Positions 1-64,000 of a stretch of DNA of 64,000 bases are shown in pieces. Within the stretch, counting starts at the first letter, position 1. Every line of letters begins with the position of its first letter. The notes under the pieces are model-generated. The model was not told where the DNA came from and did not search any database. It worked only from the letters and a program-made list of their open reading frames with translations. Source of the stretch: Patescibacteria group bacterium (GTDB lineage Bacteria; Patescibacteriota; Minisyncoccia; UBA6257; 2-01-FULL-56-20); contig JAGXBC010000002.1 of assembly GCA_018971305.1 (NCBI GenBank), positions 80,046 to 144,045 of the forward strand, written 5' to 3'. A program made the translations under genes and the position numbers.

Positions 1-668
1 AAAAAGACGCGCCAGAGCTCTACAATGCCGTTGAGAATCTTTGTATCGCTTCCGGTTTGCCGATGCCGAAAGTTTATATTACACCCGAAGAGCAGATAAA
101 CGCTTTCGCTACTGGCCGCGACCCGAAACATGCGGCTATAGCTGTTACTGCCGGAGCTTTACAGCGTTTGAACAAAACCGAGCTTGAGGGAGTATTGGCG
201 CATGAACTTTCCCATGTCGGCAACCGCGACATTCTGGTTTCTACGGTCGCGGGAATTCTCGCCGGAATTATTTCGCTTGTAGCGGATATTTTTTTACGTT
301 CGCTTTTCTTCGGGGGGTTCGGCGGCAGGAATAACAGAGACGAAGGTGGTGGATTGTTCTTGATTCTTGGCATTGCGCTTTCAATCCTCGCTCCGATCGG
401 GTCTATGCTTATCCAGCTCGCCATCTCCCGCAGACGTGAGGCCTTAGCCGACGCTTCCGGAGTTTTACTCACCCGCTACCCGCAGGGATTAATTTCGGCA
501 CTGGAGAAAATCGCCGTTGATAACGTTCCTATGGCTTCGGCAAAGGATTCTACGGCGCATATGTGGATAGATACGCCGTTCAAGGGCCAGGGTGTTTCCT
601 GGTGGCACAAAATTTGGATGACCCATCCGCCGATACAAGATAGGATTGCGGCGCTTAAAAAACTGTAA
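1..668 (+). CDS. htpX: Zinc metalloprotease HtpX (M48 family), 5' end truncated by window edge
   Basis: In-frame from window start; translation ...ELYNAVENLCIASGLPMPKVYI... and HELSHVGNRD zinc motif (HExxH) typical of HtpX; C-terminal TM segments. Confidence 0.85.
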   Translation, partial: KDAPELYNAVENLCIASGLPMPKVYITPEEQINAFATGRDPKHAAIAVTAGALQRLNKTELEGVLAHELSHVGNRDILVSTVAGILAGIISLVADIFLRSLFFGGFGGRNNRDEGGGLFLILGIALSILAPIGSMLIQLAISRRREALADASGVLLTRYPQGLISALEKIAVDNVPMASAKDSTAHMWIDTPFKGQGVSWWHKIWMTHPPIQDRIAALKKL

Positions 669-673
669 CCAAG

Positions 674-1366
674 ATGAAATACTCTTTCGGTAAAACGGTG
701 GTCATAGCTTTGGGCGGCTCCATTATGCATCCGGACGAGATTGATGTTGCCTACCTGAAGAGTTTTGAAAAATTCATACGAAAATTTATAAAGAAGGATT
801 TCAAATTCGTTGTTGTTGTCGGCGGCGGGAGATTGGCCCGCGTTTTTCAAAATGCGGCGCAGGAAGTATCAGCTTTGCCGGATGAAGATAAGGATTGGCT
901 GGGAATCCATTCTACCCGTCTCAACGCCCATCTACTCCGTACTATTTTCAGAAAAGTTGCCGACCCGGTTGTTATCGATGAACGCGGCAAGATTAAAAAA
1001 TTAAAGTATCCCGTGACCATCGCTTCCGGCTGGGTGCCGGGGTGGTCCACGGATTTCGTTGCCGCCGCCATCGCCAAAGATTTTAAGGTGCAGGAATTCA
1101 TCGTGGCCGGGAAGCCGGCGTTCGTTTATGAAGCTGATCCGGCTTTGGATAAGAACACCAAGCCATATCAAAGGATCGGCTGGCCGGCATACAGGAAGTT
1201 AATTCCCAAAAAATGGATTCCCGGCTCGCACGCGCCGGTTGATCCGGTAGCTGCGCGGCTTTCCGAGAAGGCTAAATTGCAGTCTATAATCATCAACGGC
1301 AGAGACCTTAGGAATTTTGAGAAGCTCTTGAATGGAAAAGATTTTCGGGGCACAATTATTGGATAA
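674..1366 (+). CDS. Amino-acid-kinase family protein, probable UMP kinase (archaeal-type PyrH)
   Basis: N-term VVIALGGS; VVVVGGGRLAR (GGG loop) and SGWVPGWSTD resembling the PyrH FTTD motif; 230 aa. Confidence 0.55.
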   Translation: MKYSFGKTVVIALGGSIMHPDEIDVAYLKSFEKFIRKFIKKDFKFVVVVGGGRLARVFQNAAQEVSALPDEDKDWLGIHSTRLNAHLLRTIFRKVADPVVIDERGKIKKLKYPVTIASGWVPGWSTDFVAAAIAKDFKVQEFIVAGKPAFVYEADPALDKNTKPYQRIGWPAYRKLIPKKWIPGSHAPVDPVAARLSEKAKLQSIIINGRDLRNFEKLLNGKDFRGTIIG

Positions 1367-1724
1367 ATACATGGGGAAAGAGATATTAGAATTAGAATTA
1401 GAGTCGTTAAAATCTGCGGAGTCGGAACAATCCTCGGGCGAATTTAATGATTTTAAAGTAGAAAAGGAAGGGGATTATTCTGTGATAAGCTGGACCTTGC
1501 ATGACGCAGAATTAAAAGGCGACATTTCTTTTATTCTTCGGGTTAACAATAAAACCGGAGAATTGGCTGAGAGGCGGTGGACAAAAGTAGTTGATGGCCA
1601 AGAAACGCTTCTTCGGCAAGAAAATTTTGAGGCGGAAGAATCGTTGTCACCATCTCGGAGCACGGCTTATAGGCTGAAAAAGTTAGAAGAAGAGGCTTTG
1701 AATTCTTTAAAAAATCAGGTATAA
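1332..1724 (+). CDS. Hypothetical coiled-coil protein (overlaps previous gene by 35 nt)
   Basis: ORF only; charged/coiled-coil composition; no recognisable motif. Confidence 0.3.
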   Translation: MEKIFGAQLLDKYMGKEILELELESLKSAESEQSSGEFNDFKVEKEGDYSVISWTLHDAELKGDISFILRVNNKTGELAERRWTKVVDGQETLLRQENFEAEESLSPSRSTAYRLKKLEEEALNSLKNQV

Positions 1725-1745
1725 GTATTTAGTTTAGATAATATT

Positions 1746-1830
1746 GGAAGGGTCGCATAGTGGCCTAGTGCGCACGCTTGGAAAGCGTGTATACCGCAAG
1801 GTATCGAGGGTTCGAATCCCTCCCCTTCCG
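1746..1830 (+). tRNA. tRNA-Ser (anticodon GGA)
   Basis: Acceptor GGAAGGG/CCCTTCC, anticodon stem CACGC/GCGTG with loop TTGGAAA, long variable arm, T-loop TTCGAAT; CCA not encoded. Confidence 0.8.
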
Positions 1831-1908
1831 CAATACTACGACAACTCTCCTGAAATAAATCAGGTCATTTGACTGTATTATTTTTGTAGCTACGAGTATG
1901 ATTTTAAT

Positions 1909-2463
1909 ATGCCAGAAAAGACAGATGAAGACATCGCGACTGATGTCCAGCGCGGAGATGCGCAGGCTTTTGGGACGCTGGTAGAGCGTTATGAAGACAA
2001 GTTGATACGATACGCGAGGAGGTTTCTTCGCAGTAGCGATGACGCCGAGGATTTGGTGCAGGAAACATTCATTAAGGCTTATTCTAATATAAAAGGTTTT
2101 GATACTAAGCGTAGATTTTCCCCCTGGATATATCGCATTGCTCATAACGAATTCGTGAATTCCATGAGGAAGAGGAGCGGTAAGGAAAATATTTCCATTT
2201 TTGATTTCGATCTCCTTTTCCCCCATCCGGTTGCCAAGGAAACCGCGGATGACAAAGTGAATAAAGAAGAGTTAAAGAGGATGTTGGGGGGGTATTTGGA
2301 ACAGTTGGATCCCAAATACAGAGAGCCCATCGTCCTTTATTATTTTGAAGATATGGATTACGGAGAAATAGCGGACATTTTACAGATTCCTTCTTCCACT
2401 GTCGGCGTGCGTCTGCGCCGCGGCAAGGCGATGCTCAGAAAGTTGATGGATAAGTTAAATTGA
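1909..2463 (+). CDS. RNA polymerase sigma factor, ECF (sigma-70 region 2 + region 4)
   Basis: DLVQETFIKAYSNIKGFD (region 2.x), C-terminal HTH ADILQIPSSTVGVRLRRGKAMLRK (region 4). Confidence 0.8.
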   Translation: MPEKTDEDIATDVQRGDAQAFGTLVERYEDKLIRYARRFLRSSDDAEDLVQETFIKAYSNIKGFDTKRRFSPWIYRIAHNEFVNSMRKRSGKENISIFDFDLLFPHPVAKETADDKVNKEELKRMLGGYLEQLDPKYREPIVLYYFEDMDYGEIADILQIPSSTVGVRLRRGKAMLRKLMDKLN

Positions 2464-3182
2464 ATATGGAAAAAGAAAACAATAAACAATCTATTAAGGA
2501 CAGCGTTTTGAACGCAATAAAAAGCGGCAGAGCTAAGATGCTTCCGCGCTGGCATTTTGTTCTTAAGGGCGTACTGCTCGCGATTGGAGTTCTTTTGCTG
2601 GCCTTTCTTTTGCTCTATCTCGTGAGTTTTATCGTTTTTTCTATGCATCAGACGGGAGTTTGGTTTGTCCCGGTTTTTGGCTTGCCCGGTTGGTTCTCTT
2701 TCCTGCGACACATACCATGGATTCTTATCGGACTTTCTCTCTTATTCATTATTGTTCTGGAAATATTGGTCAGACGATATTCTTTCACATATCGTAAGCC
2801 CCTCTTATATTCGGTATTCGCTATAGTTCTAATCGCCGGTATCGTGGGAATTTTTGCTGCGCCGCTTCATAGGGGATTTTTCCTATCAATGCGTTTCGGC
2901 GGCAAAAGGCCTCCGCGGCCATCGATTCCTTTCTTGGACAATTTCTACCGCAGTTTCGGATTCCAGAGACTGGATGATGTTCACCGCGGGACGATAACGG
3001 AAATGATACCGGCAGGTTTTGTTATGGAAAATTTTGGTGGCGAAACTTCCACGATTATTATTTCTTCCGGTACGAGGCTTTTACCAATCAACGATTTTGA
3101 AGTCGGAGATACGGTTACGGTCTTTGGAGAAGAGAATGGTAATAGCGTGCAAGCGGTGGGCATAAGGGAAATAAGCGATTGA
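2460..3182 (+). CDS. Membrane protein, possible anti-sigma factor (start overlaps sigma stop, ATGA)
   Basis: Translationally coupled to the ECF sigma gene; multiple TM helices; no catalytic motif. Confidence 0.45.
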   Translation: MNMEKENNKQSIKDSVLNAIKSGRAKMLPRWHFVLKGVLLAIGVLLLAFLLLYLVSFIVFSMHQTGVWFVPVFGLPGWFSFLRHIPWILIGLSLLFIIVLEILVRRYSFTYRKPLLYSVFAIVLIAGIVGIFAAPLHRGFFLSMRFGGKRPPRPSIPFLDNFYRSFGFQRLDDVHRGTITEMIPAGFVMENFGGETSTIIISSGTRLLPINDFEVGDTVTVFGEENGNSVQAVGIREISD

Positions 3183-3286
3183 GATGTCCCTGGATACGGT
3201 AAGAATATTCCTGGTGGCAGCGAAATAAAAATATCTGGAATTTGTATATACATATACGGTGGATTTGCCCCCTGAAGCCCTTAACG

Positions 3287-5014
3287 ATGCTTAAAAATAT
3301 CTTCAAAAAAATTATAAAAAGAAAAATATTGTCCGCGATTGTGTTGGTTGGTGTTTGTGTCGGTGTCTATTTTTCTTATAACGCAATAAAAGGAGGTAGT
3401 GGCGGTGTCTTACCTCAATATGTTACCGCTAATGCTCAGGTCGGAACACTGGTGGTTTCCGTATCCGGCAGCGGCCAGATGGCGGCCTCCAGCCAGGTGG
3501 ATATAAAACCCAAAGTTTCGGGAGATGTGACATGGGTAGGAGTAGCGGCTGGAAACACTGTCCATTCCGGTCAAGCCCTTGTAAGAATAGATGACACTAC
3601 TGCCCTGCAGGCGGTGACCAACGCCGAACAATCTCTCGCTACATCCCGGCTTCAATATCAACAAGCAATAGCTCAGGCCCCCATAGATTATCAAAATGCG
3701 ATTAATGCTTTGGCTTCGGCGAAAACCTCTCTTAGTAATCAATACAATACTACTTTTAATATCCTTTCCAGTACGTATCTGGATTTGCCTGGTATAAATA
3801 CGGGAATGTATAACATTCTTTATGGAACCGATCTCGACCAGAAAAATGGTAAATGGAACGTCGATTCGCTTATTGATCTTTTCCAAAACCAAGACAATTC
3901 AACAATAATTTCGCTCGCCAATATCGCTAAGAGCGATTACGCCGTGGCCAATAATAAATATAATTCCAGCGTCACGTCTTATAAACAAATAACCAGGTCT
4001 TCGAGCGGTAGCGATTTAGAGAGTCTTCTCGGACAGAGCATAGATACTGCGGCTTCGGTTGCGCAGACCTTGCAAGATGAACTGAATTTATTGGGAGGAG
4101 TAACCGATCTTGCGAAGCAGTACGGTCGGACTTTACCAAATGCCATAAATACCCTACAGACAAACGCCCGCAATTATCTTACTAGTATGAACAGCGATTT
4201 GAGTTCGCTTTTATCACAGCAGCAATCTATTAATTCCGACGAGCAGGCTATTACAACGGATCAGCAAAATATTACCCTGCTTCAGGTTGGAAATCCGACC
4301 AATGATAATCCTATCAGTTTACAGATCTCTAAAAATAACTTGGCGGCACAGGAGCAGAGCCTCGCTGATCTTAAAACGGCGCTAAGCGATTACACAATAA
4401 CCGCGCCTTTCGACGGAACGATTTCCGCGGTAAACGTTAATGTGGGCGATACTCTGAGCGGCGCCGTGGCTACAATCGTTTCTACCAAGCAGCTGGCGCA
4501 GGCGACATTCAACGAGGTTGATATCGTCAATGTGAAAATAGGGCAAAAAGCCAGCGTGACCTTTGATGCGCTTCCAAATCTCACGCTTACCGGTAAGGTC
4601 GCAGAAGTTGATCCTGTGGGAACCGTAAGCCAAGGGGTGGTGAGCTATAAAGTTCAAGTTGCACTCGACGATAATAATCAATCTGTGAAGCCGGGAATGA
4701 GCGATACGGTGGAGATAATCACTAATGCCAAGCAGAACGCGCTCCTAATCCCTAATTCCGCGATAACAACAAGACAGGGAATATCTTATGTTCAGATCAT
4801 AGGAGCAGACGGAGTTCCTATAGAAACGCAGGTTACTACTGGTTTGTTTAATGACACCGAAACAGAAATATTGTCCGGTCTTAAAGAAAGCGATAAGGTG
4901 GTGACGCAGACCGTTGCCGCAAAAACAACTACGCAGAGTACTGTTGGCGCTACCGGCGGGAATGCCAGATTCGGCGGAGGGGGCGGCGGGGGATTGCGGG
5001 TTCTAGGATTATAG
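3287..5014 (+). CDS. HlyD/MacA-like periplasmic adaptor (membrane fusion protein) with long coiled-coil and Gly-rich tail
   Basis: N-terminal TM, beta-barrel/lipoyl-like segments (TITAPFDGTISAVNVNVGDTL), long Q/N-rich coiled coil; followed by ABC ATPase + FtsX permease. ATG at 3287 preferred over TTG at 3242. Confidence 0.7.
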   Translation: MLKNIFKKIIKRKILSAIVLVGVCVGVYFSYNAIKGGSGGVLPQYVTANAQVGTLVVSVSGSGQMAASSQVDIKPKVSGDVTWVGVAAGNTVHSGQALVRIDDTTALQAVTNAEQSLATSRLQYQQAIAQAPIDYQNAINALASAKTSLSNQYNTTFNILSSTYLDLPGINTGMYNILYGTDLDQKNGKWNVDSLIDLFQNQDNSTIISLANIAKSDYAVANNKYNSSVTSYKQITRSSSGSDLESLLGQSIDTAASVAQTLQDELNLLGGVTDLAKQYGRTLPNAINTLQTNARNYLTSMNSDLSSLLSQQQSINSDEQAITTDQQNITLLQVGNPTNDNPISLQISKNNLAAQEQSLADLKTALSDYTITAPFDGTISAVNVNVGDTLSGAVATIVSTKQLAQATFNEVDIVNVKIGQKASVTFDALPNLTLTGKVAEVDPVGTVSQGVVSYKVQVALDDNNQSVKPGMSDTVEIITNAKQNALLIPNSAITTRQGISYVQIIGADGVPIETQVTTGLFNDTETEILSGLKESDKVVTQTVAAKTTTQSTVGATGGNARFGGGGGGGLRVLGL

Positions 5015-5110
5015 ATCTCTGCGATCAAAAAAATAAATATAAAATATTGGCAGCCGCGAAAATGATTGGTGTAAATCAACTCTTAATTCGTTTTGCCTTC
5101 ACGGAGTAAT

Positions 5111-5824
5111 ATGATTGAAGTAAAAAATATCACGAAAATTTATAAGACTGGCGACTTTGAAACAGTCGCCTTAAAGAACGTGTCGTTTAGCGTCCGTGAC
5201 GGAGAATTCGTGGCGATTATGGGTCCGTCCGGTTCAGGCAAGTCAACGCTTATGCATTTACTCGGGGCGCTCGACACGCCTACGAGCGGAGAATATCTTC
5301 TTGACGGGAAAAATGTGGCCAAACTTTCCGAAGACGAACTTGCCGACATCCGCAACGAAAAGATTGGTTTTGTTTTCCAGCAGTTCAATCTTTTGCCGCG
5401 GGCCACTGTTTTCAGAAACGTAATGCTTCCGCTCGTGTACGCTGGAGTTGAAAGAGACAAAAGAGAAGAGCGTGCGAAAAAGGCTCTGGTTTCGGCCGCT
5501 CTGCCGGAAGATTGGTGGCAGCACCATTCCAATGAGCTCTCTGGAGGACAAATCCAAAGAGTTGCTATCGCTCGGGCGCTGGTTAATAATCCGACTTTAA
5601 TCCTGGCAGACGAGCCGACGGGAAATCTGGATTCCAAGACAGGAGAAATAGTTCTTGCTACTTTTCAGAGATTACATCAAGAAGGACGGACGATAGTGCT
5701 TATTACGCACGAGCTTTACGTTGCGGAACATGCTGAACGGATAATGCATATCCGCGACGGCGAAATAAAAGAAGACGGTAAAAATCATAGTCGCCGTATC
5801 GTCCATCATCCCGCAGCGGAATAA
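5111..5824 (+). CDS. ABC transporter ATP-binding protein (MacB/LolD-type)
   Basis: Walker [10 protein letters not shown], signature LSGGQIQR, Walker [12 protein letters not shown]; GGAG RBS before the ATG at 5111. Confidence 0.85.
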
Positions 5825-5829
5825 TATCC

Positions 5830-7056
5830 ATGATAATCTCCGAACTTTTAGAAGAAGCGTTTTCAGCCGTAACTGTAAATAAAGTGCGGTCTGGCCTTAC
5901 GGTTCTTGGAATCATCATCGGTATCGGTTCGGTTATCGCCATGATTTCCATCGGCCAGGGAGCACAGGGTTCCATTAACGCGAGCATCCAGTCAATTGGC
6001 TCTAATCTTTTAGTTGTCTCGCCGAGTTTCCAGAGAACACCGGGTTCGGTTGTTTCTTCCGGCCGTGGAGCTGCGGAGACACTAACTCAGGCCGACTCCG
6101 ATGCAATTGCTTCGCAGGTAACCCAGATTGCCGCCATCGCTCCGCAGATCAATGGCCGTTATCAGATAAAATCCAGGACTGCCAATACCAATACCCAGGT
6201 CGTGGGGACGGTTTCAAGCTATCCGCAGGTTAGGAATGTAGATATGAGCTTAGGTTCTTTCATTTCTGACCAAGATGTGGCGAGCGTGGCGAAAGTCGCG
6301 GTTTTGGGTCCGACCACAACCGGCGATCTTTTTAATTCTACAAGCACGGATCCCGTCGGTGAAACAATCCGTATCAATAACATCAACTTTAAAATAATCG
6401 GAGTTACTAAGGCGAAGGGAGGGAATGGTTTTTCCAATCAAGACGACATTATTTATATTCCGCTTTCTACTTCGCAGCGCTATCTCCAGGGCGGATCTTA
6501 TGTTGCTTCCATAAATATAGAAGCACAGGACGCCAGTTCCATGACCTCGGTTCAAGAGCAAGTTACCAATCTTCTTATGGAGCGCCATCGTATCAGCGAT
6601 CCCAATCAGGCCGATTTCAGCGTTATTAATCAAGCCGATATTGTTTCTGCGGCTTCTTCTGTTACCAATACATTCACCATATTACTCGCTTCCATCGCCG
6701 GTATTTCCCTTGTCGTCGGCGGCATCGGGATTATGAATATGATGCTGACGACGGTTACGGAACGTACCCGGGAAATCGGATTGCGTAAAGCAATTGGCGC
6801 AAAGAAAAAAGATATCAGTTCGCAGTTTCTCGCCGAATCTGTGATGCTCACTTTCGTCGGCGGCGTTATCGGCATCATTCTTGGTTGGGTAATCTCCCTC
6901 TTAGTCACCCATTTCAGCGGTATTGCCACTGCGATTTCCTGGTGGTCGGTATTTTTGGCCGTCGGAGTTTCCGCCGGTATCGGCATGATATTCGGATATT
7001 ATCCAGCCCGAAGGGCTGCGGGCTTGAATCCCATAGAAGCGCTGAGGTACGAGTAA
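5830..7056 (+). CDS. ABC transporter permease, FtsX/MacB family
   Basis: N-terminal TM, large periplasmic domain, C-terminal 3-TM FtsX-like region ending ...PARRAAGLNPIEALRYE. Confidence 0.8.
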   Translation: MIISELLEEAFSAVTVNKVRSGLTVLGIIIGIGSVIAMISIGQGAQGSINASIQSIGSNLLVVSPSFQRTPGSVVSSGRGAAETLTQADSDAIASQVTQIAAIAPQINGRYQIKSRTANTNTQVVGTVSSYPQVRNVDMSLGSFISDQDVASVAKVAVLGPTTTGDLFNSTSTDPVGETIRINNINFKIIGVTKAKGGNGFSNQDDIIYIPLSTSQRYLQGGSYVASINIEAQDASSMTSVQEQVTNLLMERHRISDPNQADFSVINQADIVSAASSVTNTFTILLASIAGISLVVGGIGIMNMMLTTVTERTREIGLRKAIGAKKKDISSQFLAESVMLTFVGGVIGIILGWVISLLVTHFSGIATAISWWSVFLAVGVSAGIGMIFGYYPARRAAGLNPIEALRYE

Positions 7057-7128
7057 TGCTTCGCAATGAAATAATATGGCGGCAAAGGTCGTAATAAATA
7101 TAAATAAGCCAAGTTTTTTAATTAAATA

Positions 7129-7572
7129 ATGCACACAAAGAAACATTTAACTATAACTATCGTTGTCATCGTAGTTGCTGTAGTGGTTTCGTTCTACGGA
7201 GGGATGCTATACGGTAAATCTTCTAGCGCTTCTTCCAGATTTGGCGGTAATTTATCGGAGGCACAGCGGGCTCAGTTTCAGGGTGGTGCCGGAGGGCGTT
7301 CAGGGCAGTTCGGCCAAGGTGGCGGGATTTTAAGCGGGGACATTGTAGCTAAAGATAATCAAAGTATTACCCTTAAAACTCGTGACGGAAGTTCGCATAT
7401 AATTTTTTATTCCACTTCCACGAGAGTAATTAAGCCTTCGCCTGCTTCTATGGATGACGTGGTGAATGGTATTTCCGTTTTGATCACAGGAACGGCTAAC
7501 TCCGATGGAAGTTTGACGGCACAGTCGATTCAAGTGCGCGGATCTCAGCCGCAGGCACAACCTCAGGGATAA
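7129..7572 (+). CDS. Hypothetical secreted/anchored Gly-rich protein
   Basis: N-terminal TM helix then GGxG-rich region; no motif. Confidence 0.45.
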   Translation: MHTKKHLTITIVVIVVAVVVSFYGGMLYGKSSSASSRFGGNLSEAQRAQFQGGAGGRSGQFGQGGGILSGDIVAKDNQSITLKTRDGSSHIIFYSTSTRVIKPSPASMDDVVNGISVLITGTANSDGSLTAQSIQVRGSQPQAQPQG

Positions 7573-7692
7573 TAAGATTAATGCATGAGTTGATCCGATC
7601 ACGAGGTGAGAGACGTGATAATCTTAAATTGATGCCGGGTTTTTGCCATGGGGTTGCCGTTGCGGGTAAGATATTCTATTGTTTTATGATAA

Positions 7693-8331
7693 ATGAAAGA
7701 AATATTTCATAGACACAGATCGCTCTGGGTTCAGAAATCCTTTTTAGTTGGCGTAATCATGGGGATTTTAATGCTCGTCGCCGGAATAAGCGCCACTTAT
7801 TACGCTAATTTTTATACAACGATACACGCCAGTAACTCGGTTACAGATATTATTTTGGATAATATTCCCACGATAAACGTTGATTTCGTGTTCTCGGAGG
7901 GGGCGTCTATATTCGTCGCTATTTTCATCGCCGTTATTCTCTATGAACCCAAGCGCATGCCGTTCGCTCTTAAGGCCGCCGCCATGTTTTTCGTTACGCG
8001 TTCTTTTTTTATGATACTGACGCATATAGCTCCGCCGACTCATGGGTCTTATGTGGATCCAACTGATCTTATCTATAAATTAAGTTCGGGAGACGACCTG
8101 TTCTTTTCCGCGCATACGGGGTTTCCTTTTCTACTCGCACTAACTTTTTGGGACGAAAGATATTTAAGGGCGCTGTTCCTTGTCGCCACGGCAATCGGCG
8201 GCGCAGCGGTGCTTTTGGGACATTTGCACTACTCAATAGATGTTTTTTCCGCCTTGTTTATAAGTTTCGGAGTATACTATGCCGCGAAAAACTTTTTCTC
8301 TTCCGATTACGCACTTCTTAAATCGCAATAA
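7693..8331 (+). CDS. PAP2-superfamily-like membrane protein
   Basis: Multi-TM protein; motifs SAHTGF and GHLHYSIDV resemble PAP2 motifs 2 and 3 (SGH ... HxxxD). Confidence 0.5.
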   Translation: MKEIFHRHRSLWVQKSFLVGVIMGILMLVAGISATYYANFYTTIHASNSVTDIILDNIPTINVDFVFSEGASIFVAIFIAVILYEPKRMPFALKAAAMFFVTRSFFMILTHIAPPTHGSYVDPTDLIYKLSSGDDLFFSAHTGFPFLLALTFWDERYLRALFLVATAIGGAAVLLGHLHYSIDVFSALFISFGVYYAAKNFFSSDYALLKSQ

Positions 8332-8464
8332 ACGATAAATTAGGAGAAAGAACTGCCCACTGGCGGAATTTCAATATTACGAAATATATTCTTCCGTACA
8401 ATACTAATAACTAAGGCCGGATGATTACTTGCCGATATGGCGAGTCCGTTCGGTTCCAAGTAAA

Positions 8465-9001
8465 ATGAAAAAATTTATTTTATCAATATCTCTTATCGGC
8501 GCATTCGCTTTTTATGTTTTAATGAGTTCGCCGCAGTTGGTGCTTGTTGTAGCGCAGACCCCTGTTTCTCCGCCGACAGAAGAAGGCAGTAATCAAAACC
8601 CGACACCCCCGATATCGGGAAATCCCACAGAGACCGATACGCAGAGCCAGCCCCCGGCTACAGCTCCAACTCCAGCACCTGTTCCGGTTGCCGCGGCGCC
8701 TAAGCCATCAAGCGGATTATATAAAGACGGTTCCTATACTGGTCCGCTTACTGACGCTTATTATGGCTACGTTCAGGTTCAGGCCGTAATTCAGGGAGGA
8801 AAGTTGGCAGATGTAAGTTTCTTGCGTTATCCGAACGACAGGGGAACATCTATCTATATAAATTCGCAGGCCATGCCTTATTTGAAAATGGAAGCAATCC
8901 AGGCTCAAAGCGCCAAAGTCGATATAATCTCCGGTGCCACGGCGACAAGCGAGGCGTTTATCAAGTCGCTTGGCTCGGCGCTTGCTTCGGCAAAAAGCTA
9001 A
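8465..9001 (+). CDS. Secreted FMN-binding domain protein (predicted ApbE flavinylation substrate)
   Basis: Signal/TM anchor, Pro/Thr-rich linker, FMN_bind-like domain with the flavinylation motif D-I-I-S-G-A-T-A-T; ATG at 8465 preferred. Confidence 0.7.
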   Translation: MKKFILSISLIGAFAFYVLMSSPQLVLVVAQTPVSPPTEEGSNQNPTPPISGNPTETDTQSQPPATAPTPAPVPVAAAPKPSSGLYKDGSYTGPLTDAYYGYVQVQAVIQGGKLADVSFLRYPNDRGTSIYINSQAMPYLKMEAIQAQSAKVDIISGATATSEAFIKSLGSALASAKS

Positions 9002-9003
9002 TC

Positions 9004-9765
9004 ATGAAACATAATAGATTCATCATGGGTATGCCCATAGAGGTTGAGATAGTCGGCGGAACTGGAACCGAAAGCGCCGCCGAGGTGGTTTTTTCTTATT
9101 TTCGCTACGTGGATGAGAAATTCAGCACTTACAAAAATACGAGTGAAATCAGTTTTATCAATAAGGGATTTTTAGGCACCGAAGATTTAAGTGAAGACAT
9201 GAAAGAAATTTTATCGCTGGCTGCTAAAACCAAGCAGGAGACCGAAGGCTATTTTGACATTTTAACTCCTGCCGGAAATTATGATCCTTCGGGAATAGTT
9301 AAGGGTTGGGCCGTCTACAATGCGTCAAAAATGCTGTGGAGGCTCGGCCTTGAAAATTTTTACATCAATGCCGGCGGCGATATTGAAGCGCATGGGAAAA
9401 ATAGCGAGGGCAGGAGTTGGAGTGTTGGTATTAGAAACCCTTTTGCCAAAGAACAGATTGTGAAGGTAATTTATATGGAGAACCTGGGAGTTGCCACGTC
9501 CGGTAACTATGAACGGGGCGAGCACATTTATAATCCGAAAGATGTAGATGATGCCTGGAAAGAAATTAAAAGTTTGACGGTTATCGGGCCGAACGTTTAT
9601 GAAGCCGATCGTTTTGTCACCGCTGCTTTTGCCATGGGGCGAAAGGGAATAGATTTTATAGAAAGCATTCCCAGATTAGAGGGATATATGATAGACAACA
9701 CCGGCCTCGCCAGAATGACGAGCGGTTTCGAGAAACATACCGAAGATTATGCTCAAGTCGATTGA
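9004..9765 (+). CDS. apbE: FAD:protein FMN transferase (ApbE family)
   Basis: ApbE-like segments GWAVYNASKML ... YINAGGDIEAHGKN ... VATSGNYER; directly downstream of the FMN-binding protein. Confidence 0.7.
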   Translation: MKHNRFIMGMPIEVEIVGGTGTESAAEVVFSYFRYVDEKFSTYKNTSEISFINKGFLGTEDLSEDMKEILSLAAKTKQETEGYFDILTPAGNYDPSGIVKGWAVYNASKMLWRLGLENFYINAGGDIEAHGKNSEGRSWSVGIRNPFAKEQIVKVIYMENLGVATSGNYERGEHIYNPKDVDDAWKEIKSLTVIGPNVYEADRFVTAAFAMGRKGIDFIESIPRLEGYMIDNTGLARMTSGFEKHTEDYAQVD

Positions 9766-11281
9766 TAATATTTTAAACAGGATAACGATGTATCGGGTAG
9801 TTTTATACTACCTTTTGGCGCTCTGGGGGATAGCGCTTGCTTTTTCTTTTTTCGGAATTTTGCCGTACAACCCGCTGGCCATGACCTTCTCCGCGGCTTT
9901 TATTGTGGCTATCTGCTGGTCGGCGAATAATATCTTTTCCAGGATATTTGAAGCGCCAACGAACGTTGAATCTATTTTTATTACCGCCCTGATTCTCGCT
10001 CTCATCATCACTCCTCTTAAATCTCTCGCCGATACCGGTGGAATGATGTTCCTCTTTTGGGCATCTGTCTGGGCAATGGCTTCCAAGTATATTTTAGCCA
10101 TTAAAAAGAAGCACATTTTCAATCCTGCTGGTTTTGCCGTAGCGTTGACGGCCTTAACTATCGGAAGCTCCGCCACTTGGTGGGTTGGAGGAACCTTACA
10201 GATGATGCCATTCGTGCTTGCGGGCGGACTGCTTCTTGTGCGGAAGATTCAAAGATTTGATCTGTCCATAGCATTTTTCTTGTCGGCGATGGTCTCAATT
10301 TTATGGACAGGCGTCTCTCCGCTTTCCGGACCGTTGGACGTTATGTACAAAGCTTTGGTTCACGCGCCTATCTTCTTTTTTGCGTTTGTCATGATAACGG
10401 AACCGTTGACGACACCCCCCACGAAAATTACGCGCATATTATACGGAATTTTCACGGGGCTCCTATTCGCTCCGGCAATCCACATCGGTTCGATCTATTC
10501 AACCCCGGAGCTCGCGCTTCTTTGTGGCAACGCTTTTTCGTATTTACTTAGCCCAAAGAGTAAATTTATTTTGCAATTAAAAAACAAAGAACGGATGTCT
10601 ACGGATGTCTACGATTTTGTTTTTACTCCCAATCAGAAATTATCTTTCAGGCCCGGGCAATATTTGGAATGGACCCTGCCGCATGAAGGATCCGACAGCA
10701 GGGGAAACAGGCGTTATTTTACTATCGCCTCCTCTCCTACCGAGAAGGAACTTAGGGTAGGAGTAAAATTTTATCCCCAGCCGAGCAGTTTCAAAAAATC
10801 GTTGTTCTCTATGGGTGCGGACAAAAAAATTGTCGGGGCGCAGCTCTCCGGTGACTTTGTTCTGCCCAGGAATAAAAATCGCAAGCTGGCGCTTATCGCC
10901 GGCGGTATAGGGATTACTCCGTTCCGGAGCATGGTCAAATATCTTTTGGATAAGAATGAAAAGAGGGACATCGCTTTATTCTATTCCAATAAAACTGCAG
11001 ACGATATAATTTATCGGGATGTATTTGACGAAGCCGAGCGGCGGCTTGGCATCAGGACAGTTTACACGGTTACCGATACGCAAAGCGCGCCTCGGGAAGG
11101 GAAAATAAGAAAAGGCAGGATAAGCCCGGAAATTCTTATGAAGGCCCTGCCCGATTATAGCGAGAGAATGTTTTACCTTTCCGGACCGCGCTCAATGGTT
11201 GTTGCTTTTGAAGAAACCCTGAAAGCTCTGGGCGTAAAAAAGAGAAAGATCAAAACCGATTTCTTTCCTGGTTTTGCTTAG
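9749..11281 (+). CDS. Fusion protein: NqrB/RnfD-like polytopic membrane domain + ferredoxin-NADP-reductase-like FAD/NAD(P)-binding domain
   Basis: N-terminal multi-TM region with NPAGFAVA (NqrB/RnfD NPA motif) and GSSAT (possible SGAT-like flavinylation site). C-terminal RYFTIASSP (RxYS FAD motif) and GGIGITPFRS (NAD(P)-binding). An alternative start at 9788 (MYRVV) would avoid the overlap with apbE. Confidence 0.6.
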   Translation: MLKSIDNILNRITMYRVVLYYLLALWGIALAFSFFGILPYNPLAMTFSAAFIVAICWSANNIFSRIFEAPTNVESIFITALILALIITPLKSLADTGGMMFLFWASVWAMASKYILAIKKKHIFNPAGFAVALTALTIGSSATWWVGGTLQMMPFVLAGGLLLVRKIQRFDLSIAFFLSAMVSILWTGVSPLSGPLDVMYKALVHAPIFFFAFVMITEPLTTPPTKITRILYGIFTGLLFAPAIHIGSIYSTPELALLCGNAFSYLLSPKSKFILQLKNKERMSTDVYDFVFTPNQKLSFRPGQYLEWTLPHEGSDSRGNRRYFTIASSPTEKELRVGVKFYPQPSSFKKSLFSMGADKKIVGAQLSGDFVLPRNKNRKLALIAGGIGITPFRSMVKYLLDKNEKRDIALFYSNKTADDIIYRDVFDEAERRLGIRTVYTVTDTQSAPREGKIRKGRISPEILMKALPDYSERMFYLSGPRSMVVAFEETLKALGVKKRKIKTDFFPGFA

Positions 11282-11314
11282 AGTGGCAGAATAATTTAAG
11301 CTGTTGATTGATTT

Positions 11315-11343
11315 TTGCAACTACACCTTACTCATTGTAGAAT
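11315..11343 (+). promoter_or_regulatory. Putative sigma-70 promoter TTGCAA-17-TAGAAT for the downstream ABC ATPase gene
   Basis: Hexamers read directly in the sequence; the -10 ends 9 nt before the ATG at 11353, which suggests a leaderless or near-leaderless transcript. Confidence 0.4.
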
Positions 11344-11352
11344 CCTTTATAA

Positions 11353-12057
11353 ATGATAGAAATTTCCAATTTGAGCAAGCGTTACGGAAAACAGGTCGTC
11401 GTTGACGATCTCTCGCTAAAAATAAGTAAGGGTGAAACCTTCGGTTTTTTGGGGCAGAACGGCGCCGGGAAAACGACCACGATAAAAATGATAGTGGGGC
11501 TTACGCGCCCCGACGAAGGGAAGATAACCATCGGCGGAAAACTTGTGGACGACATCTCTGCCAGAAGAAAAATCGGCTTTATGCCCGAAGCCCCTTATTT
11601 TTATGAGCGGCTGACGGGCATGGAGTTCATGAAATTTTGCGGAGATTTGTTCGGGGAAAATAATAGATCGGAATCAGAGTACGAAGACATTTTAAAGATG
11701 ACCGGGATTTTCGACGCCAAAGACAAGGCCATCGGTAAGTATTCCAAGGGAATGAAGCAACGCCTCGGTTTCGCGCAAACTCTAGTCAACGATCCAGATT
11801 ATATTTTTCTTGATGAACCTCTGGACGGACTTGATCCCTTGGGGCGCAAAGAGATAAAAAAAATTATTAAAACTTTGCAGGGCAACGGCAAGACGATTTT
11901 TTTCAATTCGCATATTCTTTATGACACAGAAGAGCTTTGCGACAGAATCGGTATAATCCATAAAGGTAGATTGCTTTACGCTGGTGCAGTAAAAGAATTC
12001 TGTCAGGGTAAACCCTTGGAAGAAAAATTCGTGGAATTAGTTGAAATGCAGCAATGA
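11353..12057 (+). CDS. ABC transporter ATP-binding protein (ABC-2/NatA-like)
   Basis: Walker [10 protein letters not shown], signature YSKGMKQR, Walker [12 protein letters not shown]. Confidence 0.85.
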
Positions 12058-12659
12058 GCAGAAAACTTTTAATAGCAACAGGGAGTAAGGGCAAATTTCC
12101 TGAAATCGTTAAAGAACTCGGCGCTTTACCGGTGGAATTTTTAAGTCTCGCGGATTTGGGATATCCTGCCGATTACGAGATAGAAGAACCTGCGATGACT
12201 TTTGAAGGCAACGCTATAATCAAGGCGATGACTATGGGCAAAAAGAGCGGCCTCTTAACGCTCGCGGACGATTCCGGATTGGAAGTAGACGCCCTGGGCG
12301 GGCGCCCCGGAGTTTTTTCCGCCAGATATACTCCTGGTGAAGATGCGGATAGATGCGTAAAAATTTTACAAGAACTTAGGAATGTCCCGGATGGTGAGCG
12401 TGGGGCGCAGTTCCGTTGCCTAGTAGCAATTTATGATCCGGAGACAGAAAAGGTAAGAACCTGTGAGGGCATTTATCGCGGTCGCATCATCCGCGAAGAG
12501 CATGGCACGAACGGTTTTGGCTATGACCCGATATTTTATAATGACGAGCTCGGTAAAACCAACGCCGAAATGTCTATGGAGAAAAAAAATTCCGTAAGCC
12601 ACAGAGGGGCGGCTCTAAAAAAAGCGAAGGAAATATTAATTAAGGAATTCTTAAACTAA
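12054..12659 (+). CDS. rdgB: Non-canonical purine NTP pyrophosphatase RdgB/Ham1 (dITP/XTP pyrophosphatase)
   Basis: LLIATGSKGKFPE N-terminus, FGYDPIF and ...SHRGAA C-terminal motifs typical of the Ham1 family; ~200 aa. Confidence 0.8.
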   Translation: MSRKLLIATGSKGKFPEIVKELGALPVEFLSLADLGYPADYEIEEPAMTFEGNAIIKAMTMGKKSGLLTLADDSGLEVDALGGRPGVFSARYTPGEDADRCVKILQELRNVPDGERGAQFRCLVAIYDPETEKVRTCEGIYRGRIIREEHGTNGFGYDPIFYNDELGKTNAEMSMEKKNSVSHRGAALKKAKEILIKEFLN

Positions 12660-12660
12660 C

Positions 12661-13419
12661 ATGCATAACGTACTCGTCATCGCCAAAAATACTTTCAAAG
12701 AGGCGGTTCGGGACAGGATATTTTACGCCATCCTCGGATTCGCCGTTCTCTTTATTCTTCTGGATTTATTTTTAGCCCGTCTCGCTTTGGGTGATCCCGT
12801 GATGATAAAAAGTTTCGGGCTGGCTGGTATCTACATTTTCGGCCTCATCGTCACCATATTTCTAGGCTCCTCCATAATCTATAAGGAAATAGAGCGGCGC
12901 ACGCTTTATTTTATAATTTCCAAGCCGGTCACGAGAGCTCAGGTTGTTCTGGGAAAATTCTTAGGATTGTTCATGGCGGTTGCCTTAACCACTGTGCTCA
13001 TGGCGGTCGTTTACATAGGAGTTGTGCTTCACGAAACTAGTATGTTCGATTTCCTTGGTCTCGTTGCCGTATTTTTCCAGCTTTTGGAGATGGGTCTCAT
13101 AGTGGCGGTTCTTATATTCTTTTCTTCCATTACCGCGCCGATGACGGCTACGCTCCTTGCCGTGATTATGGTTTTTATCGGACATCTCTTGGGTTCGGTT
13201 CTATATAGCGGCGAGATTATCGGTGGGACTACATATAAATTATCACTGGCCTTTTATTATTTATTTCCAAACCTGGAGAAGTTTGATCTGCGCAATCTGG
13301 TAGTGCATGGGATATCAATAACACCACATGGCGCGCTTTTTGCCATCGCCTACGCCGTGCTTTATTCGGGAATCCTTATTTGGGGAGCTATTCTGCTTTT
13401 GAACAGGCGCGAGCTTTGA
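12661..13419 (+). CDS. ABC-2 family transporter permease
   Basis: Six predicted TM helices; N-terminus MHNVLVIAKNTFKEAVRDRIFY typical of ABC-2 permeases; pairs with the ATPase at 11353. Confidence 0.65.
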   Translation: MHNVLVIAKNTFKEAVRDRIFYAILGFAVLFILLDLFLARLALGDPVMIKSFGLAGIYIFGLIVTIFLGSSIIYKEIERRTLYFIISKPVTRAQVVLGKFLGLFMAVALTTVLMAVVYIGVVLHETSMFDFLGLVAVFFQLLEMGLIVAVLIFFSSITAPMTATLLAVIMVFIGHLLGSVLYSGEIIGGTTYKLSLAFYYLFPNLEKFDLRNLVVHGISITPHGALFAIAYAVLYSGILIWGAILLLNRREL

Positions 13420-13443
13420 TTTGTGTTTCGTATCGTAACTTAA

Positions 13444-14265
13444 ATGTCACTCGCTAAAAAAATCTTATTGCCAATTTTATTTACTGGGATAATTTTGTCC
13501 CAATATTTTTATGATGCGGGAAGAGTTAATACTAAAACTGCCGGTCTTTCCTTGCCCCCGCAATTCGCCGAACATCTTGACTTAGGCCTTCACTCGGCGC
13601 TCGCGTCATTTCTATGGCTCAATACCCGCATGGAATTACCATACCTCCCAAATGGTTATCAAAGTTTTTTTGACGGATTGAATCTGATAAATACTCTCGA
13701 CCCGCGTTTCGCCGAACCCTACGTGTTCACAGAGATAGTTCTTCCCAGCACCGCTTATCCCCAAAGAATAAGCGCCGCTGTGGCCGTGGGCGAGAAGGGA
13801 GTTGCCCAAGCAGATAAGGACTGGCAGATCCCATTTTATCTGGCCGCCATATATCACCTTTATTTGCGGGATTATACAAGTTCGGCTAAATATTTCGATC
13901 TGGCTGCGCAGATGCCGGGCATACCGGAAGTCGTGAAAAGATTCGCCATTAACTACGGCATTATTCCGGATATCCGCGAGCGGACCAAGAATATTTGGCT
14001 GGCGATCTACGAAAGCACCACCGATCAAGGTCTCAAGGCCAGAGCTAAGGCTTATGTGGGTCACTATAATATCTTGGATGAGCTGCAGAAGGCGGTCTAT
14101 GACTATAAAGAACTGTATGGCAAATATCCGACGGCCATAAGCGACTTGGTGGACAAAAAAATTTTGAAAGAGATCCCCCCCGATCCATTCGGTTTAGAAT
14201 TCTTTGTCTACAGCGGTGGTGTAGTGGGCATCCGGCAGCTTCCGGGACAAGGAGTAGTTGATTGA
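13444..14265 (+). CDS. Hypothetical exported protein (alpha-helical, TPR-like?)
   Basis: N-terminal signal/TM; no motif. Confidence 0.45.
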   Translation: MSLAKKILLPILFTGIILSQYFYDAGRVNTKTAGLSLPPQFAEHLDLGLHSALASFLWLNTRMELPYLPNGYQSFFDGLNLINTLDPRFAEPYVFTEIVLPSTAYPQRISAAVAVGEKGVAQADKDWQIPFYLAAIYHLYLRDYTSSAKYFDLAAQMPGIPEVVKRFAINYGIIPDIRERTKNIWLAIYESTTDQGLKARAKAYVGHYNILDELQKAVYDYKELYGKYPTAISDLVDKKILKEIPPDPFGLEFFVYSGGVVGIRQLPGQGVVD

Positions 14266-14332
14266 CAGAGAGCATGCGGCGGAATAGTATTTTCTTAGCT
14301 TAATCTTCAATCGAAGTTATGGGAGGTGCGAC

Positions 14333-15160
14333 GTGAAGACATTAACGAGGGTTTTGTCTGTATGTTTTTTGCTTTCACCTGTCTTTGTAAGAGGTCAAGA
14401 TTGTTCTCTGGGCATAGAACAGAAAAGCAAATTATATTTCCGCATGGGCGGAGGTAATGAACCTGTATATCCCCGCGGTTCGGGTAGGTATCAAAGATGG
14501 CTTGGCGGGGTAACGCTTAATTTCCCTGGCAAGAAGTACGAAGGTTGCCTTCAGACCGGTGTTGTTGGTGCAGCGGTTTTTGACAATCCGGACAGCTTCA
14601 ATTTCGTTCTCCGTTTTGATAGGACAAAAAACCTAAACCACAATGAAAAATTAATCTTAGGCATTATGCATACGGATGCCTACGCGCTTAATTCTTTGCC
14701 TATACCGGATCCACAAGCGCGGCGTCCTACTTCCAGTACGAATACTACTTGGCTGGAAGGCGGTTGGCGGATTGAGAAGCCAAAGCTGGACGGAGAAGTG
14801 TTTTTTCGTTATGCCTTGACCGGTAAGGAGCCGCTTTTTTTCGGATATTATACGGCTCCTTACAGCCGGGAGAACCTTAGCGCTTTATTAAGGTGGCGTA
14901 TTTCTCCTAGAGACAAAGCCGTCTTCAGTTCTGAGACTTATCTAGGCGATGGTTCACGGAACAGATTTGTTGAGAGTTGTATCTTTGAGCACAACCTCAA
15001 GCGCCGCATAATCTTTGAGGCACGGGCTGCGTTCCAAGTGAACAGAGGTTTTTATCCGATATTGCCGGCTCCGCCGTTTGGTTTTGCGATAGACAGATTT
15101 CTGCGAAATCACTGGCTTGTGCAGGCAGGGTTCAATATGCCGTTTACTGTTAAATTTTAG
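14333..15160 (+). CDS. Hypothetical exported protein (GTG start)
   Basis: Signal peptide-like N-terminus; beta-rich composition; followed by a strong intrinsic terminator. Confidence 0.45.
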   Translation: MKTLTRVLSVCFLLSPVFVRGQDCSLGIEQKSKLYFRMGGGNEPVYPRGSGRYQRWLGGVTLNFPGKKYEGCLQTGVVGAAVFDNPDSFNFVLRFDRTKNLNHNEKLILGIMHTDAYALNSLPIPDPQARRPTSSTNTTWLEGGWRIEKPKLDGEVFFRYALTGKEPLFFGYYTAPYSRENLSALLRWRISPRDKAVFSSETYLGDGSRNRFVESCIFEHNLKRRIIFEARAAFQVNRGFYPILPAPPFGFAIDRFLRNHWLVQAGFNMPFTVKF

Positions 15161-15168
15161 AAACTTCT

Positions 15169-15193
15169 GGCGCGCCAAAACGCGCCTTTTTTG
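15169..15193 (+). terminator. Rho-independent terminator GGCGCGCC-AAAA-CGCGCC + TTTTTTG
   Basis: Perfect GC stem followed by a T6 run, 9 nt after the stop of the 14333-15160 gene. Confidence 0.7.
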
Positions 15194-15337
15194 TCCATAA
15201 AAACCTTATTTTTTTGGCTGGCAAGATGTCTTGTTTTATGCTAAAATTAAAAAGTCCTTAAGGCAGCCTGTCTGCCCATCCTGAATCCGGAAAAACCCGG
15301 ACAAAGGTAGGGCTATTTTTATGTTTTACGCTTTGTT

Positions 15338-17440
15338 ATGCCCAAGAAATCAATTAAACCGCAATTAAAAACCGAACCCAAGAACAGCCAACCTTCCTAT
15401 GAGGCGAAGGATATTTACGTTCTTGAAGGCTTGGAGCCGGTCCGCAAGAGGCCGGGAATGTATATTGGTACTACGGGGGTAGATGGTTTGCATCACTTGG
15501 TTTGGGAGGTGGTGGACAACTCTATCGACGAGGCGATGGCCGGCTTCGCCAAAAATATCACCGTAGAACTTTTACCTGAAAACAAAATTGCCGTGACGGA
15601 CGACGGTCGCGGTATTCCAGTTGATATTCATAAGCAGACAAAAAAATCGGCGCTGGAGACCGTTATGACCACGCTCCACGCCGGGGGGAAATTCGGCGGC
15701 GAGTCCTATAAAGTTTCCGGCGGACTCCATGGCGTTGGAGTTTCTGTTGTTAATGCTTTATCCGACTGGCTGCGTGTTGAGGTGTCCAGGGATGGAGGGC
15801 TTTATGCTCAGGAGTACGAGCGCGGCAAGCCGAAGGCTAAGGTCAAAAAAATCGGTTCCTCTAAACATACCGGAACTAAGGTTATTTTTTCTCCCGACCC
15901 GGAAATTTTTCCGAGTATCAGCTTTAATTATAAAACGATGGTGAACCACCTGCGCCAGCAGGCTTACCTTACGAAAGGAGTCCATATCAATATTTTTGAT
16001 AAGCGCGAAAAAATTCCCGAATATTACGGATTCTGTTTTGAGGGCGGGCTGCTTTCCTTCGTAAAATATTTATCCGAGGGGAAGAGGCATTTGAACGACG
16101 AGATTTTCTATGTTCACAAGGAATACGACACTGCCGAGAACAGTTCGGACAAGAGCAAGGGCAAGTTGGAAGTGGAGGGCTCTTTTCTTTATATCGATGA
16201 TACAAAAACCGAGGAGCTTAGTTTTGCCAATAATATTTATACTCCTGACGGAGGCATGCATTTGACCGGTTTCCGTTCAGCCTTGACCCGCTCCCTGAAC
16301 AATTACGCGCGCTCCGAAGGATATCTTAAAGAGAAAGAAGAGAATCTTATCGCTGACGACACTCGGGAGGGGCTCGTTACCGTTGTTTCCGTTAAACTGC
16401 GCGAGCCTCAGTTTGAGGGTCAAACCAAGGCGCGATTGGGAAATCCGGAAGCGAGAACGGCTGTCGAGGCCGTAATGAACGAGGCACTTAAAGAGTTTCT
16501 AGAGAAGAGGCCTTCGGAGGCCAGAATCATTATAGAGAAGGTATTGCTTACGGCTAAGGCGCGCCAGGCCGCCAAAGCCGCCAAGGAAACTGTTTTGAGA
16601 AAGGGCGCATTTGAAGGATTAACTCTGCCCGGCAAACTTGCCGATTGCACTTCGCGCAGCGCCGAGGAATCAGAGCTTTTCATCGTTGAGGGAGATTCCG
16701 CCGGCGGTTCAGCCAAGCAGGGGCGCGACAGGAAAACTCAGGCAATTCTGCCTCTTAAGGGTAAAATTTTAAACGTGGAGAAATCGCGGATAGATAAAAT
16801 GCTGGCTAATGCCGAGATCAGGTCGCTTGTAGTCGCCATGGGTACGGCGATAGCCGCGGAATTCGACGTGTCCAAATTGCGGTACCACAAAATTATTTTA
16901 ATGAGCGATGCCGACGTTGACGGTGCGCACATCAGAACATTACTCCTCACATTTTTCTACCGCTATTTCAAAAAAATAATAGACGATGGCTATCTCTATG
17001 TTGCCCAGCCGCCGCTTTACAGGATTCAGTCCGGAAAAGAAATTCGTTACGCTTTTTCCGACGCGGAAAAAGAGAATACAATAATTGAATTGCAAAAGAC
17101 GAAAACCAAGAAGAAAGAAGAAAAGAACAAGAAGCAAACAATGGCAGCTGATGATGGTGGCGAAGTGGTTGGTGGCGAAGAGGTCTCGGCTGAAGCCGGT
17201 GTTGGCGATAATAAGATACCGGGTATTAATATTCAGCGTTATAAGGGTCTTGGTGAAATGAGCCCGGTCCAACTTTGGGAAACTACTATGAATCCGGAGA
17301 ACAGGATTTTAAAGCAGGTGATGGTTGAAGACGCTGCCGTGGCCAGCAAGCTTTTTGAAGTTTTGATGGGCGACGAAGTCGAGCCGCGCAAGAAATTCAT
17401 TCAAACCCACGCCTCGGCAGTGCAGAACCTTGACGTTTAA
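15338..17440 (+). CDS. gyrB: DNA gyrase subunit B
   Basis: LEGLEPVRKRPGMYIGTTG, GHKL ATPase and TOPRIM segments (EGDSAGGSAKQGRDR), C-terminal IQRYKGLGEM; carries a Lys/Gly/Glu-rich ~40-aa insert before the C-terminal motif. Confidence 0.9.
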   Translation: MPKKSIKPQLKTEPKNSQPSYEAKDIYVLEGLEPVRKRPGMYIGTTGVDGLHHLVWEVVDNSIDEAMAGFAKNITVELLPENKIAVTDDGRGIPVDIHKQTKKSALETVMTTLHAGGKFGGESYKVSGGLHGVGVSVVNALSDWLRVEVSRDGGLYAQEYERGKPKAKVKKIGSSKHTGTKVIFSPDPEIFPSISFNYKTMVNHLRQQAYLTKGVHINIFDKREKIPEYYGFCFEGGLLSFVKYLSEGKRHLNDEIFYVHKEYDTAENSSDKSKGKLEVEGSFLYIDDTKTEELSFANNIYTPDGGMHLTGFRSALTRSLNNYARSEGYLKEKEENLIADDTREGLVTVVSVKLREPQFEGQTKARLGNPEARTAVEAVMNEALKEFLEKRPSEARIIIEKVLLTAKARQAAKAAKETVLRKGAFEGLTLPGKLADCTSRSAEESELFIVEGDSAGGSAKQGRDRKTQAILPLKGKILNVEKSRIDKMLANAEIRSLVVAMGTAIAAEFDVSKLRYHKIILMSDADVDGAHIRTLLLTFFYRYFKKIIDDGYLYVAQPPLYRIQSGKEIRYAFSDAEKENTIIELQKTKTKKKEEKNKKQTMAADDGGEVVGGEEVSAEAGVGDNKIPGINIQRYKGLGEMSPVQLWETTMNPENRILKQVMVEDAAVASKLFEVLMGDEVEPRKKFIQTHASAVQNLDV

Positions 17441-17469
17441 GAGCGTTGACGATATACTAATCCGTACAA

Positions 17470-17658
17470 ATGTTCGCAAAAATAAAAAAATTCTTTGAGG
17501 AATCGCGCACAGAATTGCGCCATGTCAATTGGCCGACGCGCGATGAGGCGATACGCCTTACAGCCGTTGTTATCGGTTTGTCTTTAGGTCTCGCCCTTTT
17601 CTTAGGTTTATTTGATTATATTTTTACCGCTCTCATTAAAGCCTTCGTTATAAGATAA
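17470..17658 (+). CDS. secE: Preprotein translocase subunit SecE
   Basis: 62 aa with a single C-terminal TM helix, immediately upstream of nusG (conserved secE-nusG synteny). Confidence 0.7.
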   Translation: MFAKIKKFFEESRTELRHVNWPTRDEAIRLTAVVIGLSLGLALFLGLFDYIFTALIKAFVIR

Positions 17659-17659
17659 A

Positions 17660-18217
17660 ATGAACAGCAAATTTCAAGAAGAAAAAAAAGGATTACGCCA
17701 ATGGTATGCCGTGCAGACCTATTCCGGCTATGAAGAGGCCGTATCTCGTTATCTGAAGCAAAGAGTGGAGTCGTTGGCTATGGGAGATAAGATTTTTAAT
17801 ATTGTTGTTCCTAAAGAAAAGAAGATAAAAGTAAAAGGCGGCAAGAGGCAGACGGTTGAAGAAAAAATTTATCCCGGCTACGTGCTCGTGGAAATGATAC
17901 TTTCCGAGGATTCTTGGTATGTGGTGAGGAATACCCCGAGGGTAACGGGATTCGTGGGAACGGACACAACTAACCCCACGCCGCTTTCTAAAGACGAGAT
18001 AGACGCCTTGCTTGCCAGGGCCGGAAAAGAAGAGAGCAAGTTCAATGTTGACTTAAGGGTGGGAGATTTGGTAAAAATCATAGACGGTCCTTTTAAGGAA
18101 TACGACGGCAAGATTTCCGAGATAGACGAAGAAAAGGGAAGAATAAAGGTTATGGTTCCTATCTTCGGCCGCGATACTGCCGTGGAACTTGACTCTCTGC
18201 AGGTTAAAAAAATATAA
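17660..18217 (+). CDS. nusG: Transcription termination/antitermination factor NusG
   Basis: NGN domain WYAVQTYSGYEEAV, C-terminal KOW VGDLVKIIDGPFKEYDGKISEID. Confidence 0.85.
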   Translation: MNSKFQEEKKGLRQWYAVQTYSGYEEAVSRYLKQRVESLAMGDKIFNIVVPKEKKIKVKGGKRQTVEEKIYPGYVLVEMILSEDSWYVVRNTPRVTGFVGTDTTNPTPLSKDEIDALLARAGKEESKFNVDLRVGDLVKIIDGPFKEYDGKISEIDEEKGRIKVMVPIFGRDTAVELDSLQVKKI

Positions 18218-18220
18218 ACA

Positions 18221-18421
18221 ATGACACACTGCTTTTTTTGCTCACAAAACATCAGATATATTGACTACAAGGATATTGATCTCCTGAAGCGTTTTATTTC
18301 CAGCCAGATGAAAATTATTGACCCGAAGCACACCGGAGTCTGCGCCAAACATCAGAGGAAATTGGCCGAAGCCATCAAGCGAGCCAGGTTTATGGCCCTT
18401 GTGCCGTACGTCCGCAATTAA
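18221..18421 (+). CDS. rpsR: 30S ribosomal protein bS18
   Basis: [19 protein letters not shown]...[21 protein letters not shown] aligns closely with the canonical S18 core (IDYKD...[22 protein letters not shown]). Confidence 0.8.
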
Positions 18422-18436
18422 TTTCAATAGCCGTGA

Positions 18437-18557
18437 ATCCCGTTAGAAACAGGTCGCGGTCACGACGGCTAGCACGAACCATAAAAATTCCGCAAAAATC
18501 TTGCTCATGAAACAAAGTTTTTATAGTCTATTGAGCAACCGCGGCTTCTAACGGGAT
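18437..18557. repeat. 12-bp perfect inverted repeat (ATCCCGTTAGAA / TTCTAACGGGAT), extendable to ~22 bp imperfect, enclosing ~95 nt of A/T-rich sequence just before the PAP2 gene start
   Basis: Read directly in the sequence; the distal arm overlaps the ATG at 18556. Confidence 0.5.
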
Positions 18558-19104
18558 GAACCAGTCCATTTTCCAGTTAATCCACCAGCTCTCAGGTACT
18601 AGCGCAATTCTGGACGACCTCGGTATTTTTTTAGCAAATTATTTGCCGTATCTTTTGGTTCTGGGTTTCCTAATATTGGTTATTAGGCAGAAGGAATGGA
18701 GGCGGAGTTCTGTTATTTTCACTGACGGGGCGCTTGCTGTAATTTTATCGCGCGGCATCGTGACCGAAGTCATCAGGTTTTTTTATAATCACCCCAGGCC
18801 ATTCGATGCCCTGGGTTTCACCGCGCTCATATCGGAATCGGGAAATTCTTTCCCGTCCGGGCACATGACGTTTTTCTTCGCGTTGGCACTCATTGTCTTT
18901 TACTACAACAAGAAGGCAGGCTGGTGGTATTTCGTTCTTTCGGCAATAATCGGTTTAGCGCGTATTTATGTTGGTGTTCACTGGCCAGCTGATATCTTAG
19001 GCGGCGCGCTTATCGGTTTGGTTTGCGGACTCGTCTCACATCGCCTTGTTAAACCTTATTGGAGAAAGTTGGCACCGGTTCAGGAAGCGCAAAGCAATAT
19101 CTAA
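18556..19104 (+). CDS. PAP2 family phosphatase (undecaprenyl-diphosphatase/PgpB-like)
   Basis: PAP2 motifs KxxxxxxRP-like (NHPRPFD), PSGH, and GVHWPADILGG (SRxxxxxHxxxD equivalent). Confidence 0.7.
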   Translation: MNQSIFQLIHQLSGTSAILDDLGIFLANYLPYLLVLGFLILVIRQKEWRRSSVIFTDGALAVILSRGIVTEVIRFFYNHPRPFDALGFTALISESGNSFPSGHMTFFFALALIVFYYNKKAGWWYFVLSAIIGLARIYVGVHWPADILGGALIGLVCGLVSHRLVKPYWRKLAPVQEAQSNI

Positions 19105-19144
19105 CAAAACCGTTCCTATATATTGGAGCGGTTTTTTTCGTTTG

Positions 19145-19233
19145 CGGAGGCGAGAGGATTCGAACCTCTGTGGGGCTTTTTACACCCCGACGGTTTAGCA
19201 AACCGTTGCCTTAAGCCACTCGGCCACGCCTCC
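19145..19233 (-). tRNA. tRNA-Ser (anticodon GCT)
   Basis: Reverse-complement folds as GGAGGCG...acceptor, anticodon loop TTGCTAA, long variable arm, T-loop TTCGAAT. Confidence 0.8.
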
Positions 19234-19270
19234 ATAATTGAACAGAAATTGAACCAAACTTTTTTAAAGC

Positions 19271-19322
19271 CACCCACCGCCTTTGGCGGGGCCCCGCTTT
19301 AGCGGTGGTCGGCCACGCCTCC
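19271..19322. repeat. Nested GC-rich palindrome (CCACCGC...GCGGGGCCCCGC...GCGGTGG) followed by a 14-nt copy of the tRNA-Ser(GCT) 5' end (TCGGCCACGCCTCC)
   Basis: Direct reading; the 14-mer at 19309-19322 is identical to 19220-19233 inside the tRNA. Confidence 0.5.
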
Positions 19323-19385
19323 GTGATTATCAAAATATCAGAAAAACTTGTTAAAATCAACTTTTTTTGTTAACCTTTAGCCACT

Positions 19386-20849
19386 ATGGCAGAGAAAAAT
19401 CAATCACAAAATTTGAAGCCAAGACCGCCAATTGTTGTTGTTATGGGCCATGTTGACCACGGCAAGACCTCGCTTTTGGACTACATCCGCAAAACGAGCG
19501 TTGCCTCGCGCGAAGTGGGTGGAATTACGCAAGCGGTGGGCGCTTATGAGATAACGCACAGCGACAGGAAGATTACGTTTATTGATACTCCCGGGCACGA
19601 GGCATTTACCAAAATGCGTTCGCGCGGAGCGGAAGTTGCCGACCTCGCGATTTTGGTTGTGGCTTCTGATGAAAGCGTGAAGCCGCAAACAAAGGAGGCG
19701 ATAAAAATTTTAAACGAATCAAAGACGCAGTTCATTGTTGCTATTACTAAAATTGATAAGCCAAGCGCCGACATTGAAAAAGTAAAGAACGAACTGACGG
19801 CAGAAGGAGTTCTTTTGGAAGGATATGGCGGTCAGGTTAGCTTTCACGGTGTGTCATCCAAAACCGGCGAAGGCGTAAACGATATGTTGGACATGATACT
19901 TCTTACCGCCGACGTTGAGAATCTGACTTTTGATCCAACTGTTCCCGCAAGCGGTTATGTTTTGGAGGCGAGGAACGACCCAAGGCGGGGGACGGAGGTG
20001 AGCGTGATAGTTAAAAATGGCGTCTTGGGACGAGGTTCGGGAATATATACTCCGACGACTTCTGGCAAGGTAAAAATCTTAGAAAATTTTTTGGGAGAGA
20101 ACGCCGCAATACTTGAACCATCGGCGCCGGCCTTAATAATCGGTTTTGAGAAGCTGCCGCAGGTGGGCGAGGAATTTTCTACGGAGCCGATGGTCAATGC
20201 CAAGGATCCGGAGGACAGGATTAGAGTCAACAGGTTGTCATATAAGGAAGCATCTGCGCCGGATAGGCCGACGCTTAATTTGATTTTGAGGGCAGCGGAC
20301 GTCGGGTCATTAGAAGTTCTTTCTGCTCTGATAGAAGCTCTGAAAAGTAACGAGAAAACACTGAACATTGTTAGCCAGTCCGTAGGCAATATCACGGACG
20401 GCGACGTAAAAGACGCTGTTGCCACGGGAGCGACCATAGTCGGCTTTAAAAACAAAGCGGATACGGGAGCGAAAAATCTGGCGCAGGCCCAGGAGGTGAA
20501 GATCATAACCTCAGAGATTGTTTACGATCTCGTGAAGGCCGTGCAGGAATTTATGGCGAGCTTGGGCAGGCCGGCAGTGCGCGGAGAGTTGGAAGTACTC
20601 GCGGTTTTTAATCAGAGCAAATTGAGTGAACAGCTTGTCGGCGGCAAAGTTTTGTCCGGAAATTTTTTGAAAACTAATTTTGACGTTGAGCGGCCGGGAG
20701 TTTTGGATAGCGTCGGCCAGGGCAGGATTATGAGCATCAGGGAAAAGAAGTTGGTTATCAATCAAGCCGAAAAAGGCAAAGAAATCGGCGTTCTGGTTAA
20801 TTGTTCGGTTGCGATACAGGTTGGAGATAAACTTGTAATTAGGAAATAG
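19386..20849 (+). CDS. infB: Translation initiation factor IF-2 (short form, G-domain onward)
   Basis: G1 GHVDHGKTSLLD, G3 DTPGHEAF, G4 TKID; domain order matches the IF-2 G2-C2 region; only 487 aa, so it lacks the long N-terminal region. Confidence 0.85.
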   Translation: MAEKNQSQNLKPRPPIVVVMGHVDHGKTSLLDYIRKTSVASREVGGITQAVGAYEITHSDRKITFIDTPGHEAFTKMRSRGAEVADLAILVVASDESVKPQTKEAIKILNESKTQFIVAITKIDKPSADIEKVKNELTAEGVLLEGYGGQVSFHGVSSKTGEGVNDMLDMILLTADVENLTFDPTVPASGYVLEARNDPRRGTEVSVIVKNGVLGRGSGIYTPTTSGKVKILENFLGENAAILEPSAPALIIGFEKLPQVGEEFSTEPMVNAKDPEDRIRVNRLSYKEASAPDRPTLNLILRAADVGSLEVLSALIEALKSNEKTLNIVSQSVGNITDGDVKDAVATGATIVGFKNKADTGAKNLAQAQEVKIITSEIVYDLVKAVQEFMASLGRPAVRGELEVLAVFNQSKLSEQLVGGKVLSGNFLKTNFDVERPGVLDSVGQGRIMSIREKKLVINQAEKGKEIGVLVNCSVAIQVGDKLVIRK

Positions 20850-20856
20850 AGAAAGG

Positions 20857-21192
20857 ATGAATTACAGACCTTTGCGTGTAAGTAAATTAATAAAAGAAGA
20901 ACTTGGCGAGCTTCTTTTGAAGAACCTGGAATTTCCCGGCGTTCTAGTCACAATCACGGATGTAAATGTGAGTTCCAAGCTGGATATTGCGAGAGTTGAG
21001 CTGAGCGTTCTGCCCGTCGATGCCACCAAAAAAGTTTTTAAGGCGGTGAATGCGGCCCAAAAGGAACTACAATATCTTTTGCTCAAAAAAATCAATATAA
21101 AGCCGATGCCGCAGATTATGTTCGAGGTAGACCATGGAGCGGAAAACGCGGCCAAAGTTGAAAAGTTGCTGATTCAAGACAATAATAAATAA
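20857..21192 (+). CDS. rbfA: Ribosome-binding factor A
   Basis: RVSKLIKEELGELLLKNLEFPG...VLVTITDVNVSSKLDIARV; conserved position after infB. Confidence 0.8.
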   Translation: MNYRPLRVSKLIKEELGELLLKNLEFPGVLVTITDVNVSSKLDIARVELSVLPVDATKKVFKAVNAAQKELQYLLLKKINIKPMPQIMFEVDHGAENAAKVEKLLIQDNNK

Positions 21193-21194
21193 AT

Positions 21195-21269
21195 GGCCAG
21201 GTAGCCAAGCAGTAAGGCAAGGGTCTGCAAAACCCTTATACACGGGTGCAATTCCCGTCCTGGCCTCCA
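21195..21269 (+). tRNA. tRNA-Cys (anticodon GCA), CCA encoded
   Basis: Acceptor GGCCAGG/CCTGGCC, anticodon loop CTGCAAA, discriminator T then CCA. Confidence 0.8.
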
Positions 21270-21277
21270 AAAGTTAA

Positions 21278-21425
21278 GACGGGAATTGCAGTGAAGGAGG
21301 GGTCGGGAGGAAAGTATAAGGTTTCTCCCGTGTAGGAAATAATTCAAAACCGAGGGTTTTGAAAGCGCAAGCCGATGTACATCGGCTGAGCAGTAAAATC
21401 CCCGTCCTGGCCTCAAGTGCATAAG
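21278..21425. repeat. tRNA-Cys-derived repeats: inverted copy of the T-arm (GACGGGAATTGCA, 21278-21290), 16-bp palindrome GCCGATGTACATCGGC (21371-21386), and a direct copy of the tRNA 3' end (AATCCCCGTCCTGGCCTCA, 21407-21425)
   Basis: Direct reading; the 3' copy matches tRNA positions 21250-21269 with 1 mismatch. Confidence 0.55.
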
Positions 21426-21484
21426 TTCCGGTATGATTACTGTCCGCGAAGAACTATAATTAATAAAGAAAATTTTCAGGAGAC

Positions 21485-21733
21485 TTGATCATGGAAAACC
21501 AAGAAGAGGCATTCGGCAAAAAGAAAAACAAGCTTGATATTTATCCGGTCAGATTTGACGATAAGGGCAATATGCTGGGAGCGAGTTTGCCCATAGGAGA
21601 AAGGCGAGAAGATTATTATATAAGAACTCCAACCATGGAAGAATTAGACAGACTCAAGAAGGAATTCGGTGCCAATGTTGAACACAGAAGAATAGCTATC
21701 AAGAAGGATTCGGATGCGGGAGAGTGGAATTAA
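21485..21733 (+). CDS. Hypothetical small protein (82 aa)
   Basis: ORF only. Confidence 0.35.
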   Translation: MIMENQEEAFGKKKNKLDIYPVRFDDKGNMLGASLPIGERREDYYIRTPTMEELDRLKKEFGANVEHRRIAIKKDSDAGEWN

Positions 21734-21921
21734 TTGGCGGTCTCTAAAATATCTTTGAGGCCGCTTTTTGCTTTTGTTGTTGTGATTTTCTTGGCGTAAG
21801 TTGCAAAAGGCTGAGAGTCGTATAAAATCAAAAAATCGGTTGGAAAGATAATGTGTCTTAATAGGGGCCCGGGTGGTGCCTGCCGGCAGGCAGGGAATGG
21901 TATGTAGTCCGGCACTAAATT

Positions 21922-22005
21922 GCCGCCGTGGTGAAATTGGCAGACACGACAGACTTAAGATCTGTTGCCCGCAAGGGCGTGTCGGTTCGACTCCGACCGG
22001 CGGCA
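21922..22005 (+). tRNA. tRNA-Leu (anticodon TAA)
   Basis: Acceptor GCCGCCG/CGGCGGC, anticodon loop CTTAAGA, long variable arm, T-loop TTCGACT. Confidence 0.8.
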
Positions 22006-22009
22006 CAAA

Positions 22010-22030
22010 TTCGACTCCCACCCCGGGCAC
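22010..22030. repeat. Orphan tRNA 3'-end fragment (TTCGACTCCCACCCCGGGCAC) = inverted near-copy (19/21) of the 3' end of tRNA-Leu(CAA) at 22690-22710
   Basis: Direct reading; together the two copies form inverted repeats flanking ~660 bp. Confidence 0.5.
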
Positions 22031-22067
22031 AATTGCTTAAATTTAAAAAACACATTACAACTTAAAT

Positions 22068-22454
22068 ATGGATATACACCCACAAGAAAGGCAGCCGGTT
22101 GTACCCCCATTCAGAAATCCAGAAAAAGGGCGGGATTTTGTTGGCGGAGAATTGCCTCCTCTATCAGGAAAGGCGCTGGAAGATATGAGGGAATATTTTG
22201 GCGATAACCACAAACTTACTGAGCAATATTTTTACGCGATACCGATGGTGAATTTGCAAAATTATGATGCAAAAGAGCGACCCTGGGCAAAAAAAATAAT
22301 CCGCGAGGCCGAAGGGCGAATCATGGGTTTGCCGCATCTTGGAGAAAACGAATCGTGGATTACATTCGTCGGTCCGGACGGAAATCTTTATGCGACCAAA
22401 TCCACTCCGGCGACTTCCGGTGAAATAGAAAAGTGGATTGACGAGGCCAAATAA
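22068..22454 (+). CDS. Hypothetical protein (128 aa)
   Basis: ORF followed by a clean intrinsic terminator; no motif. Confidence 0.45.
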   Translation: MDIHPQERQPVVPPFRNPEKGRDFVGGELPPLSGKALEDMREYFGDNHKLTEQYFYAIPMVNLQNYDAKERPWAKKIIREAEGRIMGLPHLGENESWITFVGPDGNLYATKSTPATSGEIEKWIDEAK

Positions 22455-22476
22455 TATCGGGGCGTCCGTGAATAAA

Positions 22477-22513
22477 GAAGCCGTGCTGATAAATCAGAAC
22501 GGCTTCTTTATTA
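22477..22513 (+). terminator. Rho-independent terminator GAAGCCGT...ACGGCTTC + TTTATTA
   Basis: 8-bp stem, T-rich tail, 23 nt after the stop at 22454. Confidence 0.6.
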
Positions 22514-22589
22514 TAATCTGATATACTTTCTCATTCCCGGGAAGAGAATTGCCCGCGACTCTTGCGCTCGCCGTCGCTCGTTTTTCTCA

Positions 22590-22690
22590 ATGGGTTTTCC
22601 CGCGTCGCCCTTCGGGCTAAAGTTCCTCCAGGCTTTCGGAACGACGCGGGACTCCTGAAAATCTAATCCCGCCTTGCGGCGGGAAAGATT
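22590..22690 (-). other. GC-rich structured element 3' of tRNA-Leu(CAA): GNRA hairpin CCCGCC-GCAA-GGCGGG, then a multi-stem unit (outer stem CCCGCGTCG/CGACGCGGG enclosing hairpins GCCC-TTCG-GGGC and GTTCC...GGAAC)
   Basis: Base-pairing read by eye; could be a tRNA terminator plus a small RNA; the overlapping ORF 22511-22786 is judged spurious. Confidence 0.35.
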
Positions 22691-22774
22691 TTCTAGTCGG
22701 TGCCCGGGGTGGGAATTGAACCCACACGACCTTGCGATCACAGGATTTTGAGTCCTGCGCGTCTGCCAGTTCCG
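22691..22774 (-). tRNA. tRNA-Leu (anticodon CAA)
   Basis: Reverse complement folds: acceptor GCCCGGG/CCCGGGC, anticodon loop CTCAAAA, long variable arm, T-loop TTCAATT. Confidence 0.8.
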
Positions 22775-22832
22775 CCACCCGGGCATATTTATAACAAGAT
22801 TATCTTACAGAAAATTAGCCGCCGAATCAATA

Positions 22833-22861
22833 TTGATTAATTATCCGACCGGCTTTATGAT
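22833..22861 (+). promoter_or_regulatory. Putative promoter TTGATT-17-TATGAT upstream of the ATPase-CYTH gene
   Basis: Hexamers and spacing read directly; GGAGGA RBS 5 nt before the ATG at 22895. Confidence 0.4.
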
Positions 22862-22894
22862 GGTGGCAGCTGTTAAAAAATTTTGGAGGATTTT

Positions 22895-24037
22895 ATGGAT
22901 AATGAAATCCTGATTGTCGGGCTTACTGGCGGACCATGTTCTGGCAAAACGAGCGTTCTAAGTTCGGCGGCGGAAAAACTTGCCGAATACGGATTTGATA
23001 CTTATTTATGCAATGAGGCGGCCACTTTTCTTATCATGCAGGGCATGTTGATTAAAAAGGCGGTTCATGCCGAAGACTGGCAAAAGGTCCAGGAATACCA
23101 GAAAGAAATTATGGATTTTACCCATACGAACGAAGAACGCATGAGGCGGTGCGCCATGATAGAGGGTAGAAAGTCCGTAGTTTTGTCTGATCGACCATTA
23201 CCCGATACGAGGGCCTACCTTCCCGAGGGTTCGAAGGGAGATGAGATTTACGTGGGTCTTCTTCGTGAAATTACGGGTTTTACGCCACCCGAAGCCCTTG
23301 ATCGTTACCATTCGGGAGTGATCAAGCTTACTACGGCCGCCGACGGAGCGGAAGAGTTTTACACTCTGGAAAATAACGCTGCGAGGGATGAGCCGCCTGA
23401 AGTGGCGCGGTATTTGGACAAGAGAATACAAGAAACCTACACCGGCCTTGAGCATTTAAAAGTAATCGACAATTCTACCGACTTTGAGACCAAGAAAAAA
23501 AGAGCATTGCAGGCTATTTGCCAGGCGCTCGGTATCCCGGAGCCGCTGGAAAACGAAAGGAAGTATATAGTTTCTTATCCGTCTCCGGAGCACTTTCTTA
23601 TTCCCTATAGGAAGATAGAGATAGAGCAGGCCTATCTTTTGGACGATGAGCAGGATGGCGAGCCGCCGCGTATTAGGAAGAGGACATACCAGCACGGTTC
23701 CACTTATTTTTGGACCAAGAAGAAACCCCGAGGTCCAGGAGTAAGGGTGGAAATTGAAAAAGCCATTAGCTGGCGCACGTATTTGGAGTTGATGGATTCG
23801 CGCGACCAGAAGCGTGGCGTTATTAAGAAACACAGATACTGCTTTTTTTGGGAAAATCAGTATTTCGCCCTGGACGTTTTCAATAATCTGCCTAAGGCAC
23901 TATGTCTTCTAGAAATCGAACTTACCGACCTGCAACAGAAAGTCGTACTGCCGCCGTTTCTCAAAGTTTCGGAGAAAGACGATGTTTCGGATGATAATAT
24001 GTATAGTAACAGCAATCTCGCTTTATTGATCGCATAA
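22895..24037 (+). CDS. P-loop ATPase/kinase (NadR/AAA_28-like) fused to a C-terminal CYTH (CyaB/thiamine-triphosphatase-like) domain
   Basis: Walker A GLTGGPCSGKTS. C-terminal half has the CYTH hallmarks: acidic ExExK-like strand KIEIEQAY near its start, basic RIRKRTY, and LEIELTD near the end. Start moved to the ATG at 22895 (RBS). Confidence 0.6.
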   Translation: MDNEILIVGLTGGPCSGKTSVLSSAAEKLAEYGFDTYLCNEAATFLIMQGMLIKKAVHAEDWQKVQEYQKEIMDFTHTNEERMRRCAMIEGRKSVVLSDRPLPDTRAYLPEGSKGDEIYVGLLREITGFTPPEALDRYHSGVIKLTTAADGAEEFYTLENNAARDEPPEVARYLDKRIQETYTGLEHLKVIDNSTDFETKKKRALQAICQALGIPEPLENERKYIVSYPSPEHFLIPYRKIEIEQAYLLDDEQDGEPPRIRKRTYQHGSTYFWTKKKPRGPGVRVEIEKAISWRTYLELMDSRDQKRGVIKKHRYCFFWENQYFALDVFNNLPKALCLLEIELTDLQQKVVLPPFLKVSEKDDVSDDNMYSNSNLALLIA

Positions 24038-24107
24038 ATTTATGTGCCCGCGCTTTAATCGCGGGCTTTTTGTTGCTAAAGCACAAGAAAAATTGCACAA
24101 TATAGCT

Positions 24108-24929
24108 ATGGCTCGCGTCATTTCCATCTGCAACCAAAAAGGCGGTGTTGGTAAAACAACTACTGCCGTAAATCTCGGCTCATATTTGGCGGCCAAAGGG
24201 CGAAAGGTCCTTTTGGTTGACTTTGACCCGCAGGCGAACGCGAGTTCGGCTTTGGGCCATGACCATAATAAAAATCTGCCGAGCGTTTATCACGGGATTT
24301 TGAATATGGTTCAGCCGGAAGAAGTTCTGCGGCCCACGCAGATTTTTAATTTTCATTATGTTCCGGCGGCTCCGCATCTTGCCGGAGCGCTTGTGGAATT
24401 CGTGGACACGCCGGAACGCGAATACTTTTTGCGGAAATTTTTGCACCAATTGCGGCATAAATACGACTATATTCTTATAGATTTGCCGCCGTCACTCAGT
24501 TTGCTCACGGTAAACGGGCTTATTGCGTCCGATGAAGTTCTGATTCCGGTGCAGGCGGAGTATTATTCTTTGGAAGGATTGGGCCAACTACTGGAAACGA
24601 TAAATTTGGTGCAGGGGAATCTGCAGCATCCGCTTAAAGTGGCTGGAGCGCTTGTTACGATGTATGATAAGCGCGAGCACTTGAGCCGCGAGGTCGCGAA
24701 AAACCTGCGCCGGCATTTTCCCCACTACGTTTTTGCCACAGAAATTCCGCGTAGTGTGGCTTTGGCCGAAGCACCGAGTTTTTCTCTGCCGATATTGTTG
24801 TATCGTCCTGATTCTCCTGGCGCGCTCGCTTATCGCCGCCTGGCGGAAGAAATTATCGGCCAAGAGAAGGGGCTGATAAGTAAAGAAGAAGTGCTCTCAA
24901 GCCGTGACTTCGGCAATTTTAATATATAA
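24108..24929 (+). CDS. parA: Chromosome partitioning ATPase ParA/Soj
   Basis: Deviant Walker A KGGVGKTTT, typical ParA length and motifs; followed by parB. Confidence 0.85.
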   Translation: MARVISICNQKGGVGKTTTAVNLGSYLAAKGRKVLLVDFDPQANASSALGHDHNKNLPSVYHGILNMVQPEEVLRPTQIFNFHYVPAAPHLAGALVEFVDTPEREYFLRKFLHQLRHKYDYILIDLPPSLSLLTVNGLIASDEVLIPVQAEYYSLEGLGQLLETINLVQGNLQHPLKVAGALVTMYDKREHLSREVAKNLRRHFPHYVFATEIPRSVALAEAPSFSLPILLYRPDSPGALAYRRLAEEIIGQEKGLISKEEVLSSRDFGNFNI

Positions 24930-24931
24930 AC

Positions 24932-26014
24932 ATGTTAGGCAAAGGACTTGAATCTTTAATACCACCACAGAAAAAACCGCAAGGCGACGATGGTGCTGTG
25001 CAAAACATCCAGCAACCGGAGGATAACGCCATTCAGGCGCCGCAAAGCGATTCGGGCGATACGGGCGCCCCACAAACTCTGCCCGTGTTTCCGGTTGATG
25101 ACAGCACTGTAGTAGATAAACCGCAATTTGCCGGAGACGATTTTCGCGCCGCGGTCTACGCGAAACCCGCTGAACCGCAACGCGAGAGAGTGAAGGTTAA
25201 AGAACCGATTGACTCCGTTTTTCACATTGAAGTTATAAAGATAAAACCGAATCCGAATCAGCCGCGCAAACATTTTGACGAACAGGCGTTGTGGGAACTT
25301 GCGAACTCCATCCGCGAATTCGGTTTCCTTCAGCCGCTTGTTGTTTCCAAAACCGATAAAGAAATTTCTACCGGAGTGGACGTTGAGTATCAGATCATCG
25401 CTGGCGAACGGCGTTTTCTGGCGGCAAAACTTTTGGGCTTGGAGGTAGTACCCGCGATAATAAGGAACGTTGATCTGGAAAGGGAAAAACTGGAGCTCGC
25501 TGTCGTGGAAAACATTCAGCGCGAAGATCTGAATCCTATAGAAAAAGCCCGGGCGGTGGCACGCCTGCAGGAAGAATTCCGTATGACGCAAAGAGAAATT
25601 GCCGCAAAGCTCGGCAAATCGCGCGAATCGGTTGCGAACTCCGTGCGGCTGCTCGACTTGCCCATGTATATTCAGGAAGCATTGGAGAAGGGCCAGTTAA
25701 CCGAAAGCCACGGCAGATTTTTACTCGCGGTCCAGGACCCGGGAGCGCAGAAACAGCTTTTTGACGACATCGTGCTCCACGGCATCACGACTCGCGAATT
25801 AAGGAACCGCGTCCGCGCCGGAAGACCGCGCGGAGTTTCCCGCGAAGCCGGTTTGCCGCCGGAACTCAGAATGATGGAAGAAAAATTAAGTTCGGAACTC
25901 GGTACGCCCGTGAAAATAGAAAAAGACGGCGCCTCCGGCAAGATAACGATCACTTTTTATTCGGACGAAGAATTAGAAAGTATTATGCGAAAAATCGGAA
26001 AAGAAGAGGTTTAA
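24932..26014 (+). CDS. parB: Chromosome partitioning protein ParB/Spo0J
   Basis: ParB box GERRFLAAKLLG, HTH region, Q/P-rich N-terminal extension. Confidence 0.8.
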   Translation: MLGKGLESLIPPQKKPQGDDGAVQNIQQPEDNAIQAPQSDSGDTGAPQTLPVFPVDDSTVVDKPQFAGDDFRAAVYAKPAEPQRERVKVKEPIDSVFHIEVIKIKPNPNQPRKHFDEQALWELANSIREFGFLQPLVVSKTDKEISTGVDVEYQIIAGERRFLAAKLLGLEVVPAIIRNVDLEREKLELAVVENIQREDLNPIEKARAVARLQEEFRMTQREIAAKLGKSRESVANSVRLLDLPMYIQEALEKGQLTESHGRFLLAVQDPGAQKQLFDDIVLHGITTRELRNRVRAGRPRGVSREAGLPPELRMMEEKLSSELGTPVKIEKDGASGKITITFYSDEELESIMRKIGKEEV

Positions 26015-26032
26015 GAGTTCGAATCCTCTCCT

Positions 26033-26066
26033 GCGCTAAGGCGTTTTTGATATAGTTAACTTATGA
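26033..26066 (+). repeat. 34-bp perfect direct repeat copy 1 (GCGCTAAGGCGTTTTTGATATAGTTAACTTATGA) containing the start codon of the 26063 gene
   Basis: Identical 34-mer recurs at 26828-26861. Confidence 0.7.
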
Positions 26067-26812
26067 ACCGCAAAGGTTTCGCGCCAATAGTAATCATCCT
26101 AATAGCACTAGGACTTATTGCTGTCGGGGCAGGGGTTTATTTTTATGTCGGAAAAGTCGTTCCACCGTCAATAAAGCCCATATCCTCGGTGTTACCCATA
26201 AATACGCAACAGATCGTTGCCACGACAACTAAATCATTCGCAACATCCTCAATCGCGATAACCAATTGTATAAAAATTGCTTGTTATGGAGCTGGAAGTA
26301 GCAGCACGGTAAGTTATGACAGTCGTCCATTGTTTGATTGGTACGAAGGGAAGGTGCATTTCAGTTTACGGGAAGTTGGAGTCGGTTTAATACCATTGAC
26401 GCCAGGAACCCCGTACGTTGATCCTCAGAAACTCGCAACGCATGGTATTGATTTCGGAGAGGGTGTCTTGATGGATAATATAGGAAATCTTTACCCCAAC
26501 GGCTCCGTTCTTTTTGGCGTATTGCTTAGTTACGATATTTCTGGTCTCGGCAATACCTTGCCCATCTCACAAACACAAATACCATTCTATATGCGGAGAT
26601 TAATTGATGAGAGGGGAGACCTCGTGGAATCAAATGTGGACCCCGACTTTTTATATTTCGGGACGGCCGTTTTTGTCATTCCAGATGATCAAATTGTTCA
26701 GGCGGGAGGTGAGTATACATTTACAACGGGAGGAACATCAAACATCTTCTTTTACATTAAGCCCCACGCAGATGGTTCATTGGAAATAAATCGGGAACCG
26801 ACTAACGGATAA
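26063..26812 (+). CDS. Hypothetical membrane-anchored exported protein (249 aa)
   Basis: N-terminal TM helix; beta-rich ectodomain; no motif. Confidence 0.5.
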   Translation: MNRKGFAPIVIILIALGLIAVGAGVYFYVGKVVPPSIKPISSVLPINTQQIVATTTKSFATSSIAITNCIKIACYGAGSSSTVSYDSRPLFDWYEGKVHFSLREVGVGLIPLTPGTPYVDPQKLATHGIDFGEGVLMDNIGNLYPNGSVLFGVLLSYDISGLGNTLPISQTQIPFYMRRLIDERGDLVESNVDPDFLYFGTAVFVIPDDQIVQAGGEYTFTTGGTSNIFFYIKPHADGSLEINREPTNG

Positions 26813-26827
26813 GTAGTAAATATCCCC

Positions 26828-26861
26828 GCGCTAAGGCGTTTTTGATATAGTTAACTTATGA
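26828..26861 (+). repeat. 34-bp direct repeat copy 2; its ATG opens only a 23-codon ORF
   Basis: Identical to 26033-26066; begins 16 nt after the stop of the 26063 gene. Confidence 0.7.
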
Positions 26862-26972
26862 CTAAGGCTAGCCACGTAGAAGTAGACCTCGAAGAAAAAA
26901 CCGTAGGTGTTATAAAGACCGTAGACTAGTTCGAACAGTGTCCACTCCCGCGCACGCGATGTAATCTGATTT

Positions 26973-27347
26973 ATGGAAAACTCAAATTTTGAACAATCAA
27001 GAGAAGAACGTGAAAATCCCAATTTTGCGGTTGAAAAATATCCGGCAAGAAACGGGTTTATATACGAATTGCATTTTGCTACTGAAGCGGAGGCAGAAGA
27101 AGGAGTAAAAGCATTTTGGAATGCCCGTGAGGGGACTGGGATGGCAAGACAGGGATTGAAGTCGGGGATGTTAAAGCCGTTCAAGCACGACATTACGAGC
27201 GGAGACAGAACAGCTCCCCGCCAAGCCAATCCCGGAGACCTAAGAAAACATCCCGATAAGCCATTCGTTGTTCAGTTCAATGGCAATACCGAAGCGCTAA
27301 GTCCTAACGGAGAAGAGGCCTTGCGTTCACTGGGTTTTATAGAATAA
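26973..27347 (+). CDS. Hypothetical protein (124 aa)
   Basis: ORF only. Confidence 0.4.
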   Translation: MENSNFEQSREERENPNFAVEKYPARNGFIYELHFATEAEAEEGVKAFWNAREGTGMARQGLKSGMLKPFKHDITSGDRTAPRQANPGDLRKHPDKPFVVQFNGNTEALSPNGEEALRSLGFIE

Positions 27348-27399
27348 AAATCAAAAACCCTTAAACACCCCGACGTGTTGTTGGGATGGTCATATCCGA

Positions 27400-29118
27400 T
27401 TATTCCAATTTATAGCTTATCTCGCGCACTCCTTTTATTTGTTTCACTTTGAAAACCAGCTTTTCTATTTTTTGTTTGTCGGTTGTCGCGCACTCTATTT
27501 TATGCAAAGAAAAATGGCTGCCTCCGGGGGAGTTCGGAGTGTGGAAGCTGAGGATGTTTACGTGCGATCTGCTGATGACCGAAGAAATATCTTTGATTAT
27601 TCCCAGACGGTTTTCCGTGGTTATTCTGAGTTCTGTTTTGGAAGGCGCGGATACGCTGGTGGCGAAACTGTTTTTCCCGCGCAGGGCAGTTCTCACGCGA
27701 TCGCGAGCGATGGCGGTTTTTACGAATTTAAGCCAGTCCTCGGAGGGCTTTTTATTTTTTTGCGTTAGGATTTCCACGAGGTCGCCGGAGCGCAACTCGT
27801 GGCTCAGGGGAACGAGCTGGTTGTTCACTTTGGCGCCTACGCAGGAATTGCCTATGTCCGTATGTATCTGATAAGCGAAATCAATGGGAGTCGCCCCTTT
27901 CGGCAGGTCAATAACGTCGCCGCGCGGGGTGATGGCAAAAATCCTGTCTTTAAAAAAATCTATTTTCATTGACTGGAGGAATTCTTCCGAGTCCGCGCCG
28001 CCCTGCTCTTCATTTTGTTGGGAAGGAATATAAGCGAGCCAATTTTTTAGTTGCTCTATCCAGCGGATATCTTCGGCTGTTTTTTTGGAGCGCATCTTTT
28101 CTCCGCTTCTTGCCTGTTGATACAACCAATGCGCAGCAATGCCGTACTCGTTTTCCTCGTGCATTTCTTCGGTTCTAATCTGGACTTCCAATATCTTTTC
28201 ATCCGGACCGATGATGGTTGTGTGCAGGCTTCGGTAGCCGTTCGGTTTAGGCATGGCAATGTAATCTTTTATCCGTCCCGGCAGAGGCGGCCATTTTTCG
28301 TGAATAAGACCGAGGACGGCGTAGCATTCTGGAATGGTTTTTACGATAATACGCATGGCAACAAGGTCGTATATTTTTTCTATGTCCATGTCGTGGCGCA
28401 GAAGCTTTTGATACAAACTGCTGTAACGCTTGGCGCGAAAATCAATGCTTACGAGGCGGATGTCGTGTTCCTTCAACATTTTTCTCACTTCCGGTTCTAT
28501 TTTCTCCAGATATTTTCTGCGCGCTTCAAAGTGCTCCACGGCAATAGTGTGGAGCCATTTGTCCTTGTCCGGATGGAGATAGGGGAAGGCGAGGTCATAA
28601 AGCTCGCCGGCGAGATTTTGCATACCCAAGCGATAGGCGATGGGAGCGTAAATTTCGTCTGTTTCCATGGCAATCCTTTTCTGCTTTTGCGGCGGCAGAG
28701 CTTTAAGGGTATTCATGTTGTGCAGGCGGTCGGCGAGTTTAATAAAAACCACTCGCAGGTCCTGGCTGATGGAAAAAATGAGCTTTCTCAGATTCTCAAT
28801 TTTTTCCTGCGTGCCGCGGTATTTTATGTGTCCGAGTTTTGTTACGCCGTCCACAAGGAACGCCACGTCGTCGCCGAATTCTTTGCGCACCTGTTCAAGC
28901 GTTGCCGGTGTGTCTTCCACGGTGTCGTGGAGGAGGGCGGCGGCGATGGTCGCTTCGTCCATCCGCCAGCGATTCAAGATTTCCGCCGCGGCCAAGGGAT
29001 GCTCAAAATAATTTTCGCCGCTTTTACGCTTCTGGCCTTTATGGGCGTTTTCGGCAAAACGAAAAGCTCGGGCGATAAGACCCGTGGGATTGGTTTTGAT
29101 ACTTTCTTTAATGGTCAT
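27400..29118 (-). CDS. rel: Bifunctional (p)ppGpp synthetase/hydrolase (RelA/SpoT homolog)
   Basis: HD domain (LLHDTVEDT), RelA_SpoT synthetase segment (RAKRYSSLYQKL...AMRIIV), TGS (ITPRGDVIDLPKGATPIDFAY), C-terminal ACT-like segment. Confidence 0.85.
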   Translation of the reverse strand: MTIKESIKTNPTGLIARAFRFAENAHKGQKRKSGENYFEHPLAAAEILNRWRMDEATIAAALLHDTVEDTPATLEQVRKEFGDDVAFLVDGVTKLGHIKYRGTQEKIENLRKLIFSISQDLRVVFIKLADRLHNMNTLKALPPQKQKRIAMETDEIYAPIAYRLGMQNLAGELYDLAFPYLHPDKDKWLHTIAVEHFEARRKYLEKIEPEVRKMLKEHDIRLVSIDFRAKRYSSLYQKLLRHDMDIEKIYDLVAMRIIVKTIPECYAVLGLIHEKWPPLPGRIKDYIAMPKPNGYRSLHTTIIGPDEKILEVQIRTEEMHEENEYGIAAHWLYQQARSGEKMRSKKTAEDIRWIEQLKNWLAYIPSQQNEEQGGADSEEFLQSMKIDFFKDRIFAITPRGDVIDLPKGATPIDFAYQIHTDIGNSCVGAKVNNQLVPLSHELRSGDLVEILTQKNKKPSEDWLKFVKTAIARDRVRTALRGKNSFATSVSAPSKTELRITTENRLGIIKDISSVISRSHVNILSFHTPNSPGGSHFSLHKIECATTDKQKIEKLVFKVKQIKGVREISYKLE

Positions 29119-29245
29119 TTAAGGCGTAGCTTAATTGTAGTCCTATCTTTCAATGTTTTTCAAACCAAGCCGAGCTGTTCTTTGACGTCGTACAGAATCT
29201 ATTATAAAAATAACTTAGCTGTTTTCAATTAACCGAGGTGGAATT

Positions 29246-29719
29246 ATGCAGGGAATGGTGGTGGGTATATTTATTTGCAGTAGGGCCGGAGATCCTCTGA
29301 ATAGCGTTCCTAGCGCTTTCGCTGTTGCGGGCAAGGGATTGCAAGGAGATCGTTATGAAATGGGAACTGGAGTATATTCCAAGCTCGAAAATAAAGTAAG
29401 GCAGGTTTCTATCATAGCCTCCGAGGCGATAATCAAAGCCAATGAAGGGCTAATAGATAGATTTTTACCAGGCGAGACGAGACGCAATATCATCGTTGGC
29501 GGCATTTCGCCGGAAGAACTGAATAAGTTGGTCGGCAAAGAATTTTACATCGGCTGCGTTCGTATGCGCGGCGCGGAACTCTGTCATCCTTGTGACAGGC
29601 CATCGGCTATAACGAAGAAAGACGATTTCAGAAAGGCTTTCCAAATGCGTGGCGGTCTTCTGGCCGAGGTTCTATTCGACGGTCCTATAAGCGTCGGCGA
29701 TACTTTACGCTGGGATTAA
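29246..29719 (+). CDS. MOSC domain protein
   Basis: GDRYEMGTG...RQVSIIASEA... pattern of MOSC (YiiM/YcbX-like) beta-barrel; 157 aa. Confidence 0.55.
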   Translation: MQGMVVGIFICSRAGDPLNSVPSAFAVAGKGLQGDRYEMGTGVYSKLENKVRQVSIIASEAIIKANEGLIDRFLPGETRRNIIVGGISPEELNKLVGKEFYIGCVRMRGAELCHPCDRPSAITKKDDFRKAFQMRGGLLAEVLFDGPISVGDTLRWD

Positions 29720-29725
29720 ATACTC

Positions 29726-32050
29726 CTATTGCTTTTTAATTACTTGTGGCGCTTCCTTGGGAGCGCTCTTTTCTTTTTTACTCTCGTTCTTTTTGGTTTT
29801 CGTTTTGGTTTTGCCGTCGTTATTTTCTTTTTCCGCGGCCTTGGCTTTCCATGTTTTCAGCCCTTCAAGAAGTTCGGCTTCGTTCTCCGGCTTTTTATTC
29901 ATAATAAACAGGCAATCGGGATAGCGCGTGCAGGCGTAAAATGGTTTGCCGCGTCCGCGGGATTTTTTCTCCACTATATCACCCGGCTTTTCGCGGCGTT
30001 CGGGGGATTCCAGGCACATTGGGCACTTAAAACCGGTTTTGTTCCAGATTTTGCCAACGCCTTTGCATTTGGGGTAATCAACGCAGCCAAGGAAAAAGCC
30101 AAAGCGTCCGCGGCGGACCTTCATTTCTTTACCGCAGATAGGGCAGCGTTCATCTTTGGTTTTTTCTTCCAGCTCTTTTATTTTGGCGGCTTCTTCGGGC
30201 ATGGGAAGAGTTACTTTGCTTTCCGGTTCCGGACAGGCAAGGAATTTTCCATTGCGTCCGAACTTGATGAGCATCGGTTTTCCGCAGTGCGGGCAGGGAG
30301 TTTCCGAAATCTCCACTTGTTTCTCAACGGACTTCTCTTTAGCGTTCAGATTTTTCTTGAACGGCTCGTAGAATTCCCGGATTACCGGTACCCACTCAGA
30401 TTTGCCCTCAGCTATTTCGTCTAGTTCTCCTTCTATGTGAGCGGTAAATTTGATATCCACGATTTCCGGAAAATTTTCAACGAGCATATCGTTAACAAGT
30501 ATGCCGATTTCGCTGGGATGATATCGTTTTTCTATTTTTTCTACGTAGCCGCGGTCTTGGATTGTGGAAAGTGTTGGAGCGTATGTTGACGGCCTGCCGA
30601 TGCCCTCCGTTTCCAATGCTTTGATAAGCGTCGCGTCCGAGTAGCGCGCCGGCGGCTCCGTGAAGTGCTTAAGAGGCACAAGTTCCTTAGAAGCAAGGCG
30701 TTCGTTTTTTTGGAGTGGCGGAAGTATGCCCTCTTCGCTCTCCGCATCTTTCTCGTCCTGGCCTTCGGTATAGACCTTCATGAAGCCGTCGAACTTTACA
30801 ACCTGACCGCTCGCCCGGAAAATAAATTTTTCTCCAGCCGAGATGGTGGCGGTGGTTTGCTCAAGCAGCGCGGCCTGCATTTGCGAAGCGATGGTGCGCT
30901 TGGAGATAAGGTCGTACAATCTTTTTTGTCCGCTGTCGCGAAGGGCATCGGATGTTTTCGCCAAGTTTGTGGGACGGATGGCTTCGTGTGCTTCCTGGGC
31001 CCCCTTAGATTTATTCGTGTAGAAACGGGGTTCGGCGAGAGCATAGTTTTCTCCGAAGCGTTCTTTAATAACGGTGCGCGCCTGTGCGAGGGCCGAGGCC
31101 GCGAGGTTTAAACTGTCCGTTCTCATATAGGTTATAAAACCGTTTTCATATAATTTTTGGGCTATAACCATCGTTTGTTTGGCGGAGAAACCGAGGCGGC
31201 GGCCAGCTTCTTGTTGTAGGGTTGAAGTGGTAAACGGCGGCGCAGGCGTGCGCGTTGTGTCTCGTGTTGCGAGCTCTTCAACAATATATTTTGCGCCCTT
31301 CAGGCCGTCGAGAAGCTCCTGTGCCTGATTCTCATCTTTAATATCCATTTTGCCGAGATTTTTCCCATCCACGGAATAAAGCCGGGCTGAAAAAACCTGA
31401 GCACCATTTTCTTTGGCTAGCTGAGCTTCGATTGACCAATATTCTTCAGTCCGGAATTTCTGAATTTCACGTTCGCGTTCTACTATAATCCGCACAGCCA
31501 CAGATTGTACGCGGCCGGCCGAAAGCCCGTAGCGGATTTTTCTCCAAAGAAAAGGGGATAACTCGTAGCCAACAAGGCGGTCCAAAATCCGACGCGCTTG
31601 CTGGGCGTCCACGAGGTGCAGGTCTATTGAGCGCGGATTGGCAAGCGCTTCTTTAATAGCCGACTCCGTTATTTCGTGGAAAACTATCCTCTCGTATTCT
31701 TTTTTGCCCGCGCCGTGCTTTTTGCCCTCTTCTTCGATACCGTCCAAGTTCAACGCCCGAACAAGGTGCCAGGCAATTGCTTCTCCTTCGCGGTCTTCAT
31801 CGGTTGCGAGAATTATTCTTCCCGCTTTTTCGGAATATTTCTTCAGGTTTTCAACTGTAGCGATCGCCTTTTTTGGGATTACGTAGGTTGGCGTGAAATT
31901 ATGCTTTACGTCAATGCCGATCTTGCTTTTCGGCAGATCGCGCAGATGGCCGTATGAAGATTCCACTATAAATTCCTTTCCCAGAAATTTACTTATCGTT
32001 TTCGCCTTGGTGGGCGACTCTACTATGACTAAGCTTGGGCCGGTTTTCAT
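29726..32050 (-). CDS. topA: DNA topoisomerase I with C-terminal zinc ribbons and Lys-rich tail
   Basis: TOPRIM N-terminus LVIVESPTKAKTISKFLG, active-site region, multiple Cxx C Zn-ribbon repeats, Lys-rich C-terminus. Confidence 0.9.
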   Translation of the reverse strand: MKTGPSLVIVESPTKAKTISKFLGKEFIVESSYGHLRDLPKSKIGIDVKHNFTPTYVIPKKAIATVENLKKYSEKAGRIILATDEDREGEAIAWHLVRALNLDGIEEEGKKHGAGKKEYERIVFHEITESAIKEALANPRSIDLHLVDAQQARRILDRLVGYELSPFLWRKIRYGLSAGRVQSVAVRIIVEREREIQKFRTEEYWSIEAQLAKENGAQVFSARLYSVDGKNLGKMDIKDENQAQELLDGLKGAKYIVEELATRDTTRTPAPPFTTSTLQQEAGRRLGFSAKQTMVIAQKLYENGFITYMRTDSLNLAASALAQARTVIKERFGENYALAEPRFYTNKSKGAQEAHEAIRPTNLAKTSDALRDSGQKRLYDLISKRTIASQMQAALLEQTTATISAGEKFIFRASGQVVKFDGFMKVYTEGQDEKDAESEEGILPPLQKNERLASKELVPLKHFTEPPARYSDATLIKALETEGIGRPSTYAPTLSTIQDRGYVEKIEKRYHPSEIGILVNDMLVENFPEIVDIKFTAHIEGELDEIAEGKSEWVPVIREFYEPFKKNLNAKEKSVEKQVEISETPCPHCGKPMLIKFGRNGKFLACPEPESKVTLPMPEEAAKIKELEEKTKDERCPICGKEMKVRRGRFGFFLGCVDYPKCKGVGKIWNKTGFKCPMCLESPERREKPGDIVEKKSRGRGKPFYACTRYPDCLFIMNKKPENEAELLEGLKTWKAKAAEKENNDGKTKTKTKKNESKKEKSAPKEAPQVIKKQ

Positions 32051-33120
32051 TTATTTAATGTATAACCTTGACTTGTTTCTTGTATTATATCTTTAAGCAA
32101 TAAAAAAGTGATAGCTTGGTTCACGTCCGAAATGTTCAGATTAGTGAGTTCCAGGATTTTGTCAATAGTTGCCGGCGCCGAAAATTTTTTTAACGCGGCA
32201 AAAATCTTTTGCTCAGTATCGGTTTTCGCAATTTCCGAGGTGGGCATTTCTTCCTTCGCTTCAACACCTAAATCTTCTAAAATTTCTTCTGTGGATGTTA
32301 TAAGCATGGCGCCCCTTCTTATTAGCTGATGGGAGCCGCTGAAGTTGGGATGGGAAACTGGTCCGGGCAGAACAAAAACGTCGCGATTTTGGTCCAGGGC
32401 CAGGCTCGCCGTGACTAGCGACCCCGACTCTTTCGGCGCCTCGATTACCAAAACTCCCCGCGAGAGGCCGCTCACGATTCTGTTCCTCTCTAAAAAACGG
32501 TATGGCAATGGTTGTACCCCCGGGGGATATTCGGAGATTATCGCTCCGCCGCCATCCAATATTTTTTTAGCGAGACGTTCGTTGGTTCTGGGGTAGAAAT
32601 AATCCAAGCCGTTTCCGAGAACTGCAACTGTTGTTCCTCCGGCTTCCAGGCAGCCTTCATGGGCAGCGGCATCAATGCCGAGGGCTAAGCCGCTTACAAT
32701 ACATATTCCGGCACGAGAAAGCTCCGCTGCAAATTGTTTGGCCAACTCTTTTCCCTCGTAAGTTGCCTTTCTTGTGCCGACAATTCCCAGATTAATTTTA
32801 TCTTTCGGCATCTTGCCTAGTACATAAATTCCGAACGGAGAGAAAGGAATTTCTTTAAGGGATGGCGGATATTCCGGCGAATTATCAAGGTATAATTTTA
32901 TGCCGAGCTTGTTTAACGATTCCCAGCTATTCTCGGGATCGGTCGCTAAGCCCACCTTCTTAACATCTAACCAAGATCGTTCCCAGCTGCCGAATTTATT
33001 TCTGAGATCTGCGAGCTTCTTATAATTACTGTCAACTGCCAAGTTTACGGAATTATAGAAAATTTCTTCGGACATTCTTTTGAGTATAGCGAGTAGGATA
33101 TCAAACTGGCAAACCAGCAA
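32047..33120 (-). CDS. dprA: DNA-processing protein DprA (Smf)
   Basis: Rossmann-like core GIVGTRKATYEG...GLALGIDAAAHEG...VIEAPKESGSLVTA typical of DprA; C-terminal winged-helix. Confidence 0.8.
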   Translation of the reverse strand: MLVCQFDILLAILKRMSEEIFYNSVNLAVDSNYKKLADLRNKFGSWERSWLDVKKVGLATDPENSWESLNKLGIKLYLDNSPEYPPSLKEIPFSPFGIYVLGKMPKDKINLGIVGTRKATYEGKELAKQFAAELSRAGICIVSGLALGIDAAAHEGCLEAGGTTVAVLGNGLDYFYPRTNERLAKKILDGGGAIISEYPPGVQPLPYRFLERNRIVSGLSRGVLVIEAPKESGSLVTASLALDQNRDVFVLPGPVSHPNFSGSHQLIRRGAMLITSTEEILEDLGVEAKEEMPTSEIAKTDTEQKIFAALKKFSAPATIDKILELTNLNISDVNQAITFLLLKDIIQETSQGYTLNK

Positions 33121-33181
33121 AAAATTTGTTCTCCGGTAATAACAAGGATAAATAGTTCATATTCTGATATAATAGACTTAA

Positions 33182-33712
33182 ATGCAGAACAATTTCCGCC
33201 GAGAATTATTCATAAATTTTGGCGTCATAGTGGCGGTTATCCTCATTTTCGGAGCGGTTTTTTATTGGTTTACCGGCGAGCTGTCTTCGCAGGCTAACCA
33301 GATTGCCGCAGATCGGACACTAATATCAAAACGCACTTCGGCCATCGCCGTTTTAGCGGACTTGAAAGACAATTCCGCACAAGCCAATACATATAAACAG
33401 GCAATTGACAAAGTCTTGGTATCTCAAGACCAGCTTCTTACTTTCCCTAATTGGCTGGACAGCTTGGCGCGCGCCAGACAGGTTACGCTCTCATTCTCGT
33501 TCCAGGGAAATCAAACCGCTCCCCAAGGGGACTCTCCTGGATATATACAATTCTCCATCAATGCATCGGGGGATTTGAGCAACATTATTTCTTTCATTAA
33601 AGACGTGGAATTCCAATCGCCGCAATTCCTGGTAAGTTTGGATGGTTTTAGTTTGAGCGGCGCAGGATCAAATTATAGTGTTTCGTTAGGTGGCAGAGTA
33701 TTTTTCAAATAA
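33182..33712 (+). CDS. Hypothetical membrane protein (possibly PilO/PilN-like pilus assembly component)
   Basis: Single N-terminal TM then periplasmic domain; functional guess from the dprA/pilin context only. Confidence 0.4.
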   Translation: MQNNFRRELFINFGVIVAVILIFGAVFYWFTGELSSQANQIAADRTLISKRTSAIAVLADLKDNSAQANTYKQAIDKVLVSQDQLLTFPNWLDSLARARQVTLSFSFQGNQTAPQGDSPGYIQFSINASGDLSNIISFIKDVEFQSPQFLVSLDGFSLSGAGSNYSVSLGGRVFFK

Positions 33713-33720
33713 AAAAGTAT

Positions 33721-33933
33721 ATGAAAAAATTTTTCAAAAATCATCCGGAAACGCTCCTGATAATCTTGGCAATTTTCTTTGTGATGGTCATAGCCATGTC
33801 TTTTGTGTTCGGCATAAAGACTGTAATCGTATCCCTTAATAATGCGGTCGGGTTAGGAGGAAAGGGAACCAATAGTGCGAACTTTGATATTAAGGGGGCC
33901 GCCGCTCTGGACTTGAAAGGGCTCGTGAAGTAA
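33721..33933 (+). CDS. Hypothetical small membrane protein (70 aa)
   Basis: ORF with one TM helix. Confidence 0.4.
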   Translation: MKKFFKNHPETLLIILAIFFVMVIAMSFVFGIKTVIVSLNNAVGLGGKGTNSANFDIKGAAALDLKGLVK

Positions 33934-33960
33934 TATAGTTTTTAATATTATATAGTAGCT

Positions 33961-34032
33961 GCGCGCTTAGCTCAGTGGTAGAGCGTCACATTGACATTGT
34001 GAAGGCCGGAGGTCCGATCCCTCCAGCGCGCA
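33961..34032 (+). tRNA. tRNA-Val (anticodon GAC)
   Basis: Acceptor GCGCGCT/AGCGCGC, D-arm TAGCTCAGTGGTAGAGCG, anticodon loop TTGACAT, T-loop TCCGATC-like. Confidence 0.8.
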
Positions 34033-34135
34033 CACTCCAGTGATAGGTGTTTCAAGACCGTAAGATATGAGGTTCCTGGGCGTCCTTGAGCCTTGACCCT
34101 CTAGTACACTGAAACTCTATCACATGAAAATACCG

Positions 34136-34169
34136 CGACGAAATCGTCGCGGTATTTTCATCTCGGGCT
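34136..34169. terminator. Bidirectional intrinsic terminator: perfect palindrome GAAAATACCGCGACGA-AA-TCGTCGCGGTATTTTC flanked by A-run and T-run
   Basis: 16-bp stem; ends 12 nt before the stop of the minus-strand recombinase gene. Confidence 0.7.
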
Positions 34170-34180
34170 TTTCGTTCCGG

Positions 34181-35521
34181 CTACGATGTTTCCTGCGGCA
34201 TCAAGCTGATCACTCTATCTTTGAGCATCAATCGGCTCTTGAGATTTGATAGCAGTTCGCGCTTCTCCGTAATCGTGCCTTCCGTCAGGATATATATGGC
34301 GTAGGATTTGGCATCGAATATCTCCGGCTCAGCATTCTGTTCACGACTTTTGCCCAAGGCAACCCTCCGGAACTTGTTGTATCGCGTAATTTCGTCTTTG
34401 AATTTTTGCTTCACACCTAGCTCGTTCATATCAAGCGTGTCGAGCATCGCCACGATCTGTTCGATGATTTCCTCCTCTTTGATGTACCCGCATTGACAGT
34501 TCACGTCGCGCTTCTTCGTGCAGCCGTAGTAGACGTACCGATGGGTATTCCCGTTCTTCTGGTATTTCCATTTTTCCGATGCTGTGATGCCCGATCCGCA
34601 TAATCCGCACGTTATCAATTTCGTGAAGGCAAACTCTTTGTCGTTTTTTACCTCGCTCCGTTTCAATTGCTCCCGCGCCCGATCATACAGTTCTTTTGTT
34701 ATGAGCGGCGCATGGGCACCGGTATACCATTTCCCCGATCCTTCGGGGAATTCGAACGTGCCGTAGTAAAATGTTTTCTGCAGGATGATGAAGATGTTCC
34801 CGAGCGAGAGGAATTTCCCGTTCACAGTTTTGAACTTGATGTCGTTCTTTAGCCACACATAGAGCCGTCGTCCCGACCACTGCTCATTCGCGACTTTCTC
34901 GAACATCTGGCGGATGATAGGAGCACGGACAGGATCCACGATCACTTGGCACTTTCGATCTTTTCGTTTCTCGTTCAAGTAACCGGTGGGCGCGATACCC
35001 GGCCAGAGGCCTTGTTCGACGCGCGTTCGCAATCCTCGCTTCACATTCTCCGATTTGTTGTCATTCTCGAGTTTCGCTGTCGAGCACAGAATCATCAGCA
35101 TAAACTTCTCGCTTGGATTGTTTGTAAATTTCTGCGAGAAGGTTCTGATTTCCAAAAGTAGCTTCTGATCCATGAGATCGACGAGCGCACCGAGATCGCC
35201 CGCATTTCTTGAAAGGCGATCCGGCGCCCATGTGAGGATGCCTGTAAATTTGCCGGATCGGATATCAAGAACGAGCCCGTTGAAAACCTCTCTTTGCCCT
35301 ACGGCTTTGGCGGAATGGCTTTCCTTTCTGATCTCAGCGATCTCGAGTCCATCGCGTTCCGCGATCTTGATCATCTCCTTGATTTGGCTGTCTATTGAAA
35401 GGACTTGCTGTTCCTCGCTCTCTGTACTCTTTCTTGCATACAGACAGTAGGCGACCTTTACTGGCAGCGGCTGGTTGGTTGAGGTCGCCGCTCCTGCCGA
35501 CCCCTTAGTTTGGTTAGTCAT
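34181..35521 (-). CDS. Large serine recombinase (resolvase/invertase-type catalytic domain + recombinase domain + Zn ribbon)
   Basis: N-terminal catalytic motif YARKSTESEE...SIDSQ (Ser nucleophile), DRLSRN, C-terminal Cys cluster CGLCGSG...C...C; higher GC than surrounding genes by eye. Confidence 0.85.
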   Translation of the reverse strand: MTNQTKGSAGAATSTNQPLPVKVAYCLYARKSTESEEQQVLSIDSQIKEMIKIAERDGLEIAEIRKESHSAKAVGQREVFNGLVLDIRSGKFTGILTWAPDRLSRNAGDLGALVDLMDQKLLLEIRTFSQKFTNNPSEKFMLMILCSTAKLENDNKSENVKRGLRTRVEQGLWPGIAPTGYLNEKRKDRKCQVIVDPVRAPIIRQMFEKVANEQWSGRRLYVWLKNDIKFKTVNGKFLSLGNIFIILQKTFYYGTFEFPEGSGKWYTGAHAPLITKELYDRAREQLKRSEVKNDKEFAFTKLITCGLCGSGITASEKWKYQKNGNTHRYVYYGCTKKRDVNCQCGYIKEEEIIEQIVAMLDTLDMNELGVKQKFKDEITRYNKFRRVALGKSREQNAEPEIFDAKSYAIYILTEGTITEKRELLSNLKSRLMLKDRVISLMPQETS

Positions 35522-35617
35522 ACCCTAAGGGATGACGCAACCCCGCCCAGGAGTCCAGAGCGTCCTGGGAACCTCCCAAAACCCCTAAAATCTCTTATTT
35601 GCATTGTAAAAGGCCCT

Positions 35618-35637
35618 ATAACCTATGATAACCTATG
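35618..35637 (+). repeat. Tandem direct repeat ATAACCTATG x2 immediately upstream of the hsdM -35 element
   Basis: Direct reading; candidate regulator binding site. Confidence 0.45.
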
Positions 35638-35643
35638 AAGGTA

Positions 35644-35672
35644 TTGACTTTACAAAATAGATCGATTAGAAT
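35644..35672 (+). promoter_or_regulatory. Sigma-70-like promoter TTGACT-17-TAGAAT for the Type I RM operon
   Basis: Near-consensus hexamers with 17-nt spacer; the -10 ends 12 nt before the hsdM ATG. Confidence 0.55.
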
Positions 35673-35684
35673 AGGGTTAACGGT

Positions 35685-37367
35685 ATGCGTAAAGATATAC
35701 AAGCAAAACTCAAGGGAATGCCGGAATTGCTCTCTATCAGCCAGGTAGCTGAGATTTTTAATATTCACCCTGATACTCTCCGGAACTGGGAAAAGGACGG
35801 TATTTTAGTGCCCTTGCGGGCTGGTAAGCGCGGCGATCGCAAATACCGTCCGCAGGACATTCAGGCCATCGTGGACAAGATGGGCAGCAAACTCACCCTG
35901 CCGCAGCTTGAGCAGTTTCTTTGGAAGAGCGCCGATATTCTTCGCGGCAAGATTGATAGTTCCGATTATAAAAAATATATATTCGGACTTCTTTTCTACA
36001 AGCGTATCAGCGACGTATGGGACGAGGAATATAAGCGCGTCATGGAGGAATACAAAGATGAGACTATCGCGCGGGCCGACTACAACCATCGTTTTCAAGT
36101 ACCGCCGGATTGCCGGTGGTCTGTTATTGAGGAACAGGCGGAAAATATCGGTCCGAAGCTTAACGGAATTTTTGATAAGCTCACGAATGCAAACAGCCCT
36201 AAACTGGACAAAATTTTTGATGATCTCGATTTCGCCCATAAAGATAAATTTCCGAACGAAACTACTCAGCGTTTAATAAACCACTTCTCGCAATATAATT
36301 TTGGCGACACTTACATCAACTCCGACCTTCTTGGAGATGCATATGAATATCTCATAAAGCAATTCGCGGCTGATGCCGGAAAGAAAGGTGGGGAGTTTTA
36401 CACCCCGCGCGAAGTTGAGCGTGTCATCATCCAAATTCTTAATCCCCACAAGAAAGACCACATATATGATCCCACGGTTGGGTCCGGTGGTTTTTTGCTC
36501 GAAGCCTACCATCACTTAAAAGAAAAAGAGGGCGAGAAAATTGCTCGCACGCTCTATCTATATGGGCAGGAGATAAATATCAGCACGTTTGCGATTGCCA
36601 AGATCAACATGTTCCTCCATGGACTTGATGCAGCTGATATTCAACGCGGCGATACACTTGCAAATCCCCAATTTCTGAATCCGAACGGAACATTAAAAAC
36701 CTTCGACATCTGCGTGGCAAATCCCCCCTATTCAATCAGTGACTGGGAAAATGAAATGTTCAAAGAACGGTATGGCCGAGTGGAGGGATATGAAATACCG
36801 CCAAAAAGTAATGCTGACTACGCTTTCGTACTCCACATCATTAAGTCCATGAACTCAAACGGCCGAGCTGGTATCGTGTTGCCGCACGGTGTTCTATTCC
36901 GTGCCGGTGCCGAGGGACGCATCCGAGAGCAAATACTCAAAAACGACCTTATTGAGGCGGTGATCGCACTTCCACCCAAGCTTTTCTATGGCACTGGTAT
37001 TCCGGCGGCCATTCTCATCTTCAATAAAAACAAGTCAGACAGTCACAGGGGAAATGTCCTTATCGTTGACGCCGAGAAGGATTTTTCTGAAGGTAAAAAC
37101 CAGAATTCGCTCCGCGCACAAGACATTCAGAAAATCGTGAAGGCGTATGACAGCTACAGAGATGTCGAGGGCTATGCCCGCGTTGTTAGCCTCAAAGAAG
37201 TCGAGAAGAATGAATATAACCTCAACGTGCACCGATACATAGAAAATGGCGATAAAGAGGAGGAAATAGACGTATCTGTTGTTCGTAAGGAACTTACTGC
37301 GCTCGAGAAGGAACGCGCTGAGGCCGATATAAAAGTCGATGAATTTTTGAATGAGCTTAAATATTGA
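35685..37367 (+). CDS. hsdM: Type I restriction-modification system, methyltransferase subunit HsdM
   Basis: N-terminal HsdM_N, AdoMet motif I DPTVGSGGFL, motif IV VANPPYS. Confidence 0.9.
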   Translation: MRKDIQAKLKGMPELLSISQVAEIFNIHPDTLRNWEKDGILVPLRAGKRGDRKYRPQDIQAIVDKMGSKLTLPQLEQFLWKSADILRGKIDSSDYKKYIFGLLFYKRISDVWDEEYKRVMEEYKDETIARADYNHRFQVPPDCRWSVIEEQAENIGPKLNGIFDKLTNANSPKLDKIFDDLDFAHKDKFPNETTQRLINHFSQYNFGDTYINSDLLGDAYEYLIKQFAADAGKKGGEFYTPREVERVIIQILNPHKKDHIYDPTVGSGGFLLEAYHHLKEKEGEKIARTLYLYGQEINISTFAIAKINMFLHGLDAADIQRGDTLANPQFLNPNGTLKTFDICVANPPYSISDWENEMFKERYGRVEGYEIPPKSNADYAFVLHIIKSMNSNGRAGIVLPHGVLFRAGAEGRIREQILKNDLIEAVIALPPKLFYGTGIPAAILIFNKNKSDSHRGNVLIVDAEKDFSEGKNQNSLRAQDIQKIVKAYDSYRDVEGYARVVSLKEVEKNEYNLNVHRYIENGDKEEEIDVSVVRKELTALEKERAEADIKVDEFLNELKY

Positions 37368-37368
37368 T

Positions 37369-38508
37369 ATGGAAACAGCGCAGAGGATAATTCCGAAAGA
37401 ATGGAGTATAAAAAAGGTTGAAGACCTTTTTGAAATAGGCCGCGGAAGAGTTATTAGTAAAAAAGAGATTCAACAAAACCCGGGACCATTCCCAGTATAC
37501 TCTTCTCAGACTTCAAACGGTGGGGAGTTCGGGAAAATAGGAACCTATGATTTTGAGGGGGAATATTTAACATGGACTACTGACGGCATTTATGCTGGGG
37601 CAGTATTTTATCGGAACGGTAAGTTTAACTGTACAAACGTTTGTGGAACCTTAAAACCAAGAGGGCATATTGATGCTCGATTTTTCTCTTACCTGCTGCC
37701 GTTGTACGCAGGGCGGCATGTCGTAAGAACCGCTAATCCAAAATTGATGAACAATGTCATGGCAAGGGTTTCAATACCAGTCCCGCCAATTAAGGAACAG
37801 AAGAAGATTTCAGAAATTTTAGTGGCGGTTGATCGGATAATTCGAGGCACGGACGAGATTATCGCCGTTACGGGGAAACTTAAGCGAGGGCTAATGCAGC
37901 ATTTTTTTGCCAAAAGCGAATGGAATAGAAAAAAGATTGCTGATATTGCAGAAGTTGTCACCGGTGGTACCCCAAAAACATCGGTCCCAGAATATTGGGA
38001 TGGTTCAATCCGATGGATGTCATCCGGCGAGGTTAATCTAAGACGGGTCAGGGATACGGAAAAAATGATCACACAGAAAGGATTTGATAATTCTAACGCG
38101 CGAATGTTACCTCTTGGGACGGTAATGGTTGCGTTGGCTGGTCAGGGGAAAACTCGAGGGAAGGTAGCAATATTAGAAATTGAGACTACGTGCAACCAAT
38201 CTCTTGCCGGGATTATTCCGAACGCGAATCTTTTATCGAATGAATTTCTCTTTTACAACCTCGAATATCGTTACCAAGAACTGAGAGATATTAGCGGCGG
38301 CGAAGGTCGCGCAGGATTAAATCTAAAACTGATCAAAGAGTTTGTGGTTCCAGTCCCGCCACTACAGGAGCAGAAAAAGATTGCAACAGCCCTGACGTCA
38401 ATCGACAAAAAGATTTCAATCAACCAGAAATTAAAAGCCGAGCTTAATCTTCTCAAAAAAGGTCTCATGCAAGATCTTTTGAGCGGAAAAGTACGGGTAA
38501 CCATCTAA
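37369..38508 (+). CDS. hsdS: Type I restriction-modification system, specificity subunit HsdS (two TRDs)
   Basis: Two target-recognition domains separated by the conserved central repeat; ATG at 37369 sits 1 nt after the hsdM stop (translational coupling). Confidence 0.8.
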   Translation: METAQRIIPKEWSIKKVEDLFEIGRGRVISKKEIQQNPGPFPVYSSQTSNGGEFGKIGTYDFEGEYLTWTTDGIYAGAVFYRNGKFNCTNVCGTLKPRGHIDARFFSYLLPLYAGRHVVRTANPKLMNNVMARVSIPVPPIKEQKKISEILVAVDRIIRGTDEIIAVTGKLKRGLMQHFFAKSEWNRKKIADIAEVVTGGTPKTSVPEYWDGSIRWMSSGEVNLRRVRDTEKMITQKGFDNSNARMLPLGTVMVALAGQGKTRGKVAILEIETTCNQSLAGIIPNANLLSNEFLFYNLEYRYQELRDISGGEGRAGLNLKLIKEFVVPVPPLQEQKKIATALTSIDKKISINQKLKAELNLLKKGLMQDLLSGKVRVTI

Positions 38509-38512
38509 AGAT

Positions 38513-39859
38513 ATGAAAGATAACGGCATCATAGAAAAAATATATGACATCGCGACTAGCCATTTCCACAAATGGTATGGTCTTCTTTCCGCGCTTCTTT
38601 TAGAGGCCATTGTCCTGCTTTTCGTTTATGGATTGGTGCCGAAAGGAGAAGTTCCTTTTGGATGGTATGTCATGGGGATGTCTGTCGTAGCAATTATTAT
38701 ATTGGCCGGCTGGGCGTTTTACGTTTGGCATTATCCAAAACGATCGAAGGATCGACTTGGAGTTGCGATTGCAGTTCAAATCGAAAACTCTGAAGACGCA
38801 AAGTTTTTTAAAAAGGACTTCCTTACCCCATTTAAGAGCAAAATTCATGAGTTGGATTTGCCATTTGATGTCTTAGTACTTAGAAACCACCAGTCGGAGA
38901 CAATTGAGACGATTGAAGATGCCAGGCATGTTTTAAAGAAGACGCGGGCGCATTTCTGCATTTGGGGTTCGATAAAAAAGAGGAGTGGCGCTCCCGCCGG
39001 AGAAAAATATCTATTTTCACTTCGTGGCATCGTTATACACCGGCCGATACAAGAGGTTCAAAAAGTGCTTCTTCGCAAAGAGTTCGATGCGCTTTTGCCC
39101 AATACTGTAATTTTTGAGGAAAACTTGGAGTTTCAGGCTTTTGAGTTCAGGGCAAACCAAGCTGTTACTGCCCTCGACTATATTACCGGACGAGCTGCTC
39201 TTTTGTCCGGCGATTTCAATACCGCAATTCGTTTACATGAATCTTTGCTTAAAGCCATAGAAAGCGGTCAATCTTTTCCGATCAGTGAGGACGCCCTTAA
39301 GAAACTGCTTTCCCTCGAATACGACCAGAAGGCTGGCTTTGAATTTTTTAACCCCCCTGCCGCAGGTACATATCAGGAAAGTATACGGAAATCGCTTCAA
39401 TACGATCAGAATAATTACGGTGCGCTTCTGAAGAGGGCAATCGTTGAATTTAATAACGGTAACGGTGATGCGCGCATCGCCATGAATACAATCAAGGAAG
39501 CTAAAAATCACGCAGGCGGTGGCTACCACTGGTTATACAGCAAGGCATTTTTACACTTCTGGCTTGAAGAATATAATGATGCACTCCAGTGCTGTGAAAA
39601 ATTGAAGGAAAAAAGTTATGGCGGCGAAGAAATTACCGTGGCGGAAGTAATCCTTTTTAACGAGAACCTACTAAAGACTTACGATAAACCGCAATTATAT
39701 TATTGGCTTGGCTTTGTAAGTATTGTGAAAAATAAAAATCTTTCTATAGCTGATAAATACTTTCAGCAATTTCTGGAACATGCGAATGATTCTACGAAAG
39801 ATCTTAAAACACGCGCCGAGAGTTATCTCTCGAGCATCAAAAAGGAAATCGGCTACTAA
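38513..39859 (+). CDS. Unknown 448-aa protein embedded between hsdS and hsdR: 2 N-terminal TM helices + cytoplasmic alpha/beta segment + C-terminal alpha-helical (TPR-like) repeats
   Basis: Starts 4 nt after the hsdS stop and ends 1 nt before the hsdR ATG; TM segments LLSALLLEAIVLLFVYGLV and WYVMGMSVVAIIILAGWAFYVW; no P-loop and no Rx4-6H HEPN motif seen. Confidence 0.6.
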   Translation: MKDNGIIEKIYDIATSHFHKWYGLLSALLLEAIVLLFVYGLVPKGEVPFGWYVMGMSVVAIIILAGWAFYVWHYPKRSKDRLGVAIAVQIENSEDAKFFKKDFLTPFKSKIHELDLPFDVLVLRNHQSETIETIEDARHVLKKTRAHFCIWGSIKKRSGAPAGEKYLFSLRGIVIHRPIQEVQKVLLRKEFDALLPNTVIFEENLEFQAFEFRANQAVTALDYITGRAALLSGDFNTAIRLHESLLKAIESGQSFPISEDALKKLLSLEYDQKAGFEFFNPPAAGTYQESIRKSLQYDQNNYGALLKRAIVEFNNGNGDARIAMNTIKEAKNHAGGGYHWLYSKAFLHFWLEEYNDALQCCEKLKEKSYGGEEITVAEVILFNENLLKTYDKPQLYYWLGFVSIVKNKNLSIADKYFQQFLEHANDSTKDLKTRAESYLSSIKKEIGY

Positions 39860-39860
39860 T

Positions 39861-42773
39861 ATGAAATTCAACGAACAACATACAATTGAAAATCACATCA
39901 TCAAGTTTCTCAAAGAGGAGCTTGGTTATGAATACATCAAACCACAGGAATTTGCGAAGCTGCGGGAATTTGAGAATGAGTATGTAATCGTTTCGTTACT
40001 TACTGCGGCCGTAAAGAAAATCAATGGAATTACCGATGAAACAGAAGCGCAAGCGGTGGTGCGCGAGATCAAAAAACTCGACTCGAATGAGGCATTTTTA
40101 AATGTCCTTCGAAACGGGGTTAACCTGAAGGACCCCGAAACCGGAAAGATGCGCGACTATTTTGTTGTTGATTATGGCAAACCCGAGGATAACCACTTCG
40201 TTGTTACGAACCAGTTTTATTTCGAGGGCAATTCAGAAAATATTCGCCCGGATGTGATGGTATTCCTAAACGGTTTGCCAGTGGTTGATATTGAGGCCAA
40301 GAGCCCAACTGTCTCAAGTAGCATTGATTACTCCAATGCCGTAGGTCAGATAAAACGATATGAGCGCAATGCATTTAAGCTTTTCTGGTCGAACTGTTTC
40401 AATATTGCTTCCGATGGCCTGAAGACCGTATACGGCGCTACCTACGCTCCGGCGGAATACTTCTTGCAGTGGCGAGAGGAAGAATTGGAGAAAAAATATG
40501 GCGAAGAGCTCGAGGTGACCCTCGCCGCACTTCTCTCGCATGATCGCCTGCTGGATATTATTGGGAACTTCATTCTCTTTGAGAAAGAGCAGGAAGGAGC
40601 CGTGAAGAAAATTACCCGTTACATGCAGTATCGGGCAACGAATAAGATTATTGAACGCGTCCAAAAAGGAGAAACGAAACGCGGCCTCATTTGGCATACA
40701 CAGGGGTCGGGCAAATCTTTTACGATGTTTTTCACTGCGTGGAAGTTGCGGTTTGACAAGAAACTCAAAAATCCGAAGGTTTTTGTATTAGTGGATAGGA
40801 TTGATCTTGATGACCAGCTCTATAACACGTTTCTCAATTGTGGCGGACAAAATGTAGTCCGGGTAGAGTCGCGGCGCGATCTTGAACGCAAAATCCAATC
40901 TCCGGAGCGTGGTATTTTCATTTCTACGATTCAAAAGTTTTCCGAGTTGGGAGATGAAGTAAAGAACCTCGATGAAAACATTATCGTGCTTTCGGATGAG
41001 GCGCACCGGGATAATGAAGGCATCTCGGCGATTAACCTACGCAGCGCCATGACGAACGCCTTCTTCTTCGGCTTTACTGGTACGCCGATTGATCGGGTAA
41101 CGCTCAACACGCACCGCAACTTCGGCGAGGAGGGAGAGCGCTATCTTGATTACTATTCTATCCAGCAAGCCATTGATGATGGCGCGACGTTGCCGGTTAC
41201 TTACGAAGCACGACTTTCTAAATTCTTTATTGACGAAGAAGAACTCGATAAACAGTTTGACGAGCTTACTGTGGGTTTGAATGAAAAAGAGAAAGACCGA
41301 ATTTCAAAGAAATATGGCAAGAAAGAAGCGATCATAAAGCTCGATAGGCGCATGGAGGCGATTGCTCGGGATATCGAGGAGCATTTCAAACTCTATGTTG
41401 AACCAGCTGGCTTCAAGGCGCAGATTGTTTGCTATGACCGCGAGGCAACTGCGAAGTATAAAAAACTGCTTGATCAGCTGGTCCCCAAAAATTGGTCCGA
41501 GGTCATCTACTCTCCCGGCGATGCTAACACCGATCCGGAAGAATTACGGACATATAATACGACGAAGGCGAAGCGTGAGAAGCTCATTAACGAGTTCAAG
41601 GATCCTAATAGCCCTCTGAAGTTCTTGCTCGTTTGCGACATGCTTTTGACTGGCTTTGATGCGCCAGTCGAGCAAGTGATGTATCTCGATAAACCACTTT
41701 GGGATCACAATTTGCTGCAAGCAATAGCACGTACAAACCGTATTTACCCGAATAAGGGAGCTGGCAAGATTATTGATTATTACGGCATTACCCGGAGTCT
41801 TTACAAGGCGTTGAACTTCGACGAGAGCATCGTGGATTCCGCGATGATTAATATCGACAAACTTAAGGAAGAATTCGGTGAGGTTTTGGGTGAGCTTAAG
41901 AACCTTTTTGTCGGTATCAATATCGAAGATCCATCCATTGAAAATCTTCGCCGCTGTCTCAAGATCTTTGCGGACAATATCGAAAAGCAGAAGTTCTTCC
42001 AAGAGAAATACGCACGTCTTAAACTCCTCTTTGAAGTCCTGGCACCGGACCCGTTCTTAAAAAAGCACATTCGCGCTTTCGAATGGTTCACAAGCGTATT
42101 CATCGCTTTCGAGAAAGAATATGGCATGAAGGAGTCCGATGCAGAGTTACTCGCGAAATATGGCGAAAAGGTAAAACAGCTTATCCAGCAACGGGTTGAC
42201 TACGAGGGCATCACCAAGAACTTCCGCGAGCTTAACGTGAACGATCTTTACGTGATGGAGCGGCTCAATAAGATGGATGACGATGAAAAGGCGCTCAATC
42301 TGGAGAAGATGTTGAAGCAGGAAATTTCGATCAACGTAGATACGAATCCGGCCTACAAGAAATTCAGCGAGCGGCTCTTGGCGATACGAAAGGAATTCGA
42401 ACAGCACCAGATTGACCTTGCCGAGCGCATTAAACGCTACCAAGAGCTTTTGTCGGATATAAAAAAGAAAGGAGACGAGGCGAAGGAGCTCGGTTTCACG
42501 CTCAAGGAATATGGCCTATTCGTTATTTCGGAGGAATTTATCGTCGACAGCGATAAAGCCGCAGTGCATGAGTTCATCAAGGAAATGACTGGCCGACTGG
42601 AAGAAATGCTTGACGAAGGTTGGCAGGAATCCTCCAAGCGAGAAGAATTTTTAAAGGAAGCCAAGAGGATCATTCAGGAGCTTGTGCTCAAAGAATACAA
42701 AGGGAAGATAAAGGTCAACGACTTCCACAAGTACTTGAATCGGCTGATTGATATCGTAATTAAGAAATTCTGA
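39861..42773 (+). CDS. hsdR: Type I restriction enzyme, restriction subunit HsdR
   Basis: N-terminal nuclease region (ENHIIKFLKEELGYEYI ... DVMVFLNGLPVVDIEAK = PD-(D/E)xK), helicase motif I HTQGSGKS, motif II DEAH-like LSDEAHR, long C-terminal region; start at the ATG at 39861. Confidence 0.9.
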   Translation: MKFNEQHTIENHIIKFLKEELGYEYIKPQEFAKLREFENEYVIVSLLTAAVKKINGITDETEAQAVVREIKKLDSNEAFLNVLRNGVNLKDPETGKMRDYFVVDYGKPEDNHFVVTNQFYFEGNSENIRPDVMVFLNGLPVVDIEAKSPTVSSSIDYSNAVGQIKRYERNAFKLFWSNCFNIASDGLKTVYGATYAPAEYFLQWREEELEKKYGEELEVTLAALLSHDRLLDIIGNFILFEKEQEGAVKKITRYMQYRATNKIIERVQKGETKRGLIWHTQGSGKSFTMFFTAWKLRFDKKLKNPKVFVLVDRIDLDDQLYNTFLNCGGQNVVRVESRRDLERKIQSPERGIFISTIQKFSELGDEVKNLDENIIVLSDEAHRDNEGISAINLRSAMTNAFFFGFTGTPIDRVTLNTHRNFGEEGERYLDYYSIQQAIDDGATLPVTYEARLSKFFIDEEELDKQFDELTVGLNEKEKDRISKKYGKKEAIIKLDRRMEAIARDIEEHFKLYVEPAGFKAQIVCYDREATAKYKKLLDQLVPKNWSEVIYSPGDANTDPEELRTYNTTKAKREKLINEFKDPNSPLKFLLVCDMLLTGFDAPVEQVMYLDKPLWDHNLLQAIARTNRIYPNKGAGKIIDYYGITRSLYKALNFDESIVDSAMINIDKLKEEFGEVLGELKNLFVGINIEDPSIENLRRCLKIFADNIEKQKFFQEKYARLKLLFEVLAPDPFLKKHIRAFEWFTSVFIAFEKEYGMKESDAELLAKYGEKVKQLIQQRVDYEGITKNFRELNVNDLYVMERLNKMDDDEKALNLEKMLKQEISINVDTNPAYKKFSERLLAIRKEFEQHQIDLAERIKRYQELLSDIKKKGDEAKELGFTLKEYGLFVISEEFIVDSDKAAVHEFIKEMTGRLEEMLDEGWQESSKREEFLKEAKRIIQELVLKEYKGKIKVNDFHKYLNRLIDIVIKKF

Positions 42774-42774
42774 A

Positions 42775-43344
42775 ATGCAAAAACAGATCGCATTGCAAAA
42801 TAAGAAAGTCGCTTACATCCTCCGAAAAAGCAAACGGGCCCGGAGGATGCGCCTTGCGGTGTATTGCGATGGATCTGTTGTGGTGACGATGCCACACGAT
42901 CTTCAGGAAACTATCGCTGAGCGATTTATTCGAGAAAAAACCGAATGGCTATTTTCAAAGTTGGCGTTTTTCAAGCAATTTGAGGGCAAGCCGGTTGCAC
43001 GATATAGTCATGACGATTATCTCAAGTATAAGGATGGCGCTCTTGCGCTTGTCCAAGATAAAGTTAATCACTTCACCAGCCAGCACGGATACCGATATAA
43101 CAAGATCGCGATTAAAAATCAGAAGACGTGCTGGGGCAGCTGCTCCCGAAAAGCCAATCTGAATTTTAACTATAAGATCTTGTTTTTGCCAGAAAACATT
43201 CAGAACTATATCGTTGCACACGAACTGTGCCACCTAAAAGAATTCAATCACTCGAAACAGTTTTGGAAATTAGTGGCAAATGTAATACCGGAATATATGG
43301 AGATTCGTAATCAGCTCAAAAAGAGCGGGGTAAGTTTTTATTAA
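42775..43344 (+). CDS. DUF45/YgjP-like (SprT/WLM-like) zinc metallohydrolase
   Basis: YILRKSKRARRMRLAV..., WGSCS, and HELCHLKEFNHSKQFW (HExxH...NHS) typical of COG1451; begins 1 nt after the hsdR stop. Confidence 0.75.
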   Translation: MQKQIALQNKKVAYILRKSKRARRMRLAVYCDGSVVVTMPHDLQETIAERFIREKTEWLFSKLAFFKQFEGKPVARYSHDDYLKYKDGALALVQDKVNHFTSQHGYRYNKIAIKNQKTCWGSCSRKANLNFNYKILFLPENIQNYIVAHELCHLKEFNHSKQFWKLVANVIPEYMEIRNQLKKSGVSFY

Positions 43345-43376
43345 TCCTACGTGGAAGAAGCTAAATTTCTAAATTC

Positions 43377-45914
43377 ATGGATAGCAGAACCCCATTTATA
43401 AAAGAAGTCGCGAAAACCATCGCGGAAAACCATGCTAAGGGCAGCGAATCTTTTATATTTGGCATCTCCGGCAAATGGGGTGAAGGGAAAACTTACTTTT
43501 TGCACGATCTCAAAAAAGAACTCAAATCTCGTGATAGCTCTTTCGAGATTTTTGACGTAAATGCATGGAAATTCTCTGCTGATAATATTTCTTTCCTTAG
43601 AAATTTCTTAAAAGCTCTCTATCAAAAAAGCGACTTTTGGACAGAAGACGATTTCCGATCATTATATTTTGACACTTCAGAAAGTGGTATTCATTGGAAA
43701 AGATTTGCAACTCTTGTTCTGGTATTGGGCGCTGCTGGCTGGGTCTATTCGCAGCCCGAAGTTTCTAGCTTTATAAACGGCCTCGCTCCGCAATGGAAGA
43801 TCATATCGTCGTTAATTTTGATCCCAACATTGCTTGCTGCTGTGGGTAAAATCGTGATTATTCAAAAGAGTGATCATGCGATTTCAACACTCGACAAATT
43901 CGATGACCTCTTAAAAAGGATAATCGCGCAGTTTAATATTGAGCAGAAAAAAGTAGTGGTATTTGTTGATGACCTTGATCGAGTAACTCCTGAGGTGGCG
44001 AGGGACGTCTTAGATAATCTCAGAACATTTTTCGACAAAAAGGAGCTTACTTTTGTCGTGACCGGAGATCATACTGTTTTAGAAAGATATCTTGGCAAAG
44101 ATCTTCTCCCGGACGAAGATGTACCGACACAGCTCGAAGAAGGGCGCAGATTCTTAAAAAAGATATTCAACGTTTATTGGCGCTTGCCGCTTCCTATAGA
44201 AAACGAGGTGGCAGTCTTCGTTGAAAACGAGTTTACTAAACGCTCCTCTGCCTTAAACGAAATGCTCACCGAAGAAGAGGATAGAAACAAATTCAAAAAT
44301 TATCTAAAAAAGTATTTTGAAAAAAACTTCCGGCAAATAATTAGATTCTTGGACACCACGCTTTTTAATTTTCAAATCATAAAACAGAAAGTGTCGGATG
44401 GCGACGATACACAAAAGCGATATTTTGAGGAAGTTGCAAAACATCCCTTGCTGATAATACGCATCTTAATGATTCAAGAATTATGTGCGCCTTTATTCGA
44501 AAAAATACTCAATGAGCCACAAATCTTAAGCGATTTAGAATACGCTGTCGATAAAAAGGATTCTGCCAAAGTAAATCAAATTGTGGACGATCATAAAAAA
44601 TATCTTTCTGACGCTCAACAGGGCTTCATAAAGAAATTTCTTTATGAAGAACCACGTTTTTACGAAGGGACGAACCTGACAGTGTCCGATCTTCGTCCGT
44701 TTCTTTTCTTAGCTGCGGATGCTAGCTTTGGTGACCAACGGGGACCGTCTAGTGACGATTTTATGATTATCGTTGATGGCGGAGATCCAGCGCAGGTCAA
44801 AAGTTCACTGGTGTCTATCGGCGAAACTAAAGCAAGGGCAGGAGCCAAAGCATTTATTACCCAATTAACTAGTCTGGCAGAACCAGCAAAAACCAATCAC
44901 ATTAAAACCTTAGTCATTGCGCTCGGGGATTTACCACCAGAATATGTGATGCACAAGATTTTTGCCGAAGAGCTGGCATCTGTGGATCTAAGCTCTACAA
45001 ATACTACCGCATCGGCAAATAAGTTAGGAGCATTTAATGCGTTTTGGGCATGGTTAGACATAGTCAAAGATGCAAGTTTACTAGCGTCATATCAAGATAA
45101 ATTTCCCTTTACAAGTGCCTCAGAGATTGATGCTATCAAAATTGATAAAGCCGGAGTATTTACTAGCAGCGTTGCTACGCGTTGGCTTAAAACTTACTAC
45201 TCTCAAGATACCCAGGACGCCGTAAACAAGATGTTGAGTATTTTCCCGAAGCTTGATCTTCCAGAAGTACACAAGCATATGGCGGGAATGGAAGAAGCAT
45301 TAGCAAATGAATTGATACGCGACGCCAATGCAGAATGGAGGGAAAAGCGATTTAGTCTAATAAAGGACTTTACTCCGGAAGGCAAAAAAGTGTTACGCCA
45401 AAAAATATTTGAACAAGCCTCAGCGTTAAATAAAGATATTGTACGGTGGGCAATCGGCAAATCCGGTGATCTATGGGAAACAACAGAAGTCGAGACTGCA
45501 GTACTTGAAAAGCTGGAAACGGCTCAAAACTTTAACGATATAGCGACTGCGCTTAGGTTTATCGTTGATAATAAAATTAGCTCACCAGAATTACTCTGGC
45601 CGAAAGTAATTCCTAAACATGCCACGCTATTAATCGATAATTTGCCACAAATGATCAACGAATCGTATCAAGCCATTTCGCCATCAGAAGAATACGCAAG
45701 CCAGATTATGGATCCCCTGATTCAAAAAATAAAGGGGCTCGGTGAGGCGGAGCAAATCCAGTGGCTTGATTATATAAAAAAGCCGAAATGGCTTTGGGCA
45801 AAAATTACTAAAAAACCGTCCGTTAGGAAATTTGCTGCTATCCAAAAATCTACTAACGATCAGCTCAAACAAGCTCTTACCGACTCTTTGGCAAGCTGGG
45901 ATGAATCGGCTTAA
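43377..45914 (+). CDS. KAP family P-loop NTPase (845 aa)
   Basis: Walker A GISGKWGEGKTYFL (KAP GxWGxGKT), two TM helices inserted after it (LVLVLGAAGWVYS / ILIPTLLAAVGKIVII), Walker B VVVFVDDLDR (KAP hhhhDDLDR); long helical C-terminal region. Confidence 0.8.
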   Translation: MDSRTPFIKEVAKTIAENHAKGSESFIFGISGKWGEGKTYFLHDLKKELKSRDSSFEIFDVNAWKFSADNISFLRNFLKALYQKSDFWTEDDFRSLYFDTSESGIHWKRFATLVLVLGAAGWVYSQPEVSSFINGLAPQWKIISSLILIPTLLAAVGKIVIIQKSDHAISTLDKFDDLLKRIIAQFNIEQKKVVVFVDDLDRVTPEVARDVLDNLRTFFDKKELTFVVTGDHTVLERYLGKDLLPDEDVPTQLEEGRRFLKKIFNVYWRLPLPIENEVAVFVENEFTKRSSALNEMLTEEEDRNKFKNYLKKYFEKNFRQIIRFLDTTLFNFQIIKQKVSDGDDTQKRYFEEVAKHPLLIIRILMIQELCAPLFEKILNEPQILSDLEYAVDKKDSAKVNQIVDDHKKYLSDAQQGFIKKFLYEEPRFYEGTNLTVSDLRPFLFLAADASFGDQRGPSSDDFMIIVDGGDPAQVKSSLVSIGETKARAGAKAFITQLTSLAEPAKTNHIKTLVIALGDLPPEYVMHKIFAEELASVDLSSTNTTASANKLGAFNAFWAWLDIVKDASLLASYQDKFPFTSASEIDAIKIDKAGVFTSSVATRWLKTYYSQDTQDAVNKMLSIFPKLDLPEVHKHMAGMEEALANELIRDANAEWREKRFSLIKDFTPEGKKVLRQKIFEQASALNKDIVRWAIGKSGDLWETTEVETAVLEKLETAQNFNDIATALRFIVDNKISSPELLWPKVIPKHATLLIDNLPQMINESYQAISPSEEYASQIMDPLIQKIKGLGEAEQIQWLDYIKKPKWLWAKITKKPSVRKFAAIQKSTNDQLKQALTDSLASWDESA

Positions 45915-45966
45915 TATAGAACCGGTTACCAAACGACAACCAGTCCGGAGGTGTTATGGGCTATTA

Positions 45967-46701
45967 TTATCCTAATACTGCTCGCTCCCTTCTTTTAAGT
46001 TCCTTCATGATAAAACCCGAATTAATCGGCTTCCTGAAAAGAAAACATTGGGGTCGGTTTTTCTCGGGAACAACATAATCGACAAGACTTTTCCCATGAG
46101 GTAAACCGCAGTGCACTTGGTGAACGAATTCTTTTCCATACTTCGGATCATTAAAATCGCAGTAATACAAAATTTCGTCGGTACTCAACTGAAAACAATG
46201 AGAGTTGCCGTGTCCGAAAAAGTAAACTTCTTTGATGTTTTGGTTGCTCATTATTTTCTCTACATCGGAAATATTTGAGTCGGGATAGAATGAAAAATTT
46301 TGCTGCTTAGCCTCTAAGAGTTTTACCAAACCCTTTATTTCGCGCTTGAGAAAAATTGGCTTGACCCACCCTTCAAGAGTGAACCAATTCGAGTGTCCGA
46401 GAACGACGACCGCTTCGGTGGGCGCGTTTTGACTAAATTTCTTCAAATATTTCCTTACAAAAATATTTTGGAGTGGCCAAAGCACCAAAAATATTGGAGA
46501 GAAGAAAAACATCAGAAATTCTTGGCCAAAATAAACGATTCCCACGATCAGCACGAAGAACAGATGAACAAAGAGAACCGGCAACAGGTGACCCGTTCTT
46601 ATCCATGCATAAACGAGCACGCTCACGTAGGCGAAAAATAAGGGCAGCTTAAATTCAAGCCTTTGAATTGTCTTTCCGAACTTGCTTTCCGGTAATAGCA
46701 T
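45967..46701 (-). CDS. Hypothetical membrane protein (3 N-terminal TM helices + C-terminal globular domain with GHSNW / GHGNSH His-rich motifs)
   Basis: Convergent with the KAP NTPase; no confident family assignment (not a canonical GxSxG hydrolase). Confidence 0.45.
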   Translation of the reverse strand: MLLPESKFGKTIQRLEFKLPLFFAYVSVLVYAWIRTGHLLPVLFVHLFFVLIVGIVYFGQEFLMFFFSPIFLVLWPLQNIFVRKYLKKFSQNAPTEAVVVLGHSNWFTLEGWVKPIFLKREIKGLVKLLEAKQQNFSFYPDSNISDVEKIMSNQNIKEVYFFGHGNSHCFQLSTDEILYYCDFNDPKYGKEFVHQVHCGLPHGKSLVDYVVPEKNRPQCFLFRKPINSGFIMKELKRRERAVLG

Positions 46702-46835
46702 GTATGTTTCAGGAGCATAATTCAGTGTTTGTAAAAAATCAATCTATTGAACTGGGAAGGTTTTTGACCATCTTTTTTCACCCACCGTGATGCAGCGGGT
46801 TTTTTGTGTTTCGCAAAAATAAATCAACAACTACC

Positions 46836-48695
46836 ATGAACAATACAAAAGAAGGGCTGTTGGAAAATAAACCGACGGCCCTGCAACAAAAACTAGAACC
46901 CCAGAATCGCTATTGCCTCTACGCAAGGAAATCATCGGAGAGCGAGGAACGTCAGGCGCTATCCATCGACTCGCAGGTCAAAGAAATGTATAAGATCGCG
47001 GAACGCGATCATCTCCTGGTAATCGAAGTGCTGACTGAATCTCACTCCGCAAAAAGCACCGCCCAGCGTCCGGTGTTCAATCAGATGGTCGAGAACGTCA
47101 AGAACGGAAAGTACGACGCAATTCTCACGTGGGCGCCGGATCGTCTGAGCCGCAACGCGGGCGATCTGGGGCAGCTCGTCGATCTCATGGATAACGGTCG
47201 GCTCTCGGAGATCCGCACCTACGGCCAGCTCTTTAAGAACTCGCCGAACGAAAAATTCCTGCTCATGATTCTTTGCAGCCAAGCGAAACTCGAGAACGAC
47301 AACAAGGCGGAAAACGTGAAGCGTGGCCTCCGGGCAGCTTGTGAGCGCGGCTGGCGTCCTTGCGTACCGCCTATTGGTTATATGAGCGGAAACCGCAAGG
47401 ATCGCCCCGGGGAAGTTTTTCTCGATAAGGCGCGTGCGCCGATCTTAAGACTGTGCTTTGAGAAGGCCGCTGAGGGATGGTCGTCAAGGAGAATCGTGGT
47501 TTGGCTTCGCAGCATCAACTTCACAACCCCAAGCGGCGCGTATATGCCGTTGAGCGGCATACAGAAAATGCTCGCGAGCACCTATTATTACGGCATGTTC
47601 GAATATCCGGTGGGCAGCGGTAAATGGTACAAGGGCCATCATAAAGCCTTGATCACGAAGGATCTCTTCGATCGCGCACGAGCGCAGATTGACAGCCGCC
47701 GCACGGCGCGGCGAACTGAGCGGAAATCGTTTGGCTTTACCAAATTTTTGCATTGCGGCTTTTGCGGGTCCAACGTAACGGCAGAAGAACACTACAAAAA
47801 CCTGAAGGATGGATCTCAATCACGCTATATCTATTACGGATGTAATCGCACAAAAGGATTGACGTGTCCTAATGTATATATCCGCGAAGAGTTACTCGTG
47901 AAACAGCTCGCCAATATCATTGATCAAATATCGCTCGATGAACTGGGCATACGCAATCTCCTCGGCAACGAAACGGAACGGATGATGAGCTTCCATAATC
48001 AAGTGATGGGTATTCCGCGCGAGGCGATGACGCCGGAACAGAAAGATGTGGACATCAGGGAATACGCCAAGTATCTTCTCGCGAGGGGCAATATGGAAGA
48101 GAAGCGGATACTCCTCTGCAACCTCAAAAGCCGCCTCGTGCTACGGAACAGAGTAATATTTCTCGAAGAAGCAGACGGCATCTCATGGAAGGAATACTTC
48201 GGGCATCTGCGAAAGTGCCCCGAGTGCGGATCGAAGAACATCAATGAAAGCGGATCGCACGCGCATTGGAAATTCGGCGACGCGCCGATCGATGACACGC
48301 CACGCGTCATTTATTTCACCTGCATGGATTGCGAACGCTCTTGGAAGCAGGTCAACGAAGGCGACCTCCGGCTTTTGCGTGTCTACACCGTCGCGCTCGA
48401 GAAAAACGGAGCATGGATCAAGACGCCCGGCGAATCGGAGATTTTTGTCACGTCTACTTTTGTAGCCCGTTTTAGCGATCCAGTGGAATCCAGTGGGAAA
48501 AAGATACGGCCGAAACATATTCTGGGAGCAATGTCCTATGACGCCTACAAGAACGCTTATAAAACTACGATCGAATACGATGACGGAAGTGAACAGACAT
48601 TCGACATTCCGAGTCTTCGCGGACTTAAGAACCCAGGGGAAGGCATGAAGCCGATCGGCAACAAAGATGGCCTGATGGAATACGAAGAAAAATAG
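46836..48695 (+). CDS. Large serine recombinase (integrase-type, 620 aa), paralog of the 34181-35521 recombinase
   Basis: YARKSSESEERQALSIDSQ / DRLSRNAGDLG closely parallel the first recombinase; C-terminal Zn ribbon CPECGSK...CMDCERSW and long extension. The track ORF starts at GTG 46806; ATG at 46836 preferred. Confidence 0.85.
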   Translation: MNNTKEGLLENKPTALQQKLEPQNRYCLYARKSSESEERQALSIDSQVKEMYKIAERDHLLVIEVLTESHSAKSTAQRPVFNQMVENVKNGKYDAILTWAPDRLSRNAGDLGQLVDLMDNGRLSEIRTYGQLFKNSPNEKFLLMILCSQAKLENDNKAENVKRGLRAACERGWRPCVPPIGYMSGNRKDRPGEVFLDKARAPILRLCFEKAAEGWSSRRIVVWLRSINFTTPSGAYMPLSGIQKMLASTYYYGMFEYPVGSGKWYKGHHKALITKDLFDRARAQIDSRRTARRTERKSFGFTKFLHCGFCGSNVTAEEHYKNLKDGSQSRYIYYGCNRTKGLTCPNVYIREELLVKQLANIIDQISLDELGIRNLLGNETERMMSFHNQVMGIPREAMTPEQKDVDIREYAKYLLARGNMEEKRILLCNLKSRLVLRNRVIFLEEADGISWKEYFGHLRKCPECGSKNINESGSHAHWKFGDAPIDDTPRVIYFTCMDCERSWKQVNEGDLRLLRVYTVALEKNGAWIKTPGESEIFVTSTFVARFSDPVESSGKKIRPKHILGAMSYDAYKNAYKTTIEYDDGSEQTFDIPSLRGLKNPGEGMKPIGNKDGLMEYEEK

Positions 48696-48732
48696 ATCTC
48701 GTTATCTGGATATCTGTTGAACATCCTGTGCA

Positions 48733-48798
48733 TAAACCTGTCCAGATTTTGGACAGGTAGGTCAAACCTGTCCACTTTCTGGACGTCCAGAAAGTGGA
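48733..48798. repeat. Paired palindromes directly 3' of the recombinase: CCTGTCCA-gatt-TTGGACAGG (48736-48756) and a 30-bp perfect palindrome GTCCACTTTCTGGAC|GTCCAGAAAGTGGAC (48769-48798), each preceded by the direct repeat AAACCTGTCCA
   Basis: Direct reading; no T-runs, so not classic terminators; candidate recombinase or DNA-binding sites. Confidence 0.55.
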
Positions 48799-48863
48799 CA
48801 CTACAAAAGAAACTTATATACAAAATAATTATAGCAATAAAAATTGTGGAAAACTCGGAAATA

Positions 48864-50351
48864 CTACACCCAGCAACTCCCGCCGTTGCTCTCCACCCAG
48901 TTTTTCCAGGTATCCCATGCCCGGTCGTTTTCTAGCCCTCCAATGGCATCAATAACCGCCATACTGAAGGCATCGGCAAGGTCATCGTGGTTTTCGATGC
49001 CGAATCCCGTAAGTTGAGAAATGAGTTCTTCCGCGCCGTGGCGTGGGAAAACAATTGTGCCGTTCTGGATAAGTTCTCCGGTAAGAGCCAGCCGCGATCT
49101 CTTATCCCCGGTATTCTTGATGCCTTCAACATTGCAGCCAGCTTCATTTACCGCCTGCACATAAATTTCTTGGAAGCCGTTCGATTCAACGATGAATTTT
49201 GGGCGTATATTCCCCGTTTTGAAATATTTGTCCATCGCCCGCATAGTACGCACCGCCTCCGGAAACGAAACCCGTTCATTGAAAGGGTTCGGAATGACGT
49301 ACAATCGCATATCATTCCCGTGGCCATATCTTTTTATTCCCACCATGGCCGTATAGTCGGCGCCGTCTCTTTGTGAGATTGCAAGATCGACGCCGATATG
49401 GACGTCTCGGCATTCAGTCGTAGGAAGTTCGTCATAATGTTTGATCCACTCCGGGAAGACCACCCGCGTATTGTCGGAAACGATATTCAAAAGATACTCC
49501 TGCTGCCAGGCGATCTCGTTTGCGACGCTATGCCGTAACTCATCGATTTTCTCTTTCGTATCGAACTTGCCCGGCCAGAGGCAGTCGCCGTGTTCGTCGA
49601 GAAGCGGGAACCATAAATAGACACCCCGCAATTCCTTCTCGAATATTTTCCGTTTCAACCGCATCATGAGTGAATCTTCGTGCAAAAGATTTCCCACGAT
49701 CACGATTCGTGTGCCAATGTCGCCCAAGGGTACCACTTCGCGTGTGAACCAATCGAATATCTTGTTTCGGCCCTCCAGCGTTTTCGTAGAGTTGATATCC
49801 TCAATATCGTCCAAGATGAGAAGGTCAGGGCGATGCTCGTAGTGGCGGAGGCCTCGGATACTCTGGTCGATAGAAGCGATCATGATTCTCGCCCCTGTAT
49901 TCTGGAATACGATCGAGGACATGGCCCACTCTCCGGCTGACTCCACGCGAAAAGGGCCGAGGTCGCTTTTGAGGAGCGGGTTGTTCTCTAGCTCTCGGCG
50001 AAGGTTTGCCATATGTTGCCGTGCCTGCGCCTGGGTTTGGCAAATGATAAGGACGAACTTCTTTTTCTGCACGCCGAGGATCGCCCACAACGCATACGAC
50101 AAAGTAATCAGGGTAGATTTGCCGCTGCCTCGAAACGCCACGATGCAAGCCAATCTATTCGACATATCCTCTGTGATTCGAAAAATATCTTTCTGAAATT
50201 CGGCTACCGGGTACTTGATGTAATGCGCGAGATAAACCGAAAAGAAGAGGAGATGGCTTTCGCGGGCAACTGCCTGACGCACGGCGCGGTCGTTCGCGAT
50301 TGCCTCAAGTAAATTATTTTGATTGTTCGTTGTCTGTTCCATGATTTTCAA
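48864..50351 (-). CDS. Phage terminase large subunit
   Basis: Walker A AFRGSGKST, Walker B LLILDDIED, C-terminal RNaseH-like nuclease region; 495 aa. Confidence 0.8.
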   Translation of the reverse strand: MKIMEQTTNNQNNLLEAIANDRAVRQAVARESHLLFFSVYLAHYIKYPVAEFQKDIFRITEDMSNRLACIVAFRGSGKSTLITLSYALWAILGVQKKKFVLIICQTQAQARQHMANLRRELENNPLLKSDLGPFRVESAGEWAMSSIVFQNTGARIMIASIDQSIRGLRHYEHRPDLLILDDIEDINSTKTLEGRNKIFDWFTREVVPLGDIGTRIVIVGNLLHEDSLMMRLKRKIFEKELRGVYLWFPLLDEHGDCLWPGKFDTKEKIDELRHSVANEIAWQQEYLLNIVSDNTRVVFPEWIKHYDELPTTECRDVHIGVDLAISQRDGADYTAMVGIKRYGHGNDMRLYVIPNPFNERVSFPEAVRTMRAMDKYFKTGNIRPKFIVESNGFQEIYVQAVNEAGCNVEGIKNTGDKRSRLALTGELIQNGTIVFPRHGAEELISQLTGFGIENHDDLADAFSMAVIDAIGGLENDRAWDTWKNWVESNGGSCWV

Positions 50352-50763
50352 GATTTATGTTTGCAAGTTCAAGAGCTTTTCGCACCAACTCCTTTTGTTC
50401 AGGAGAAAGTTCTTGGATCGTATTTATGGTTCCCTCGATCTCAAGTTTTGGAGCGTACTTTGGATGGTGATGCCGGAGCCAGAGTTGTACAGCGGGAAAA
50501 TGCTTGTCGCGGACGAGAGAGATGAGTTGGGATTCAGACATGTCGGTAATCAAAGCCTCGCCTTCGGCGATTGCTTTTTCTGCATCCTTCAGAAATTCTT
50601 TGTCCTCGTCCCGCCAGTTGTAGTACGTGGAACGGGAAAGTTGCGCCCGTTCAAGCGCGACCTGCAGAATCGGCATTTTGCGGAATTGATCGAGCAAAGA
50701 TGCCTTGTCTTTTGCCATCCGTTCCGCAATCGCCTTGTTCCAATTTTCCCGAGTATCACTCAT
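50314..50763 (-). CDS. HTH protein, putative terminase small subunit
   Basis: HTH-like QLSRSTYYNWRDEDKEF; overlaps the terminase large-subunit start by 38 nt; assignment by context. Confidence 0.45.
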   Translation of the reverse strand: MSDTRENWNKAIAERMAKDKASLLDQFRKMPILQVALERAQLSRSTYYNWRDEDKEFLKDAEKAIAEGEALITDMSESQLISLVRDKHFPAVQLWLRHHHPKYAPKLEIEGTINTIQELSPEQKELVRKALELANINLENHGTDNEQSK

Positions 50764-52090
50764 TGATCTTCGTGGCTTTGAGGCCCGTTAGTTTCTCGAA
50801 TCGACGCTTGATGACTTCGGCATAGACCGGAGATTTCTCCATGAGACGGCACCGGCGCTTCATCTTCTCGCAGGCGATAAGTGTCGATCCGCTTCCGCCG
50901 AAGGGCTCGATAACGATATCGTCCCGTTTCGTGAGTACTTTGAGGTACGGAATGAGAATCTGAATGGGCTTCGTACCGAAGATGATTCCTTGGCCGGACG
51001 ATTTTTCATCTGCCGCAACATACTCGATGAAATCGGTCGGGCAGATTTTCTTGCCCTTTTCGTACCCTTCCCACTGTGGCTTGCCGGAGGTGGCATAGAG
51101 AGCATTCTCGTATTCCTCTTGGAAAAGAGAATCGGATTCTGGCTCAAGGTTCAACGCAACCTCGCCTTGTGTACCAACGACCGCAATGTCGTTCTTGTTG
51201 AAGAATTTGTACTTCGCCGCAAATCCTTGCACGCGATTCGGCAGGTGCCAGGCGATCGTGTTGCGGTACTTCCAGTGTTTCTCGAGCGCATTCCAAATCG
51301 TGCGGAGATTTTTCGGATGCTCGAAGATGATGATCGAGAAATCCGGTTTCTGGATCTTCGCCACATTCGCCATCCAAAGATCGGAGAAGTTTTCCGGCAA
51401 CTCATCGGTTTCGAGGTATTTGCGATCACGCTTCAAGCCGAAGCCTTCTGTGGCTTTTCCATTCCGCTTCTTGCCATGAAGATAATCCAGGATATACGGA
51501 GGATCGGTGAAACACATGTCCGCTTTTTTCTCGCCCATCAGTTTCAGAACATCGGCCTCGACCGTGGAATCACCGCACATCAATCGGTGCTCGCCCAACT
51601 GCCATAGATCTCCTTTCTGCGTTTCTATTTTCCCGATCTGCAATTTCTGTAATTCTTTCGCGAGATCGAATTCTTCGGGATGTTCGTCGATGCCAAAAAT
51701 CTCATCCATTTCTTCCGACGAGAAGCCGACATCTTTCAGGAATTCCTCGCTGAAGTTCGCGAGCAGGTCCCAATCAAACTCTCCGGTATTTTTGTTGAGT
51801 CGGATATTCAACTCTTGTTCCTGCTTTATGTCTGGAATATTGATGTAGACCGCAGGCACCCTCTCCATCCCGAGTTCCTTCAGAACTTCGAGGCGGAAAT
51901 GGCCTCCGATCACGACGTTTTCTCGACCTGGGGCGCAGTTGACCACAAGCGGATCAACGACCCCGAAGCGGCTGATTGATTCTTTGAGCTGGTCCGCGGC
52001 CGCTTTGTCGTGTTTGCGCGGATTGTACTCAGCAGGCTTCAGGCCTGCGGCTGGCACATACTCGATGTGCAATGGCATGGTGTTTTTCAT
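50756..52090 (-). CDS. ParB/Srx-like nuclease domain fused to a DNA N6/N4 methyltransferase (phage-type)
   Basis: N-terminal ParB-like segment (PLHIEYVPAAGLKPAEYNPRKHD...), C-terminal MTase with DPPY (CFTDPPYILDY) and SAM-binding segment EPFGGSGST. An internal ATG (MKNTMPLH) is preferred over the longer track ORF ending at 52147. Confidence 0.75.
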   Translation of the reverse strand: MKNTMPLHIEYVPAAGLKPAEYNPRKHDKAAADQLKESISRFGVVDPLVVNCAPGRENVVIGGHFRLEVLKELGMERVPAVYINIPDIKQEQELNIRLNKNTGEFDWDLLANFSEEFLKDVGFSSEEMDEIFGIDEHPEEFDLAKELQKLQIGKIETQKGDLWQLGEHRLMCGDSTVEADVLKLMGEKKADMCFTDPPYILDYLHGKKRNGKATEGFGLKRDRKYLETDELPENFSDLWMANVAKIQKPDFSIIIFEHPKNLRTIWNALEKHWKYRNTIAWHLPNRVQGFAAKYKFFNKNDIAVVGTQGEVALNLEPESDSLFQEEYENALYATSGKPQWEGYEKGKKICPTDFIEYVAADEKSSGQGIIFGTKPIQILIPYLKVLTKRDDIVIEPFGGSGSTLIACEKMKRRCRLMEKSPVYAEVIKRRFEKLTGLKATKINE

Positions 52091-52216
52091 GCTTTTAATT
52101 AGTTTATTTTTCGACTTTTTTGTAGGCAACGAAAAACGCCCAGACACGCATCCGTACCCTTGTACAGATGAATGTCTGGGCGTTCCAGACGATGCTCGAT
52201 TCAGTTGTTAACTGCC

Positions 52217-52597
52217 CTACACAGGAAAGTATACCATGGCCTCCTCCCAATACTCAAGCTGCCCATTCTCGTTCACGAACCGCATCCCGCCGGTCACATG
52301 GATAAAGTTGAAGCCCCGGTGGCAGACGGGACAGGCGATGTCGAGGCTGCCGTCGCGGAACTCCGTCTTCACAACCGACTTCTGCCCGCGGTGGAACTTC
52401 ACGATCTCGAATTCCCGGATGCCCGTGCGGCGGACGAGCGGGACCCCGCAGTCGCAGACGAAGAGATTGCCGACGGGCATGGCCTTCCCTGAAGTTGGTG
52501 CTAGTTTCTCCATGCCTGCATTATACCAAACAAGAGCCCGTTTTCCTTCAATTTTGATCCCGCCGGAATATATTTTTGCAGTGGCTGGCGTGGACAA
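52217..52597 (-). CDS. Hypothetical protein with Cys pairs (CDC...CPVC; possible zinc ribbon)
   Basis: ORF; followed on the minus strand by a long GC stem (52135-52184) plus T-rich tail. Confidence 0.4.
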   Translation of the reverse strand: MSTPATAKIYSGGIKIEGKRALVWYNAGMEKLAPTSGKAMPVGNLFVCDCGVPLVRRTGIREFEIVKFHRGQKSVVKTEFRDGSLDIACPVCHRGFNFIHVTGGMRFVNENGQLEYWEEAMVYFPV

Positions 52598-52695
52598 TTT
52601 AATGACCTACCCTCGGTGGGACGTTATGCCTTCCAATTTATTCGATTTCGGATTATTGTCATAAAATCGTCATCTTTGAGAGTCATATTGTAACC

Positions 52696-53367
52696 ATGAA
52701 AGTCCTCATCGTAGAAGACAACGAAAAATTAGCTCAATCGCTTAAGCGCGGCCTTGAACAGGAAGGCTTCTCTGCCGACTACCTTCTCGACGGCGAATCA
52801 GGACAAAGAAGAATCGAAACCAAGTCTGATGCCTACAACGCAGTCGTATTGGACATTATGCTTCCCCAAAAAGACGGACTCGCGGTTTGCAGGGATTTGC
52901 GTGCGCAAAATATTTCCATACCGATTCTTATGCTCACCGCAAAGGACACCATCCCCGACAAGATCACCGGCCTCAACGTCGGCGCAGACGATTATCTCGT
53001 AAAGCCGTTCTCCTTCGACGAACTCGTGGCTCGATTGCACGTATTGATGCGCCGCACCCGTTCCGTGTATACCCATGAGTTGAATCTGAACAACGTCCGC
53101 CTGAACCCCCTCACGCGCCGCGTGTTCAAAAACGATAAGGAGATTAAATTGACTCAGAAAGAATTCGCCATCTTGGCTTACTTTATGCGGAATCCCGACA
53201 GAGTTCTCAACCGACAAGAGATTCTTGATCACGTATGGGATTATGATTTCACGACCTTCAGCAATCTTGTGGACGTGAAAATAAAAAACCTGCGCAAGAA
53301 AATCGATCCGAAAGGAAAAATCATCGAAACCGTATGGAACGTGGGGTACCGGTTCAATAAACAATAG
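52696..53367 (+). CDS. Two-component response regulator, OmpR family
   Basis: Receiver domain (VEDNEKLAQ...LDIMLP..D phosphoacceptor region), C-terminal winged-helix (NKQ...VWNVGYRF). Confidence 0.85.
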   Translation: MKVLIVEDNEKLAQSLKRGLEQEGFSADYLLDGESGQRRIETKSDAYNAVVLDIMLPQKDGLAVCRDLRAQNISIPILMLTAKDTIPDKITGLNVGADDYLVKPFSFDELVARLHVLMRRTRSVYTHELNLNNVRLNPLTRRVFKNDKEIKLTQKEFAILAYFMRNPDRVLNRQEILDHVWDYDFTTFSNLVDVKIKNLRKKIDPKGKIIETVWNVGYRFNKQ

Positions 53368-53369
53368 CT

Positions 53370-54332
53370 ATGTTCAAGAAAGCCAGACTCAAGCTCACTG
53401 CCTTTTATCTTCTCATCATCGTCGTGATCATCACGGCGTTCAGCTTGCTGCTATTCCGCTATACCGCCCAGCATCTGCGTGACAACATGGAAGAGGACTC
53501 TTCCCAGCGAGTCGCCGTTCTTGAACGGACAATCGGCGAACTGGGCTATGCCATCATCATCGCGGATGGCATCGTCATCGCATTTGCGGGACTTTTGAGC
53601 TACTGGCTTGCCGGAAGGACGTTGGAGCCGATTGGTGTTGCGCTTGAGGCGCAGGAGCAATTCAGCGCCAATGCTTCTCATGAATTGCGCACTCCCTTGT
53701 CCGTAGTAAAAAACGACGTCGAGGTTTTCTTGAAGAAACAACAGCCGACGATGGAGGATGCCAAAGCGGTTGCTTCGCGCAGTCTTGAAGAAATAGACCG
53801 CATGAGCGGCATGGTCGAAAACTTGCTCACGCTCGCACGCAGCAAGAAAACCGATGTTCCCATCGAACTTGAAGAAACCAATGTGGCAAAAGCCATAGAT
53901 GTCGCCGTGAAAAAACTCCAGCGTTCAGCCGAAGCCAAGCACTTATCGCTTGTCGTCAAAAAAGAAAACGTCGCCCTTGTGCTGGGTAACGAACGGCTGC
54001 TTGAACAATTATTTTTCAATCTGATCCAGAATGCCATCACGTATACCAAAGAAGGAAGTGTTACGGTGGCCATCACGGCTTCAAAAGTCGTTACCGTTCA
54101 AGTTGCAGATACCGGCATCGGCATTGATCAAAAAGAGCTCGGACACATTTTCGAGCCGTTTTATAAAGCGGATGCATCTCGTACCTCACGTTCCAATGGG
54201 GTTGGCCTCGGACTCGCGATCGTGAAAGAGATTGTCGATAAACATAAAGGATCCATCCAGGTCGAGAGCGCACCGGGCAAGGGCACCGAGGTTACGGTTA
54301 CGTTCCCTTTGTGGGATGAAAAGGCGTCATAG
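53370..54332 (+). CDS. Sensor histidine kinase, intramembrane-sensing type (two TM helices with a minimal extracellular loop)
   Basis: H-box SHELRTPL, N-box and G-boxes (DTGIGI, GVGLGLAIVK); short N-terminal 2-TM sensor. Confidence 0.8.
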   Translation: MFKKARLKLTAFYLLIIVVIITAFSLLLFRYTAQHLRDNMEEDSSQRVAVLERTIGELGYAIIIADGIVIAFAGLLSYWLAGRTLEPIGVALEAQEQFSANASHELRTPLSVVKNDVEVFLKKQQPTMEDAKAVASRSLEEIDRMSGMVENLLTLARSKKTDVPIELEETNVAKAIDVAVKKLQRSAEAKHLSLVVKKENVALVLGNERLLEQLFFNLIQNAITYTKEGSVTVAITASKVVTVQVADTGIGIDQKELGHIFEPFYKADASRTSRSNGVGLGLAIVKEIVDKHKGSIQVESAPGKGTEVTVTFPLWDEKAS

Positions 54333-54419
54333 TTCTGTCATATCCATCCTATAGGGTTAAAAATATATGCCTTTCGGTCGATAGGCATATATTATCAAAC
54401 AACTATCAACTTTTATGAT

Positions 54420-54764
54420 ATGAATAAAAAATTATTGATGCTCGTCGGACTCATCGCTCTCGTCGTTGGCGGAGCGAGCACTATCGCGTTTCAATCCCAC
54501 GCGCAGAAAGCGTCGGATCAATCGGGAACTACCGACACTTCGACCGTGACGGCCGCGCCGTCGCAGGAAAATAAAGCGGGCGATACCGATAATATCCAAG
54601 ACCAAAAAGGAGGCCCAGAAAAACCCGATGCCGCAATCTCGGAGAACGCTGACAAGGAAACTAACGACAGCCAGGATGCCACCTCGACGGTAAAACAAAG
54701 CGATTCACAGGATCACGGCGAAAGCAACGCTACCAGTACCGGTGAAACGGAAAACGGCGATTAG
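54420..54764 (+). CDS. Small secreted acidic low-complexity protein
   Basis: Signal peptide then D/E/S/T-rich sequence; followed by an intrinsic terminator. Confidence 0.45.
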   Translation: MNKKLLMLVGLIALVVGGASTIAFQSHAQKASDQSGTTDTSTVTAAPSQENKAGDTDNIQDQKGGPEKPDAAISENADKETNDSQDATSTVKQSDSQDHGESNATSTGETENGD

Positions 54765-54781
54765 CGAATCACTGAAATCAG

Positions 54782-54812
54782 AAAGCCCCGGCGGGAGCCG
54801 GGGCTTTTCTTA
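54782..54812 (+). terminator. Rho-independent terminator AAAGCCCCGGC-GGGA-GCCGGGGCTTT + TCTTAT
   Basis: 11-bp GC-rich stem with GNRA-like loop and U-rich tail, 18 nt after the stop. Confidence 0.65.
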
Positions 54813-54909
54813 TCCCGCAGACCTTAAAGAATTGTCATAAATGCGTCATTTCTAACTGTGAAGATAAAGGAGTCGTTATCTTATTATAAAAAACCAATAA
54901 AAAAATTTT

Positions 54910-55734
54910 ATGCCAGAAAGCCATACTGCGTCCTCGGTCGGCCATCAACTATTGCGGAAGGTTCCGCAAATCACGATCTTCTTTTGGATAATTAAAGTCC
55001 TCTGCACAACCGTTGGTGAAACCGCTGCGGATTTTTTGAGCACGAGCCTTAATCTCGGGCTGACTACGACCACGTGGATCATGAGCGCGCTCTTGATCTT
55101 CGTGTTGTTTTTCCAGTTCAAATCAAAAAAATACGTACCGGGGCTCTACTGGCTCGTGGTCGTTCTGATCAGCATCGTCGGCACCCAAATTACCGACAAC
55201 CTAACGGATAATTTGGGAGTTTCCCTAGCGACAACGACCATCATCTTCAGTATTGTCTTGGCAGTGGTTTTCGCGGTATGGTTCCTGATCGAAAAAACCT
55301 TGTCGATCCACTCGATTTATACGAGGCAACGAGAGGCATTCTACTGGTTAGCCATTCTCTTCACCTTCGCGGTGGGCACGGCAGCAGGAGATCTTGTGGC
55401 GGAAAAATTCGCCCTTGGATACCTTACGGCGCTAGGCATATTCGCCGGTTTGATTACAGTCGTGACTGCCGCGCATTATATCTTTAAAGCTATCTTGGGT
55501 ATGGAGCATAGGCATTTTTCCAGGAACGCAGTCTTGGCTTTCTGGCTGGCCTATATTCTGACGCGTCCTCTCGGTGCTTCAATCGGCGATTATCTCTCGC
55601 AAGCTCAAAGCGATGGTGGTCTAGGATTAGGAACTGTTGTGACCAGCGCAATCTTCCTTGGAGCAATTTTGATTACCGTTATCTACCTTACCGTCACGAA
55701 AAAAGACGTGGACAAGACTAAGGAACTGGCGTGA
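54910..55734 (+). CDS. Polytopic membrane protein with internal two-fold repeat
   Basis: Repeated segments IKVLCTTVGETAADFLS... / FTFAVGTAAGDLVAEKF...; ~8 TM helices. Confidence 0.5.
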   Translation: MPESHTASSVGHQLLRKVPQITIFFWIIKVLCTTVGETAADFLSTSLNLGLTTTTWIMSALLIFVLFFQFKSKKYVPGLYWLVVVLISIVGTQITDNLTDNLGVSLATTTIIFSIVLAVVFAVWFLIEKTLSIHSIYTRQREAFYWLAILFTFAVGTAAGDLVAEKFALGYLTALGIFAGLITVVTAAHYIFKAILGMEHRHFSRNAVLAFWLAYILTRPLGASIGDYLSQAQSDGGLGLGTVVTSAIFLGAILITVIYLTVTKKDVDKTKELA

Positions 55735-55746
55735 GAACTAACATAA

Positions 55747-56355
55747 ATGAATAAAAAAGTTATCGCCATATTCGTCATCACGATTGCTGCGCTCGCCATG
55801 CTGTGGGCATACGCGTTTGGGCCTCTTTCGGGAACGATAACCCCAAAAGCGAATCCCGCCTCACTTCAGCCGACCGCAACACAGACGACGGTGAATAACC
55901 AAAACGTCGCGTTCAATGCGTATCATAATCGCGATCTCGCGGAAAACTTCTATACGATCAAGTTCCCGCAAACGTGGCAATCGCAGTCGTCGACCCAAGT
56001 CGGGAGTTATCAATTCACATTCAGCAACGGGAGCGGCTCCGCGGGGCTTCAGGATGTAGCCGACAACACGACACTCGAACTGTTTGTTTTAAGCCAAGAT
56101 GAGCCGAATTTCAAAAAGACCGTTCCCGGATACAGTCGCATCAATTACCAGAAAATATCGGTGAACGGCAATGACGCATACCAGTTGACGTATCACAGCA
56201 CTGCGAGCGGCTCGGATTACGAGACGGTAAAGACATACATCGCAGGTGTGGATCATGCCGCCGTAATCACTCTCGCTGCGAAGCAGAGCGACTTCGCAAA
56301 TATGCAGCCGCTTTTCACATCCATCTTGAACAGCTTCCAATGGGAGAATAAATGA
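55747..56355 (+). CDS. Hypothetical exported protein (202 aa)
   Basis: Signal/TM anchor; no motif. Confidence 0.45.
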   Translation: MNKKVIAIFVITIAALAMLWAYAFGPLSGTITPKANPASLQPTATQTTVNNQNVAFNAYHNRDLAENFYTIKFPQTWQSQSSTQVGSYQFTFSNGSGSAGLQDVADNTTLELFVLSQDEPNFKKTVPGYSRINYQKISVNGNDAYQLTYHSTASGSDYETVKTYIAGVDHAAVITLAAKQSDFANMQPLFTSILNSFQWENK

Positions 56356-56356
56356 C

Positions 56357-56554
56357 ATGAGACAAATCTTCCTTTTCGTTTCGCTTGCGGTGTTGGGATT
56401 CGGATTCTACCTCAAGTTTTTCTATGACGTGCCCGACAGCCAGATCCAGATCAATTTCTTCGTGAGCTGGTTTTTAATCATCGTGGGCGGCGCAAGCATT
56501 TCGATGAATCTTTTCTGGAGCGGTTCCAAAAGGAAGAACAATAACGATGCCTGA
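56357..56554 (+). CDS. Small membrane protein (65 aa), overlaps the ABC ATPase start
   Basis: Two TM helices; ATGA-type coupling with the previous stop; 8-nt overlap with the next gene. Confidence 0.4.
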   Translation: MRQIFLFVSLAVLGFGFYLKFFYDVPDSQIQINFFVSWFLIIVGGASISMNLFWSGSKRKNNNDA

Positions 56555-57281
56555 CATTATTGCAGCGGAAAACTTGAGCAAATCGTATGGCAGTAACAAG
56601 GCCGTGGACGGGTTGAATCTTCATATCAAGAAAGGCGAGTTTTTTGGTTTCTTGGGACCAAACGGCGCAGGGAAGACCACGACGATTCGGATAATCACGG
56701 GGATTTTGAAGCCGGACAGCGGGACGGTCGCGATCGACGGCAACGCTTCGGGGGATAAACAAAAAATCGCGCAGACCATCGGCGTTATCCCAGAGAGTCG
56801 CGGCTTTTACGATTGGATGACCGCCGTTGAATATCTCGGATTTTTCGCGGATCTCTATGGGATCGCCGGAAAGGAAAAAGAGGGGCGAATCAATTCTTTG
56901 CTTACAGAAGTCGATCTTCTGAAGCGCAAGCATTCAAGAATAGGGACATATTCCCGCGGCATGCGGCAGCGCCTCGGCCTCGCGCGGGCGCTTATCAACA
57001 ATCCACAGATACTTTTTCTTGATGAGCCGACGCTCGGGCTTGATCCGCAGGGGCAGGAGGACATCCAGCTTCTCTTGAAAAAACTGAACACAAAAGGCGT
57101 TACCGTTTTTCTCTCGTCGCACCTTTTGAACGAGGTTTCAAATCTTTGCTCACGCATCGGAATTATCAATAACGGAGTTTTAATCGCCGAGGGCACTGTC
57201 AACGAATTGCGGGAGAAGACCAAGCTCGACAAAGACAAAACGCTTACCGACATTTTTCTCAATCTCACCCGCAACAACTAA
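56547..57281 (+). CDS. ABC transporter ATP-binding protein (ABC-2 type)
   Basis: Walker A GPNGAGKTT, signature YSRGMRQR, Walker B LFLDEPTLGLD. Confidence 0.85.
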   Translation: MPDIIAAENLSKSYGSNKAVDGLNLHIKKGEFFGFLGPNGAGKTTTIRIITGILKPDSGTVAIDGNASGDKQKIAQTIGVIPESRGFYDWMTAVEYLGFFADLYGIAGKEKEGRINSLLTEVDLLKRKHSRIGTYSRGMRQRLGLARALINNPQILFLDEPTLGLDPQGQEDIQLLLKKLNTKGVTVFLSSHLLNEVSNLCSRIGIINNGVLIAEGTVNELREKTKLDKDKTLTDIFLNLTRNN

Positions 57282-57286
57282 AACTC

Positions 57287-58057
57287 ATGTTCACTCACAT
57301 TTGGAAAAAAGAAATACGGGGAGAGCTCTATACATGGAAAAGCATGCTCTGGCTTGTGATCGCATCGCTCCTCTTTAGCTTCACGAGCTATCTGTTGCTT
57401 ACGAACCAGGAGCTAAGCCTCCTCGACCAGACGGAACTCCTGTGGCTTCTCGGCAAGATCATCATCGGGGTCGCGTTGCTCATCGTTACGATCGACGCTT
57501 CGTCCATCGTGAATGTTGAATTCGAAAAAGAAACAGCGGAGAGCTTATTTCTCTCGCCAATATCCCTCAAGGATCTCATCCTCGGAAAGCTTTTCGCTTC
57601 ACTGACGCTCTGGGCCGCAATCTTTGTTATATCAATCCCATATATCATCGTCACATCAGCGGGATCGCATCTCGCGTGGGCGTTCGTGGGCTATGTCGCA
57701 TTGCTTGGCACGCTCGGTGTCGTTGGGCTCGTTTTCCTGATCTTCGGGTTATCGCTTCTCTATCGCTCAAGCAAGAACACGATCACGACAGCACTCATCA
57801 TTCTGCTTGCTTTTGCCACGCCAGCGCTTTTCACCTCGACCCTCAAGAACGACATTGTTTCGCAAACCTTCAGCGTCGTGAATCCGATCGATAACATCTT
57901 CAATTCGCTCGATAACGTGCTCGTGGACTACAAAACATCCCTACTGGAGAATTGGCAGTTTCTTTTGCCGCTTATCATATTCTGCGCCGTCGCATTCCTT
58001 TTCCTGTTCGTGAGCGCGAAACGATTTACCAAGCAAGGGATTATCAAAAATGATTAA
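57287..58057 (+). CDS. ABC-2 family transporter permease
   Basis: Six TM helices; paralog of the 12661 gene. Confidence 0.65.
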   Translation: MFTHIWKKEIRGELYTWKSMLWLVIASLLFSFTSYLLLTNQELSLLDQTELLWLLGKIIIGVALLIVTIDASSIVNVEFEKETAESLFLSPISLKDLILGKLFASLTLWAAIFVISIPYIIVTSAGSHLAWAFVGYVALLGTLGVVGLVFLIFGLSLLYRSSKNTITTALIILLAFATPALFTSTLKNDIVSQTFSVVNPIDNIFNSLDNVLVDYKTSLLENWQFLLPLIIFCAVAFLFLFVSAKRFTKQGIIKND

Positions 58058-58586
58058 GCCGATGAAAAATATATTCTTTTTGTTCGCGCTCTTGATCTCG
58101 GCGGGCTTTGTGGCGAACGCACATGCGGCTGCACCACCGCTCACAATGCAAATCCTTTCATCGAGTAGCTTGAGCGGCACGGCGGGTGATTTCGTGACCG
58201 TACAAGGTCAGATTGCCAATACCGGATCGCAGCCACAGAGCGACGTCACGACATATCTTTCGCTTATGGATAATCAGAACAAGCTCCCCGTCGATCTCGA
58301 AGACTGGAGCGCGGAGAAAGGACTCTATATAGGAACGATCGATGCACATCAAACGCTCCCATTGAATTGGAAAATACATTTCGTAAAAGCCGGAACGTAT
58401 TCTCTCATCATTATCGCGGAGGCGTCGGGAAGCGACCTTCCGCAAGTAAGCAGTATCACTCAATTCAACGTGAGTCCGAAGCGGAACTTGAATCCCGGGC
58501 AGGTTTTGCCGGTCGCTCTTGGAACGCCGATCGTCCTTATTTTCATAATTTTTCTACTGGCCTACCGAAGGCGGGTGGAGGAATAA
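58050..58586 (+). CDS. Exported protein with C-terminal TM anchor and basic tail
   Basis: N-terminal signal peptide, C-terminal ...PIVLIFIIFLLAYRRRVEE. Confidence 0.45.
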   Translation: MIKPMKNIFFLFALLISAGFVANAHAAAPPLTMQILSSSSLSGTAGDFVTVQGQIANTGSQPQSDVTTYLSLMDNQNKLPVDLEDWSAEKGLYIGTIDAHQTLPLNWKIHFVKAGTYSLIIIAEASGSDLPQVSSITQFNVSPKRNLNPGQVLPVALGTPIVLIFIIFLLAYRRRVEE

Positions 58587-58615
58587 CGTTTAACAAAAAT
58601 TTTTTAGCTCCTCCT

Positions 58616-59434
58616 ATGGCAAAGCTTCAAAACAGCGGCAAAAAACATACAGAACACAAACAAGAAAACCGAATCGAAACAAAAGTTGCCGCGTTTTATG
58701 ATACCTACGACTACATCGCATTCTGGAAAGGAAGAGATTACGAAAACAAGGCGGACGTTATCGCCGTTTCAAAACTTCTCCGCAAGATTAAGAGTCCTCA
58801 TAAACGGATTATCGATATAGGCGTCGGAAGCGGCAGGATGGTGCCGCTGTATGAAAGCAAGTGGGATGCATGCGTCTTTCTTGATCCTTCGAATGTCCAG
58901 CTCGAGATCGCACGCCGGGCCGTAAAGGAACCGGAGAAAGCTACCTTTATGCAGGGCGCGGCGGAATCCATTCCTCTCCCCGATGGCGCATGCGACACTG
59001 CGCTCTGCACGAGGGCATTCCATTACGTCGATCAACCCGACCGCGCGATTGCGGAAATAGCACGCATTCTGGTGCCCGGTGGCTATCTTATTCTTGAAAT
59101 CCCGAACAAGGTGCATTTCAAGGCGAGGGTAGCCGCCTGGTTTTCGCCAAAGAAGCGTCAGGAGATATTCTCAAGAGATCCCGTGAGCCGTCTCGTCAAA
59201 GAGGTGGATATCGTTTTTCTCAATCACCATCCCGAAGCGATTGCCGTGGCCCTACAATCAAAAGGATTTGTTATCGAAAAAGTGCTTTCCGCATCCAACT
59301 TCAGGCATCCCTTGTTCAAGAAAATCATCCCCTTGGGCATTCTTCTCTTCGCCGAGCGTTTGCTCCAGAGGCCGCTTGCGGGAACATGGTTCGGGCCGAG
59401 CATCTATTTTTTGGCGAGGAAAATGAAAAAATAA
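58616..59434 (+). CDS. Class I SAM-dependent methyltransferase
   Basis: Motif I IIDIGVGSGRM, motif post-I/II ...LILEIPNK; start at the internal ATG (MAKLQN); the longer track ORF overlaps the previous gene. Confidence 0.65.
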   Translation: MAKLQNSGKKHTEHKQENRIETKVAAFYDTYDYIAFWKGRDYENKADVIAVSKLLRKIKSPHKRIIDIGVGSGRMVPLYESKWDACVFLDPSNVQLEIARRAVKEPEKATFMQGAAESIPLPDGACDTALCTRAFHYVDQPDRAIAEIARILVPGGYLILEIPNKVHFKARVAAWFSPKKRQEIFSRDPVSRLVKEVDIVFLNHHPEAIAVALQSKGFVIEKVLSASNFRHPLFKKIIPLGILLFAERLLQRPLAGTWFGPSIYFLARKMKK

Positions 59435-59448
59435 AACCGTTTTATTTC

Positions 59449-59760
59449 ATGAAGAAAACCTTCGTATCGATAATTCTTTTAACCTTTTTACTTGGCGGAG
59501 TTTCTTTTGCCCAAGCACAGAATTCTTCCTCCTCAACGAGTACGTTACGCTATCCAACGATCCACTTCCCGGGACAGATGCCGCCTCCTTCGCAAACCGG
59601 CGCGGCATCCCCGGCAAAGCATAAAACTTCGTCGAAAGCTAAACAGGCCAAGAAGCCAATTGTTAAGAAACCGACGAAGCCGAAAAAGAAGCTTGCCCCC
59701 AAGGTGAAAAAAGTTATAGGAGCCAAACCACCCAAACCGATCATAAAGAAAACCAAATGA
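59449..59760 (+). CDS. Small secreted protein with Lys/Pro-rich basic C-terminal tail
   Basis: Signal peptide MKKTFVSIILLTFLLGGVSFAQA, then KKPxKPKKK repeats; start at the internal ATG. Confidence 0.45.
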   Translation: MKKTFVSIILLTFLLGGVSFAQAQNSSSSTSTLRYPTIHFPGQMPPPSQTGAASPAKHKTSSKAKQAKKPIVKKPTKPKKKLAPKVKKVIGAKPPKPIIKKTK

Positions 59761-59776
59761 GGAAAATATAAATGAC

Positions 59777-60367
59777 ATGCGCCCGGCTTCCAAGAAATAT
59801 TATTATGTCGTCGCGGCCGCTGTTTTATTTTTCGTAGCTGCGGGCATGTTTTTGATCCCTCGGGTGATAACAGTTGTGCAAAAATCGGTTCCTCTGCCCA
59901 CCGCGATCGACCCCAATTTCTCAACGCAAGTGAACGAGTGCTTTATTCCGGTTGCTGCCGCGTACGGATATTCGCTGCGCATCGTATCGGGTTTCAGAAG
60001 CATGGCACAGCAACAGCAAGTATACGACCAAGGCAGATTGGAAAATGGAGTTGTCGTCTCGGAAGCATCGCCCGGACACAGCCTTCATAATTATGGTTTT
60101 GCCGTAGACGTCGCCGACATATGGAGAGGATATAATATCAACTGGCCAAGGCTTATCGCAATCGGCGCGTATTGCGGTTTGGGCAACGGCGGTGTCGGAG
60201 ATTATCCTCACTTTGAATACCGGGGCGGGCTTGTCACGGCGGATTTTGCCGCTGGCAAGAGGCCACCGCTGCTCACGCTCCCATGCGCGATTATGGACGC
60301 ACGGGCAAAAGCAAGCAAACCGCTAACGCTCAAAGATCTTCAGGGCTGCGCCGCCCCTAAATTCTAA
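59777..60367 (+). CDS. Peptidase M15 family (VanY/D-Ala-D-Ala carboxypeptidase or L-Ala-D-Glu endopeptidase-like) with N-terminal TM anchor
   Basis: SPGHSLHNYGFAVDV (SxHxxGxAxD) and upstream LRIVSGFRS...QQQ segment typical of M15; N-terminal hydrophobic anchor. Confidence 0.65.
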   Translation: MRPASKKYYYVVAAAVLFFVAAGMFLIPRVITVVQKSVPLPTAIDPNFSTQVNECFIPVAAAYGYSLRIVSGFRSMAQQQQVYDQGRLENGVVVSEASPGHSLHNYGFAVDVADIWRGYNINWPRLIAIGAYCGLGNGGVGDYPHFEYRGGLVTADFAAGKRPPLLTLPCAIMDARAKASKPLTLKDLQGCAAPKF

Positions 60368-60410
60368 CAAGGCATCGGACAGGCGAGTCGTATGGTGTTT
60401 TAGTATATTC

Positions 60411-61106
60411 ATGGATTTCGATAAAAGCATTGTTATTCTCAATCAATTACTTTCTGACGAAAACCCCGAGGCATTTAACAGCTCGTGGATTTTGAAGCAT
60501 GCGCCGAAGGTGTACCGCTTCATTTGGAAAAATGTCCGAACCGAAATTGGCACGGTAGACTGGGATCGCGTGACTTATGCGATCGAATGGAAATACCAGC
60601 GGCGATGGGCTCCAGGCAAGCAAAAGAAGAACATCGTTCCTTACGAGAATCCGGTCGAGGTTGAATCGATACTCAAAAAATATGAGGGCAAGACGTATGT
60701 CTTTGTCGCTCCCACTGATCTGAACGACCGCCGCGTTCGAGATATCATGAGTATCTCGCTCGTGCGGCTGGCGCAGAACGGCAATCTTTCAGCCAAAGAA
60801 GAATTGATGAAGCTTCTCGGTTACACAATTGCCGATTGGTTGGAACGTTTCTATTTCCTTTCTCGCTGGCAGGGATACGATGACCAAATTCGAGAAAATC
60901 TTGAGCGATGCATCCGCCGCTACCGCTACACCGGATCATTTGCGATGTATCTTTTTCGGACGCTTGAGTACGCAGGGCGTGGTATCCGGCCATTCTACGC
61001 GTATTCACTCGACAAGCCCGTCGCATGCGATGCTGAGAAGCGGATGATCGAGAACGTCGTCCAAGATACGGAAACAGGCGAGATACAGCTCTATGGCCGA
61101 GCATAA
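60411..61106 (+). CDS. Hypothetical protein (231 aa)
   Basis: ORF; no motif. Confidence 0.45.
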   Translation: MDFDKSIVILNQLLSDENPEAFNSSWILKHAPKVYRFIWKNVRTEIGTVDWDRVTYAIEWKYQRRWAPGKQKKNIVPYENPVEVESILKKYEGKTYVFVAPTDLNDRRVRDIMSISLVRLAQNGNLSAKEELMKLLGYTIADWLERFYFLSRWQGYDDQIRENLERCIRRYRYTGSFAMYLFRTLEYAGRGIRPFYAYSLDKPVACDAEKRMIENVVQDTETGEIQLYGRA

Positions 61107-61149
61107 ATTATCGCGCAGAAAATCGTGCGCAACTTTATCGGCTACAATC

Positions 61150-61360
61150 GGATATAATCGGCTATAGGTGGTATATCCGATTCCATTTTGGACTTATGGC
61201 CATTTCAGTTTTTGTACTGAATTGTTAAATAACTGAAATGACTATTTGTATGAAATGTTCCATTTTGGACAAAGTCCAAAATGCCCTCCGAGTGTCCAAT
61301 ATGTCCAAAATGGATGCGACCGCGAGGCTTCGGCCCTACCAAAATTTCCGAAAATGCCCT
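61150..61360. repeat. Iteron-like array: five copies of GTCCAA(A/T)ATGG / CCATTTTGGAC (61183-93, 61260-70, 61274-84, 61294-303, 61303-13) including the palindrome CCATTTTGGAC-AAA-GTCCAAAATG, plus inverted repeats CGGATATA/TATATCCG and CATTTCAGTT/AACTGAAATG
   Basis: Direct reading of an intergenic region between the 60411 gene and tRNA-Ile; the TTTTGGACA/TGTCCA core recurs in the palindromes at 48733-48798. Confidence 0.55.
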
Positions 61361-61539
61361 ATAATTTTTTCCAAACCCAGCGATCGGGAGGCCTCAAAAG
61401 AGAGGAGAAGAAAACCCTTGGAAACGCTTGTGTGGTTGCATCCAAAGAGGTCGCAGACCGCTAGGGGGCACCAGTTAGTTTGTCCTTTGAAGAAATAATA
61501 AAATAGAGTCGTATTGAAACAGCCCTATTTTATTTTTTG

Positions 61540-61611
61540 TGCGCATGGTAGGAATCGAACCTACGACCTCGTTCTTATCAGGAACGCGTTCTACCACTGA
61601 ACTACATGCGC
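61540..61611 (-). tRNA. tRNA-Ile (anticodon GAT)
   Basis: Reverse complement folds: acceptor GCGCATG/CATGCGC, D-arm GTTCAGTGGTAGAAC, anticodon loop CTGATAA, T-loop TTCGATT. Confidence 0.8.
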
Positions 61612-61702
61612 CTTTTCGGTTTTGGGGTGGTATGCCTACGATGACAATTATAGACAATTTTATTTAAAAATTCCATTCCAGCCAACGTGCCTCTTTGGAC
61701 AT

Positions 61703-62449
61703 ATGGCGGGTTATAATGAATATATGCTTGAACCGGAAGTTATCTATGAGGATAAAAATTTTTTGGCGGTGAATAAACCGGCCGGGCTTTTAGTCCATGG
61801 CGCAAGGAACATAAGTCAGGTAGCGAGTGAGTCAACTCTTGTTGATTGGCTTGTGCAAAAATATCCGGAAATAAAAACGGTGGGGGATGACCCCGAAACG
61901 CGTCCAGGAATTATCCACCGTTTAGACAAAGCGACTTCCGGCGTTTTGCTTATAGCGAGAACACAGGACTATTTTAAATATCTAAAATCTCTTTTTCAGA
62001 AGCATGAAATCAAAAAAATTTATTTAGCCGTTGCTGCTGGAATAGTTGAGCCGCGGGAGGGGATTATAGACAGGCCAATCGGCATCCGCAATGGCACGCT
62101 TAAGCGGAGCGTTCATTCGGCGAAAATGGCCAAAGAAGCGGTTACTGGATATAAGGTGGTCAAATATATCAGTGACACGGGACAAGCGGGAAGCGAGAAA
62201 AAACTTTCTTTTTTAGAAATTTATCCCAAAACGGGAAGGACGCACCAAATCCGGGTGCACCTCGGAAGCATAGGACATCCTATAATGGGTGATTTGTTGT
62301 ATGGAGGAAAAGTTGGTCATCGACCCTTAAAACGATTAATGCTTCATGCCCTATCCATCGAATTTACCGACAATAATGGGAGGAGAATGAAAATAGAAGC
62401 TGAACCGCCAGATGACTTTATGAGTATCATTAACGCGTCCGATAATTAA
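61703..62449 (+). CDS. Pseudouridine synthase, RluA family
   Basis: LAVNKPAGLLVHG, catalytic HRLDKATSGVLLIAR (Asp), ...RTHQIRVHL; start at ATG 61703 or 61724. Confidence 0.8.
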   Translation: MAGYNEYMLEPEVIYEDKNFLAVNKPAGLLVHGARNISQVASESTLVDWLVQKYPEIKTVGDDPETRPGIIHRLDKATSGVLLIARTQDYFKYLKSLFQKHEIKKIYLAVAAGIVEPREGIIDRPIGIRNGTLKRSVHSAKMAKEAVTGYKVVKYISDTGQAGSEKKLSFLEIYPKTGRTHQIRVHLGSIGHPIMGDLLYGGKVGHRPLKRLMLHALSIEFTDNNGRRMKIEAEPPDDFMSIINASDN

Positions 62450-62563
62450 TTTACCTCTTCATAAAAACGAAAAATAAGTTATCCACAGTACTCCATTTGG
62501 CGGTTTCCGGCATTTGCTATAATAAATCTATTAATGAAAGGTCGGGTTTCAGGCTAATTTCAA

Positions 62564-63145
62564 ATGAAACATAACAAAAATAATAATAAGGGTTTCACCC
62601 TCATAGAGCTTCTAGTTGTCATCGCCATTATCGCCGTTCTTTCCATTGTTGTCATCCTAACCTTGAATCCGGCAGAGCTTCTGAAGCAGGCCAGGGATTC
62701 CAACAGGATTTCAGATTTAAATACGATGAAAAGCGCCATCTCCCTATATTTGGCGGATGTCAGCACTGTGAATTTGGGAACTGCAAGTAAGTGTTATTTT
62801 GGAGTCATTACTACAACAACTTGTGCTACTTGGATGACTACCCAGAGTGCCACCCAAACGACGGCTATAGCTACGGCAAGAAGTGTTAGCGGTAATGGTT
62901 GGATACCGGTAGCGTTCACGAACATCAGTTCGGGTGCGCCAATTGGGTCAGAGCCTCTTGATCCAACAAACACAGGCAACCTTTTCTACAGCTATATGGC
63001 CACTTCTTCGCCGTCGACTACCTTCAAACTTGCTGCGAAGACAGAGAGTGTCAAATACAGCGCAAGCGGAACTTCCGATGTTGAATCTACTGACGGTGGT
63101 AAAGATAATTCGACCTACGAGACGGGGACTGAGATTACGATGTAG
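62564..63145 (+). CDS. Type IV pilin / pseudopilin (prepilin N-terminal cleavage/methylation domain)
   Basis: MKHNKNNNKG|FTLIELLVVIAIIAVLS with Gly-1/Phe+1/Glu+5; Thr/Ser-rich variable C-terminal domain. Confidence 0.85.
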   Translation: MKHNKNNNKGFTLIELLVVIAIIAVLSIVVILTLNPAELLKQARDSNRISDLNTMKSAISLYLADVSTVNLGTASKCYFGVITTTTCATWMTTQSATQTTAIATARSVSGNGWIPVAFTNISSGAPIGSEPLDPTNTGNLFYSYMATSSPSTTFKLAAKTESVKYSASGTSDVESTDGGKDNSTYETGTEITM

Positions 63146-63176
63146 TTTGAACTGGCGATTCTTGCTTATGCGGCAA

Positions 63177-63215
63177 AACAGCGGCAATTCTTCGCGAATA
63201 GCCGCTGTTTTTGTT
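63177..63215 (+). terminator. Rho-independent terminator AAACAGCGGC...GCCGCTGTTT + TTGTTATT
   Basis: 9-10 bp stem with T-rich tail ~30 nt after the pilin stop. Confidence 0.6.
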
Positions 63216-63336
63216 ATTATTATGATAATCACGATACAAGATATACGCAACACGAGATGTAAAAATGAAATGTAATTAGAGTGCTTTTTCATAATACTTG
63301 CCTCGTGATATGTGATACGCGCTTCGTGTCAATGCC

Positions 63337-64000
63337 ATGCACATCCCCTTACCCGAACCGCAATTAAAGAGAATATTGATTGACGACAAGCTCATAACTT
63401 CGGAGCGTTTTGATGCTCTTCTTGACGAAGCCGAAAGGAAAAATCAGAGTATTTTGGATGTGCTCGTAGCTCAGGGTATAGTTGACGCAAATTATTTGGG
63501 AAATTTAGTGGCCGATGCCTTAGGGGTGGGGCGTGTTGATTTTTCCAATATTGCGATAGATAAGGAATTAGTTCAGCTTATACCGGAGCAGACCTCCAGA
63601 CAGAGGCAGGCGATTCTTTTCCGCCGCGAACCGGACGGAATTATAGATGTGGCGATGACCGATCCGTCTGACCTGGAAACGATAGAATTTTTAACCCAGC
63701 GCCTAAAAACAAAAATAAAACCGTTCCTGGCCACGACAGACGATTTGAACAGGGGATTTTCCGTTTATGGCTATGAGCTTGGTCAAGATTTCAAAAAACT
63801 GATTGAAGACAATATCCGGCAGTCGCTATCCGTGAGGTCGAAGACAATAGAAGAGGCCGCCGCAGAACTGCCAATTGTGGGTATCGTTGATAATTTATTG
63901 TCTTACGCCATTGCTTCGCGGGCTTCAGACATCCATATAGAAATTCTAGAAGACTCCATGCTTGTGCGTTACCGCATAGACGGCATCCTTTATGAAGTTT
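63337..64000 (+). CDS. pilB: Type IV pilus assembly / type II secretion ATPase PilB/GspE, 3' end truncated by window edge
   Basis: N-terminal T2SSE_N-like domain (...ILFRREPDGIIDVAMTDPSD...), entering the ATPase N-domain (...LPIVGIVDNLLSYAIASRASDIHIE); runs to the window end. Confidence 0.8.
   Translation, partial: MHIPLPEPQLKRILIDDKLITSERFDALLDEAERKNQSILDVLVAQGIVDANYLGNLVADALGVGRVDFSNIAIDKELVQLIPEQTSRQRQAILFRREPDGIIDVAMTDPSDLETIEFLTQRLKTKIKPFLATTDDLNRGFSVYGYELGQDFKKLIEDNIRQSLSVRSKTIEEAAAELPIVGIVDNLLSYAIASRASDIHIEILEDSMLVRYRIDGILYEV

Follow-up and report, generated by a model that had tools for sequence, protein, structure and literature searches.

The question raised by this locus is whether three tightly packed ORFs on the plus strand of a Patescibacteria genome encode a conduit that carries electrons from NAD(P)H through the membrane to a covalently bound flavin and, if so, whether such a conduit is unusual. 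An earlier note had read them as the genes for an FMN-binding protein, an ApbE flavin transferase and an NqrB/RnfD-like protein fused to a ferredoxin-reductase-like module, and this observation was correct. In the window (the whole stretch of 64 kb that was analysed) the three ORFs were recovered at 8465-11281, exactly the coordinates given in that note (Table 1), their domains were recovered by Pfam scores and fold searches, and all the quoted motifs (DIISGAT, FNPA, GSSAT, RRYFTIASSP and GGIGITPFRS) were found. The four profiles proposed for checking, PF04205, PF02424, PF03116 and PF00175, all scored above their curated cut-offs, while PF00970 fell narrowly below its own (20.7 bits against 21.1). 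The ORF starts agree with the NCBI gene calls for identical proteins (MBU6500611-613). Only 2 nt lie between the stop codon of the FMN_bind gene and the ATG of the ApbE gene, and the ApbE gene and the fusion gene overlap by 17 nt, which supports the proposed operon-like arrangement. Scans for promoters and terminators gave nothing exceeding shuffled expectation, so the operon boundaries are drawn from the spacing of the genes only. A reading of the first two genes as an FMN_bind::ApbE fusion or a frameshift was rejected, as the junction frames and gaps vary between loci. The neighbours in the window are annotated by Pfam as ABC transporters, PAP2_C, DUF5666 and Ham1.

Table 1. Position of the three genes and their predicted features (all coordinates counted from the first letter of the window).
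Feature	Position	Strand	Basis or remark
FMN_bind subunit gene, NqrC/RnfG-like, 178 aa, MBU6500611.1	8465-9001	+	PF04205 E 3.3e-7, 31.3 bits (GA 22)
Putative N-terminal signal anchor, residues 1-22, MKK then hydrophobic helix	8465-8530	+	hydropathy, positive-inside rule
Pro/Thr/Gln-rich linker, ~60 residues, no positive charge, putative tether	8531-8713	+	translation
ApbE target motif DIISGAT, residues 153-159	8921-8941	+	predicted acceptor Thr159, codon 8939-8941
Short leaderless ApbE gene, FAD:protein FMN transferase, 253 aa, MBU6500612.1	9004-9765	+	PF02424 E 1.2e-38, 133.6 bits
Fusion gene, 510 aa	9749-11281	+	RnfD/NqrB-fold membrane domain + FNR-type FAD/NAD(P)H module
Membrane domain, residues 1-270, 10 TM helices, both termini inside	9749-10558	+	PF03116 31.6 bits (GA 27.7)
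KKKHIFNPA	10103-10129	+	global hhalign: H122, N125 aligned to RsxD N119, N122
GSSATWW, outward-facing helix-end motif	10163-10183	+	aligned to RsxD VQMTSW
ITEPLTTPP	10394-10420	+	hhalign: T217, E218 aligned to T, D of RnfD/NqrB 'LTDP' (NqrB T345, D346)
Cytoplasmic FNR-type FAD/NAD(P)H module, residues 273-510	10565-11281	+	PF00175 64.6 bits at residues 382-486
RRYFTIASSP	10709-10738	+	in FNR-type module
GGIGITPFRS	10901-10930	+	in FNR-type module

The N-terminal domain of the fusion protein proved to be related to NqrB/RnfD by Pfam, profile, hhalign and Foldseek comparisons alike, as had been supposed. Its profile matched RnfD (8ahx_D) with an E value of 3.3e-4, and hhalign aligned it to E. 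coli RsxD with 92% probability; a simple global pairwise alignment to RsxD is uninformative at such divergence, and local and global profile alignments were used instead. A sequence-only PDB profile search with the membrane domain retrieved one RnfD only, over the C-terminal half only, so that a fold search was needed, and because the Foldseek search with the full-length model was saturated by FNR modules, the membrane domain was modelled alone (AF2; pLDDT 75, pTM 0.76). At E ≤1.6e-3 this model returned only RnfD chains (TM-score 0.67-0.71; A. woodii, A. vinelandii and C. tetanomorphum) and NqrB chains (0.53-0.60), the next matches being urea and Amt channels at E ≥0.12, and the marginal PF03116 score is thereby backed. 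The K+R total of the predicted topology is 14.6 on the FNR side versus 1.7 on the opposite side. The modelled domain adopts the RnfD/NqrB fold and is oriented as in Rnf and Nqr. It contains no conserved Cys and just two conserved His, which lie on opposite faces, and it therefore presumably uses flavin. In NqrB, riboflavin is bound by N200, N203 and D346 (PMC9293633). H122, N125 and E218 of the fusion protein are invariant among the homologues, and the first two would correspond to N200 and N203 of this pocket when NqrB numbering is transferred to RsxD by motif spacing.

The PF03116 match and the RnfD-like fold would also fit a true RnfD or NqrB subunit belonging to an ordinary ion-pumping Rnf or Na+-NQR complex, as is suggested by the name that NCBI gives the protein ('RnfABCDGE type electron transport complex subunit D'), but this reading is hardly credible. 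The protein scores 23.6 bits against the RnfD model TIGR01946, for which the cut-off is 207.05, and 16.2 bits against the NqrB model NF002181, for which it is 792. No nqr genes lie nearby; none of the families RnfA/B/C/E and NqrA/D/E was detected among those ORFs of the window that were scanned against Pfam, and no Rnf or Nqr partner family recurs in 80 related loci. Moreover, the loop with the covalent-FMN Thr (S/T-x-A-T) is missing, and the protein carries a fused FNR module that real subunits do not have. The public 'RnfD' annotation is misleading, and metabolic reconstructions could infer from it an Rnf complex that is absent. Compared with Rnf, whose RnfD is the best structural match, the locus shares an RnfG-like anchored FMN protein as partner, but it lacks RnfA, B, C and E and the stretch of periplasmic loop in which RsxD of E. 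coli bears its FMN-Thr (T187), and its electrons would come from NAD(P)H via the fused FNR module, where Rnf takes them from ferredoxin/NADH via RnfB/C. Compared with the Na+-NQR of Vibrio cholerae, it keeps the NqrB fold with the riboflavin-pocket positions, an FMN_bind protein resembling NqrC, an FNR module resembling the FAD/NADH domain of NqrF, and an ApbE encoded alongside. However, NqrA, NqrD, NqrE and the 2Fe-2S domain are absent, the NqrB-like and NqrF-like parts are directly joined in one protein, the membrane domain is predicted to carry no covalent FMN, and the ApbE is not a lipoprotein. The proposed flow is one-way and outward with no ion pumping implied, whereas that in Na+-NQR is semicircular, to quinone.

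The GSSAT motif of the membrane domain had been put forward as a possible second flavinylation site, and this part of the earlier interpretation is not supported. If Thr143 were the equivalent of the FMN-Thr of NqrB/RnfD, the complex would carry two covalent flavins, and some features are in keeping with that: position 143 faces outward and carries a hydroxylated residue in 110 of 120 homologues (S 82, T 28), S141 is conserved, and A142, W144 and W145 are invariant. In the global hhalign alignment, however, GSSAT falls on the end of the preceding helix of RsxD and not on DGISQAT187, and RsxD residues ~146-222, a loop of ~76 residues that includes the flavinylated Thr, fall in a gap. Consistent with the deletion, the spacing between the FNPA and LAGG anchors is 33 residues here and 109 in RsxD. 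In addition, there is no Asp at position -6, and position 143 is N (9) or I (1) in the remaining homologues, while all 71 partner proteins have S or T at the acceptor. The rejection of GSSAT agrees with Huang et al. (2024; PMC11334425), who report that the membrane domain of the Nqr/Rnf-like class has lost the flavinylated Thr conserved in NqrB/RnfD. A second ApbE site in the membrane domain is consequently very improbable.

The predicted acceptor is instead Thr159 of the FMN_bind subunit, within the substrate motif D-x-x-[ST]-G-A-[ST] and universally conserved as S/T. A phmmer search matched this subunit to a solved FMN-binding domain (8p2a_A, E 2.1e-11), with DIISGAT aligned to DAVSGAT. Among the FMN_bind partners, the acceptor column holds T in 45 of 71 and S in 26 of 71, preceded by A or S in all 71, with G in 70 of them. 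The pattern D..[ST]G[AS][ST] occurs once in the six-frame ORFs of ≥60 aa of the 64-kb window, namely in this protein, and the window contains a single FMN_bind gene and a single ApbE gene. A candidate second FMN_bind gene at 59386-59760 (weak match, E 3e-4) was discarded, since it is without a Pfam match and encodes a signal-anchored Lys/Pro-rich protein of low complexity. The FMN_bind gene adjoins the fusion in about 69 of the 80 related loci. Its ATG at 8465 is supported by the MKK..LS N-termini of the homologues as well as by the NCBI gene call. The anchors of 58 partners have on average 2.19 K+R in the N flank and 1.09 in the C flank (the N flank has more in 40 and fewer in 2), which indicates an N-in orientation. 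At the other end of the putative pathway, the FNR module carries motifs for binding FAD and NAD(P)H and is similar to the reductase modules of flavohaemoprotein, Fre and NqrF by NCBIfam, with PDB phmmer matches as well. The AF2 model of the fusion (pLDDT 83.8) matched FAD/NAD modules including that of NqrF in Foldseek, with TM-scores up to 0.83, and the positive-inside rule places the module in the cytoplasm.

The ApbE is where the localisation of the system becomes difficult. Aligned to the E. coli and Salmonella enzymes (4xgw, 2o18 and 3pnd), it conserves TSG, the His of EHIYNP and EADxxxT, and all 68 ApbEs compared share S166, R171, H174, D202 and T206; judged from these residues, its active site is intact. 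About 50 internal residues and any leader are missing. No signal peptide, lipobox or TM segment was detected in this ApbE, in those of 67 related ApbE-carrying loci or in the 150 closest representative clusters, and the extracytoplasmic localisation signal of canonical ApbE, Ftp and FmnB is thus absent from the cluster enzyme. Even with the ORFs extended maximally, a median of only 7 residues precedes the folded core of the 68 ApbEs, and none of them contains a strongly hydrophobic 19-mer. The N-terminal extensions of some relatives (up to +146 aa), considered as leaders or informative fusions, were discarded, since they came from ORFs called too long and without hydrophobic character or from a frameshifted gene call. 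Without an export signal on the ApbE, an exported FMN_bind protein should be beyond its reach, and the label 'extracytoplasmic flavinylation' that had been given to the cluster is not straightforward. That the cluster ApbE is uniformly leaderless and short goes unmentioned in the available parts of PMC8238504 and PMC11334425.

One alternative is an inward-facing arrangement: the FMN_bind domain would face the cytoplasm and be flavinylated there by a cytoplasmic ApbE, and the complex would be a membrane-bound NAD(P)H-dependent reductase, whose riboflavin-type pocket might, for example, hand electrons on to an acceptor in the membrane or the cytoplasm. The clade-wide absence of the leader together with invariant catalytic residues is in its favour, and cytoplasmic ApbE/FMN_bind systems are known, such as that of the soluble fumarate reductase of Klebsiella pneumoniae (PMC12052999), whose ApbE likewise has no signal peptide and an intact active site. 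The substrate in such systems, however, is soluble and cytoplasmic, while the one here has a predicted N-in signal anchor and is homologous to NqrC and RnfG. The positive-inside rule puts its anchor N-in and C-out, and its linker in the window has no positive charge. The homologues NqrC and RnfG are periplasmic. The published AlphaFold-multimer model (PMC11334425) also puts the subunit on the outer face, and an inward-facing complex seems unlikely. Another reading is that the cluster ApbE is truly cytoplasmic throughout the clade and that the FMN_bind protein is either flavinylated inside and then exported or does not work outside the cell; we regard this as possible but doubtful. In the first case flavinylation would draw on the cytoplasmic FAD pool and the protein would be exported with its covalent FMN, so that no FAD exporter would be needed, a biogenesis route with no precedent among ApbE substrates; in the second, the published model of the class as an 'extracytosolic conduit' would be wrong. 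Either outcome would mean that surveys based on signal peptides under-count the flavinylation systems of Patescibacteria. The uniformly leaderless ApbE presents a concrete and testable conflict between the location of an enzyme and that of its substrate, whose resolution would give either a new biogenesis route or a revised model of the class.

Taken together, the locus probably encodes a two-subunit Nqr/Rnf-like transmembrane electron-transfer module with a dedicated flavin transferase. The domain identities and the path that had been proposed, from NAD(P)H to FAD, the membrane domain and FMN_bind, are supported and equal the published model (PMC8238504, PMC11334425). For the cofactors held by the membrane domain, the way in which electrons run and their destination, we infer the following. 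The FAD of the FNR module would be reduced by NAD(P)H, and electrons would pass to a non-covalent flavin in the pocket formed by H122, N125, T217 and E218, the counterpart of the riboflavin site of NqrB. Because the covalent-FMN loop of RnfD/NqrB is deleted, the FMN bound to Thr159 of FMN_bind would occupy or visit the neighbouring FMN pocket, as Huang et al. modelled it with AlphaFold-multimer (PMC11334425), and the tethered FMN_bind domain would then reduce an acceptor outside the membrane. The net effect would be a one-way export of reducing equivalents of NAD(P)H, most plausibly serving a fermentative Patescibacterium in the regeneration of NAD(P)+ or in the reduction of iron or another external oxidant. 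The class may be one of the few membrane electron routes for these ultra-small, fermentative bacteria.

The RnfD/NqrB fold belongs to ion-translocating complexes, which in Rnf are reversible. The module might accordingly work in a different mode, either as a minimal Na+- or H+-translocating NAD(P)H oxidoreductase or in reverse, with an external reductant or the membrane potential driving the formation of NAD(P)H, and E218 is indeed an invariant acidic residue within the membrane. Yet the equivalent Asp in Nqr binds riboflavin and not Na+ (PMC9293633), NqrD/E and RnfA/E, thought to bear the ion path and the Fe-S centre, have no Pfam match among the scanned window ORFs, and, with NAD(P)H as the stronger reductant, the downhill direction would be outward; such a mode is quite improbable. 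The proposed outward export shares with the EET system of Listeria only its logic, in that cytoplasmic NADH is oxidised and electrons reach a surface-tethered FMN_bind protein (PplA) flavinylated by an ApbE (FmnB), and the comparison with flavin-based EET made in the earlier note is accordingly an analogy: besides the single FMN_bind and ApbE genes, no Ndh2, EetA/B or Dmk family was detected when window ORFs were scanned against Pfam. Listeria uses Ndh2, a demethylmenaquinone derivative (DmkA/B) and EetA/B in place of the single RnfD-like::FNR fusion, which requires no quinone. Its set also includes FmnA, and its FmnB is a lipoprotein that is exported and receives FAD from an ECF transporter of its own, while the ApbE here is leaderless. 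A convergent design is found in NOX/ferric-reductase-type proteins (Streptococcus pneumoniae NOX, 8qta) and MsrQ-like proteins, where a membrane electron conduit carries an FNR-type NAD(P)H/FAD dehydrogenase at its C-terminal end, but there the conduit is a six-helix bis-haem domain and not an RnfD/NqrB-fold domain. SpNOX was among the full-length Foldseek matches.

As to novelty, in Méheust et al. (2021, eLife; PMC8238504) a PF03116::PF00175 fusion encoded within five genes of ApbE (PF02424) or FMN_bind (PF04205) in a flavinylation cluster defines an 'NQR/RNF-like system', for which 127 clusters are reported, mainly in Actinobacteria and CPR. In Huang et al. (2024, mSystems; PMC11334425) the class is modelled as a two-subunit conduit from NAD(P)H to the outside, with the NqrC/RnfG-like subunit docked on the outer face and its flavinylation site near the flavin pocket. 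The comparison with published clusters that had been suggested places the locus within this definition and model: a PF03116 domain and a PF00175 domain are fused, with ApbE and FMN_bind immediately upstream. The key gene, the adjoining ApbE and anchored FMN_bind genes, the two subunits, the loss of the Thr in the membrane domain and the host range, which includes CPR, Ktedonobacteria and Actinobacteria, are all shared, and nothing essential differs. The locus is an ordinary and typical member of an already published class; the interpretation given to it was largely right but not new, and the finding adds a member to a catalogue and not a concept. Nor is its occurrence in a reduced-genome organism notable, as had been thought, since CPR are one of the two main host groups already reported for the class (PMC8238504). 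Literature searches returned no experiment on the Nqr/Rnf-like system and nothing on ApbE in the CPR literature.

Neighbour clustering over the 80 related loci revealed no conserved neighbour indicating an acceptor or partner. Outside the three genes, most of the neighbour clusters consist of shadow ORFs; the genuine ones that recur are an OmpR-type regulator paired with a histidine kinase, and an exporter of the MacB/HlyD type, which occur in 10-22 of the 80 loci and give no functional pointer. By label, 34 of the 80 retrieved loci are CPR. The order FMN_bind-ApbE-fusion with overlapping junctions is kept in about 67 of the 80, across Patescibacteria, Chloroflexota, Rhizobiales, Microbacteriaceae and Spirochaetota. 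Furthermore, a scan of one genome per species gave at least 444 confirmed matches to the fusion family, so the Nqr/Rnf-like family seems to be commoner than the 127 reported clusters, a point unmentioned in the available parts of PMC8238504 and PMC11334425.

The three genes that the earlier note described at 8465-11281, encoding an FMN_bind protein, the flavin transferase ApbE and a fusion of a polytopic membrane domain to an FNR module, were confirmed, and proteins identical to all three, with the same starts, are present in NCBI from a Patescibacteria MAG (see Table). The ApbE start lies 2 nt past the FMN_bind stop and the fusion gene overlaps the ApbE gene by 17 nt, and by this tight packing the genes form an operon-like unit. 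All four family assignments proposed from the sequence were borne out by Pfam: PF04205 in the FMN_bind protein (31.3 bits, cut-off 22), PF02424 in ApbE (133.6 bits), and NQR2_RnfD_RnfE PF03116 at residues 113-267 (31.6 bits, cut-off 27.7) and NAD_binding_1 PF00175 at residues 382-486 (64.6 bits) of the fusion, where FAD_binding_6 scored 20.7 bits, slightly below its cut-off of 21.1. Since the PF03116 score is marginal, the membrane domain was tested independently. Its family profile matches Azotobacter RnfD (8ahx_D, E 3e-4), hhalign gave 92% probability against RsxD, the RnfD of E. coli, and the 15 best PDB matches of an AF2 model of residues 1-271 (pLDDT 75, pTM 0.76) are RnfD (TM-score 0.67-0.71) and NqrB (0.53-0.60) chains only, with urea and ammonium channels ranking next at E >=0.12. 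Thus, the proposed relationship of the N-terminal domain to NqrB/RnfD stands. The full-length AF2 model (pLDDT 83.8, pTM 0.78) matches FNR-type modules including the FAD domain of NqrF (TM-score up to 0.83); among its fold matches are also NOX/ferric-reductase enzymes, whose combination of a membrane domain with an FNR module is convergent. The membrane domain has ten transmembrane segments according to the AF2 helices, and the loops on the FNR side hold on average 14.6 Lys+Arg versus 1.7 on the opposite side (120 homologues), which places both ends of the membrane domain, together with the FNR module, in the cytoplasm, as in NqrB and RnfD.

Table. Features in and around the flavinylation cluster and elsewhere in the window
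Feature	Coordinates	Strand	Remarks
ECF-type sigma-factor-like ORF	1909-2463	+	by eye
Polytopic membrane protein, possibly anti-sigma factor	2460-3182	+	without Pfam match; overlaps sigma-factor-like ORF
HlyD-like adaptor	3242-5014	+	poly-Gly tail at end
MacB-type ABC ATPase + permease, apparent	5093-7056	+	by eye
FMN_bind protein, 178 aa	8465-9001	+	NCBI MBU6500611, named FMN-binding protein
ApbE, 253 aa	9004-9765	+	NCBI MBU6500612, named FAD:protein FMN transferase
Fusion, 510 aa	9749-11281	+	NCBI MBU6500613, named 'RnfABCDGE type electron transport complex subunit D'
Outward-facing motif S-A-[S/T]-W-W (GSSATWW)	10163-10183	+	fusion residues 139-145; alignment of homologues
Large serine recombinase	34181-35521	-	island flank
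HsdM, type I restriction-modification	35685-37367		in island
Probable HsdS	37351-38508		in island
HsdR	39780-42773		in island
KAP-family P-loop NTPase	43377-45914		in island, between serine recombinases
Large serine recombinase	46806-48695	+	island flank
OmpR-type response regulator + histidine kinase	52696-54332

The GSSAT motif of the fusion had been put forward as a possible second flavinylation site. In RsxD, the motif DGISQAT187 is located in a long periplasmic loop (by translation), and T187 is reportedly the residue that carries covalent FMN. This loop is anchored by the start of the FNPA helix (fusion 125, RsxD 121) and by the LAGG helix (fusion 158, RsxD 230), and the spacing between the anchors is only 33 residues in the fusion versus 109 in RsxD. 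In a global alignment of a 120-sequence fusion profile with RsxD, RsxD residues ~146-222, DGISQAT187 included, stand opposite a gap, and GSSATWW pairs with VQMTSW, where the preceding helix ends. Moreover, position 143, the presumed acceptor, is occupied by S in 82 and by T in 28 of the 120 homologues, but nine have N and one has I there, in contrast to the acceptor of the FMN_bind partner, which is S or T in 71 of 71. A142, W144 and W145 are invariant in all 120. The loop gap and this variation indicate that GSSAT is, on alignment grounds, a conserved outward-facing helix-end motif and not a homologue of the NqrB/RnfD site, and that its flavinylation is unlikely; the suggestion of a second site is therefore not supported. 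Huang et al. 2024 (PMC11334425) agree with this for the class as a whole. The conservation of S-A-[S/T]-W-W exceeds that of most of the membrane domain, and in RnfD and NqrB no function is assigned to a counterpart of it. The motif may form part of the wall of the vacated FMN pocket or be a contact site for the FMN_bind subunit.

The cluster is a classic example of the NQR/RNF-like class, which is already known and was defined by Méheust et al. 2021 (PMC8238504) through a PF03116::PF00175 fusion within a flavinylation cluster. The published distribution of the class already covers reduced-genome hosts, and the occurrence in such an organism is not as notable as had been thought. The fusion scores only 23.6 bits against the curated RnfD model (TIGR01946, cut-off 207) and 16.2 bits against the curated NqrB model (cut-off 792), the flavinylated loop is gone, and no other rnf or nqr genes are found near it. 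These results rule out a genuine RnfD or NqrB identity, and the NCBI product name is thus an over-annotation; 'RnfD' for MBU6500613.1 could mislead metabolic reconstructions into inferring an Rnf complex.

Metagenomes contain a great many full-length fusions with 57-63% identity, and a scan of one genome per species gave at least 444 confirmed matches. By label, the 80 related loci retrieved comprise 34 from CPR lineages, 11 from Alphaproteobacteria (Mesorhizobium, Kaistia and others), 9 from Chloroflexota including Ktedonobacteria, and 4 each from Microbacteriaceae and Spirochaetota, while 18 come from MAGs that are unclassified or doubtfully labelled. The fusion is adjoined by ApbE in ~67 and by FMN_bind in ~69 of the 80 loci, nearly always in the order FMN_bind, ApbE, fusion, with junctions of +12 to -37 nt. 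Variant architectures occur in L018, L020, L023, L047, L060 and L071; for example, two FMN_bind genes with the motifs IVSGAT and IISGAT lie in tandem in L018 (4955-5955), where ApbE is not adjacent, and in several loci the fusion stands alone with neither partner nearby. There is no broadly conserved fourth gene among the neighbours of the 80 loci. An OmpR-type regulator and histidine kinase lie near the cluster in 17-22 loci; 10-20 loci have a MacB/HlyD-type exporter nearby, which in this window occupies 3242-7056. Directly upstream of the cluster are two genes, one (7129-7572) for a Gly-rich anchored protein that matches DUF5666 weakly and one (7693-8331) for a PAP2_C-domain membrane protein. 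The latter gene is not seen again in the related loci, and DUF5666-like ORFs lie near the cluster in just 7 of them, so both are unlikely to be part of the system.

The ApbE target motif noticed in the FMN_bind protein is present as DIISGAT (residues 153-159, predicted acceptor Thr159), and this is the only occurrence of D..[ST]G[AS][ST] among the six-frame ORFs of >=60 aa in the window. It is aligned with DAVSGAT of the solved FMN-binding domain 8p2a_A (E 2e-11), and the acceptor position is S or T in all 71 FMN_bind partners. A second FMN_bind candidate at 59386-59760 was rejected, as it has neither a Pfam match nor the flavinylation motif and its weak family-HMM match (E 3e-4) is spurious; it encodes a signal-anchored low-complexity protein rich in Lys/Pro. 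The FMN_bind protein begins with MKK and a hydrophobic helix, followed by a Pro/Thr/Gln-rich linker of ~60 residues without positive charge and an FMN_bind domain of ~90 residues. Among 58 partners with a clear anchor, positive charge is higher on the N flank in 40 and lower in 2, which indicates an N-in, C-out topology, an orientation common to NqrC, RnfG and the FMN_bind partner.

The main interest of the cluster, besides the misleading 'RnfD' annotation, is the paradox of its ApbE. Canonical ApbEs are exported lipoproteins whose substrates are exported too (PMC12052999). The ApbE here has only seven residues ahead of the folded core (MKHNRFIMGMP...), and those of the related loci, even at maximal ORF extension, have a median of 7; in their first 45 residues the top hydrophobic 15-mer scores <=2.0 and is the core strand itself, and no strongly hydrophobic 19-mer is found anywhere in any of them. 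An exhaustive search over 1.84 billion representatives gave 198 ApbE clusters at E <=1e-30, and of the best 150, nearly all have a length of 230-290 aa and align from their very first residues. N-terminal extensions of a few ApbEs among these 150 were ruled out as leaders, being non-hydrophobic, over-extended or frameshifted. The cluster-type ApbE is uniformly short, with a length of ~245-255 aa or, in the Saccharibacteria/Actinobacteria branch, of ~285-310 aa, and S166, R171, H174, D202 and T206 are invariant in 68 of 68. Judged from these sequences, ApbE looks uniformly leaderless with invariant catalytic residues, whereas its FMN_bind substrate looks exported. The passages on this class in the two papers (PMC8238504, PMC11334425) do not mention a leaderless ApbE. 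In the former, the pipeline retained clusters only with a predicted signal peptide on some target gene, so leaderless-type clusters in CPR may have been under-counted. The conflict could possibly be resolved by flavinylation in the cytoplasm followed by export, by export of ApbE via an unrecognised route, or by an FMN_bind domain that faces the cytoplasm; this last placement is disfavoured by the positive-inside data and by the homology to NqrC and RnfG.

The core conduit model of the earlier note agrees with the literature, as distinct from its second site and its notability, and the likeness to flavin-based EET of Listeria holds as an analogy of logic only. In the proposed path, NAD(P)H would reduce the FAD of the FNR module (RRYFTIASSP, GGIGITPFRS), from which electrons would pass to a non-covalent flavin in a pocket that would be the counterpart of the riboflavin site in NqrB. 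The V. cholerae NqrB holds its riboflavin 'directly on top of' FMN_B with N200, N203, T345 and D346 (PMC9293633). By motif spacing, RsxD N119 and N122 would correspond to N200 and N203, and the T-D of LTDP to T345/D346; the global profile alignment pairs fusion H122 and N125 with RsxD N119 and N122, and ITEPLTT with LTDPVTA. We infer that the riboflavin residues correspond to H122, N125, T217 and E218 of the fusion, which are invariant and sit at cytoplasmic helix ends. Because the membrane domain lacks its own FMN-bearing loop, the vacated pocket beside the riboflavin-type site might be served by the Thr159-FMN of the tethered partner, as is also suggested by the AlphaFold-multimer model of the Ktedonobacter complex in Huang et al. 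(PMC11334425). The partner FMN would then pass electrons to an acceptor outside. Méheust et al. (PMC8238504) report that 6 of their 127 clusters contain a VIT1 iron transporter; no VIT1-type transporter was found among the window ORFs scanned. In a fermentative Patescibacterium, the system would most plausibly serve to regenerate NAD(P)+ or to reduce iron or some other oxidant.

Elsewhere in the window, a gene for a Ham1/RdgB-type NTP pyrophosphatase (12054-12659, PF01725 E 4e-56) lies between ABC ATPase and ABC-2 permease genes (11353-13419), overlapping the former by 4 nt, and is an odd insertion within a transporter operon. A probable integrated island at 33961-48695 lies beside tRNA-Val (33961-34033), and the GC content falls to 0.41-0.43 at 38-46 kb. 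The two-component pair of this window is ~42 kb from the cluster, which a similar pair adjoins in the loci counted above. After it, the gene for a small secreted protein is followed by those for a membrane protein with DUF347 repeats (54910-55734) and a PsbP-like protein (55747-56355).

Follow-up and report, generated by a model that had tools for sequence, protein, structure and literature searches.

A 27.4-kb island in a Patescibacteria genome, probably inserted by a large serine recombinase at the 3' terminus of a tRNA-Val gene

The window analysed here is a stretch of 64,000 nucleotides from a Patescibacteria genome (contig JAGXBC010000002.1 of assembly GCA_018971305.1), and the region of interest lies between a tRNA-Val(GAC) and a tRNA-Ile(GAT) gene (Table 1). 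ARAGORN and Rfam confirm the positions that an earlier note, made from the sequence alone, had given for these genes, and the observation that both 3' ends point into the region. The insertion has left the tRNA-Val gene whole; its CCA is not encoded. DprA and pilin genes are found in the vicinity.

The region encodes two paralogous large serine recombinases, Rec1 and Rec2, with 53% identity over 432 aa (E 3e-159). They contain verbatim the two N-terminal motifs quoted in the earlier note. The nearest solved relative of Rec1 is the SPbeta integrase YokA/SprA (E 4e-15). The C-terminus of Rec2, rightly described as longer, consists of a Zn-ribbon and an all-beta extension, with an extra conserved stretch of about 180 aa. 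Rec1 sits at the edge of the island and faces outward, while Rec2 is central, some 12.8 kb away from both ends, and points to tRNA-Ile; the description of the pair as outward-facing holds for Rec1, and for Rec2 only relative to the R-M/KAP block. Together with a 75-nt leader, which accompanies the gene in each of the four contexts examined and whose hairpin is fixed in position and variable in sequence, Rec2 forms a discrete module. Its dN/dS of 0.11 indicates purifying selection and thus speaks for a gene that still has a function, not for a relic; a second integration specificity, the rearrangement of cargo bays and the resolution of concatemers are candidate roles. No att sites of Rec2 were found. 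The perfect palindrome next to Rec1, where all aligned relatives have a hairpin, is read as a putative bidirectional terminator for Rec1 and tRNA-Val, and the two palindromes between Rec2 and TerL probably have the same function for these convergent genes.

Table 1. Features of the region, in window coordinates
Feature	Position	Strand	Remarks
tRNA-Val(GAC)	33961-34033	+	ARAGORN + Rfam; putative integration target
Near-end conserved spacer	34034-34123	.	abuts last tRNA-Val bases; holds putative attP-derived arm ...GGTCTTGAAACACCTATCACTGGAGTG (read on - strand)
Palindrome	34124-34161	.	perfect, 18+18 nt, A/T runs on flanks
Rec1, large serine recombinase	34181-35521	-	446 aa; Resolvase + Recombinase + Zn_ribbon_recom
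Rec1 5' leader, conserved	35522-35566	.	homology to relative's island ends at 35566
Variable cargo 1	35567-46772	.	GC 0.43; entirely replaced in relative
HsdM	35685-37367		cargo 1, type I R-M
HsdS	37351-38508		cargo 1, type I R-M
TM/TPR protein	38513-39859		cargo 1
HsdR	39780-42773		cargo 1, type I R-M
YgjP-like peptidase	42775-43344		cargo 1
KAP NTPase (PifA/QatA-like)	43377-45914		cargo 1
Membrane protein	45967-46701	-	cargo 1
Rec2 leader, conserved	46755-46835	+	hairpin + T-run
Rec2, second large serine recombinase	46806-48695	+	629 aa (GTG) or 619 aa (first ATG); Resolvase + Recombinase + Zn_ribbon_recom
Two palindromes	48729-48803	.	between convergent Rec2 and TerL; dyad symmetry roughly retained in L008 despite sequence change
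Conserved phage-type module	48864-52597	-	TerL, TerS-like, ParB-N/DNA methylase, orf126
TerL	48864-50351	-	phrog_38, E 1.5e-76
TerS-like	50314-50763	-	matches PHROG terminase small subunit
ParB-N/DNA methylase	50756-52147	-	phrog_498
orf126	52217-52597	-	76-81% aa identity (L008), dN/dS 0.36
Cargo 2	52601-61061	+	GC 0.49
Response regulator	52696-53367	+	cargo 2
Histidine kinase	53370-54332	+	cargo 2; then orf114
DUF347	54910-55734	+	cargo 2; then PsbP-like gene
ABC ATPase	56547-57281	+	cargo 2
ABC-2 permease	57287-58057	+	cargo 2; then orf178
SAM methyltransferase	end 59434	+	cargo 2; then orf124
VanY-like peptidase	59777-60367	+	cargo 2; matches endolysin PHROGs
orf231	60411-61106	+	cargo 2
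Far-end conserved non-coding region	61062-61473	-	~410 nt; contains TTTTGGAC palindromes
Far-end terminal arm TGCCCCCTAGCGGTCTGCGACC	61449-61470	-	26-nt arm identical in window and L092
Host flank	61474-61611	-	65-nt spacer (putative attB outer arm + terminator-like hairpin), then tRNA-Ile
tRNA-Ile(GAT)	61539-61611	-	ARAGORN + Rfam

The composition of the region is mosaic, as had been judged by eye. Against a host GC of 0.464 +/- 0.015 (2-kb windows), the Rec1 block is at 0.501, the R-M/KAP block at 0.429 (minimum 0.40, z -4.3), the block from Rec2 to orf126 at 0.505 and that from 52.6 to 61.06 kb at 0.490, beyond which GC falls to 0.43-0.45; the tetranucleotide distance from the host amounts to z = 2-8.5 across the island. 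The ABC block of cargo 2 also occurs in two other recombinase-linked loci, within the far end of the element in L011 and about 6 kb upstream of a Rec1-like gene in L032. The response regulator, histidine kinase and methyltransferase of cargo 2 have host-like homologues near DprA in L004, which suggests that part of this cargo could be captured host DNA. Searches of the island ORFs revealed no capsid, portal or tail families, no recognised replication genes and no tyrosine recombinase.

The near junction falls in the final bases of tRNA-Val, at about 34032/34034. The adjoining spacer is kept up to the discriminator base in 23 non-identical relatives, at Val, Arg, Leu and Lys tRNAs, and its profile has a sole strong match in the window (34026-34158, E 3e-22). 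The far junction lies at 61471-61473, 68 nt from the 3' end of tRNA-Ile, so that the limits are nearly those first proposed for an accessory, horizontally mobile island. The far-end profile also occurs once in the window (61250-61470, E 1.6e-52) and further matches L010, L011, L022, L023, L036 and L044/46/76 (E 1e-31 to 1e-52); only a Rec1-like recombinase was detected in L022, L036 and L044, which indicates that this end pairs with Rec1 and not with Rec2. L023 also has a truncated recombinase remnant of an older element. A natural test of the far end is provided by L044/L076 and L046, which come from one host and are 99.9% identical: they part company precisely at position 4008, the predicted far arm, and in L046 the recombinase spacer of a second element abuts there.

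The same island is found in a distant host (contig Ga0209515_10000160, loci L092 and L014), where the two-recombinase layout recurs as a unit of 27.1 kb, with different cargo, between tRNA-Ile and the same tRNA-Val. The two islands are 92% (Rec1), 81% (Rec2), 91% (TerL), 93% (TerS) and about 90-91% (ParB-methylase) identical, whereas the aa identity of host genes is 54% (orf176), 62-63% (DprA) and 70% (TopA). The dN is 0.05-0.11 for the element versus 0.32-0.35 for the host, with dN/dS of 0.04-0.11 for the framework genes; in the comparison with L008, it is 0.045 for Rec1 (92% aa identity) and 0.04-0.06 for TerL, TerS and ParB-methylase. The island ends are 81-100% identical between hosts that show no DNA similarity in their flanking genes. 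At the far end (about 61062-61476), 86.6% identity to L092 (3733-4145) extends over 418 nt and ends at TGG/TGCCCCC; the host-side arms beyond are unrelated, only about 7 of the 10 nt next to the core being shared.

In L092 and L014 this same far end adjoins the 5' side of tRNA-Ile, and for this reason tRNA-Ile appears to be a neighbour of the island and not its target, contrary to its proposed role as the anchor of a second element. Its orientation is opposite to that in L092 and in the island-free relative L003 (in which tRNA-Ile, one gene and tRNA-Val all lie inside 1.3 kb), so that a rearrangement of the far flank must have taken place in one of the lineages. For this exact island, we obtained neither an empty site nor an excised circle nor attP, and neither the attP junction nor the 22-mer of the arm was present in IMG/VR.

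Targeting the ends of tRNA genes is a habit usually credited to tyrosine integrases, and the earlier note considered its association with serine recombinases unusual. This association is real: the island belongs to a large family of Patescibacteria (CPR) elements that target tRNA gene ends, and our literature search turned up no account of serine integrases that target tRNAs. We surveyed 80 related loci, 62 of which are evaluable and non-duplicate. A convergent tRNA is present within 300 nt of the recombinase stop in 27 of these 62 loci, and in 18/26 at 72% identity or more, in a set, already enriched, whose tRNA density is 0.1 per kb. The median distance from the recombinase to the tRNA 3' end is 125 nt, with at least 14 anticodon types. 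In five further loci the spacer adjoins a tRNA, with an extra ORF between the recombinase and the spacer/tRNA, and wherever a downstream tRNA was seen (46 loci by our count) it is convergent.

We consider it likely that one integrative island of 27.4 kb, from 34034 to about 61473, was inserted by Rec1 at the extreme 3' terminus of tRNA-Val(GAC). This reading builds on direct observations: the mapped ends, the homologous ends and framework genes that occupy this site in a distant host, the tRNA association of the family, and purifying selection on the framework genes. Rec1, at the tRNA-proximal end, would be the integrase of the whole island and is predicted to catalyse the reaction. The near junction would join an arm borne by the element to the acceptor/T-arm of the tRNA, the 3' part of which would be the attB half-site, while the far junction would join the host flank to an element-borne arm resembling a tRNA 3' end. 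The reconstructed attP is ...GGTCTTGAAACACCTATCACTGGAGTG joined to TGCCCCCTAGCGGTCTGCGACC..., and the reconstructed attB ...CAAAGGACAAACTAACTGG joined to TGCGCGCTGGAGGGATCGGACC.... Identity between the two island junctions is limited to TGC(CCC), and the crossover probably occurs in the shared TG(C), tRNA positions 72-73, which would explain why the tRNA is intact and why there is no long direct repeat. Of 26 positions, 13-18 are the same in the element arm as in the tRNA arm (about 6.5 expected), a likeness that the binding of all four half-sites by one recombinase would lead one to expect. Searching for direct repeats of the tRNA 3' ends at the distal boundaries, as once suggested, is unsuited to serine recombinases; the far end has this tRNA-like arm instead. 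The conserved framework comprises the near end with Rec1, Rec2 with TerL, TerS and ParB-methylase, and the far end of about 410 nt, with two variable bays, one for the type I R-M system and KAP NTPase and the other for the two-component system, ABC transporter, methyltransferase and peptidase genes. More speculatively, the terminase module without capsid genes might allow the island to ride in the capsids of helper phages like a satellite, a suggestion that is at best tentative.

The earlier note proposed two elements acquired separately and integrated back to back, Rec1 with the R-M/KAP block at tRNA-Val, and Rec2 up to 61.1 kb at tRNA-Ile. The three GC regimes, the two tRNA 3' ends that face the island, the tandem accretion known in L046 and L023, and the independence of the Rec2 module from the TerL type in L010 and L011 fit this view, as does the homology with L008, which breaks on both sides of the R-M block, near each recombinase start codon. 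However, the profile searches yield a single near end and a single far end, with neither spacer nor far-end sequence from 35.5 to 48.9 kb; the end at 61.4 kb resembles those of loci with only a Rec1-like recombinase and borders the 5' side of tRNA-Ile in L092, and that of L011 abuts the 5' end of tRNA-Val(TAC). Moreover, the 12.8 kb that separate Rec2 from tRNA-Ile contrast with the 125 nt or so of the family, and we regard this proposal as improbable. Since tandem arrays occur in relatives, the framework could nevertheless be an old fusion: a Rec2-terminase element, or a mini-element of Rec2 and cargo, would have been captured in a Rec1-type island, its own att sites would have decayed, and it would now move only by means of Rec1. 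A collinear unit of ParB-methylase, TerS, TerL and one recombinase is common among relatives, and L046 has exactly such a unit against the far end of another element; the GC mosaic and the modular nature of Rec2 are also consistent with a capture. Against this, the usual TerL-to-recombinase order is not kept, Rec2 being inverted; the island yielded no relic att sequence; and Rec2 is under purifying selection. We hold such an origin to be rather unlikely, though far from negligible. It is a history, compatible with our main reading of how the island would move today.

That the integrase, terminase, ParB-methylase and VanY-like lysin are the remains of a decaying temperate phage, the rest being host DNA or junk, is very unlikely. 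These proteins other than the integrase all match PHROGs, TerL is about 26% identical to that of DMS3/MP38-like phages, and the related locus L007 is entered as viral in IMG/VR. Yet there are no structural genes between the mapped ends; the distant host keeps this same layout, with its terminase and methylase genes under strong constraint; it recurs in many loci, such as L054 (about 8.6 kb from far end to recombinase); and L007 itself consists of R-M and CBASS cargo beside TerL and a recombinase. We give hardly any credit to a fixed chromosomal defence hotspot, in which Rec1 and Rec2 would be residents (homology arms or invertases) and cargo would be swapped by homologous recombination after natural transformation, with no site-specific mobility. 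Cargo 1 is cleanly exchanged between conserved recombinase genes, DprA and pilin genes are near, and the excised form was not seen, but near-identical units of recombinase and spacer occur at 14 tRNA types in unrelated contexts, and the ends are conserved between hosts whose flanks are not. Homologous exchange may still cause the turnover of cargo within islands.

The known prophages and islands with large serine recombinases have their integration sites in protein-coding genes or between genes. The word tRNA is not mentioned anywhere in a large survey (PMC10083194). Rec1 has the three domains of the recombinases of phiC31, Bxb1, TP901-1 and SPbeta (SprA), with the integrase gene at one end of the element in both cases, and the island shares with prophages and islands of this type imperfect att arms and the lack of long flanking direct repeats. 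Unlike phiC31-type elements, the island family targets terminal tRNA bases, which its attP arm imitates, and close relatives (76-92% identical) occupy different tRNAs. The family shares its place at the 3' end of a preserved tRNA, the tandem accretion of elements at one tRNA and the occurrence of stray tRNA-3'-like fragments with tyrosine-integrase islands and prophages, which differ in enzyme family and chemistry and have a duplicated core of tens of bases that is absent here. Like the Tycheposons of Prochlorococcus, some of which are satellite-like, the family consists of tRNA-associated, modular, cargo-bearing islands in streamlined genomes, but Tycheposons overwhelmingly use tyrosine recombinases (large serine recombinases occur in 27/937 elements) and have replication modules (bioRxiv 10.1101/2020.12.28.424599), whereas this CPR family has a serine recombinase, TerL, TerS and ParB-methylase. 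SCCmec also has two paralogous large serine recombinases and, without inactivating it, inserts at the very 3' end of the conserved gene rlmH; its ccrA and ccrB are however adjacent, co-oriented and cooperating, while Rec1 and Rec2 are divergent and 11 kb apart, and many members of the island family have one recombinase. PICI, cf-PICI and the Vibrio PLE, which uses a large serine recombinase, are likewise compact, with an integrase, packaging gene(s) and defence cargo (PMC6002521). Unlike these satellites, the island has both TerL and TerS, no capsid genes, and no recognised genes for replication or capsid remodelling; its 27 kb exceed the size of a typical PICI, it has no known helper, and its satellite status is putative. 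Relatives of the island encode regulators that are XRE/ImmA-like, judged from sequence motifs, or LexA/S24-like, judged from Pfam matches.

Rec1 and Rec2, the two paralogous recombinases of the island, both carry the resolvase domain (PF00239; E 1.6e-19 in Rec1 and 5e-21 in Rec2) with the serine nucleophile motif (Y-x-R-x-S...Q) and the DRLSR motif, found as YARKST/YARKSS and APDRLSRN. In both proteins a Recombinase domain (PF07508) and then a zinc ribbon (PF13408) score above the gathering threshold, and the match to the SPbeta integrase spans residues 30–382. Rec1 and Rec2 are 53% identical over 432 aa. The earlier note had quoted the shared N-terminal motifs and remarked on differing C-termini, and both remarks are borne out, a conserved stretch of about 180 aa being present in Rec2 only. 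Its observation is confirmed with one qualification: both recombinases are present and complete, but the place of Rec2 is mid-region and not on an edge.

Positions of the tRNA genes and recombinase genes in the window
Feature	Position	Strand	Remarks
tRNA-Val(GAC)	33961–34033	+	ARAGORN and Rfam
tRNA-Ile(GAT)	61539–61611	−	ARAGORN and Rfam
Rec1	34181–35521	−	446 aa; complete large serine recombinase
Rec2	46806–48695	+	629 aa from GTG, 619 aa from first ATG; complete large serine recombinase

Since the two flanking tRNA genes are on opposite strands, tRNA-Val on the forward one, both 3′ ends face the region, as had been noted at first reading. A metagenome scan with Rec1 gave 80 loci (57–92% identity), 62 of which are evaluable and non-duplicate; no more than 300 nt separate the recombinase stop codon from a convergent tRNA in 27 of these 62 (median gap 125 nt), and in 18 of the 26 loci with at least 72% identity, so that the link between serine recombinase and tRNA is family-wide. 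In five further loci an extra ORF separates the recombinase from the spacer, which still abuts the tRNA. Wherever a downstream tRNA is seen (46 loci by our own count), it is convergent with the recombinase. The tRNAs at the family loci represent 14 anticodon types: Val-GAC, Val-CAC, four Arg, Leu-CAA, Lys-TTT, Gln, Trp, Asn, Glu and two Ser.

Alignment of the interval between recombinase and tRNA reveals a terminator hairpin and then a spacer of about 90–100 nt, which is kept, whichever tRNA follows, up to the discriminator base; this places the junction at the last bases of the tRNA. CCA is not encoded in the tRNA genes at these loci. A profile of the near end (the tRNA-Val side) finds a single strong copy in the window, and Rfam recognises no known RNA in the conserved spacer. 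The hairpin of the window, a perfect 18+18 palindrome at 34124–34161, would terminate both the Rec1 and the tRNA transcripts.

A homologue of Rec2 (80% identical) led us to two loci of a distant host, L008 and L009, where the order is DprA, orf176, orf71, tRNA-Val, Rec1, different genes, Rec2, TerL, TerS, ParB-methylase and orf126. The proteins of the island are very similar to those of the window (92% identity for Rec1, 81% for Rec2, 91% for TerL, 93% for TerS and 90% for the ParB-methylase), the host proteins being 54% (orf176), 62–63% (DprA) and 70% (TopA) identical. At the DNA level, the similarity between the window and L008 is limited to 33960–35566 and 46773–52548. The values of dN are 0.05–0.11 for the island genes versus 0.32–0.35 for the host genes, and dN/dS is 0.04–0.11 for Rec1, Rec2, TerL, TerS and the methylase, so these framework genes are functional, have moved between lineages and are no relics. 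orf126 is weakly constrained (dN/dS 0.36); a 142-aa ORF antisense to it (52236–52664) is probably not a gene.

The far end of the island was located by comparing relatives. The loci L044, L076 and L046 come from one host, are 99.9% identical and differ by a second element; they diverge solely at position 4008, where a 7.5-kb Rec1-like element at tRNA-Lys has its far end. The bases at this position, TGCCCCTACACGGTCTAGAACC, are similar to the 3′ end of tRNA-Lys, TGCCCCCAGAAGGAATCGAACC. A search of the window with an arm of this type gives one strong match, TGCCCCCTAGCGGTCTGCGACC, at 61449–61470 on the reverse strand. L092, a further part of the relative's contig, provides an independent test: its far arm (3739–3764) is identical to that of the window over 26 nt and stands on the predicted side of its island. 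Window 61062–61476 and L092 3733–4145 are 86.6% identical, and TGG|TGCCCCC marks the exact point at which this similarity is lost. L092 overlaps with L014 in one contig, and the island there measures 27.1 kb versus 27.4 kb in the window.

A profile built from seven far ends, including those of L022, L036 and L044, has just one match in the window (E 1.6e-52) and also matches L011 and L053/54, none of which was used in building it. Since L022, L036 and L044 are loci where solely a Rec1-like recombinase was detected, the far end of the island belongs with Rec1. Both ends are 81–100% conserved in L008, L013 and L092, where the host flanks have no DNA similarity. The island thus has what is expected of a serine-integrase element, namely an integrase gene at one end and discrete ends conserved across unrelated flanks. 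TTTTGGAC occurs 11 times in the window versus 3.6 expected, among other places at 61186–61310 and 48747–48754; four copies are clustered in the non-coding far end as palindromes such as CATTTTGGACAAAGTCCAAAATG, in a stretch that L092 shares almost unchanged. Such copies could serve to bind a protein: a directionality factor, a regulator or one involved in packaging. We rejected orf86 (61238–61498, 86 aa) as a gene; it lies inside this conserved non-coding far end, its sole "homologue" is the equivalent DNA of L010, and it is probably not coding.

In the window, tRNA-Ile is found 68 nt beyond the far junction, with its 3′ end toward the island, and 128 nt outside in L092, with its 5′ end toward the island. 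In L003, a distant island-free relative, tRNA-Ile, one HAD-type gene and tRNA-Val follow each other in the same orientation within 1.3 kb. The opposite orientations and the adjacency in L003 indicate that in both hosts the island sits between two neighbouring tRNA genes and is attached to tRNA-Val only; tRNA-Ile is a mere neighbour and no target.

We propose that Rec1 recombines two sites: an attP, formed by both arms of the element, and an attB, formed by the acceptor/T-arm of the tRNA and its trailer. The reconstructed attP junction would be CACCTATCACTGGAGTG|TGCCCCCTAGCGGTCTGCGACC and the empty attB GGACAAACTAACTGG|TGCGCGCTGGAGGGATCGGACC, with a crossover within the shared TG(C), that is, tRNA positions 72–73. 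Such a crossover would leave the tRNA intact and would require no duplicated segment, unlike tyrosine-integrase elements, which carry a duplicated tRNA segment. There are one near and one far junction, and conservation between hosts is limited to the arms on the element side. In six elements the far arm matches the tRNA arm at 13–18 of 26 positions (about 6.5 are expected by chance). Because the far arm resembles a tRNA end, another element can land on it, and such stacking is seen in L046 and L023.

In L046 the recombinase spacer of another element abuts the far arm, 139 nt past the stop codon of that recombinase; a second complete element is joined in this way to the tRNA-like far arm of another element (3869–4030). 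In L023 (2739–2924) a truncated, older copy of recombinase and spacer is joined to such an arm. The attP-like junction at L065 4270–4400 may stem from an excised form or from an array, and the three joins together indicate tandem accretion or excised forms. In L003, a pseudo tRNA-Val 3′ end, GCAGGTCCGATCCCTGCATCGCGCAC, lies 55 nt downstream of tRNA-Val (8840–8935); it looks like a scar, which suggests past use of the same site. Neither the attP junction nor the far-arm 22-mer has a match in IMG/VR. Scanning GTDB with DprA returned only four distant relatives (51–59%), with no close island-free genome among them, and exact-protein searches with orf176 and Rec1 yielded nothing but short contigs that are arranged like the window.

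Between the conserved parts, the gene content is variable. Cargo 1, between Rec1 and Rec2, comprises a complete type I R-M system, with HsdM, HsdS and HsdR all full-length (Pfam and PADLOC) and HsdM having an N-terminal MerR-type HTH (MerR/HTH_17 domain), together with a 448-aa membrane/TPR protein, a YgjP-like peptidase, a KAP NTPase related to the PifA/QatA defence proteins and a membrane protein. It is wholly different in the L008/L009 relative, and its ends have nothing in common between the window and L008. The 448-aa protein (38513–39859) is encoded between hsdS and hsdR; a counterpart with 34% identity occupies the same position in another island (L007 9390–10727). Cargo 2 encodes a response regulator, a histidine kinase, DUF347, PsbP-like, ABC transporter and SAM methyltransferase proteins, a VanY-like peptidase and orf231. 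Its ABC block recurs in L011, inside the far end, and in L032, where a Rec1-like recombinase gene follows some 6 kb downstream of it. The right-hand block of the relative (LytR_C to PAS kinase) is found in L020 (75% nt identity), immediately 5′ of a Rec1-like gene that sits at tRNA-Arg. Homologues of the response regulator, histidine kinase and methyltransferase are near DprA in L004, with host-like identity, so part of cargo 2 may be captured host-type DNA. The island thus consists of a conserved framework and at least two cargo bays.

The earlier note explained the region by two independently acquired serine-recombinase elements, integrated back to back and anchored one at each tRNA. The mosaic base composition on which it relied is real: GC is 0.50 in the Rec1 block, 0.43 (down to 0.40) in the R-M/KAP block, 0.49–0.505 from Rec2 to 61.06 kb and about 0.43 beyond, compared to 0.464 ± 0.015 in 2-kb windows of the host, and the tetranucleotide distance to the host gives z = 2–8.5. 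However, a framework with at least two cargo bays explains this mosaic without two integrations at the site, the window has one copy of each end, and tRNA-Ile is not a target. The interpretation in the note is thus partly supported: that the island is accessory and mobile stands, its framework having moved between lineages, but two separate integrations are not supported. The short direct repeats that were expected of the tRNA-Val and tRNA-Ile 3′ ends did not appear: the search, which included the near-junction arm, returned nothing better than 6–8 mismatches in 24. Inside the island, the closest copy of the 3′ end of tRNA-Val differs from it at 8 of 24 positions. One match of the search with 8 mismatches, at 61448–61471, is the true far arm, recognised only through the comparison with relatives.

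Integration in tRNA genes is the textbook habit of tyrosine integrases, and serine integrases are described as aiming at protein-coding or intergenic sites. We rejected a tyrosine-integrase tRNA island, since there is neither a phage-integrase domain nor a duplicated tRNA 3′ segment. The presence of two paralogues recalls the ccrAB pair of SCC elements, whose genes are adjacent, co-transcribed and jointly required; on the contrary, the Rec1 and Rec2 genes are 11.3 kb apart and divergent, and relatives with a single recombinase share the same type of end. A repeat search of the whole region finds only the paralogous recombinase genes (inverted repeats, 72% over 206 nt), and no signature of an invertible segment across the island. 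A prophage was also discarded, as there are no structural genes within the ends of the element: capsid, portal and tail families (PHROG, Pfam) were sought in all island ORFs and none was found.

The island does have a terminase module. Convergent with Rec2 are TerL (phrog_38, E 1.5e-76; its identity to phage terminases already known is only about 26%), a TerS-like protein, a ParB-N/DNA methylase fusion and orf126, and the order ParB-methylase, TerS, TerL and then recombinase is common in more distant relatives. The combination of Rec1, TerS and TerL with no structural genes is that expected of a PICI-like satellite, although at 27.4 kb the island is above typical satellite size. No repressor or replication gene was recognised among its genes; a LexA/S24-like repressor, supported by Pfam, is present in L096, and the L054 element, one of those with the terminase order just given (about 8.6 kb from the far end to the end of the recombinase gene), has genes that by their sequence motifs look like an XRE/ImmA-type pair and an M23 peptidase. 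Intact, selected terminase genes without virion genes suggest, by inference only, packaging into the capsids of another phage. The only relative found by searching IMG/VR with TerL, L007 (IMGVR_UViG_3300025154_002045), encodes a methylase, TerS, TerL, type I R-M, a serine recombinase and the CBASS effector Cap15; this "viral" contig region appears to be another island of this kind and is not a demonstrable phage.

Regarding Rec2, its C-terminus (48156–48695) is a conserved 180-aa extension made of a CxxC...CxxC zinc ribbon and an all-beta domain. The predicted structure is confident (pLDDT 83), and the extension has no Foldseek match in the PDB below E 0.06 and no PDB sequence match. Rec2 is convergent with TerL in all four closest contexts and assorts separately from the TerL type. 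We found no att-like sequence up- or downstream of Rec2; its 3′ side has only a terminator, which is not kept in L010 or L011. The 75-nt leader is conserved. It contains a hairpin and then a T-run about 30 nt 5′ of the Rec2 start (46755–46835), whose position is constant in 4/4 Rec2 contexts while the sequence varies, and which resembles a terminator or attenuator guarding Rec2 expression. The more distant relative in L096 (67% identical) has a different layout, with no tRNA and no profile matches, and IMG/VR has no match to Rec2.

Both the enzyme and elements of this general kind are known already. In the literature that we searched, we found no account of a tRNA target, a tRNA-like arm or an apparent abundance in CPR for serine integrases. 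Elements with serine recombinases are a minority in the tycheposon preprint (bioRxiv 10.1101/2020.12.28.424599), and the largest survey of serine-integrase targets leaves tRNAs unconsidered (PMC10083194). The family has at least 8000 database proteins at E ≤ 1e-30 and is apparently centred on Patescibacteria. We put forward tentatively, with rather more doubt than confidence, the idea that, in the evolution of this very large family, the terminal bases and the acceptor/T-arm of tRNA genes came to serve as one attB half-site, with an attP arm that imitates the tRNA 3′ end and so allows both retargeting by few changes and stacking; that its elements are the main shuttles of cargo and defence genes of these tiny genomes; and that many are terminase-bearing, capsid-less satellites, some with a second recombinase whose new C-terminal fold serves a different reaction.

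If the family does read tRNA ends, this would explain how CPR bacteria, with genomes of about 1 Mb and few known mobile elements, gain and exchange defence systems and other accessory genes. Close relatives at 14 tRNA types are a natural series for studying shifts in serine-integrase specificity. Such enzymes would be unidirectional integrases with natural sites in every genome, and could aid tool design and the engineering of uncultivated or intractable bacteria. The capsid-less terminase module also opens the testable possibility that phage satellites live in CPR bacteria.

Last, we note two features next to other tRNA genes or beyond the island. In L092, just past tRNA-Ile (1–3376), a reverse transcriptase, a bAvd protein and an FGE-sulfatase/N_methyl protein look like a diversity-generating retroelement, of which the latter protein would be the target. 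In the window, a stray 24-nt 3′ end of the tRNA-Leu(CAA) type, AAATTCGACTCCCACCCCGGGCAC, occupies 22007–22030 directly after tRNA-Leu(TAA) (21922–22006), the true tRNA-Leu(CAA) being 700 nt away on the opposite strand; it looks like the scar of an old attachment site.

What the first reader, a model, noticed from the sequence alone, without database searches (positions are those of the whole stretch)
35618..45914. Type I RM operon expanded to six co-directional genes: hsdM-hsdS-[2TM/alpha-repeat unknown]-hsdR-DUF45 metallohydrolase-KAP NTPase
A single near-consensus promoter (TTGACT-17-TAGAAT, preceded by a tandem ATAACCTATG repeat) sits upstream of hsdM, and the intergenic gaps are 1, 4, 1, 1 and 32 nt, so all six genes look co-transcribed and partly translationally coupled. 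Extra genes embedded in Type I RM loci are classic hiding places for abortive-infection or restriction-associated effectors; PrrC in the E. coli prr locus sits between hsdS and hsdR. DUF45/YgjP genes do recur next to hsdR in many genomes. A KAP P-loop NTPase (membrane-inserted NTPase with an interrupted P-loop domain) plus a 2TM protein as integral parts of an RM operon is, to my knowledge, not a described system. The whole block sits in a recombinase-bounded island next to tRNA-Val.
Basis: partly seen in the sequence, partly recalled or inferred. Interest (0 to 1): 0.78.

Follow-up and report, generated by a model that had tools for sequence, protein, structure and literature searches.

The report
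Restriction island with swappable add-on genes
A mobile Type I restriction-modification gene cluster in an uncultivated Patescibacteria genome carries three extra genes: only the unknown membrane-anchored repeat protein between hsdS and hsdR recurs with restriction genes in relatives, while the protease is a commonplace partner and the KAP NTPase is an interchangeable stand-alone defence gene, so this is a known kind of arrangement, not a new six-part system.

Summary
Six co-directional, tightly packed genes lie at 35685-45914: MerR-HsdM, HsdS, X, HsdR, YgjP and KAP. They sit behind a conserved promoter, on a serine-recombinase island next to tRNA-Val.

The interpretation as one six-gene system is only partly supported.
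- **X** (2 TM helices, a small alpha/beta domain, then TPR) is the real signal. In 14 of 22 independent related contexts it is embedded in Type I RM operons, and in 13 of these it abuts hsdS. This holds across three divergent RM families.
- **YgjP** directly after hsdR also occurs in archaeal and bacterial plasmids, so that pairing is ordinary.
- **KAP** is not a conserved partner: 2 of 23 related contexts are Type I-linked. The closest sister island has an OLD/AriA-like nuclease in its slot, and sequence similarity ends exactly at the YgjP stop codon.

Both underlying ideas are already published. KAP NTPases fused to unknown C-terminal regions are experimentally shown single-gene antiphage proteins (PMC13552941). 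Defence genes embedded in Type I RM loci are an established concept (PrrC, TgvAB, PADLOC PDCs).

What remains new is the X family: uncharacterised, with about 1,200 clusters at 50% identity. Its function is unknown. My best guess is a membrane-anchored, RM-linked second-line module.

The parts
33961..34033 (+). tRNA-Val(GAC), at the left edge of the island
   Evidence: ARAGORN and Rfam. Related recombinase islands abut other tRNAs (Ser, Asn, His, Gln).
34181..35521 (-). Large serine recombinase (446 aa), divergent from hsdM
   Evidence: Resolvase, Recombinase and Zn_ribbon_recom domains. Homologues at 54-62% identity occupy the same position in L038, L047 and L054, and sit next to KAP in L014 and L015.
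35618..35637 (+). Tandem ATAACCTATG x2, a candidate operator abutting the -35 box
   Evidence: Read directly. Conserved in six loci; in L011 it takes the form of an inverted repeat.
35644..35672 (+). Sigma-70-like promoter TTGACT-17-TAGAAT, 12 nt upstream of the hsdM ATG
   Evidence: Consensus scan gives 10 of 12 matches. The -35 hexamer is invariant in all 6 related loci. Function is not shown.
35685..37367 (+). hsdM with an N-terminal MerR-type HTH (aa 15-64)
   Evidence: Pfam N6_Mtase 2.5e-110, HsdM_N and MerR_1. TIGR00497 is above its cut-off.
37369..38508 (+). hsdS with two target-recognition domains
   Evidence: Methylase_S in two stretches, 8e-59. The internal 36-nt repeat D1 is typical of HsdS. 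GC3 is 0.41.
38513..39859 (+). X: 448-aa protein with a 2-TM hairpin, an alpha/beta domain of about 125 aa, and a TPR-like domain of about 245 aa
39861..42773 (+). hsdR
   Evidence: HSDR_N, SWI2_SNF2/ResIII, T1R_D3-like and T1RH-like_C domains. TIGR00348 scores 556 bits. PADLOC REase_I 1.8e-142.
42775..43344 (+). YgjP-like (DUF45 / SprT-like) zinc metallopeptidase
   Evidence: PF01863 7.5e-42. HELCH motif. Found directly after hsdR in L011, L047, L050, L054 and L061, and in Haloquadratum, Salinibacter and Bartonella plasmids.
43377..45914 (+). KAP-family P-loop NTPase with a TM insert and an uncharacterised C-terminal region of about 500 aa; it occupies a variable cargo slot
   Evidence: PF07693 3.2e-34. 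PADLOC hits: PifA 3.8e-21, PDC-S20 2e-16, QatA 9e-15. GC3 is 0.385 against 0.50-0.55 for hsdM, hsdR and YgjP. Similarity to sister loci ends at the YgjP stop codon.
45967..46701 (-). Unknown 244-aa membrane protein, convergent with KAP
   Evidence: No family hits. Absent from all related loci. Its membership of the island module is uncertain.
46806..48695 (+). Second large serine recombinase (629 aa), an inverted paralogue of the first
   Evidence: Pfam domains. Inverted repeats I1 and I2 are about 72% complementary. The gene to its right (48864-50351, -) is syntenic with the right flank of L047.

Best explanation
**What it is.** The locus is a modular, mobile defence island of a Patescibacteria bacterium, not a six-subunit machine. 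It has four layers.

1. **Core.** An intact Type I RM system (HsdM, HsdS, HsdR). It is probably transcribed from a conserved promoter. The ATAACCTATG repeat next to that promoter may be bound by the MerR-type HTH fused to HsdM, giving autoregulation; this is an inference.
2. **YgjP.** A zinc metallopeptidase translationally coupled to hsdR. This pairing is widespread in bacteria and archaea. By inference from its SprT/WLM-like fold family, I think it proteolytically controls or clears HsdR or stalled restriction complexes.
3. **X.** A lineage-specific accessory gene that travels with hsdS. Both termini are predicted to be cytoplasmic. A two-helix hairpin anchors a cytoplasmic alpha/beta-plus-TPR protein-binding module to the membrane.
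4. **KAP.** An NTPase with a long C-terminal domain, sitting in a hypervariable 3' cargo slot. It is an independent single-gene antiphage module of the class shown experimentally in 2026.

**Most likely role of X.** I think X is a second-line, RM-associated module, analogous in logic to PrrC. The TPR domain would bind a protein partner, either the RM complex or a phage product. The membrane hairpin would provide localisation or effector output. This role is inferred, at about 35% among the readings of X.

**Shown versus inferred.** The anatomy, domain identities, neighbourhood statistics and modular swapping are shown. All biochemical roles of X, YgjP and KAP in this organism are inferred.
For: **Intact RM core.** Family scores are above curated cut-offs.

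**Promoter and operator.** Both are conserved in 6 loci whose flanking sequence has diverged.

**X is linked to RM.**
- 14 of 22 independent contexts are embedded in Type I RM strings, and 13 of those abut hsdS.
- The order hsdS-X-hsdR is seen in L006, L011, L035-37, L038, L047, L050, L054 and L061.
- The order hsdM-X-hsdS or X-hsdS is seen in L040, L042, L045 and L062.
- This holds across RM families that share only 26-30% HsdM and HsdR identity.

**X is a swappable module.**
- X is 78-79% identical where HsdR is 28% identical (L006, L035). X is 47% identical where HsdR is 81% identical (L050).
- Three further contexts lie on serine-recombinase islands outside the RM string: L001, L051-53 and L008.

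**YgjP after hsdR is general.** It follows hsdR in Haloquadratum PL100, Salinibacter pSR56 and a Bartonella plasmid.

**KAP is modular.**
- Only 2 of 23 contexts are Type I-linked.
- The slot after YgjP holds other cargo in sister loci: an OLD/AriA-like ATPase-TOPRIM plus a HARE-HTH protein in L047, PDDEXK and AAA proteins in L061, a 184-aa ORF with a hydrophobic N-terminus in L050, and nothing in L011.
- Alignment similarity stops at the YgjP stop codon.
- GC3 is 0.385 for KAP against 0.50-0.55 for hsdM, hsdR and YgjP.
- Elsewhere KAP homologues sit among other defence genes: SduA_C, SIR2_2, HEPN_AbiU2, ParB-MTase.

**Literature.**
- KAP NTPases with unknown C-terminal regions protect against phage, and protection requires Walker B and the C-terminal region (PMC13552941).
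- Genes embedded in Type I RM loci are frequently defence systems (bioRxiv 10.1101/2024.01.29.577857; TgvAB, PMC11411939; PrrC, PMC12707154).
Against: - No experiment or transcript data exist for this locus. The tight spacing would also fit functional coupling of all six genes.
- KAP does follow hsdR directly in one other Type I family (L013/L057, 4-nt gap). A different KAP sits between hsdM and hsdS in L050. Some KAP-RM affinity therefore exists.
- All X-linked loci were found by searching with X. The fraction of Patescibacterial Type I loci that carry X is unknown.
- X has no recognisable catalytic or pore-forming domain.
- Five contexts of X show no RM or mobile-element link (L002, L004, L039, L041, L046). 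A housekeeping role is therefore not excluded.
- X is more conserved than typical defence genes: mean column identity is 58%.
Confidence: 0.7

Rival explanations
1. All six genes form one integrated, conserved defence system, in which the 2TM protein and the KAP NTPase are functional parts of an expanded Type I RM machine.
For: - Gaps of 1-32 nt behind a single conserved upstream promoter.
- KAP directly follows hsdR in L013/L057.
- A KAP-like gene is embedded in L050.
Against: - No other locus among about 45 related contexts has this six-gene set.
- Sister islands L047, L038, L011, L054, L050 and L061 keep the core with X (and YgjP wherever the contig reaches that far) but have different or no cargo in the KAP slot.
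- KAP homologues are mostly found away from RM loci.
- KAP proteins of this architecture work alone in heterologous hosts.
Confidence: 0.07
2. X is a structural or regulatory subunit of the Type I enzyme in these bacteria, not a defence module in its own right. For example, it might tether HsdR or M2S to the membrane near the site of DNA entry. Alternatively it might sequester HsdR to delay restriction after the island is transferred.
For: - X is constantly adjacent to hsdS and is translationally coupled inside the operon in 13 contexts, across three RM families.
- Its TPR domain is a protein-binding scaffold.
- Its bulk is predicted to be cytoplasmic, with a positively charged stretch after TM2.
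- X is highly conserved.
Against: - X occurs without any Type I genes within 8-10 kb in 5 to 8 contexts.
- X does not co-vary with HsdR or HsdM.
- Type I loci in related genomes work without an embedded X (L013, L001, L053).
- Its position varies between S-X-R and M-X-S.
Confidence: 0.2
3. X is an ordinary housekeeping membrane protein of Patescibacteria. Its gene merely lies at, or is carried along with, a recombination hot spot next to hsdS. It has no role in defence.
For: - Five contexts lie among housekeeping genes.
- The family is large, about 1,213 representatives at 50% identity.
- There is no hit in PADLOC or in phage libraries.
Against: - 17 of 22 contexts are on RM operons or recombinase islands.
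- X is inserted between translationally coupled hsd genes in three different RM families.
- X identities are discordant with host RM identities, which implies repeated horizontal exchange.
Confidence: 0.1

Closest known systems
EcoprrI / PrrC locus of E. coli (hsdM-hsdS-prrC-hsdR)
   Same: An extra gene is embedded inside a Type I RM operon. In the window, and in most related loci, it lies exactly between hsdS and hsdR. The logic of a latent second-line module riding on an RM system is the reading I favour for X (PMC12707154).
   Different: PrrC is an ATPase-anticodon nuclease. X has no NTPase or nuclease domain and gives no PADLOC or Pfam hit. X is membrane-anchored with a TPR domain. It also occurs upstream of hsdS and away from RM loci. 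Functional coupling to the RM enzyme is untested.
Defence genes embedded in multi-gene immune systems: 'guilt-by-embedding' HECs and PDCs (Payne et al. 2024), TgvAB in the V. cholerae VPI-2 Type I RM, and Campylobacter Rlo genes
   Same: The architecture is the same: a variable set of accessory genes is inserted between hsd genes. In the related loci these include SduA (Shedu), SoFic, PDC-S45-like trypsin, Schlafen/AlbA_2, Bro-N and PDC-S20-like KAP. The concept is established.
   Different: The X family is not among PADLOC models. It seems confined to uncultivated lineages, with no match in 72,556 plasmids or in IMG/VR. X is far more constant in these loci than the other embedded genes.
KAP P-loop NTPase antiphage proteins (EF_KAP and metagenomic KAPs, PLoS Biol 2026; PifA of the F plasmid; QatA; PADLOC PDC-S20)
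   Same: An N-terminal KAP NTPase with a TM segment inserted between Walker A and Walker B, followed by a long C-terminal region with no known domain. The gene lies next to serine recombinases.
   Different: The matches cover the NTPase domain only: PifA profile positions 26-324 of 720, and QatA at 56 bits against an NCBIfam cut-off of 600. The C-terminal region of about 500 aa is specific to a Patescibacteria-centred family of more than 228 clusters. No QatBCD partners are present. The recombinases here are large ones, not small ones.
hsdR-YgjP (DUF45 / 'SprT family zinc-dependent metalloprotease') gene pairs
   Same: YgjP lies immediately downstream of hsdR and is coupled to it, as in Haloquadratum walsbyi PL100, Salinibacter ruber pSR56 and a Bartonella plasmid.
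   Different: Nothing notable. The window protein is a short (189 aa) member with an intact HExxH motif. The role of the pairing is unknown in every system.

Membership tests
Type I restriction-modification system | HsdM: N6-adenine methyltransferase with an HsdM_N domain | tested here: met
   PF02384 2.5e-110 and PF12161 2.6e-27. TIGR00497 scores 273.9 bits against a cut-off of 242.75. The NPPY and DPTVGSGGF motifs are visible in the translation.
Type I restriction-modification system | HsdS with two target-recognition domains | tested here: met
   PF01420 in two stretches, 8.1e-59. PADLOC Specificity_I 2.7e-59.
Type I restriction-modification system | HsdR: N-terminal PD-(D/E)xK nuclease plus an SF2 translocase | tested here: met
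   HSDR_N 4.9e-34 and SWI2_SNF2 1.9e-71. TIGR00348 scores 555.9 bits against a cut-off of 284.55. The DEAH and D...EAK motifs are visible in the translation.
Type I restriction-modification system | Sequence-specific methylation and ATP-dependent restriction activity | not testable with these tools
   Needs methylome data or biochemistry.
KAP family P-loop NTPase (PF07693) | The KAP NTPase domain scores above the Pfam gathering threshold and has Walker A and Walker B motifs | tested here: met
   119 bits against a cut-off of 20. GKWGEGKT at residue 32 and VVFVDD at 194.
KAP family P-loop NTPase (PF07693) | Transmembrane segment(s) inserted within the P-loop domain | tested here: met
   A hydrophobic helix at 142-160, and a weaker one around 108-125, lie between Walker A and Walker B.
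PifA (F-plasmid phage T7 exclusion) | Full-length similarity to PifA | tested here: not met
   The PADLOC PifA hit (3.8e-21) covers only profile positions 26-324 of 720, which is the NTPase domain.
Qat system (QatABCD) | QatA equivalog score, with QatB, QatC and QatD encoded nearby | tested here: not met
   NF041923 scores 56.4 bits against a cut-off of 600. No QueC-like or TatD-like neighbours are present.
PADLOC candidate PDC-S20 | Match to the PDC-S20 profile over its full length | tested here: inconclusive
   2e-16 over profile positions 28-377 of 464. The window protein is 845 aa and has an extra C-terminal region. I could not confirm the definition of PDC-S20 from the paper's supplements.
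KAP-NTPase fusion antiphage proteins (PMC13552941) | A TM-containing KAP NTPase fused to a C-terminal region of unknown function, acting as a single gene | tested here: inconclusive
   The architecture matches. Homologues occur alone in many contexts. Antiphage activity and sequence relatedness to EF_KAP were not tested.
YgjP-like / DUF45 metallopeptidase (PF01863) | The domain scores above threshold and has an HExxH zinc motif | tested here: met
   144.1 bits against a cut-off of 26. HELCH at residue 149.
PrrC-type RM-embedded anticodon nuclease (tested for X) | Gene embedded in a Type I RM operon between hsdS and hsdR | tested here: met
   True in the window and in 9 related contexts.
PrrC-type RM-embedded anticodon nuclease (tested for X) | An N-terminal ABC-type ATPase and a C-terminal anticodon-nuclease domain | tested here: not met
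   X gives no PADLOC, Pfam or NCBIfam hit. The model shows 2 TM helices, an alpha/beta domain and TPR repeats.
TPR-repeat proteins (X, residues about 203-446) | TPR superhelical fold | tested here: met
Large serine recombinase | Resolvase catalytic domain plus Recombinase domain plus zinc ribbon | tested here: met
   Both flanking genes have all three domains.

The most novel reading that the evidence does not exclude
X founds an undescribed class of Type I RM partner that travels with hsdS: a hairpin-anchored cytoplasmic TPR protein. It would act either as a guardian, sensing inhibition of the restriction complex and responding at the membrane in the way PrrC does but with a membrane output. 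Or it would tether the restriction enzyme at the membrane of ultra-small Patescibacteria, where incoming DNA enters. The wider family, about 1,200 clusters at 50% identity, would then be a large hidden group of RM accessory proteins.
Probability: 0.3. Interest if true: 0.7.

Novelty: new member of a known kind. Interest (0 to 1): 0.4.

Why it matters
**As a whole, the locus is ordinary.** It is a textbook example of something already recognised. Type I RM operons act as scaffolds into which other defence genes are inserted and swapped, and the whole unit is carried by a recombinase island. This adds little beyond showing that the pattern holds in Patescibacteria.

**The useful product is gene X.**
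- It is a sizeable family with no annotation.
- Its association with hsdS is specific and repeated, across divergent Type I families.
- These lineages have small genomes and few known defence systems.

If X modulates or backs up restriction, it would be a new type of RM accessory factor. It would also be a handle on how these episymbionts handle foreign DNA.

**A testable side observation.** The conserved repeat next to the promoter, together with the HTH fused to HsdM, suggests how a mobile Type I system could regulate itself.

Tried and rejected
- **AlphaFold database fold search.** The afdb50 library was not available.
- **PDB sequence searches.** Profiles of X and of KAP gave nothing significant.
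- **Family libraries.** Pfam, PADLOC, NCBIfam and PHROGs gave no hit for X or for the 244-aa gene.
- **Plasmid and viral collections.** tblastn of X, of a distant X relative and of KAP against plasmids found no match. X is absent from IMG/VR.
- **Word-index searches.** Both word-index searches for X, with the single sequence and with its profile, returned the same 50 proteins. Only the exhaustive HMM search revealed the wider family. That library has no context or taxonomy, and cluster look-ups gave no organism names.
- **Literature on DUF45 / YgjP and Type I RM.** 'DUF45' matched DUF450 and similar names. Makarova 2011 and Aravind 2004 are not held. I tested the linkage directly on plasmid records instead.
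- **PDC-S20 definition.** It could not be found in the supplements of Payne et al..
- **L056.** This 27% partial hit lies on a high-GC contig with no RM-related ORFs. I discarded it as spurious.
- **Rejected idea: X as the integration target of the recombinase**, suggested by X abutting the recombinase in L001 and L053. I rejected it because X sits inside translationally coupled hsd strings in 14 other contexts.

Full report
**1. Observation**

The window comes from a Patescibacteria metagenome-assembled genome. Exact-match proteins are named 'MAG... KGJ89_04290 / KGJ89_04305 [Patescibacteria group bacterium]' and lie on a 297-kb contig.

Six co-directional ORFs occupy 35685-45914. With starts chosen by homology, the gaps are 1, 4, 1, 1 and 32 nt.

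Family assignments are unambiguous:

| Gene | Coordinates | Assignment |
|---|---|---|
| hsdM | 35685-37367 | HsdM with an N-terminal MerR-type HTH |
| hsdS | 37369-38508 | HsdS with two target-recognition domains |
| X | 38513-39859 | 448-aa protein with no family hit; two TM helices at 24-42 and 53-71 |
| hsdR | 39861-42773 | HsdR |
| YgjP | 42775-43344 | YgjP-like zinc metallopeptidase (HELCH motif) |
| KAP | 43377-45914 | 845-aa KAP NTPase; Walker A at 32, Walker B at 194, separated by a TM segment at 142-160 |

The promoter TTGACT-17-TAGAAT (35644-35672) and the tandem ATAACCTATG repeat (35618-35637) are present. Consensus promoter matches are no more frequent here than in shuffled sequence (26 against 21.2 +/- 4.4). 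This site and the repeat are nevertheless conserved in six related loci whose surrounding sequence has diverged, which argues that they are functional.

tRNA-Val (33961-34033) and two inverted large serine recombinases flank the block. Co-transcription is plausible but cannot be shown from sequence.

**2. Gene X**

*Close relatives.* A word-index search found 50 clusters at 44-100% identity. All hits whose source names an organism are from Patescibacteria.

*Structure.* A 33-sequence alignment shows strong conservation, with 58% mean column identity and motifs such as VVHxPI and YITGRAALLSGD. AlphaFold2 on this alignment gave a confident model (pLDDT 87, pTM 0.77). The model contains:
- an N-terminal helix;
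- a two-helix membrane hairpin;
- a five-stranded alpha/beta domain (about residues 82-201);
- an all-alpha domain (203-446).

*Wider family.* An exhaustive profile search found 1,213 representatives at 50% identity with E below 1e-3, and 410 with E below 1e-30. Most of the 150 listed are 440-500 aa long. The distant members I inspected keep the same architecture. X is absent from 72,556 plasmids and from IMG/VR.

**3. Neighbourhoods of X**

I collected contexts by exact look-up and by a metagenome scan. I annotated them with phmmer and BLASTP using the window's proteins and with Pfam and PADLOC. After removing duplicates there are 22 contexts besides the window.

| Category | Contexts | Loci |
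|---|---|---|
| Inside a Type I RM gene string, order hsdS-X-hsdR (hsdS-X only in truncated L055) | 9 | L006, L011, L035-37, L038, L047, L050, L054, L055, L061 |
| Inside a Type I RM gene string, order hsdM-X-hsdS or X-hsdS | 4 | L040, L042, L045, L062 |
| Inside a Type I RM gene string, order hsdM-DUF3800-X | 1 | L043 |
| On serine-recombinase islands but outside the hsd string | 3 | L001, L051-53, L008 |
| No visible link to RM or mobile elements | 5 | L002, L004, L039, L041, L046 |

In 13 of the 14 embedded cases X directly abuts hsdS.

The host RM systems belong to at least three families. HsdM and HsdR identity to the window ranges from 24-41% (L001, L006, L035-37, L053) to 92% and 89% (L047). 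X identity is discordant with RM identity: it is 78-79% where HsdR is 28%, and 47% where HsdR is 81%.

X is therefore a horizontally exchanged module with a strong and specific affinity for Type I loci, in particular for hsdS. It is neither an obligatory subunit nor a random neighbour. In the window, X and hsdS also share a low GC3 (0.43 and 0.41), compared with 0.51-0.55 for hsdM and hsdR.

**4. YgjP**

In the MerR-HsdM family, YgjP follows hsdR in all five loci that extend far enough: L011, L047, L050, L054 and L061.

I also sampled four plasmid records that encode YgjP homologues. Three have the gene immediately after hsdR, and two of those have another gene embedded between hsdS and hsdR. 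The three are Haloquadratum walsbyi PL100 (an archaeon), Salinibacter ruber pSR56 and a Bartonella plasmid. The hsdR-YgjP pair is thus widespread and ordinary.

**5. KAP**

*Family and contexts.* Full-length relatives (about 850 aa, 30-62% identity) number more than 228 clusters, mostly from Patescibacteria. Among 23 contexts, only two are adjacent to Type I genes:
- L013/L057: HTH-HsdM/S fusion, HsdR, then KAP after a 4-nt gap.
- L030: a gammaproteobacterium.

The contrast with X is significant (Fisher p = 1.5e-4).

*Other neighbours.* Other KAP homologues lie next to the same serine-recombinase family without any RM genes (L014 and L015, recombinases 61-62% identical). Others sit among defence genes such as SduA_C, SIR2_2, HEPN_AbiU2 and ParB-methyltransferase.

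*The KAP slot is variable.* The closest sister island is L047, 77-78% identical in DNA across recombinase-hsdM and hsdS-X-hsdR-YgjP. Where the window has KAP, L047 has a 636-aa OLD/AriA-like ATPase-TOPRIM protein, a 145-aa ORF and a HARE-HTH protein. L061 has PDDEXK and AAA proteins there. L050 has a 184-aa ORF with a hydrophobic N-terminus. L011 has nothing. A multiple alignment shows that similarity among six loci runs to the YgjP stop codon and ends there. KAP has the lowest GC3 of the block, 0.385.

*A second variable slot.* The interval between hsdM and hsdS holds different genes in different loci:
- Bro-N
- SduA (Shedu)
- a PDC-S45-like trypsin
- Schlafen/AlbA_2
- a different 489-aa KAP
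- small ORFs, or nothing

KAP is therefore interchangeable cargo.

**6. Literature**

- PrrC is the classic gene embedded in a Type IC locus (PMC12707154).
- TgvAB is a Type IV system embedded in the V. cholerae Type I operon. That paper also cites the Campylobacter Rlo genes (PMC11411939).
[quoted passage not shown] From these they derived 145 'phage defence candidates', which were added to PADLOC. The window KAP matches PADLOC candidate PDC-S20 (2e-16), as well as PifA (3.8e-21) and QatA.
- A 2026 PLoS Biology paper shows that KAP NTPases with TM helices, fused to C-terminal regions of unknown function, protect against phages as single genes. Protection needs Walker B and the C-terminal region. 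Serine recombinases mark such loci (PMC13552941).

The statement that a KAP NTPase in an RM operon is undescribed therefore no longer holds. I found nothing describing X, within the limits of the held library.

**7. Mechanism**

*Shown:*
- an intact Type I RM core;
- a conserved promoter and repeat;
- a mobile-island setting, with related recombinases sitting next to tRNA-Ser, -Asn, -His and -Gln elsewhere;
- modular exchange of hsdS, X and the cargo slots.

*Inferred:*
- The HTH fused to HsdM binds the repeat next to the promoter and autoregulates the operon.
- YgjP belongs to the SprT/WLM-like zincin group (weak WLM and SprT hits). It may proteolytically control or remove HsdR complexes.
- KAP acts independently as an NTP-dependent antiphage switch.
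- X uses its TPR domain to bind a protein partner at the membrane.

*Readings of X.* Among the possibilities I favour an RM-associated second-line module (about 35%). The alternatives are a tether or regulator of the enzyme (about 20-25%), an unrelated embedded defence gene (about 25%) and a housekeeping protein (about 10%).
- The lack of co-variation with HsdR and the solo copies argue against an obligatory subunit.
- The constant hsdS adjacency across RM families argues against a chance neighbour.

**8. Verdict**

The finding is real but is mostly an instance of a known pattern: an RM operon acting as a scaffold for embedded and appended defence genes on a mobile island.

The novel element is the X family and its hsdS linkage. 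I classify the finding as a new member of a known kind, with interest 0.4.

The most novel reading not excluded is that X is a new kind of Type I RM guardian or membrane tether. I give that a probability of about 0.3, and it would merit an interest of about 0.7 if true.

Noticed in passing
window 35618-35637 and 35685-35880: HsdM carries an N-terminal MerR/HTH_17-type HTH. The tandem ATAACCTATG repeat abutting the -35 box is conserved in six related loci, and in L011 it appears as an inverted repeat (CCTATG..CATAGG). This looks like an autoregulatory operator for a mobile Type I system.
   Followed up: partly
window 35667-35687: Only 12 nt separate the -10 hexamer from the hsdM ATG. If the promoter is real, the mRNA would be nearly leaderless, with no room for a Shine-Dalgarno sequence.
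   Followed up: no
window 39550-39577: The best promoter-like match in the region (TTTACA-16-TATAAT, 11 of 12) lies inside the 3' part of X, about 285 nt upstream of hsdR. It could be a separate hsdR promoter, as in classical Type I loci, or it could be chance.
   Followed up: no
window 45967-46701 (-): A 244-aa predicted membrane protein lies convergent with KAP. It has no hit in Pfam, PADLOC, NCBIfam or PHROGs and no counterpart in any related locus. GxHG and HCG motifs in its C-terminal half hint at a hydrolase, but nothing was established.
   Followed up: no
window 34181-35521 (-) and 46806-48695 (+); L014, L015, L038, L047, L054, L001, L053: The two flanking large serine recombinases are inverted paralogues. 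Homologues at 54-62% identity sit beside tRNA-Ser, -Asn, -His and -Gln in other genomes, carrying either a Type I RM system or a KAP gene. This looks like a family of tRNA-adjacent defence islands in Patescibacteria.
   Followed up: partly
window 48734-48800: A tandem repeat (AAACCTGTCCA...GGAC, two copies) and a perfect 16-nt palindrome lie directly after the second recombinase gene, at the point where synteny with L047 resumes. This may be a terminator or a recombination site.
   Followed up: no
window 34124-34161: A perfect 18-bp hairpin lies between tRNA-Val and the stop codon of the left recombinase gene.
   Followed up: no
L047 14848-18087; L050 1768-3237; L011 6342-8777; L006 7916-8800; L037 895-2370; L062 4802-6142: Sister Type I loci carry a changing set of embedded or appended genes: an OLD/AriA-like ATPase-TOPRIM protein plus a HARE-HTH protein, a second kind of KAP (PDC-S20-like), Bro-N plus SduA (Shedu), a PDC-S45-like trypsin, Schlafen/AlbA_2 with HATPase_c_4, and SoFic.
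   Followed up: partly
X family: The word-index searches saw only 50 relatives of X. The exhaustive HMM search found 1,213 representatives (410 with E below 1e-30) with the same length and architecture. The taxonomy and gene contexts of these distant members are unknown.
   Followed up: partly
window 35685-45914: GC3 is mosaic inside the operon. It is 0.51, 0.55 and 0.50 for hsdM, hsdR and YgjP, against 0.41, 0.43 and 0.385 for hsdS, X and KAP. This is consistent with separate acquisition of the latter three.
   Followed up: partly
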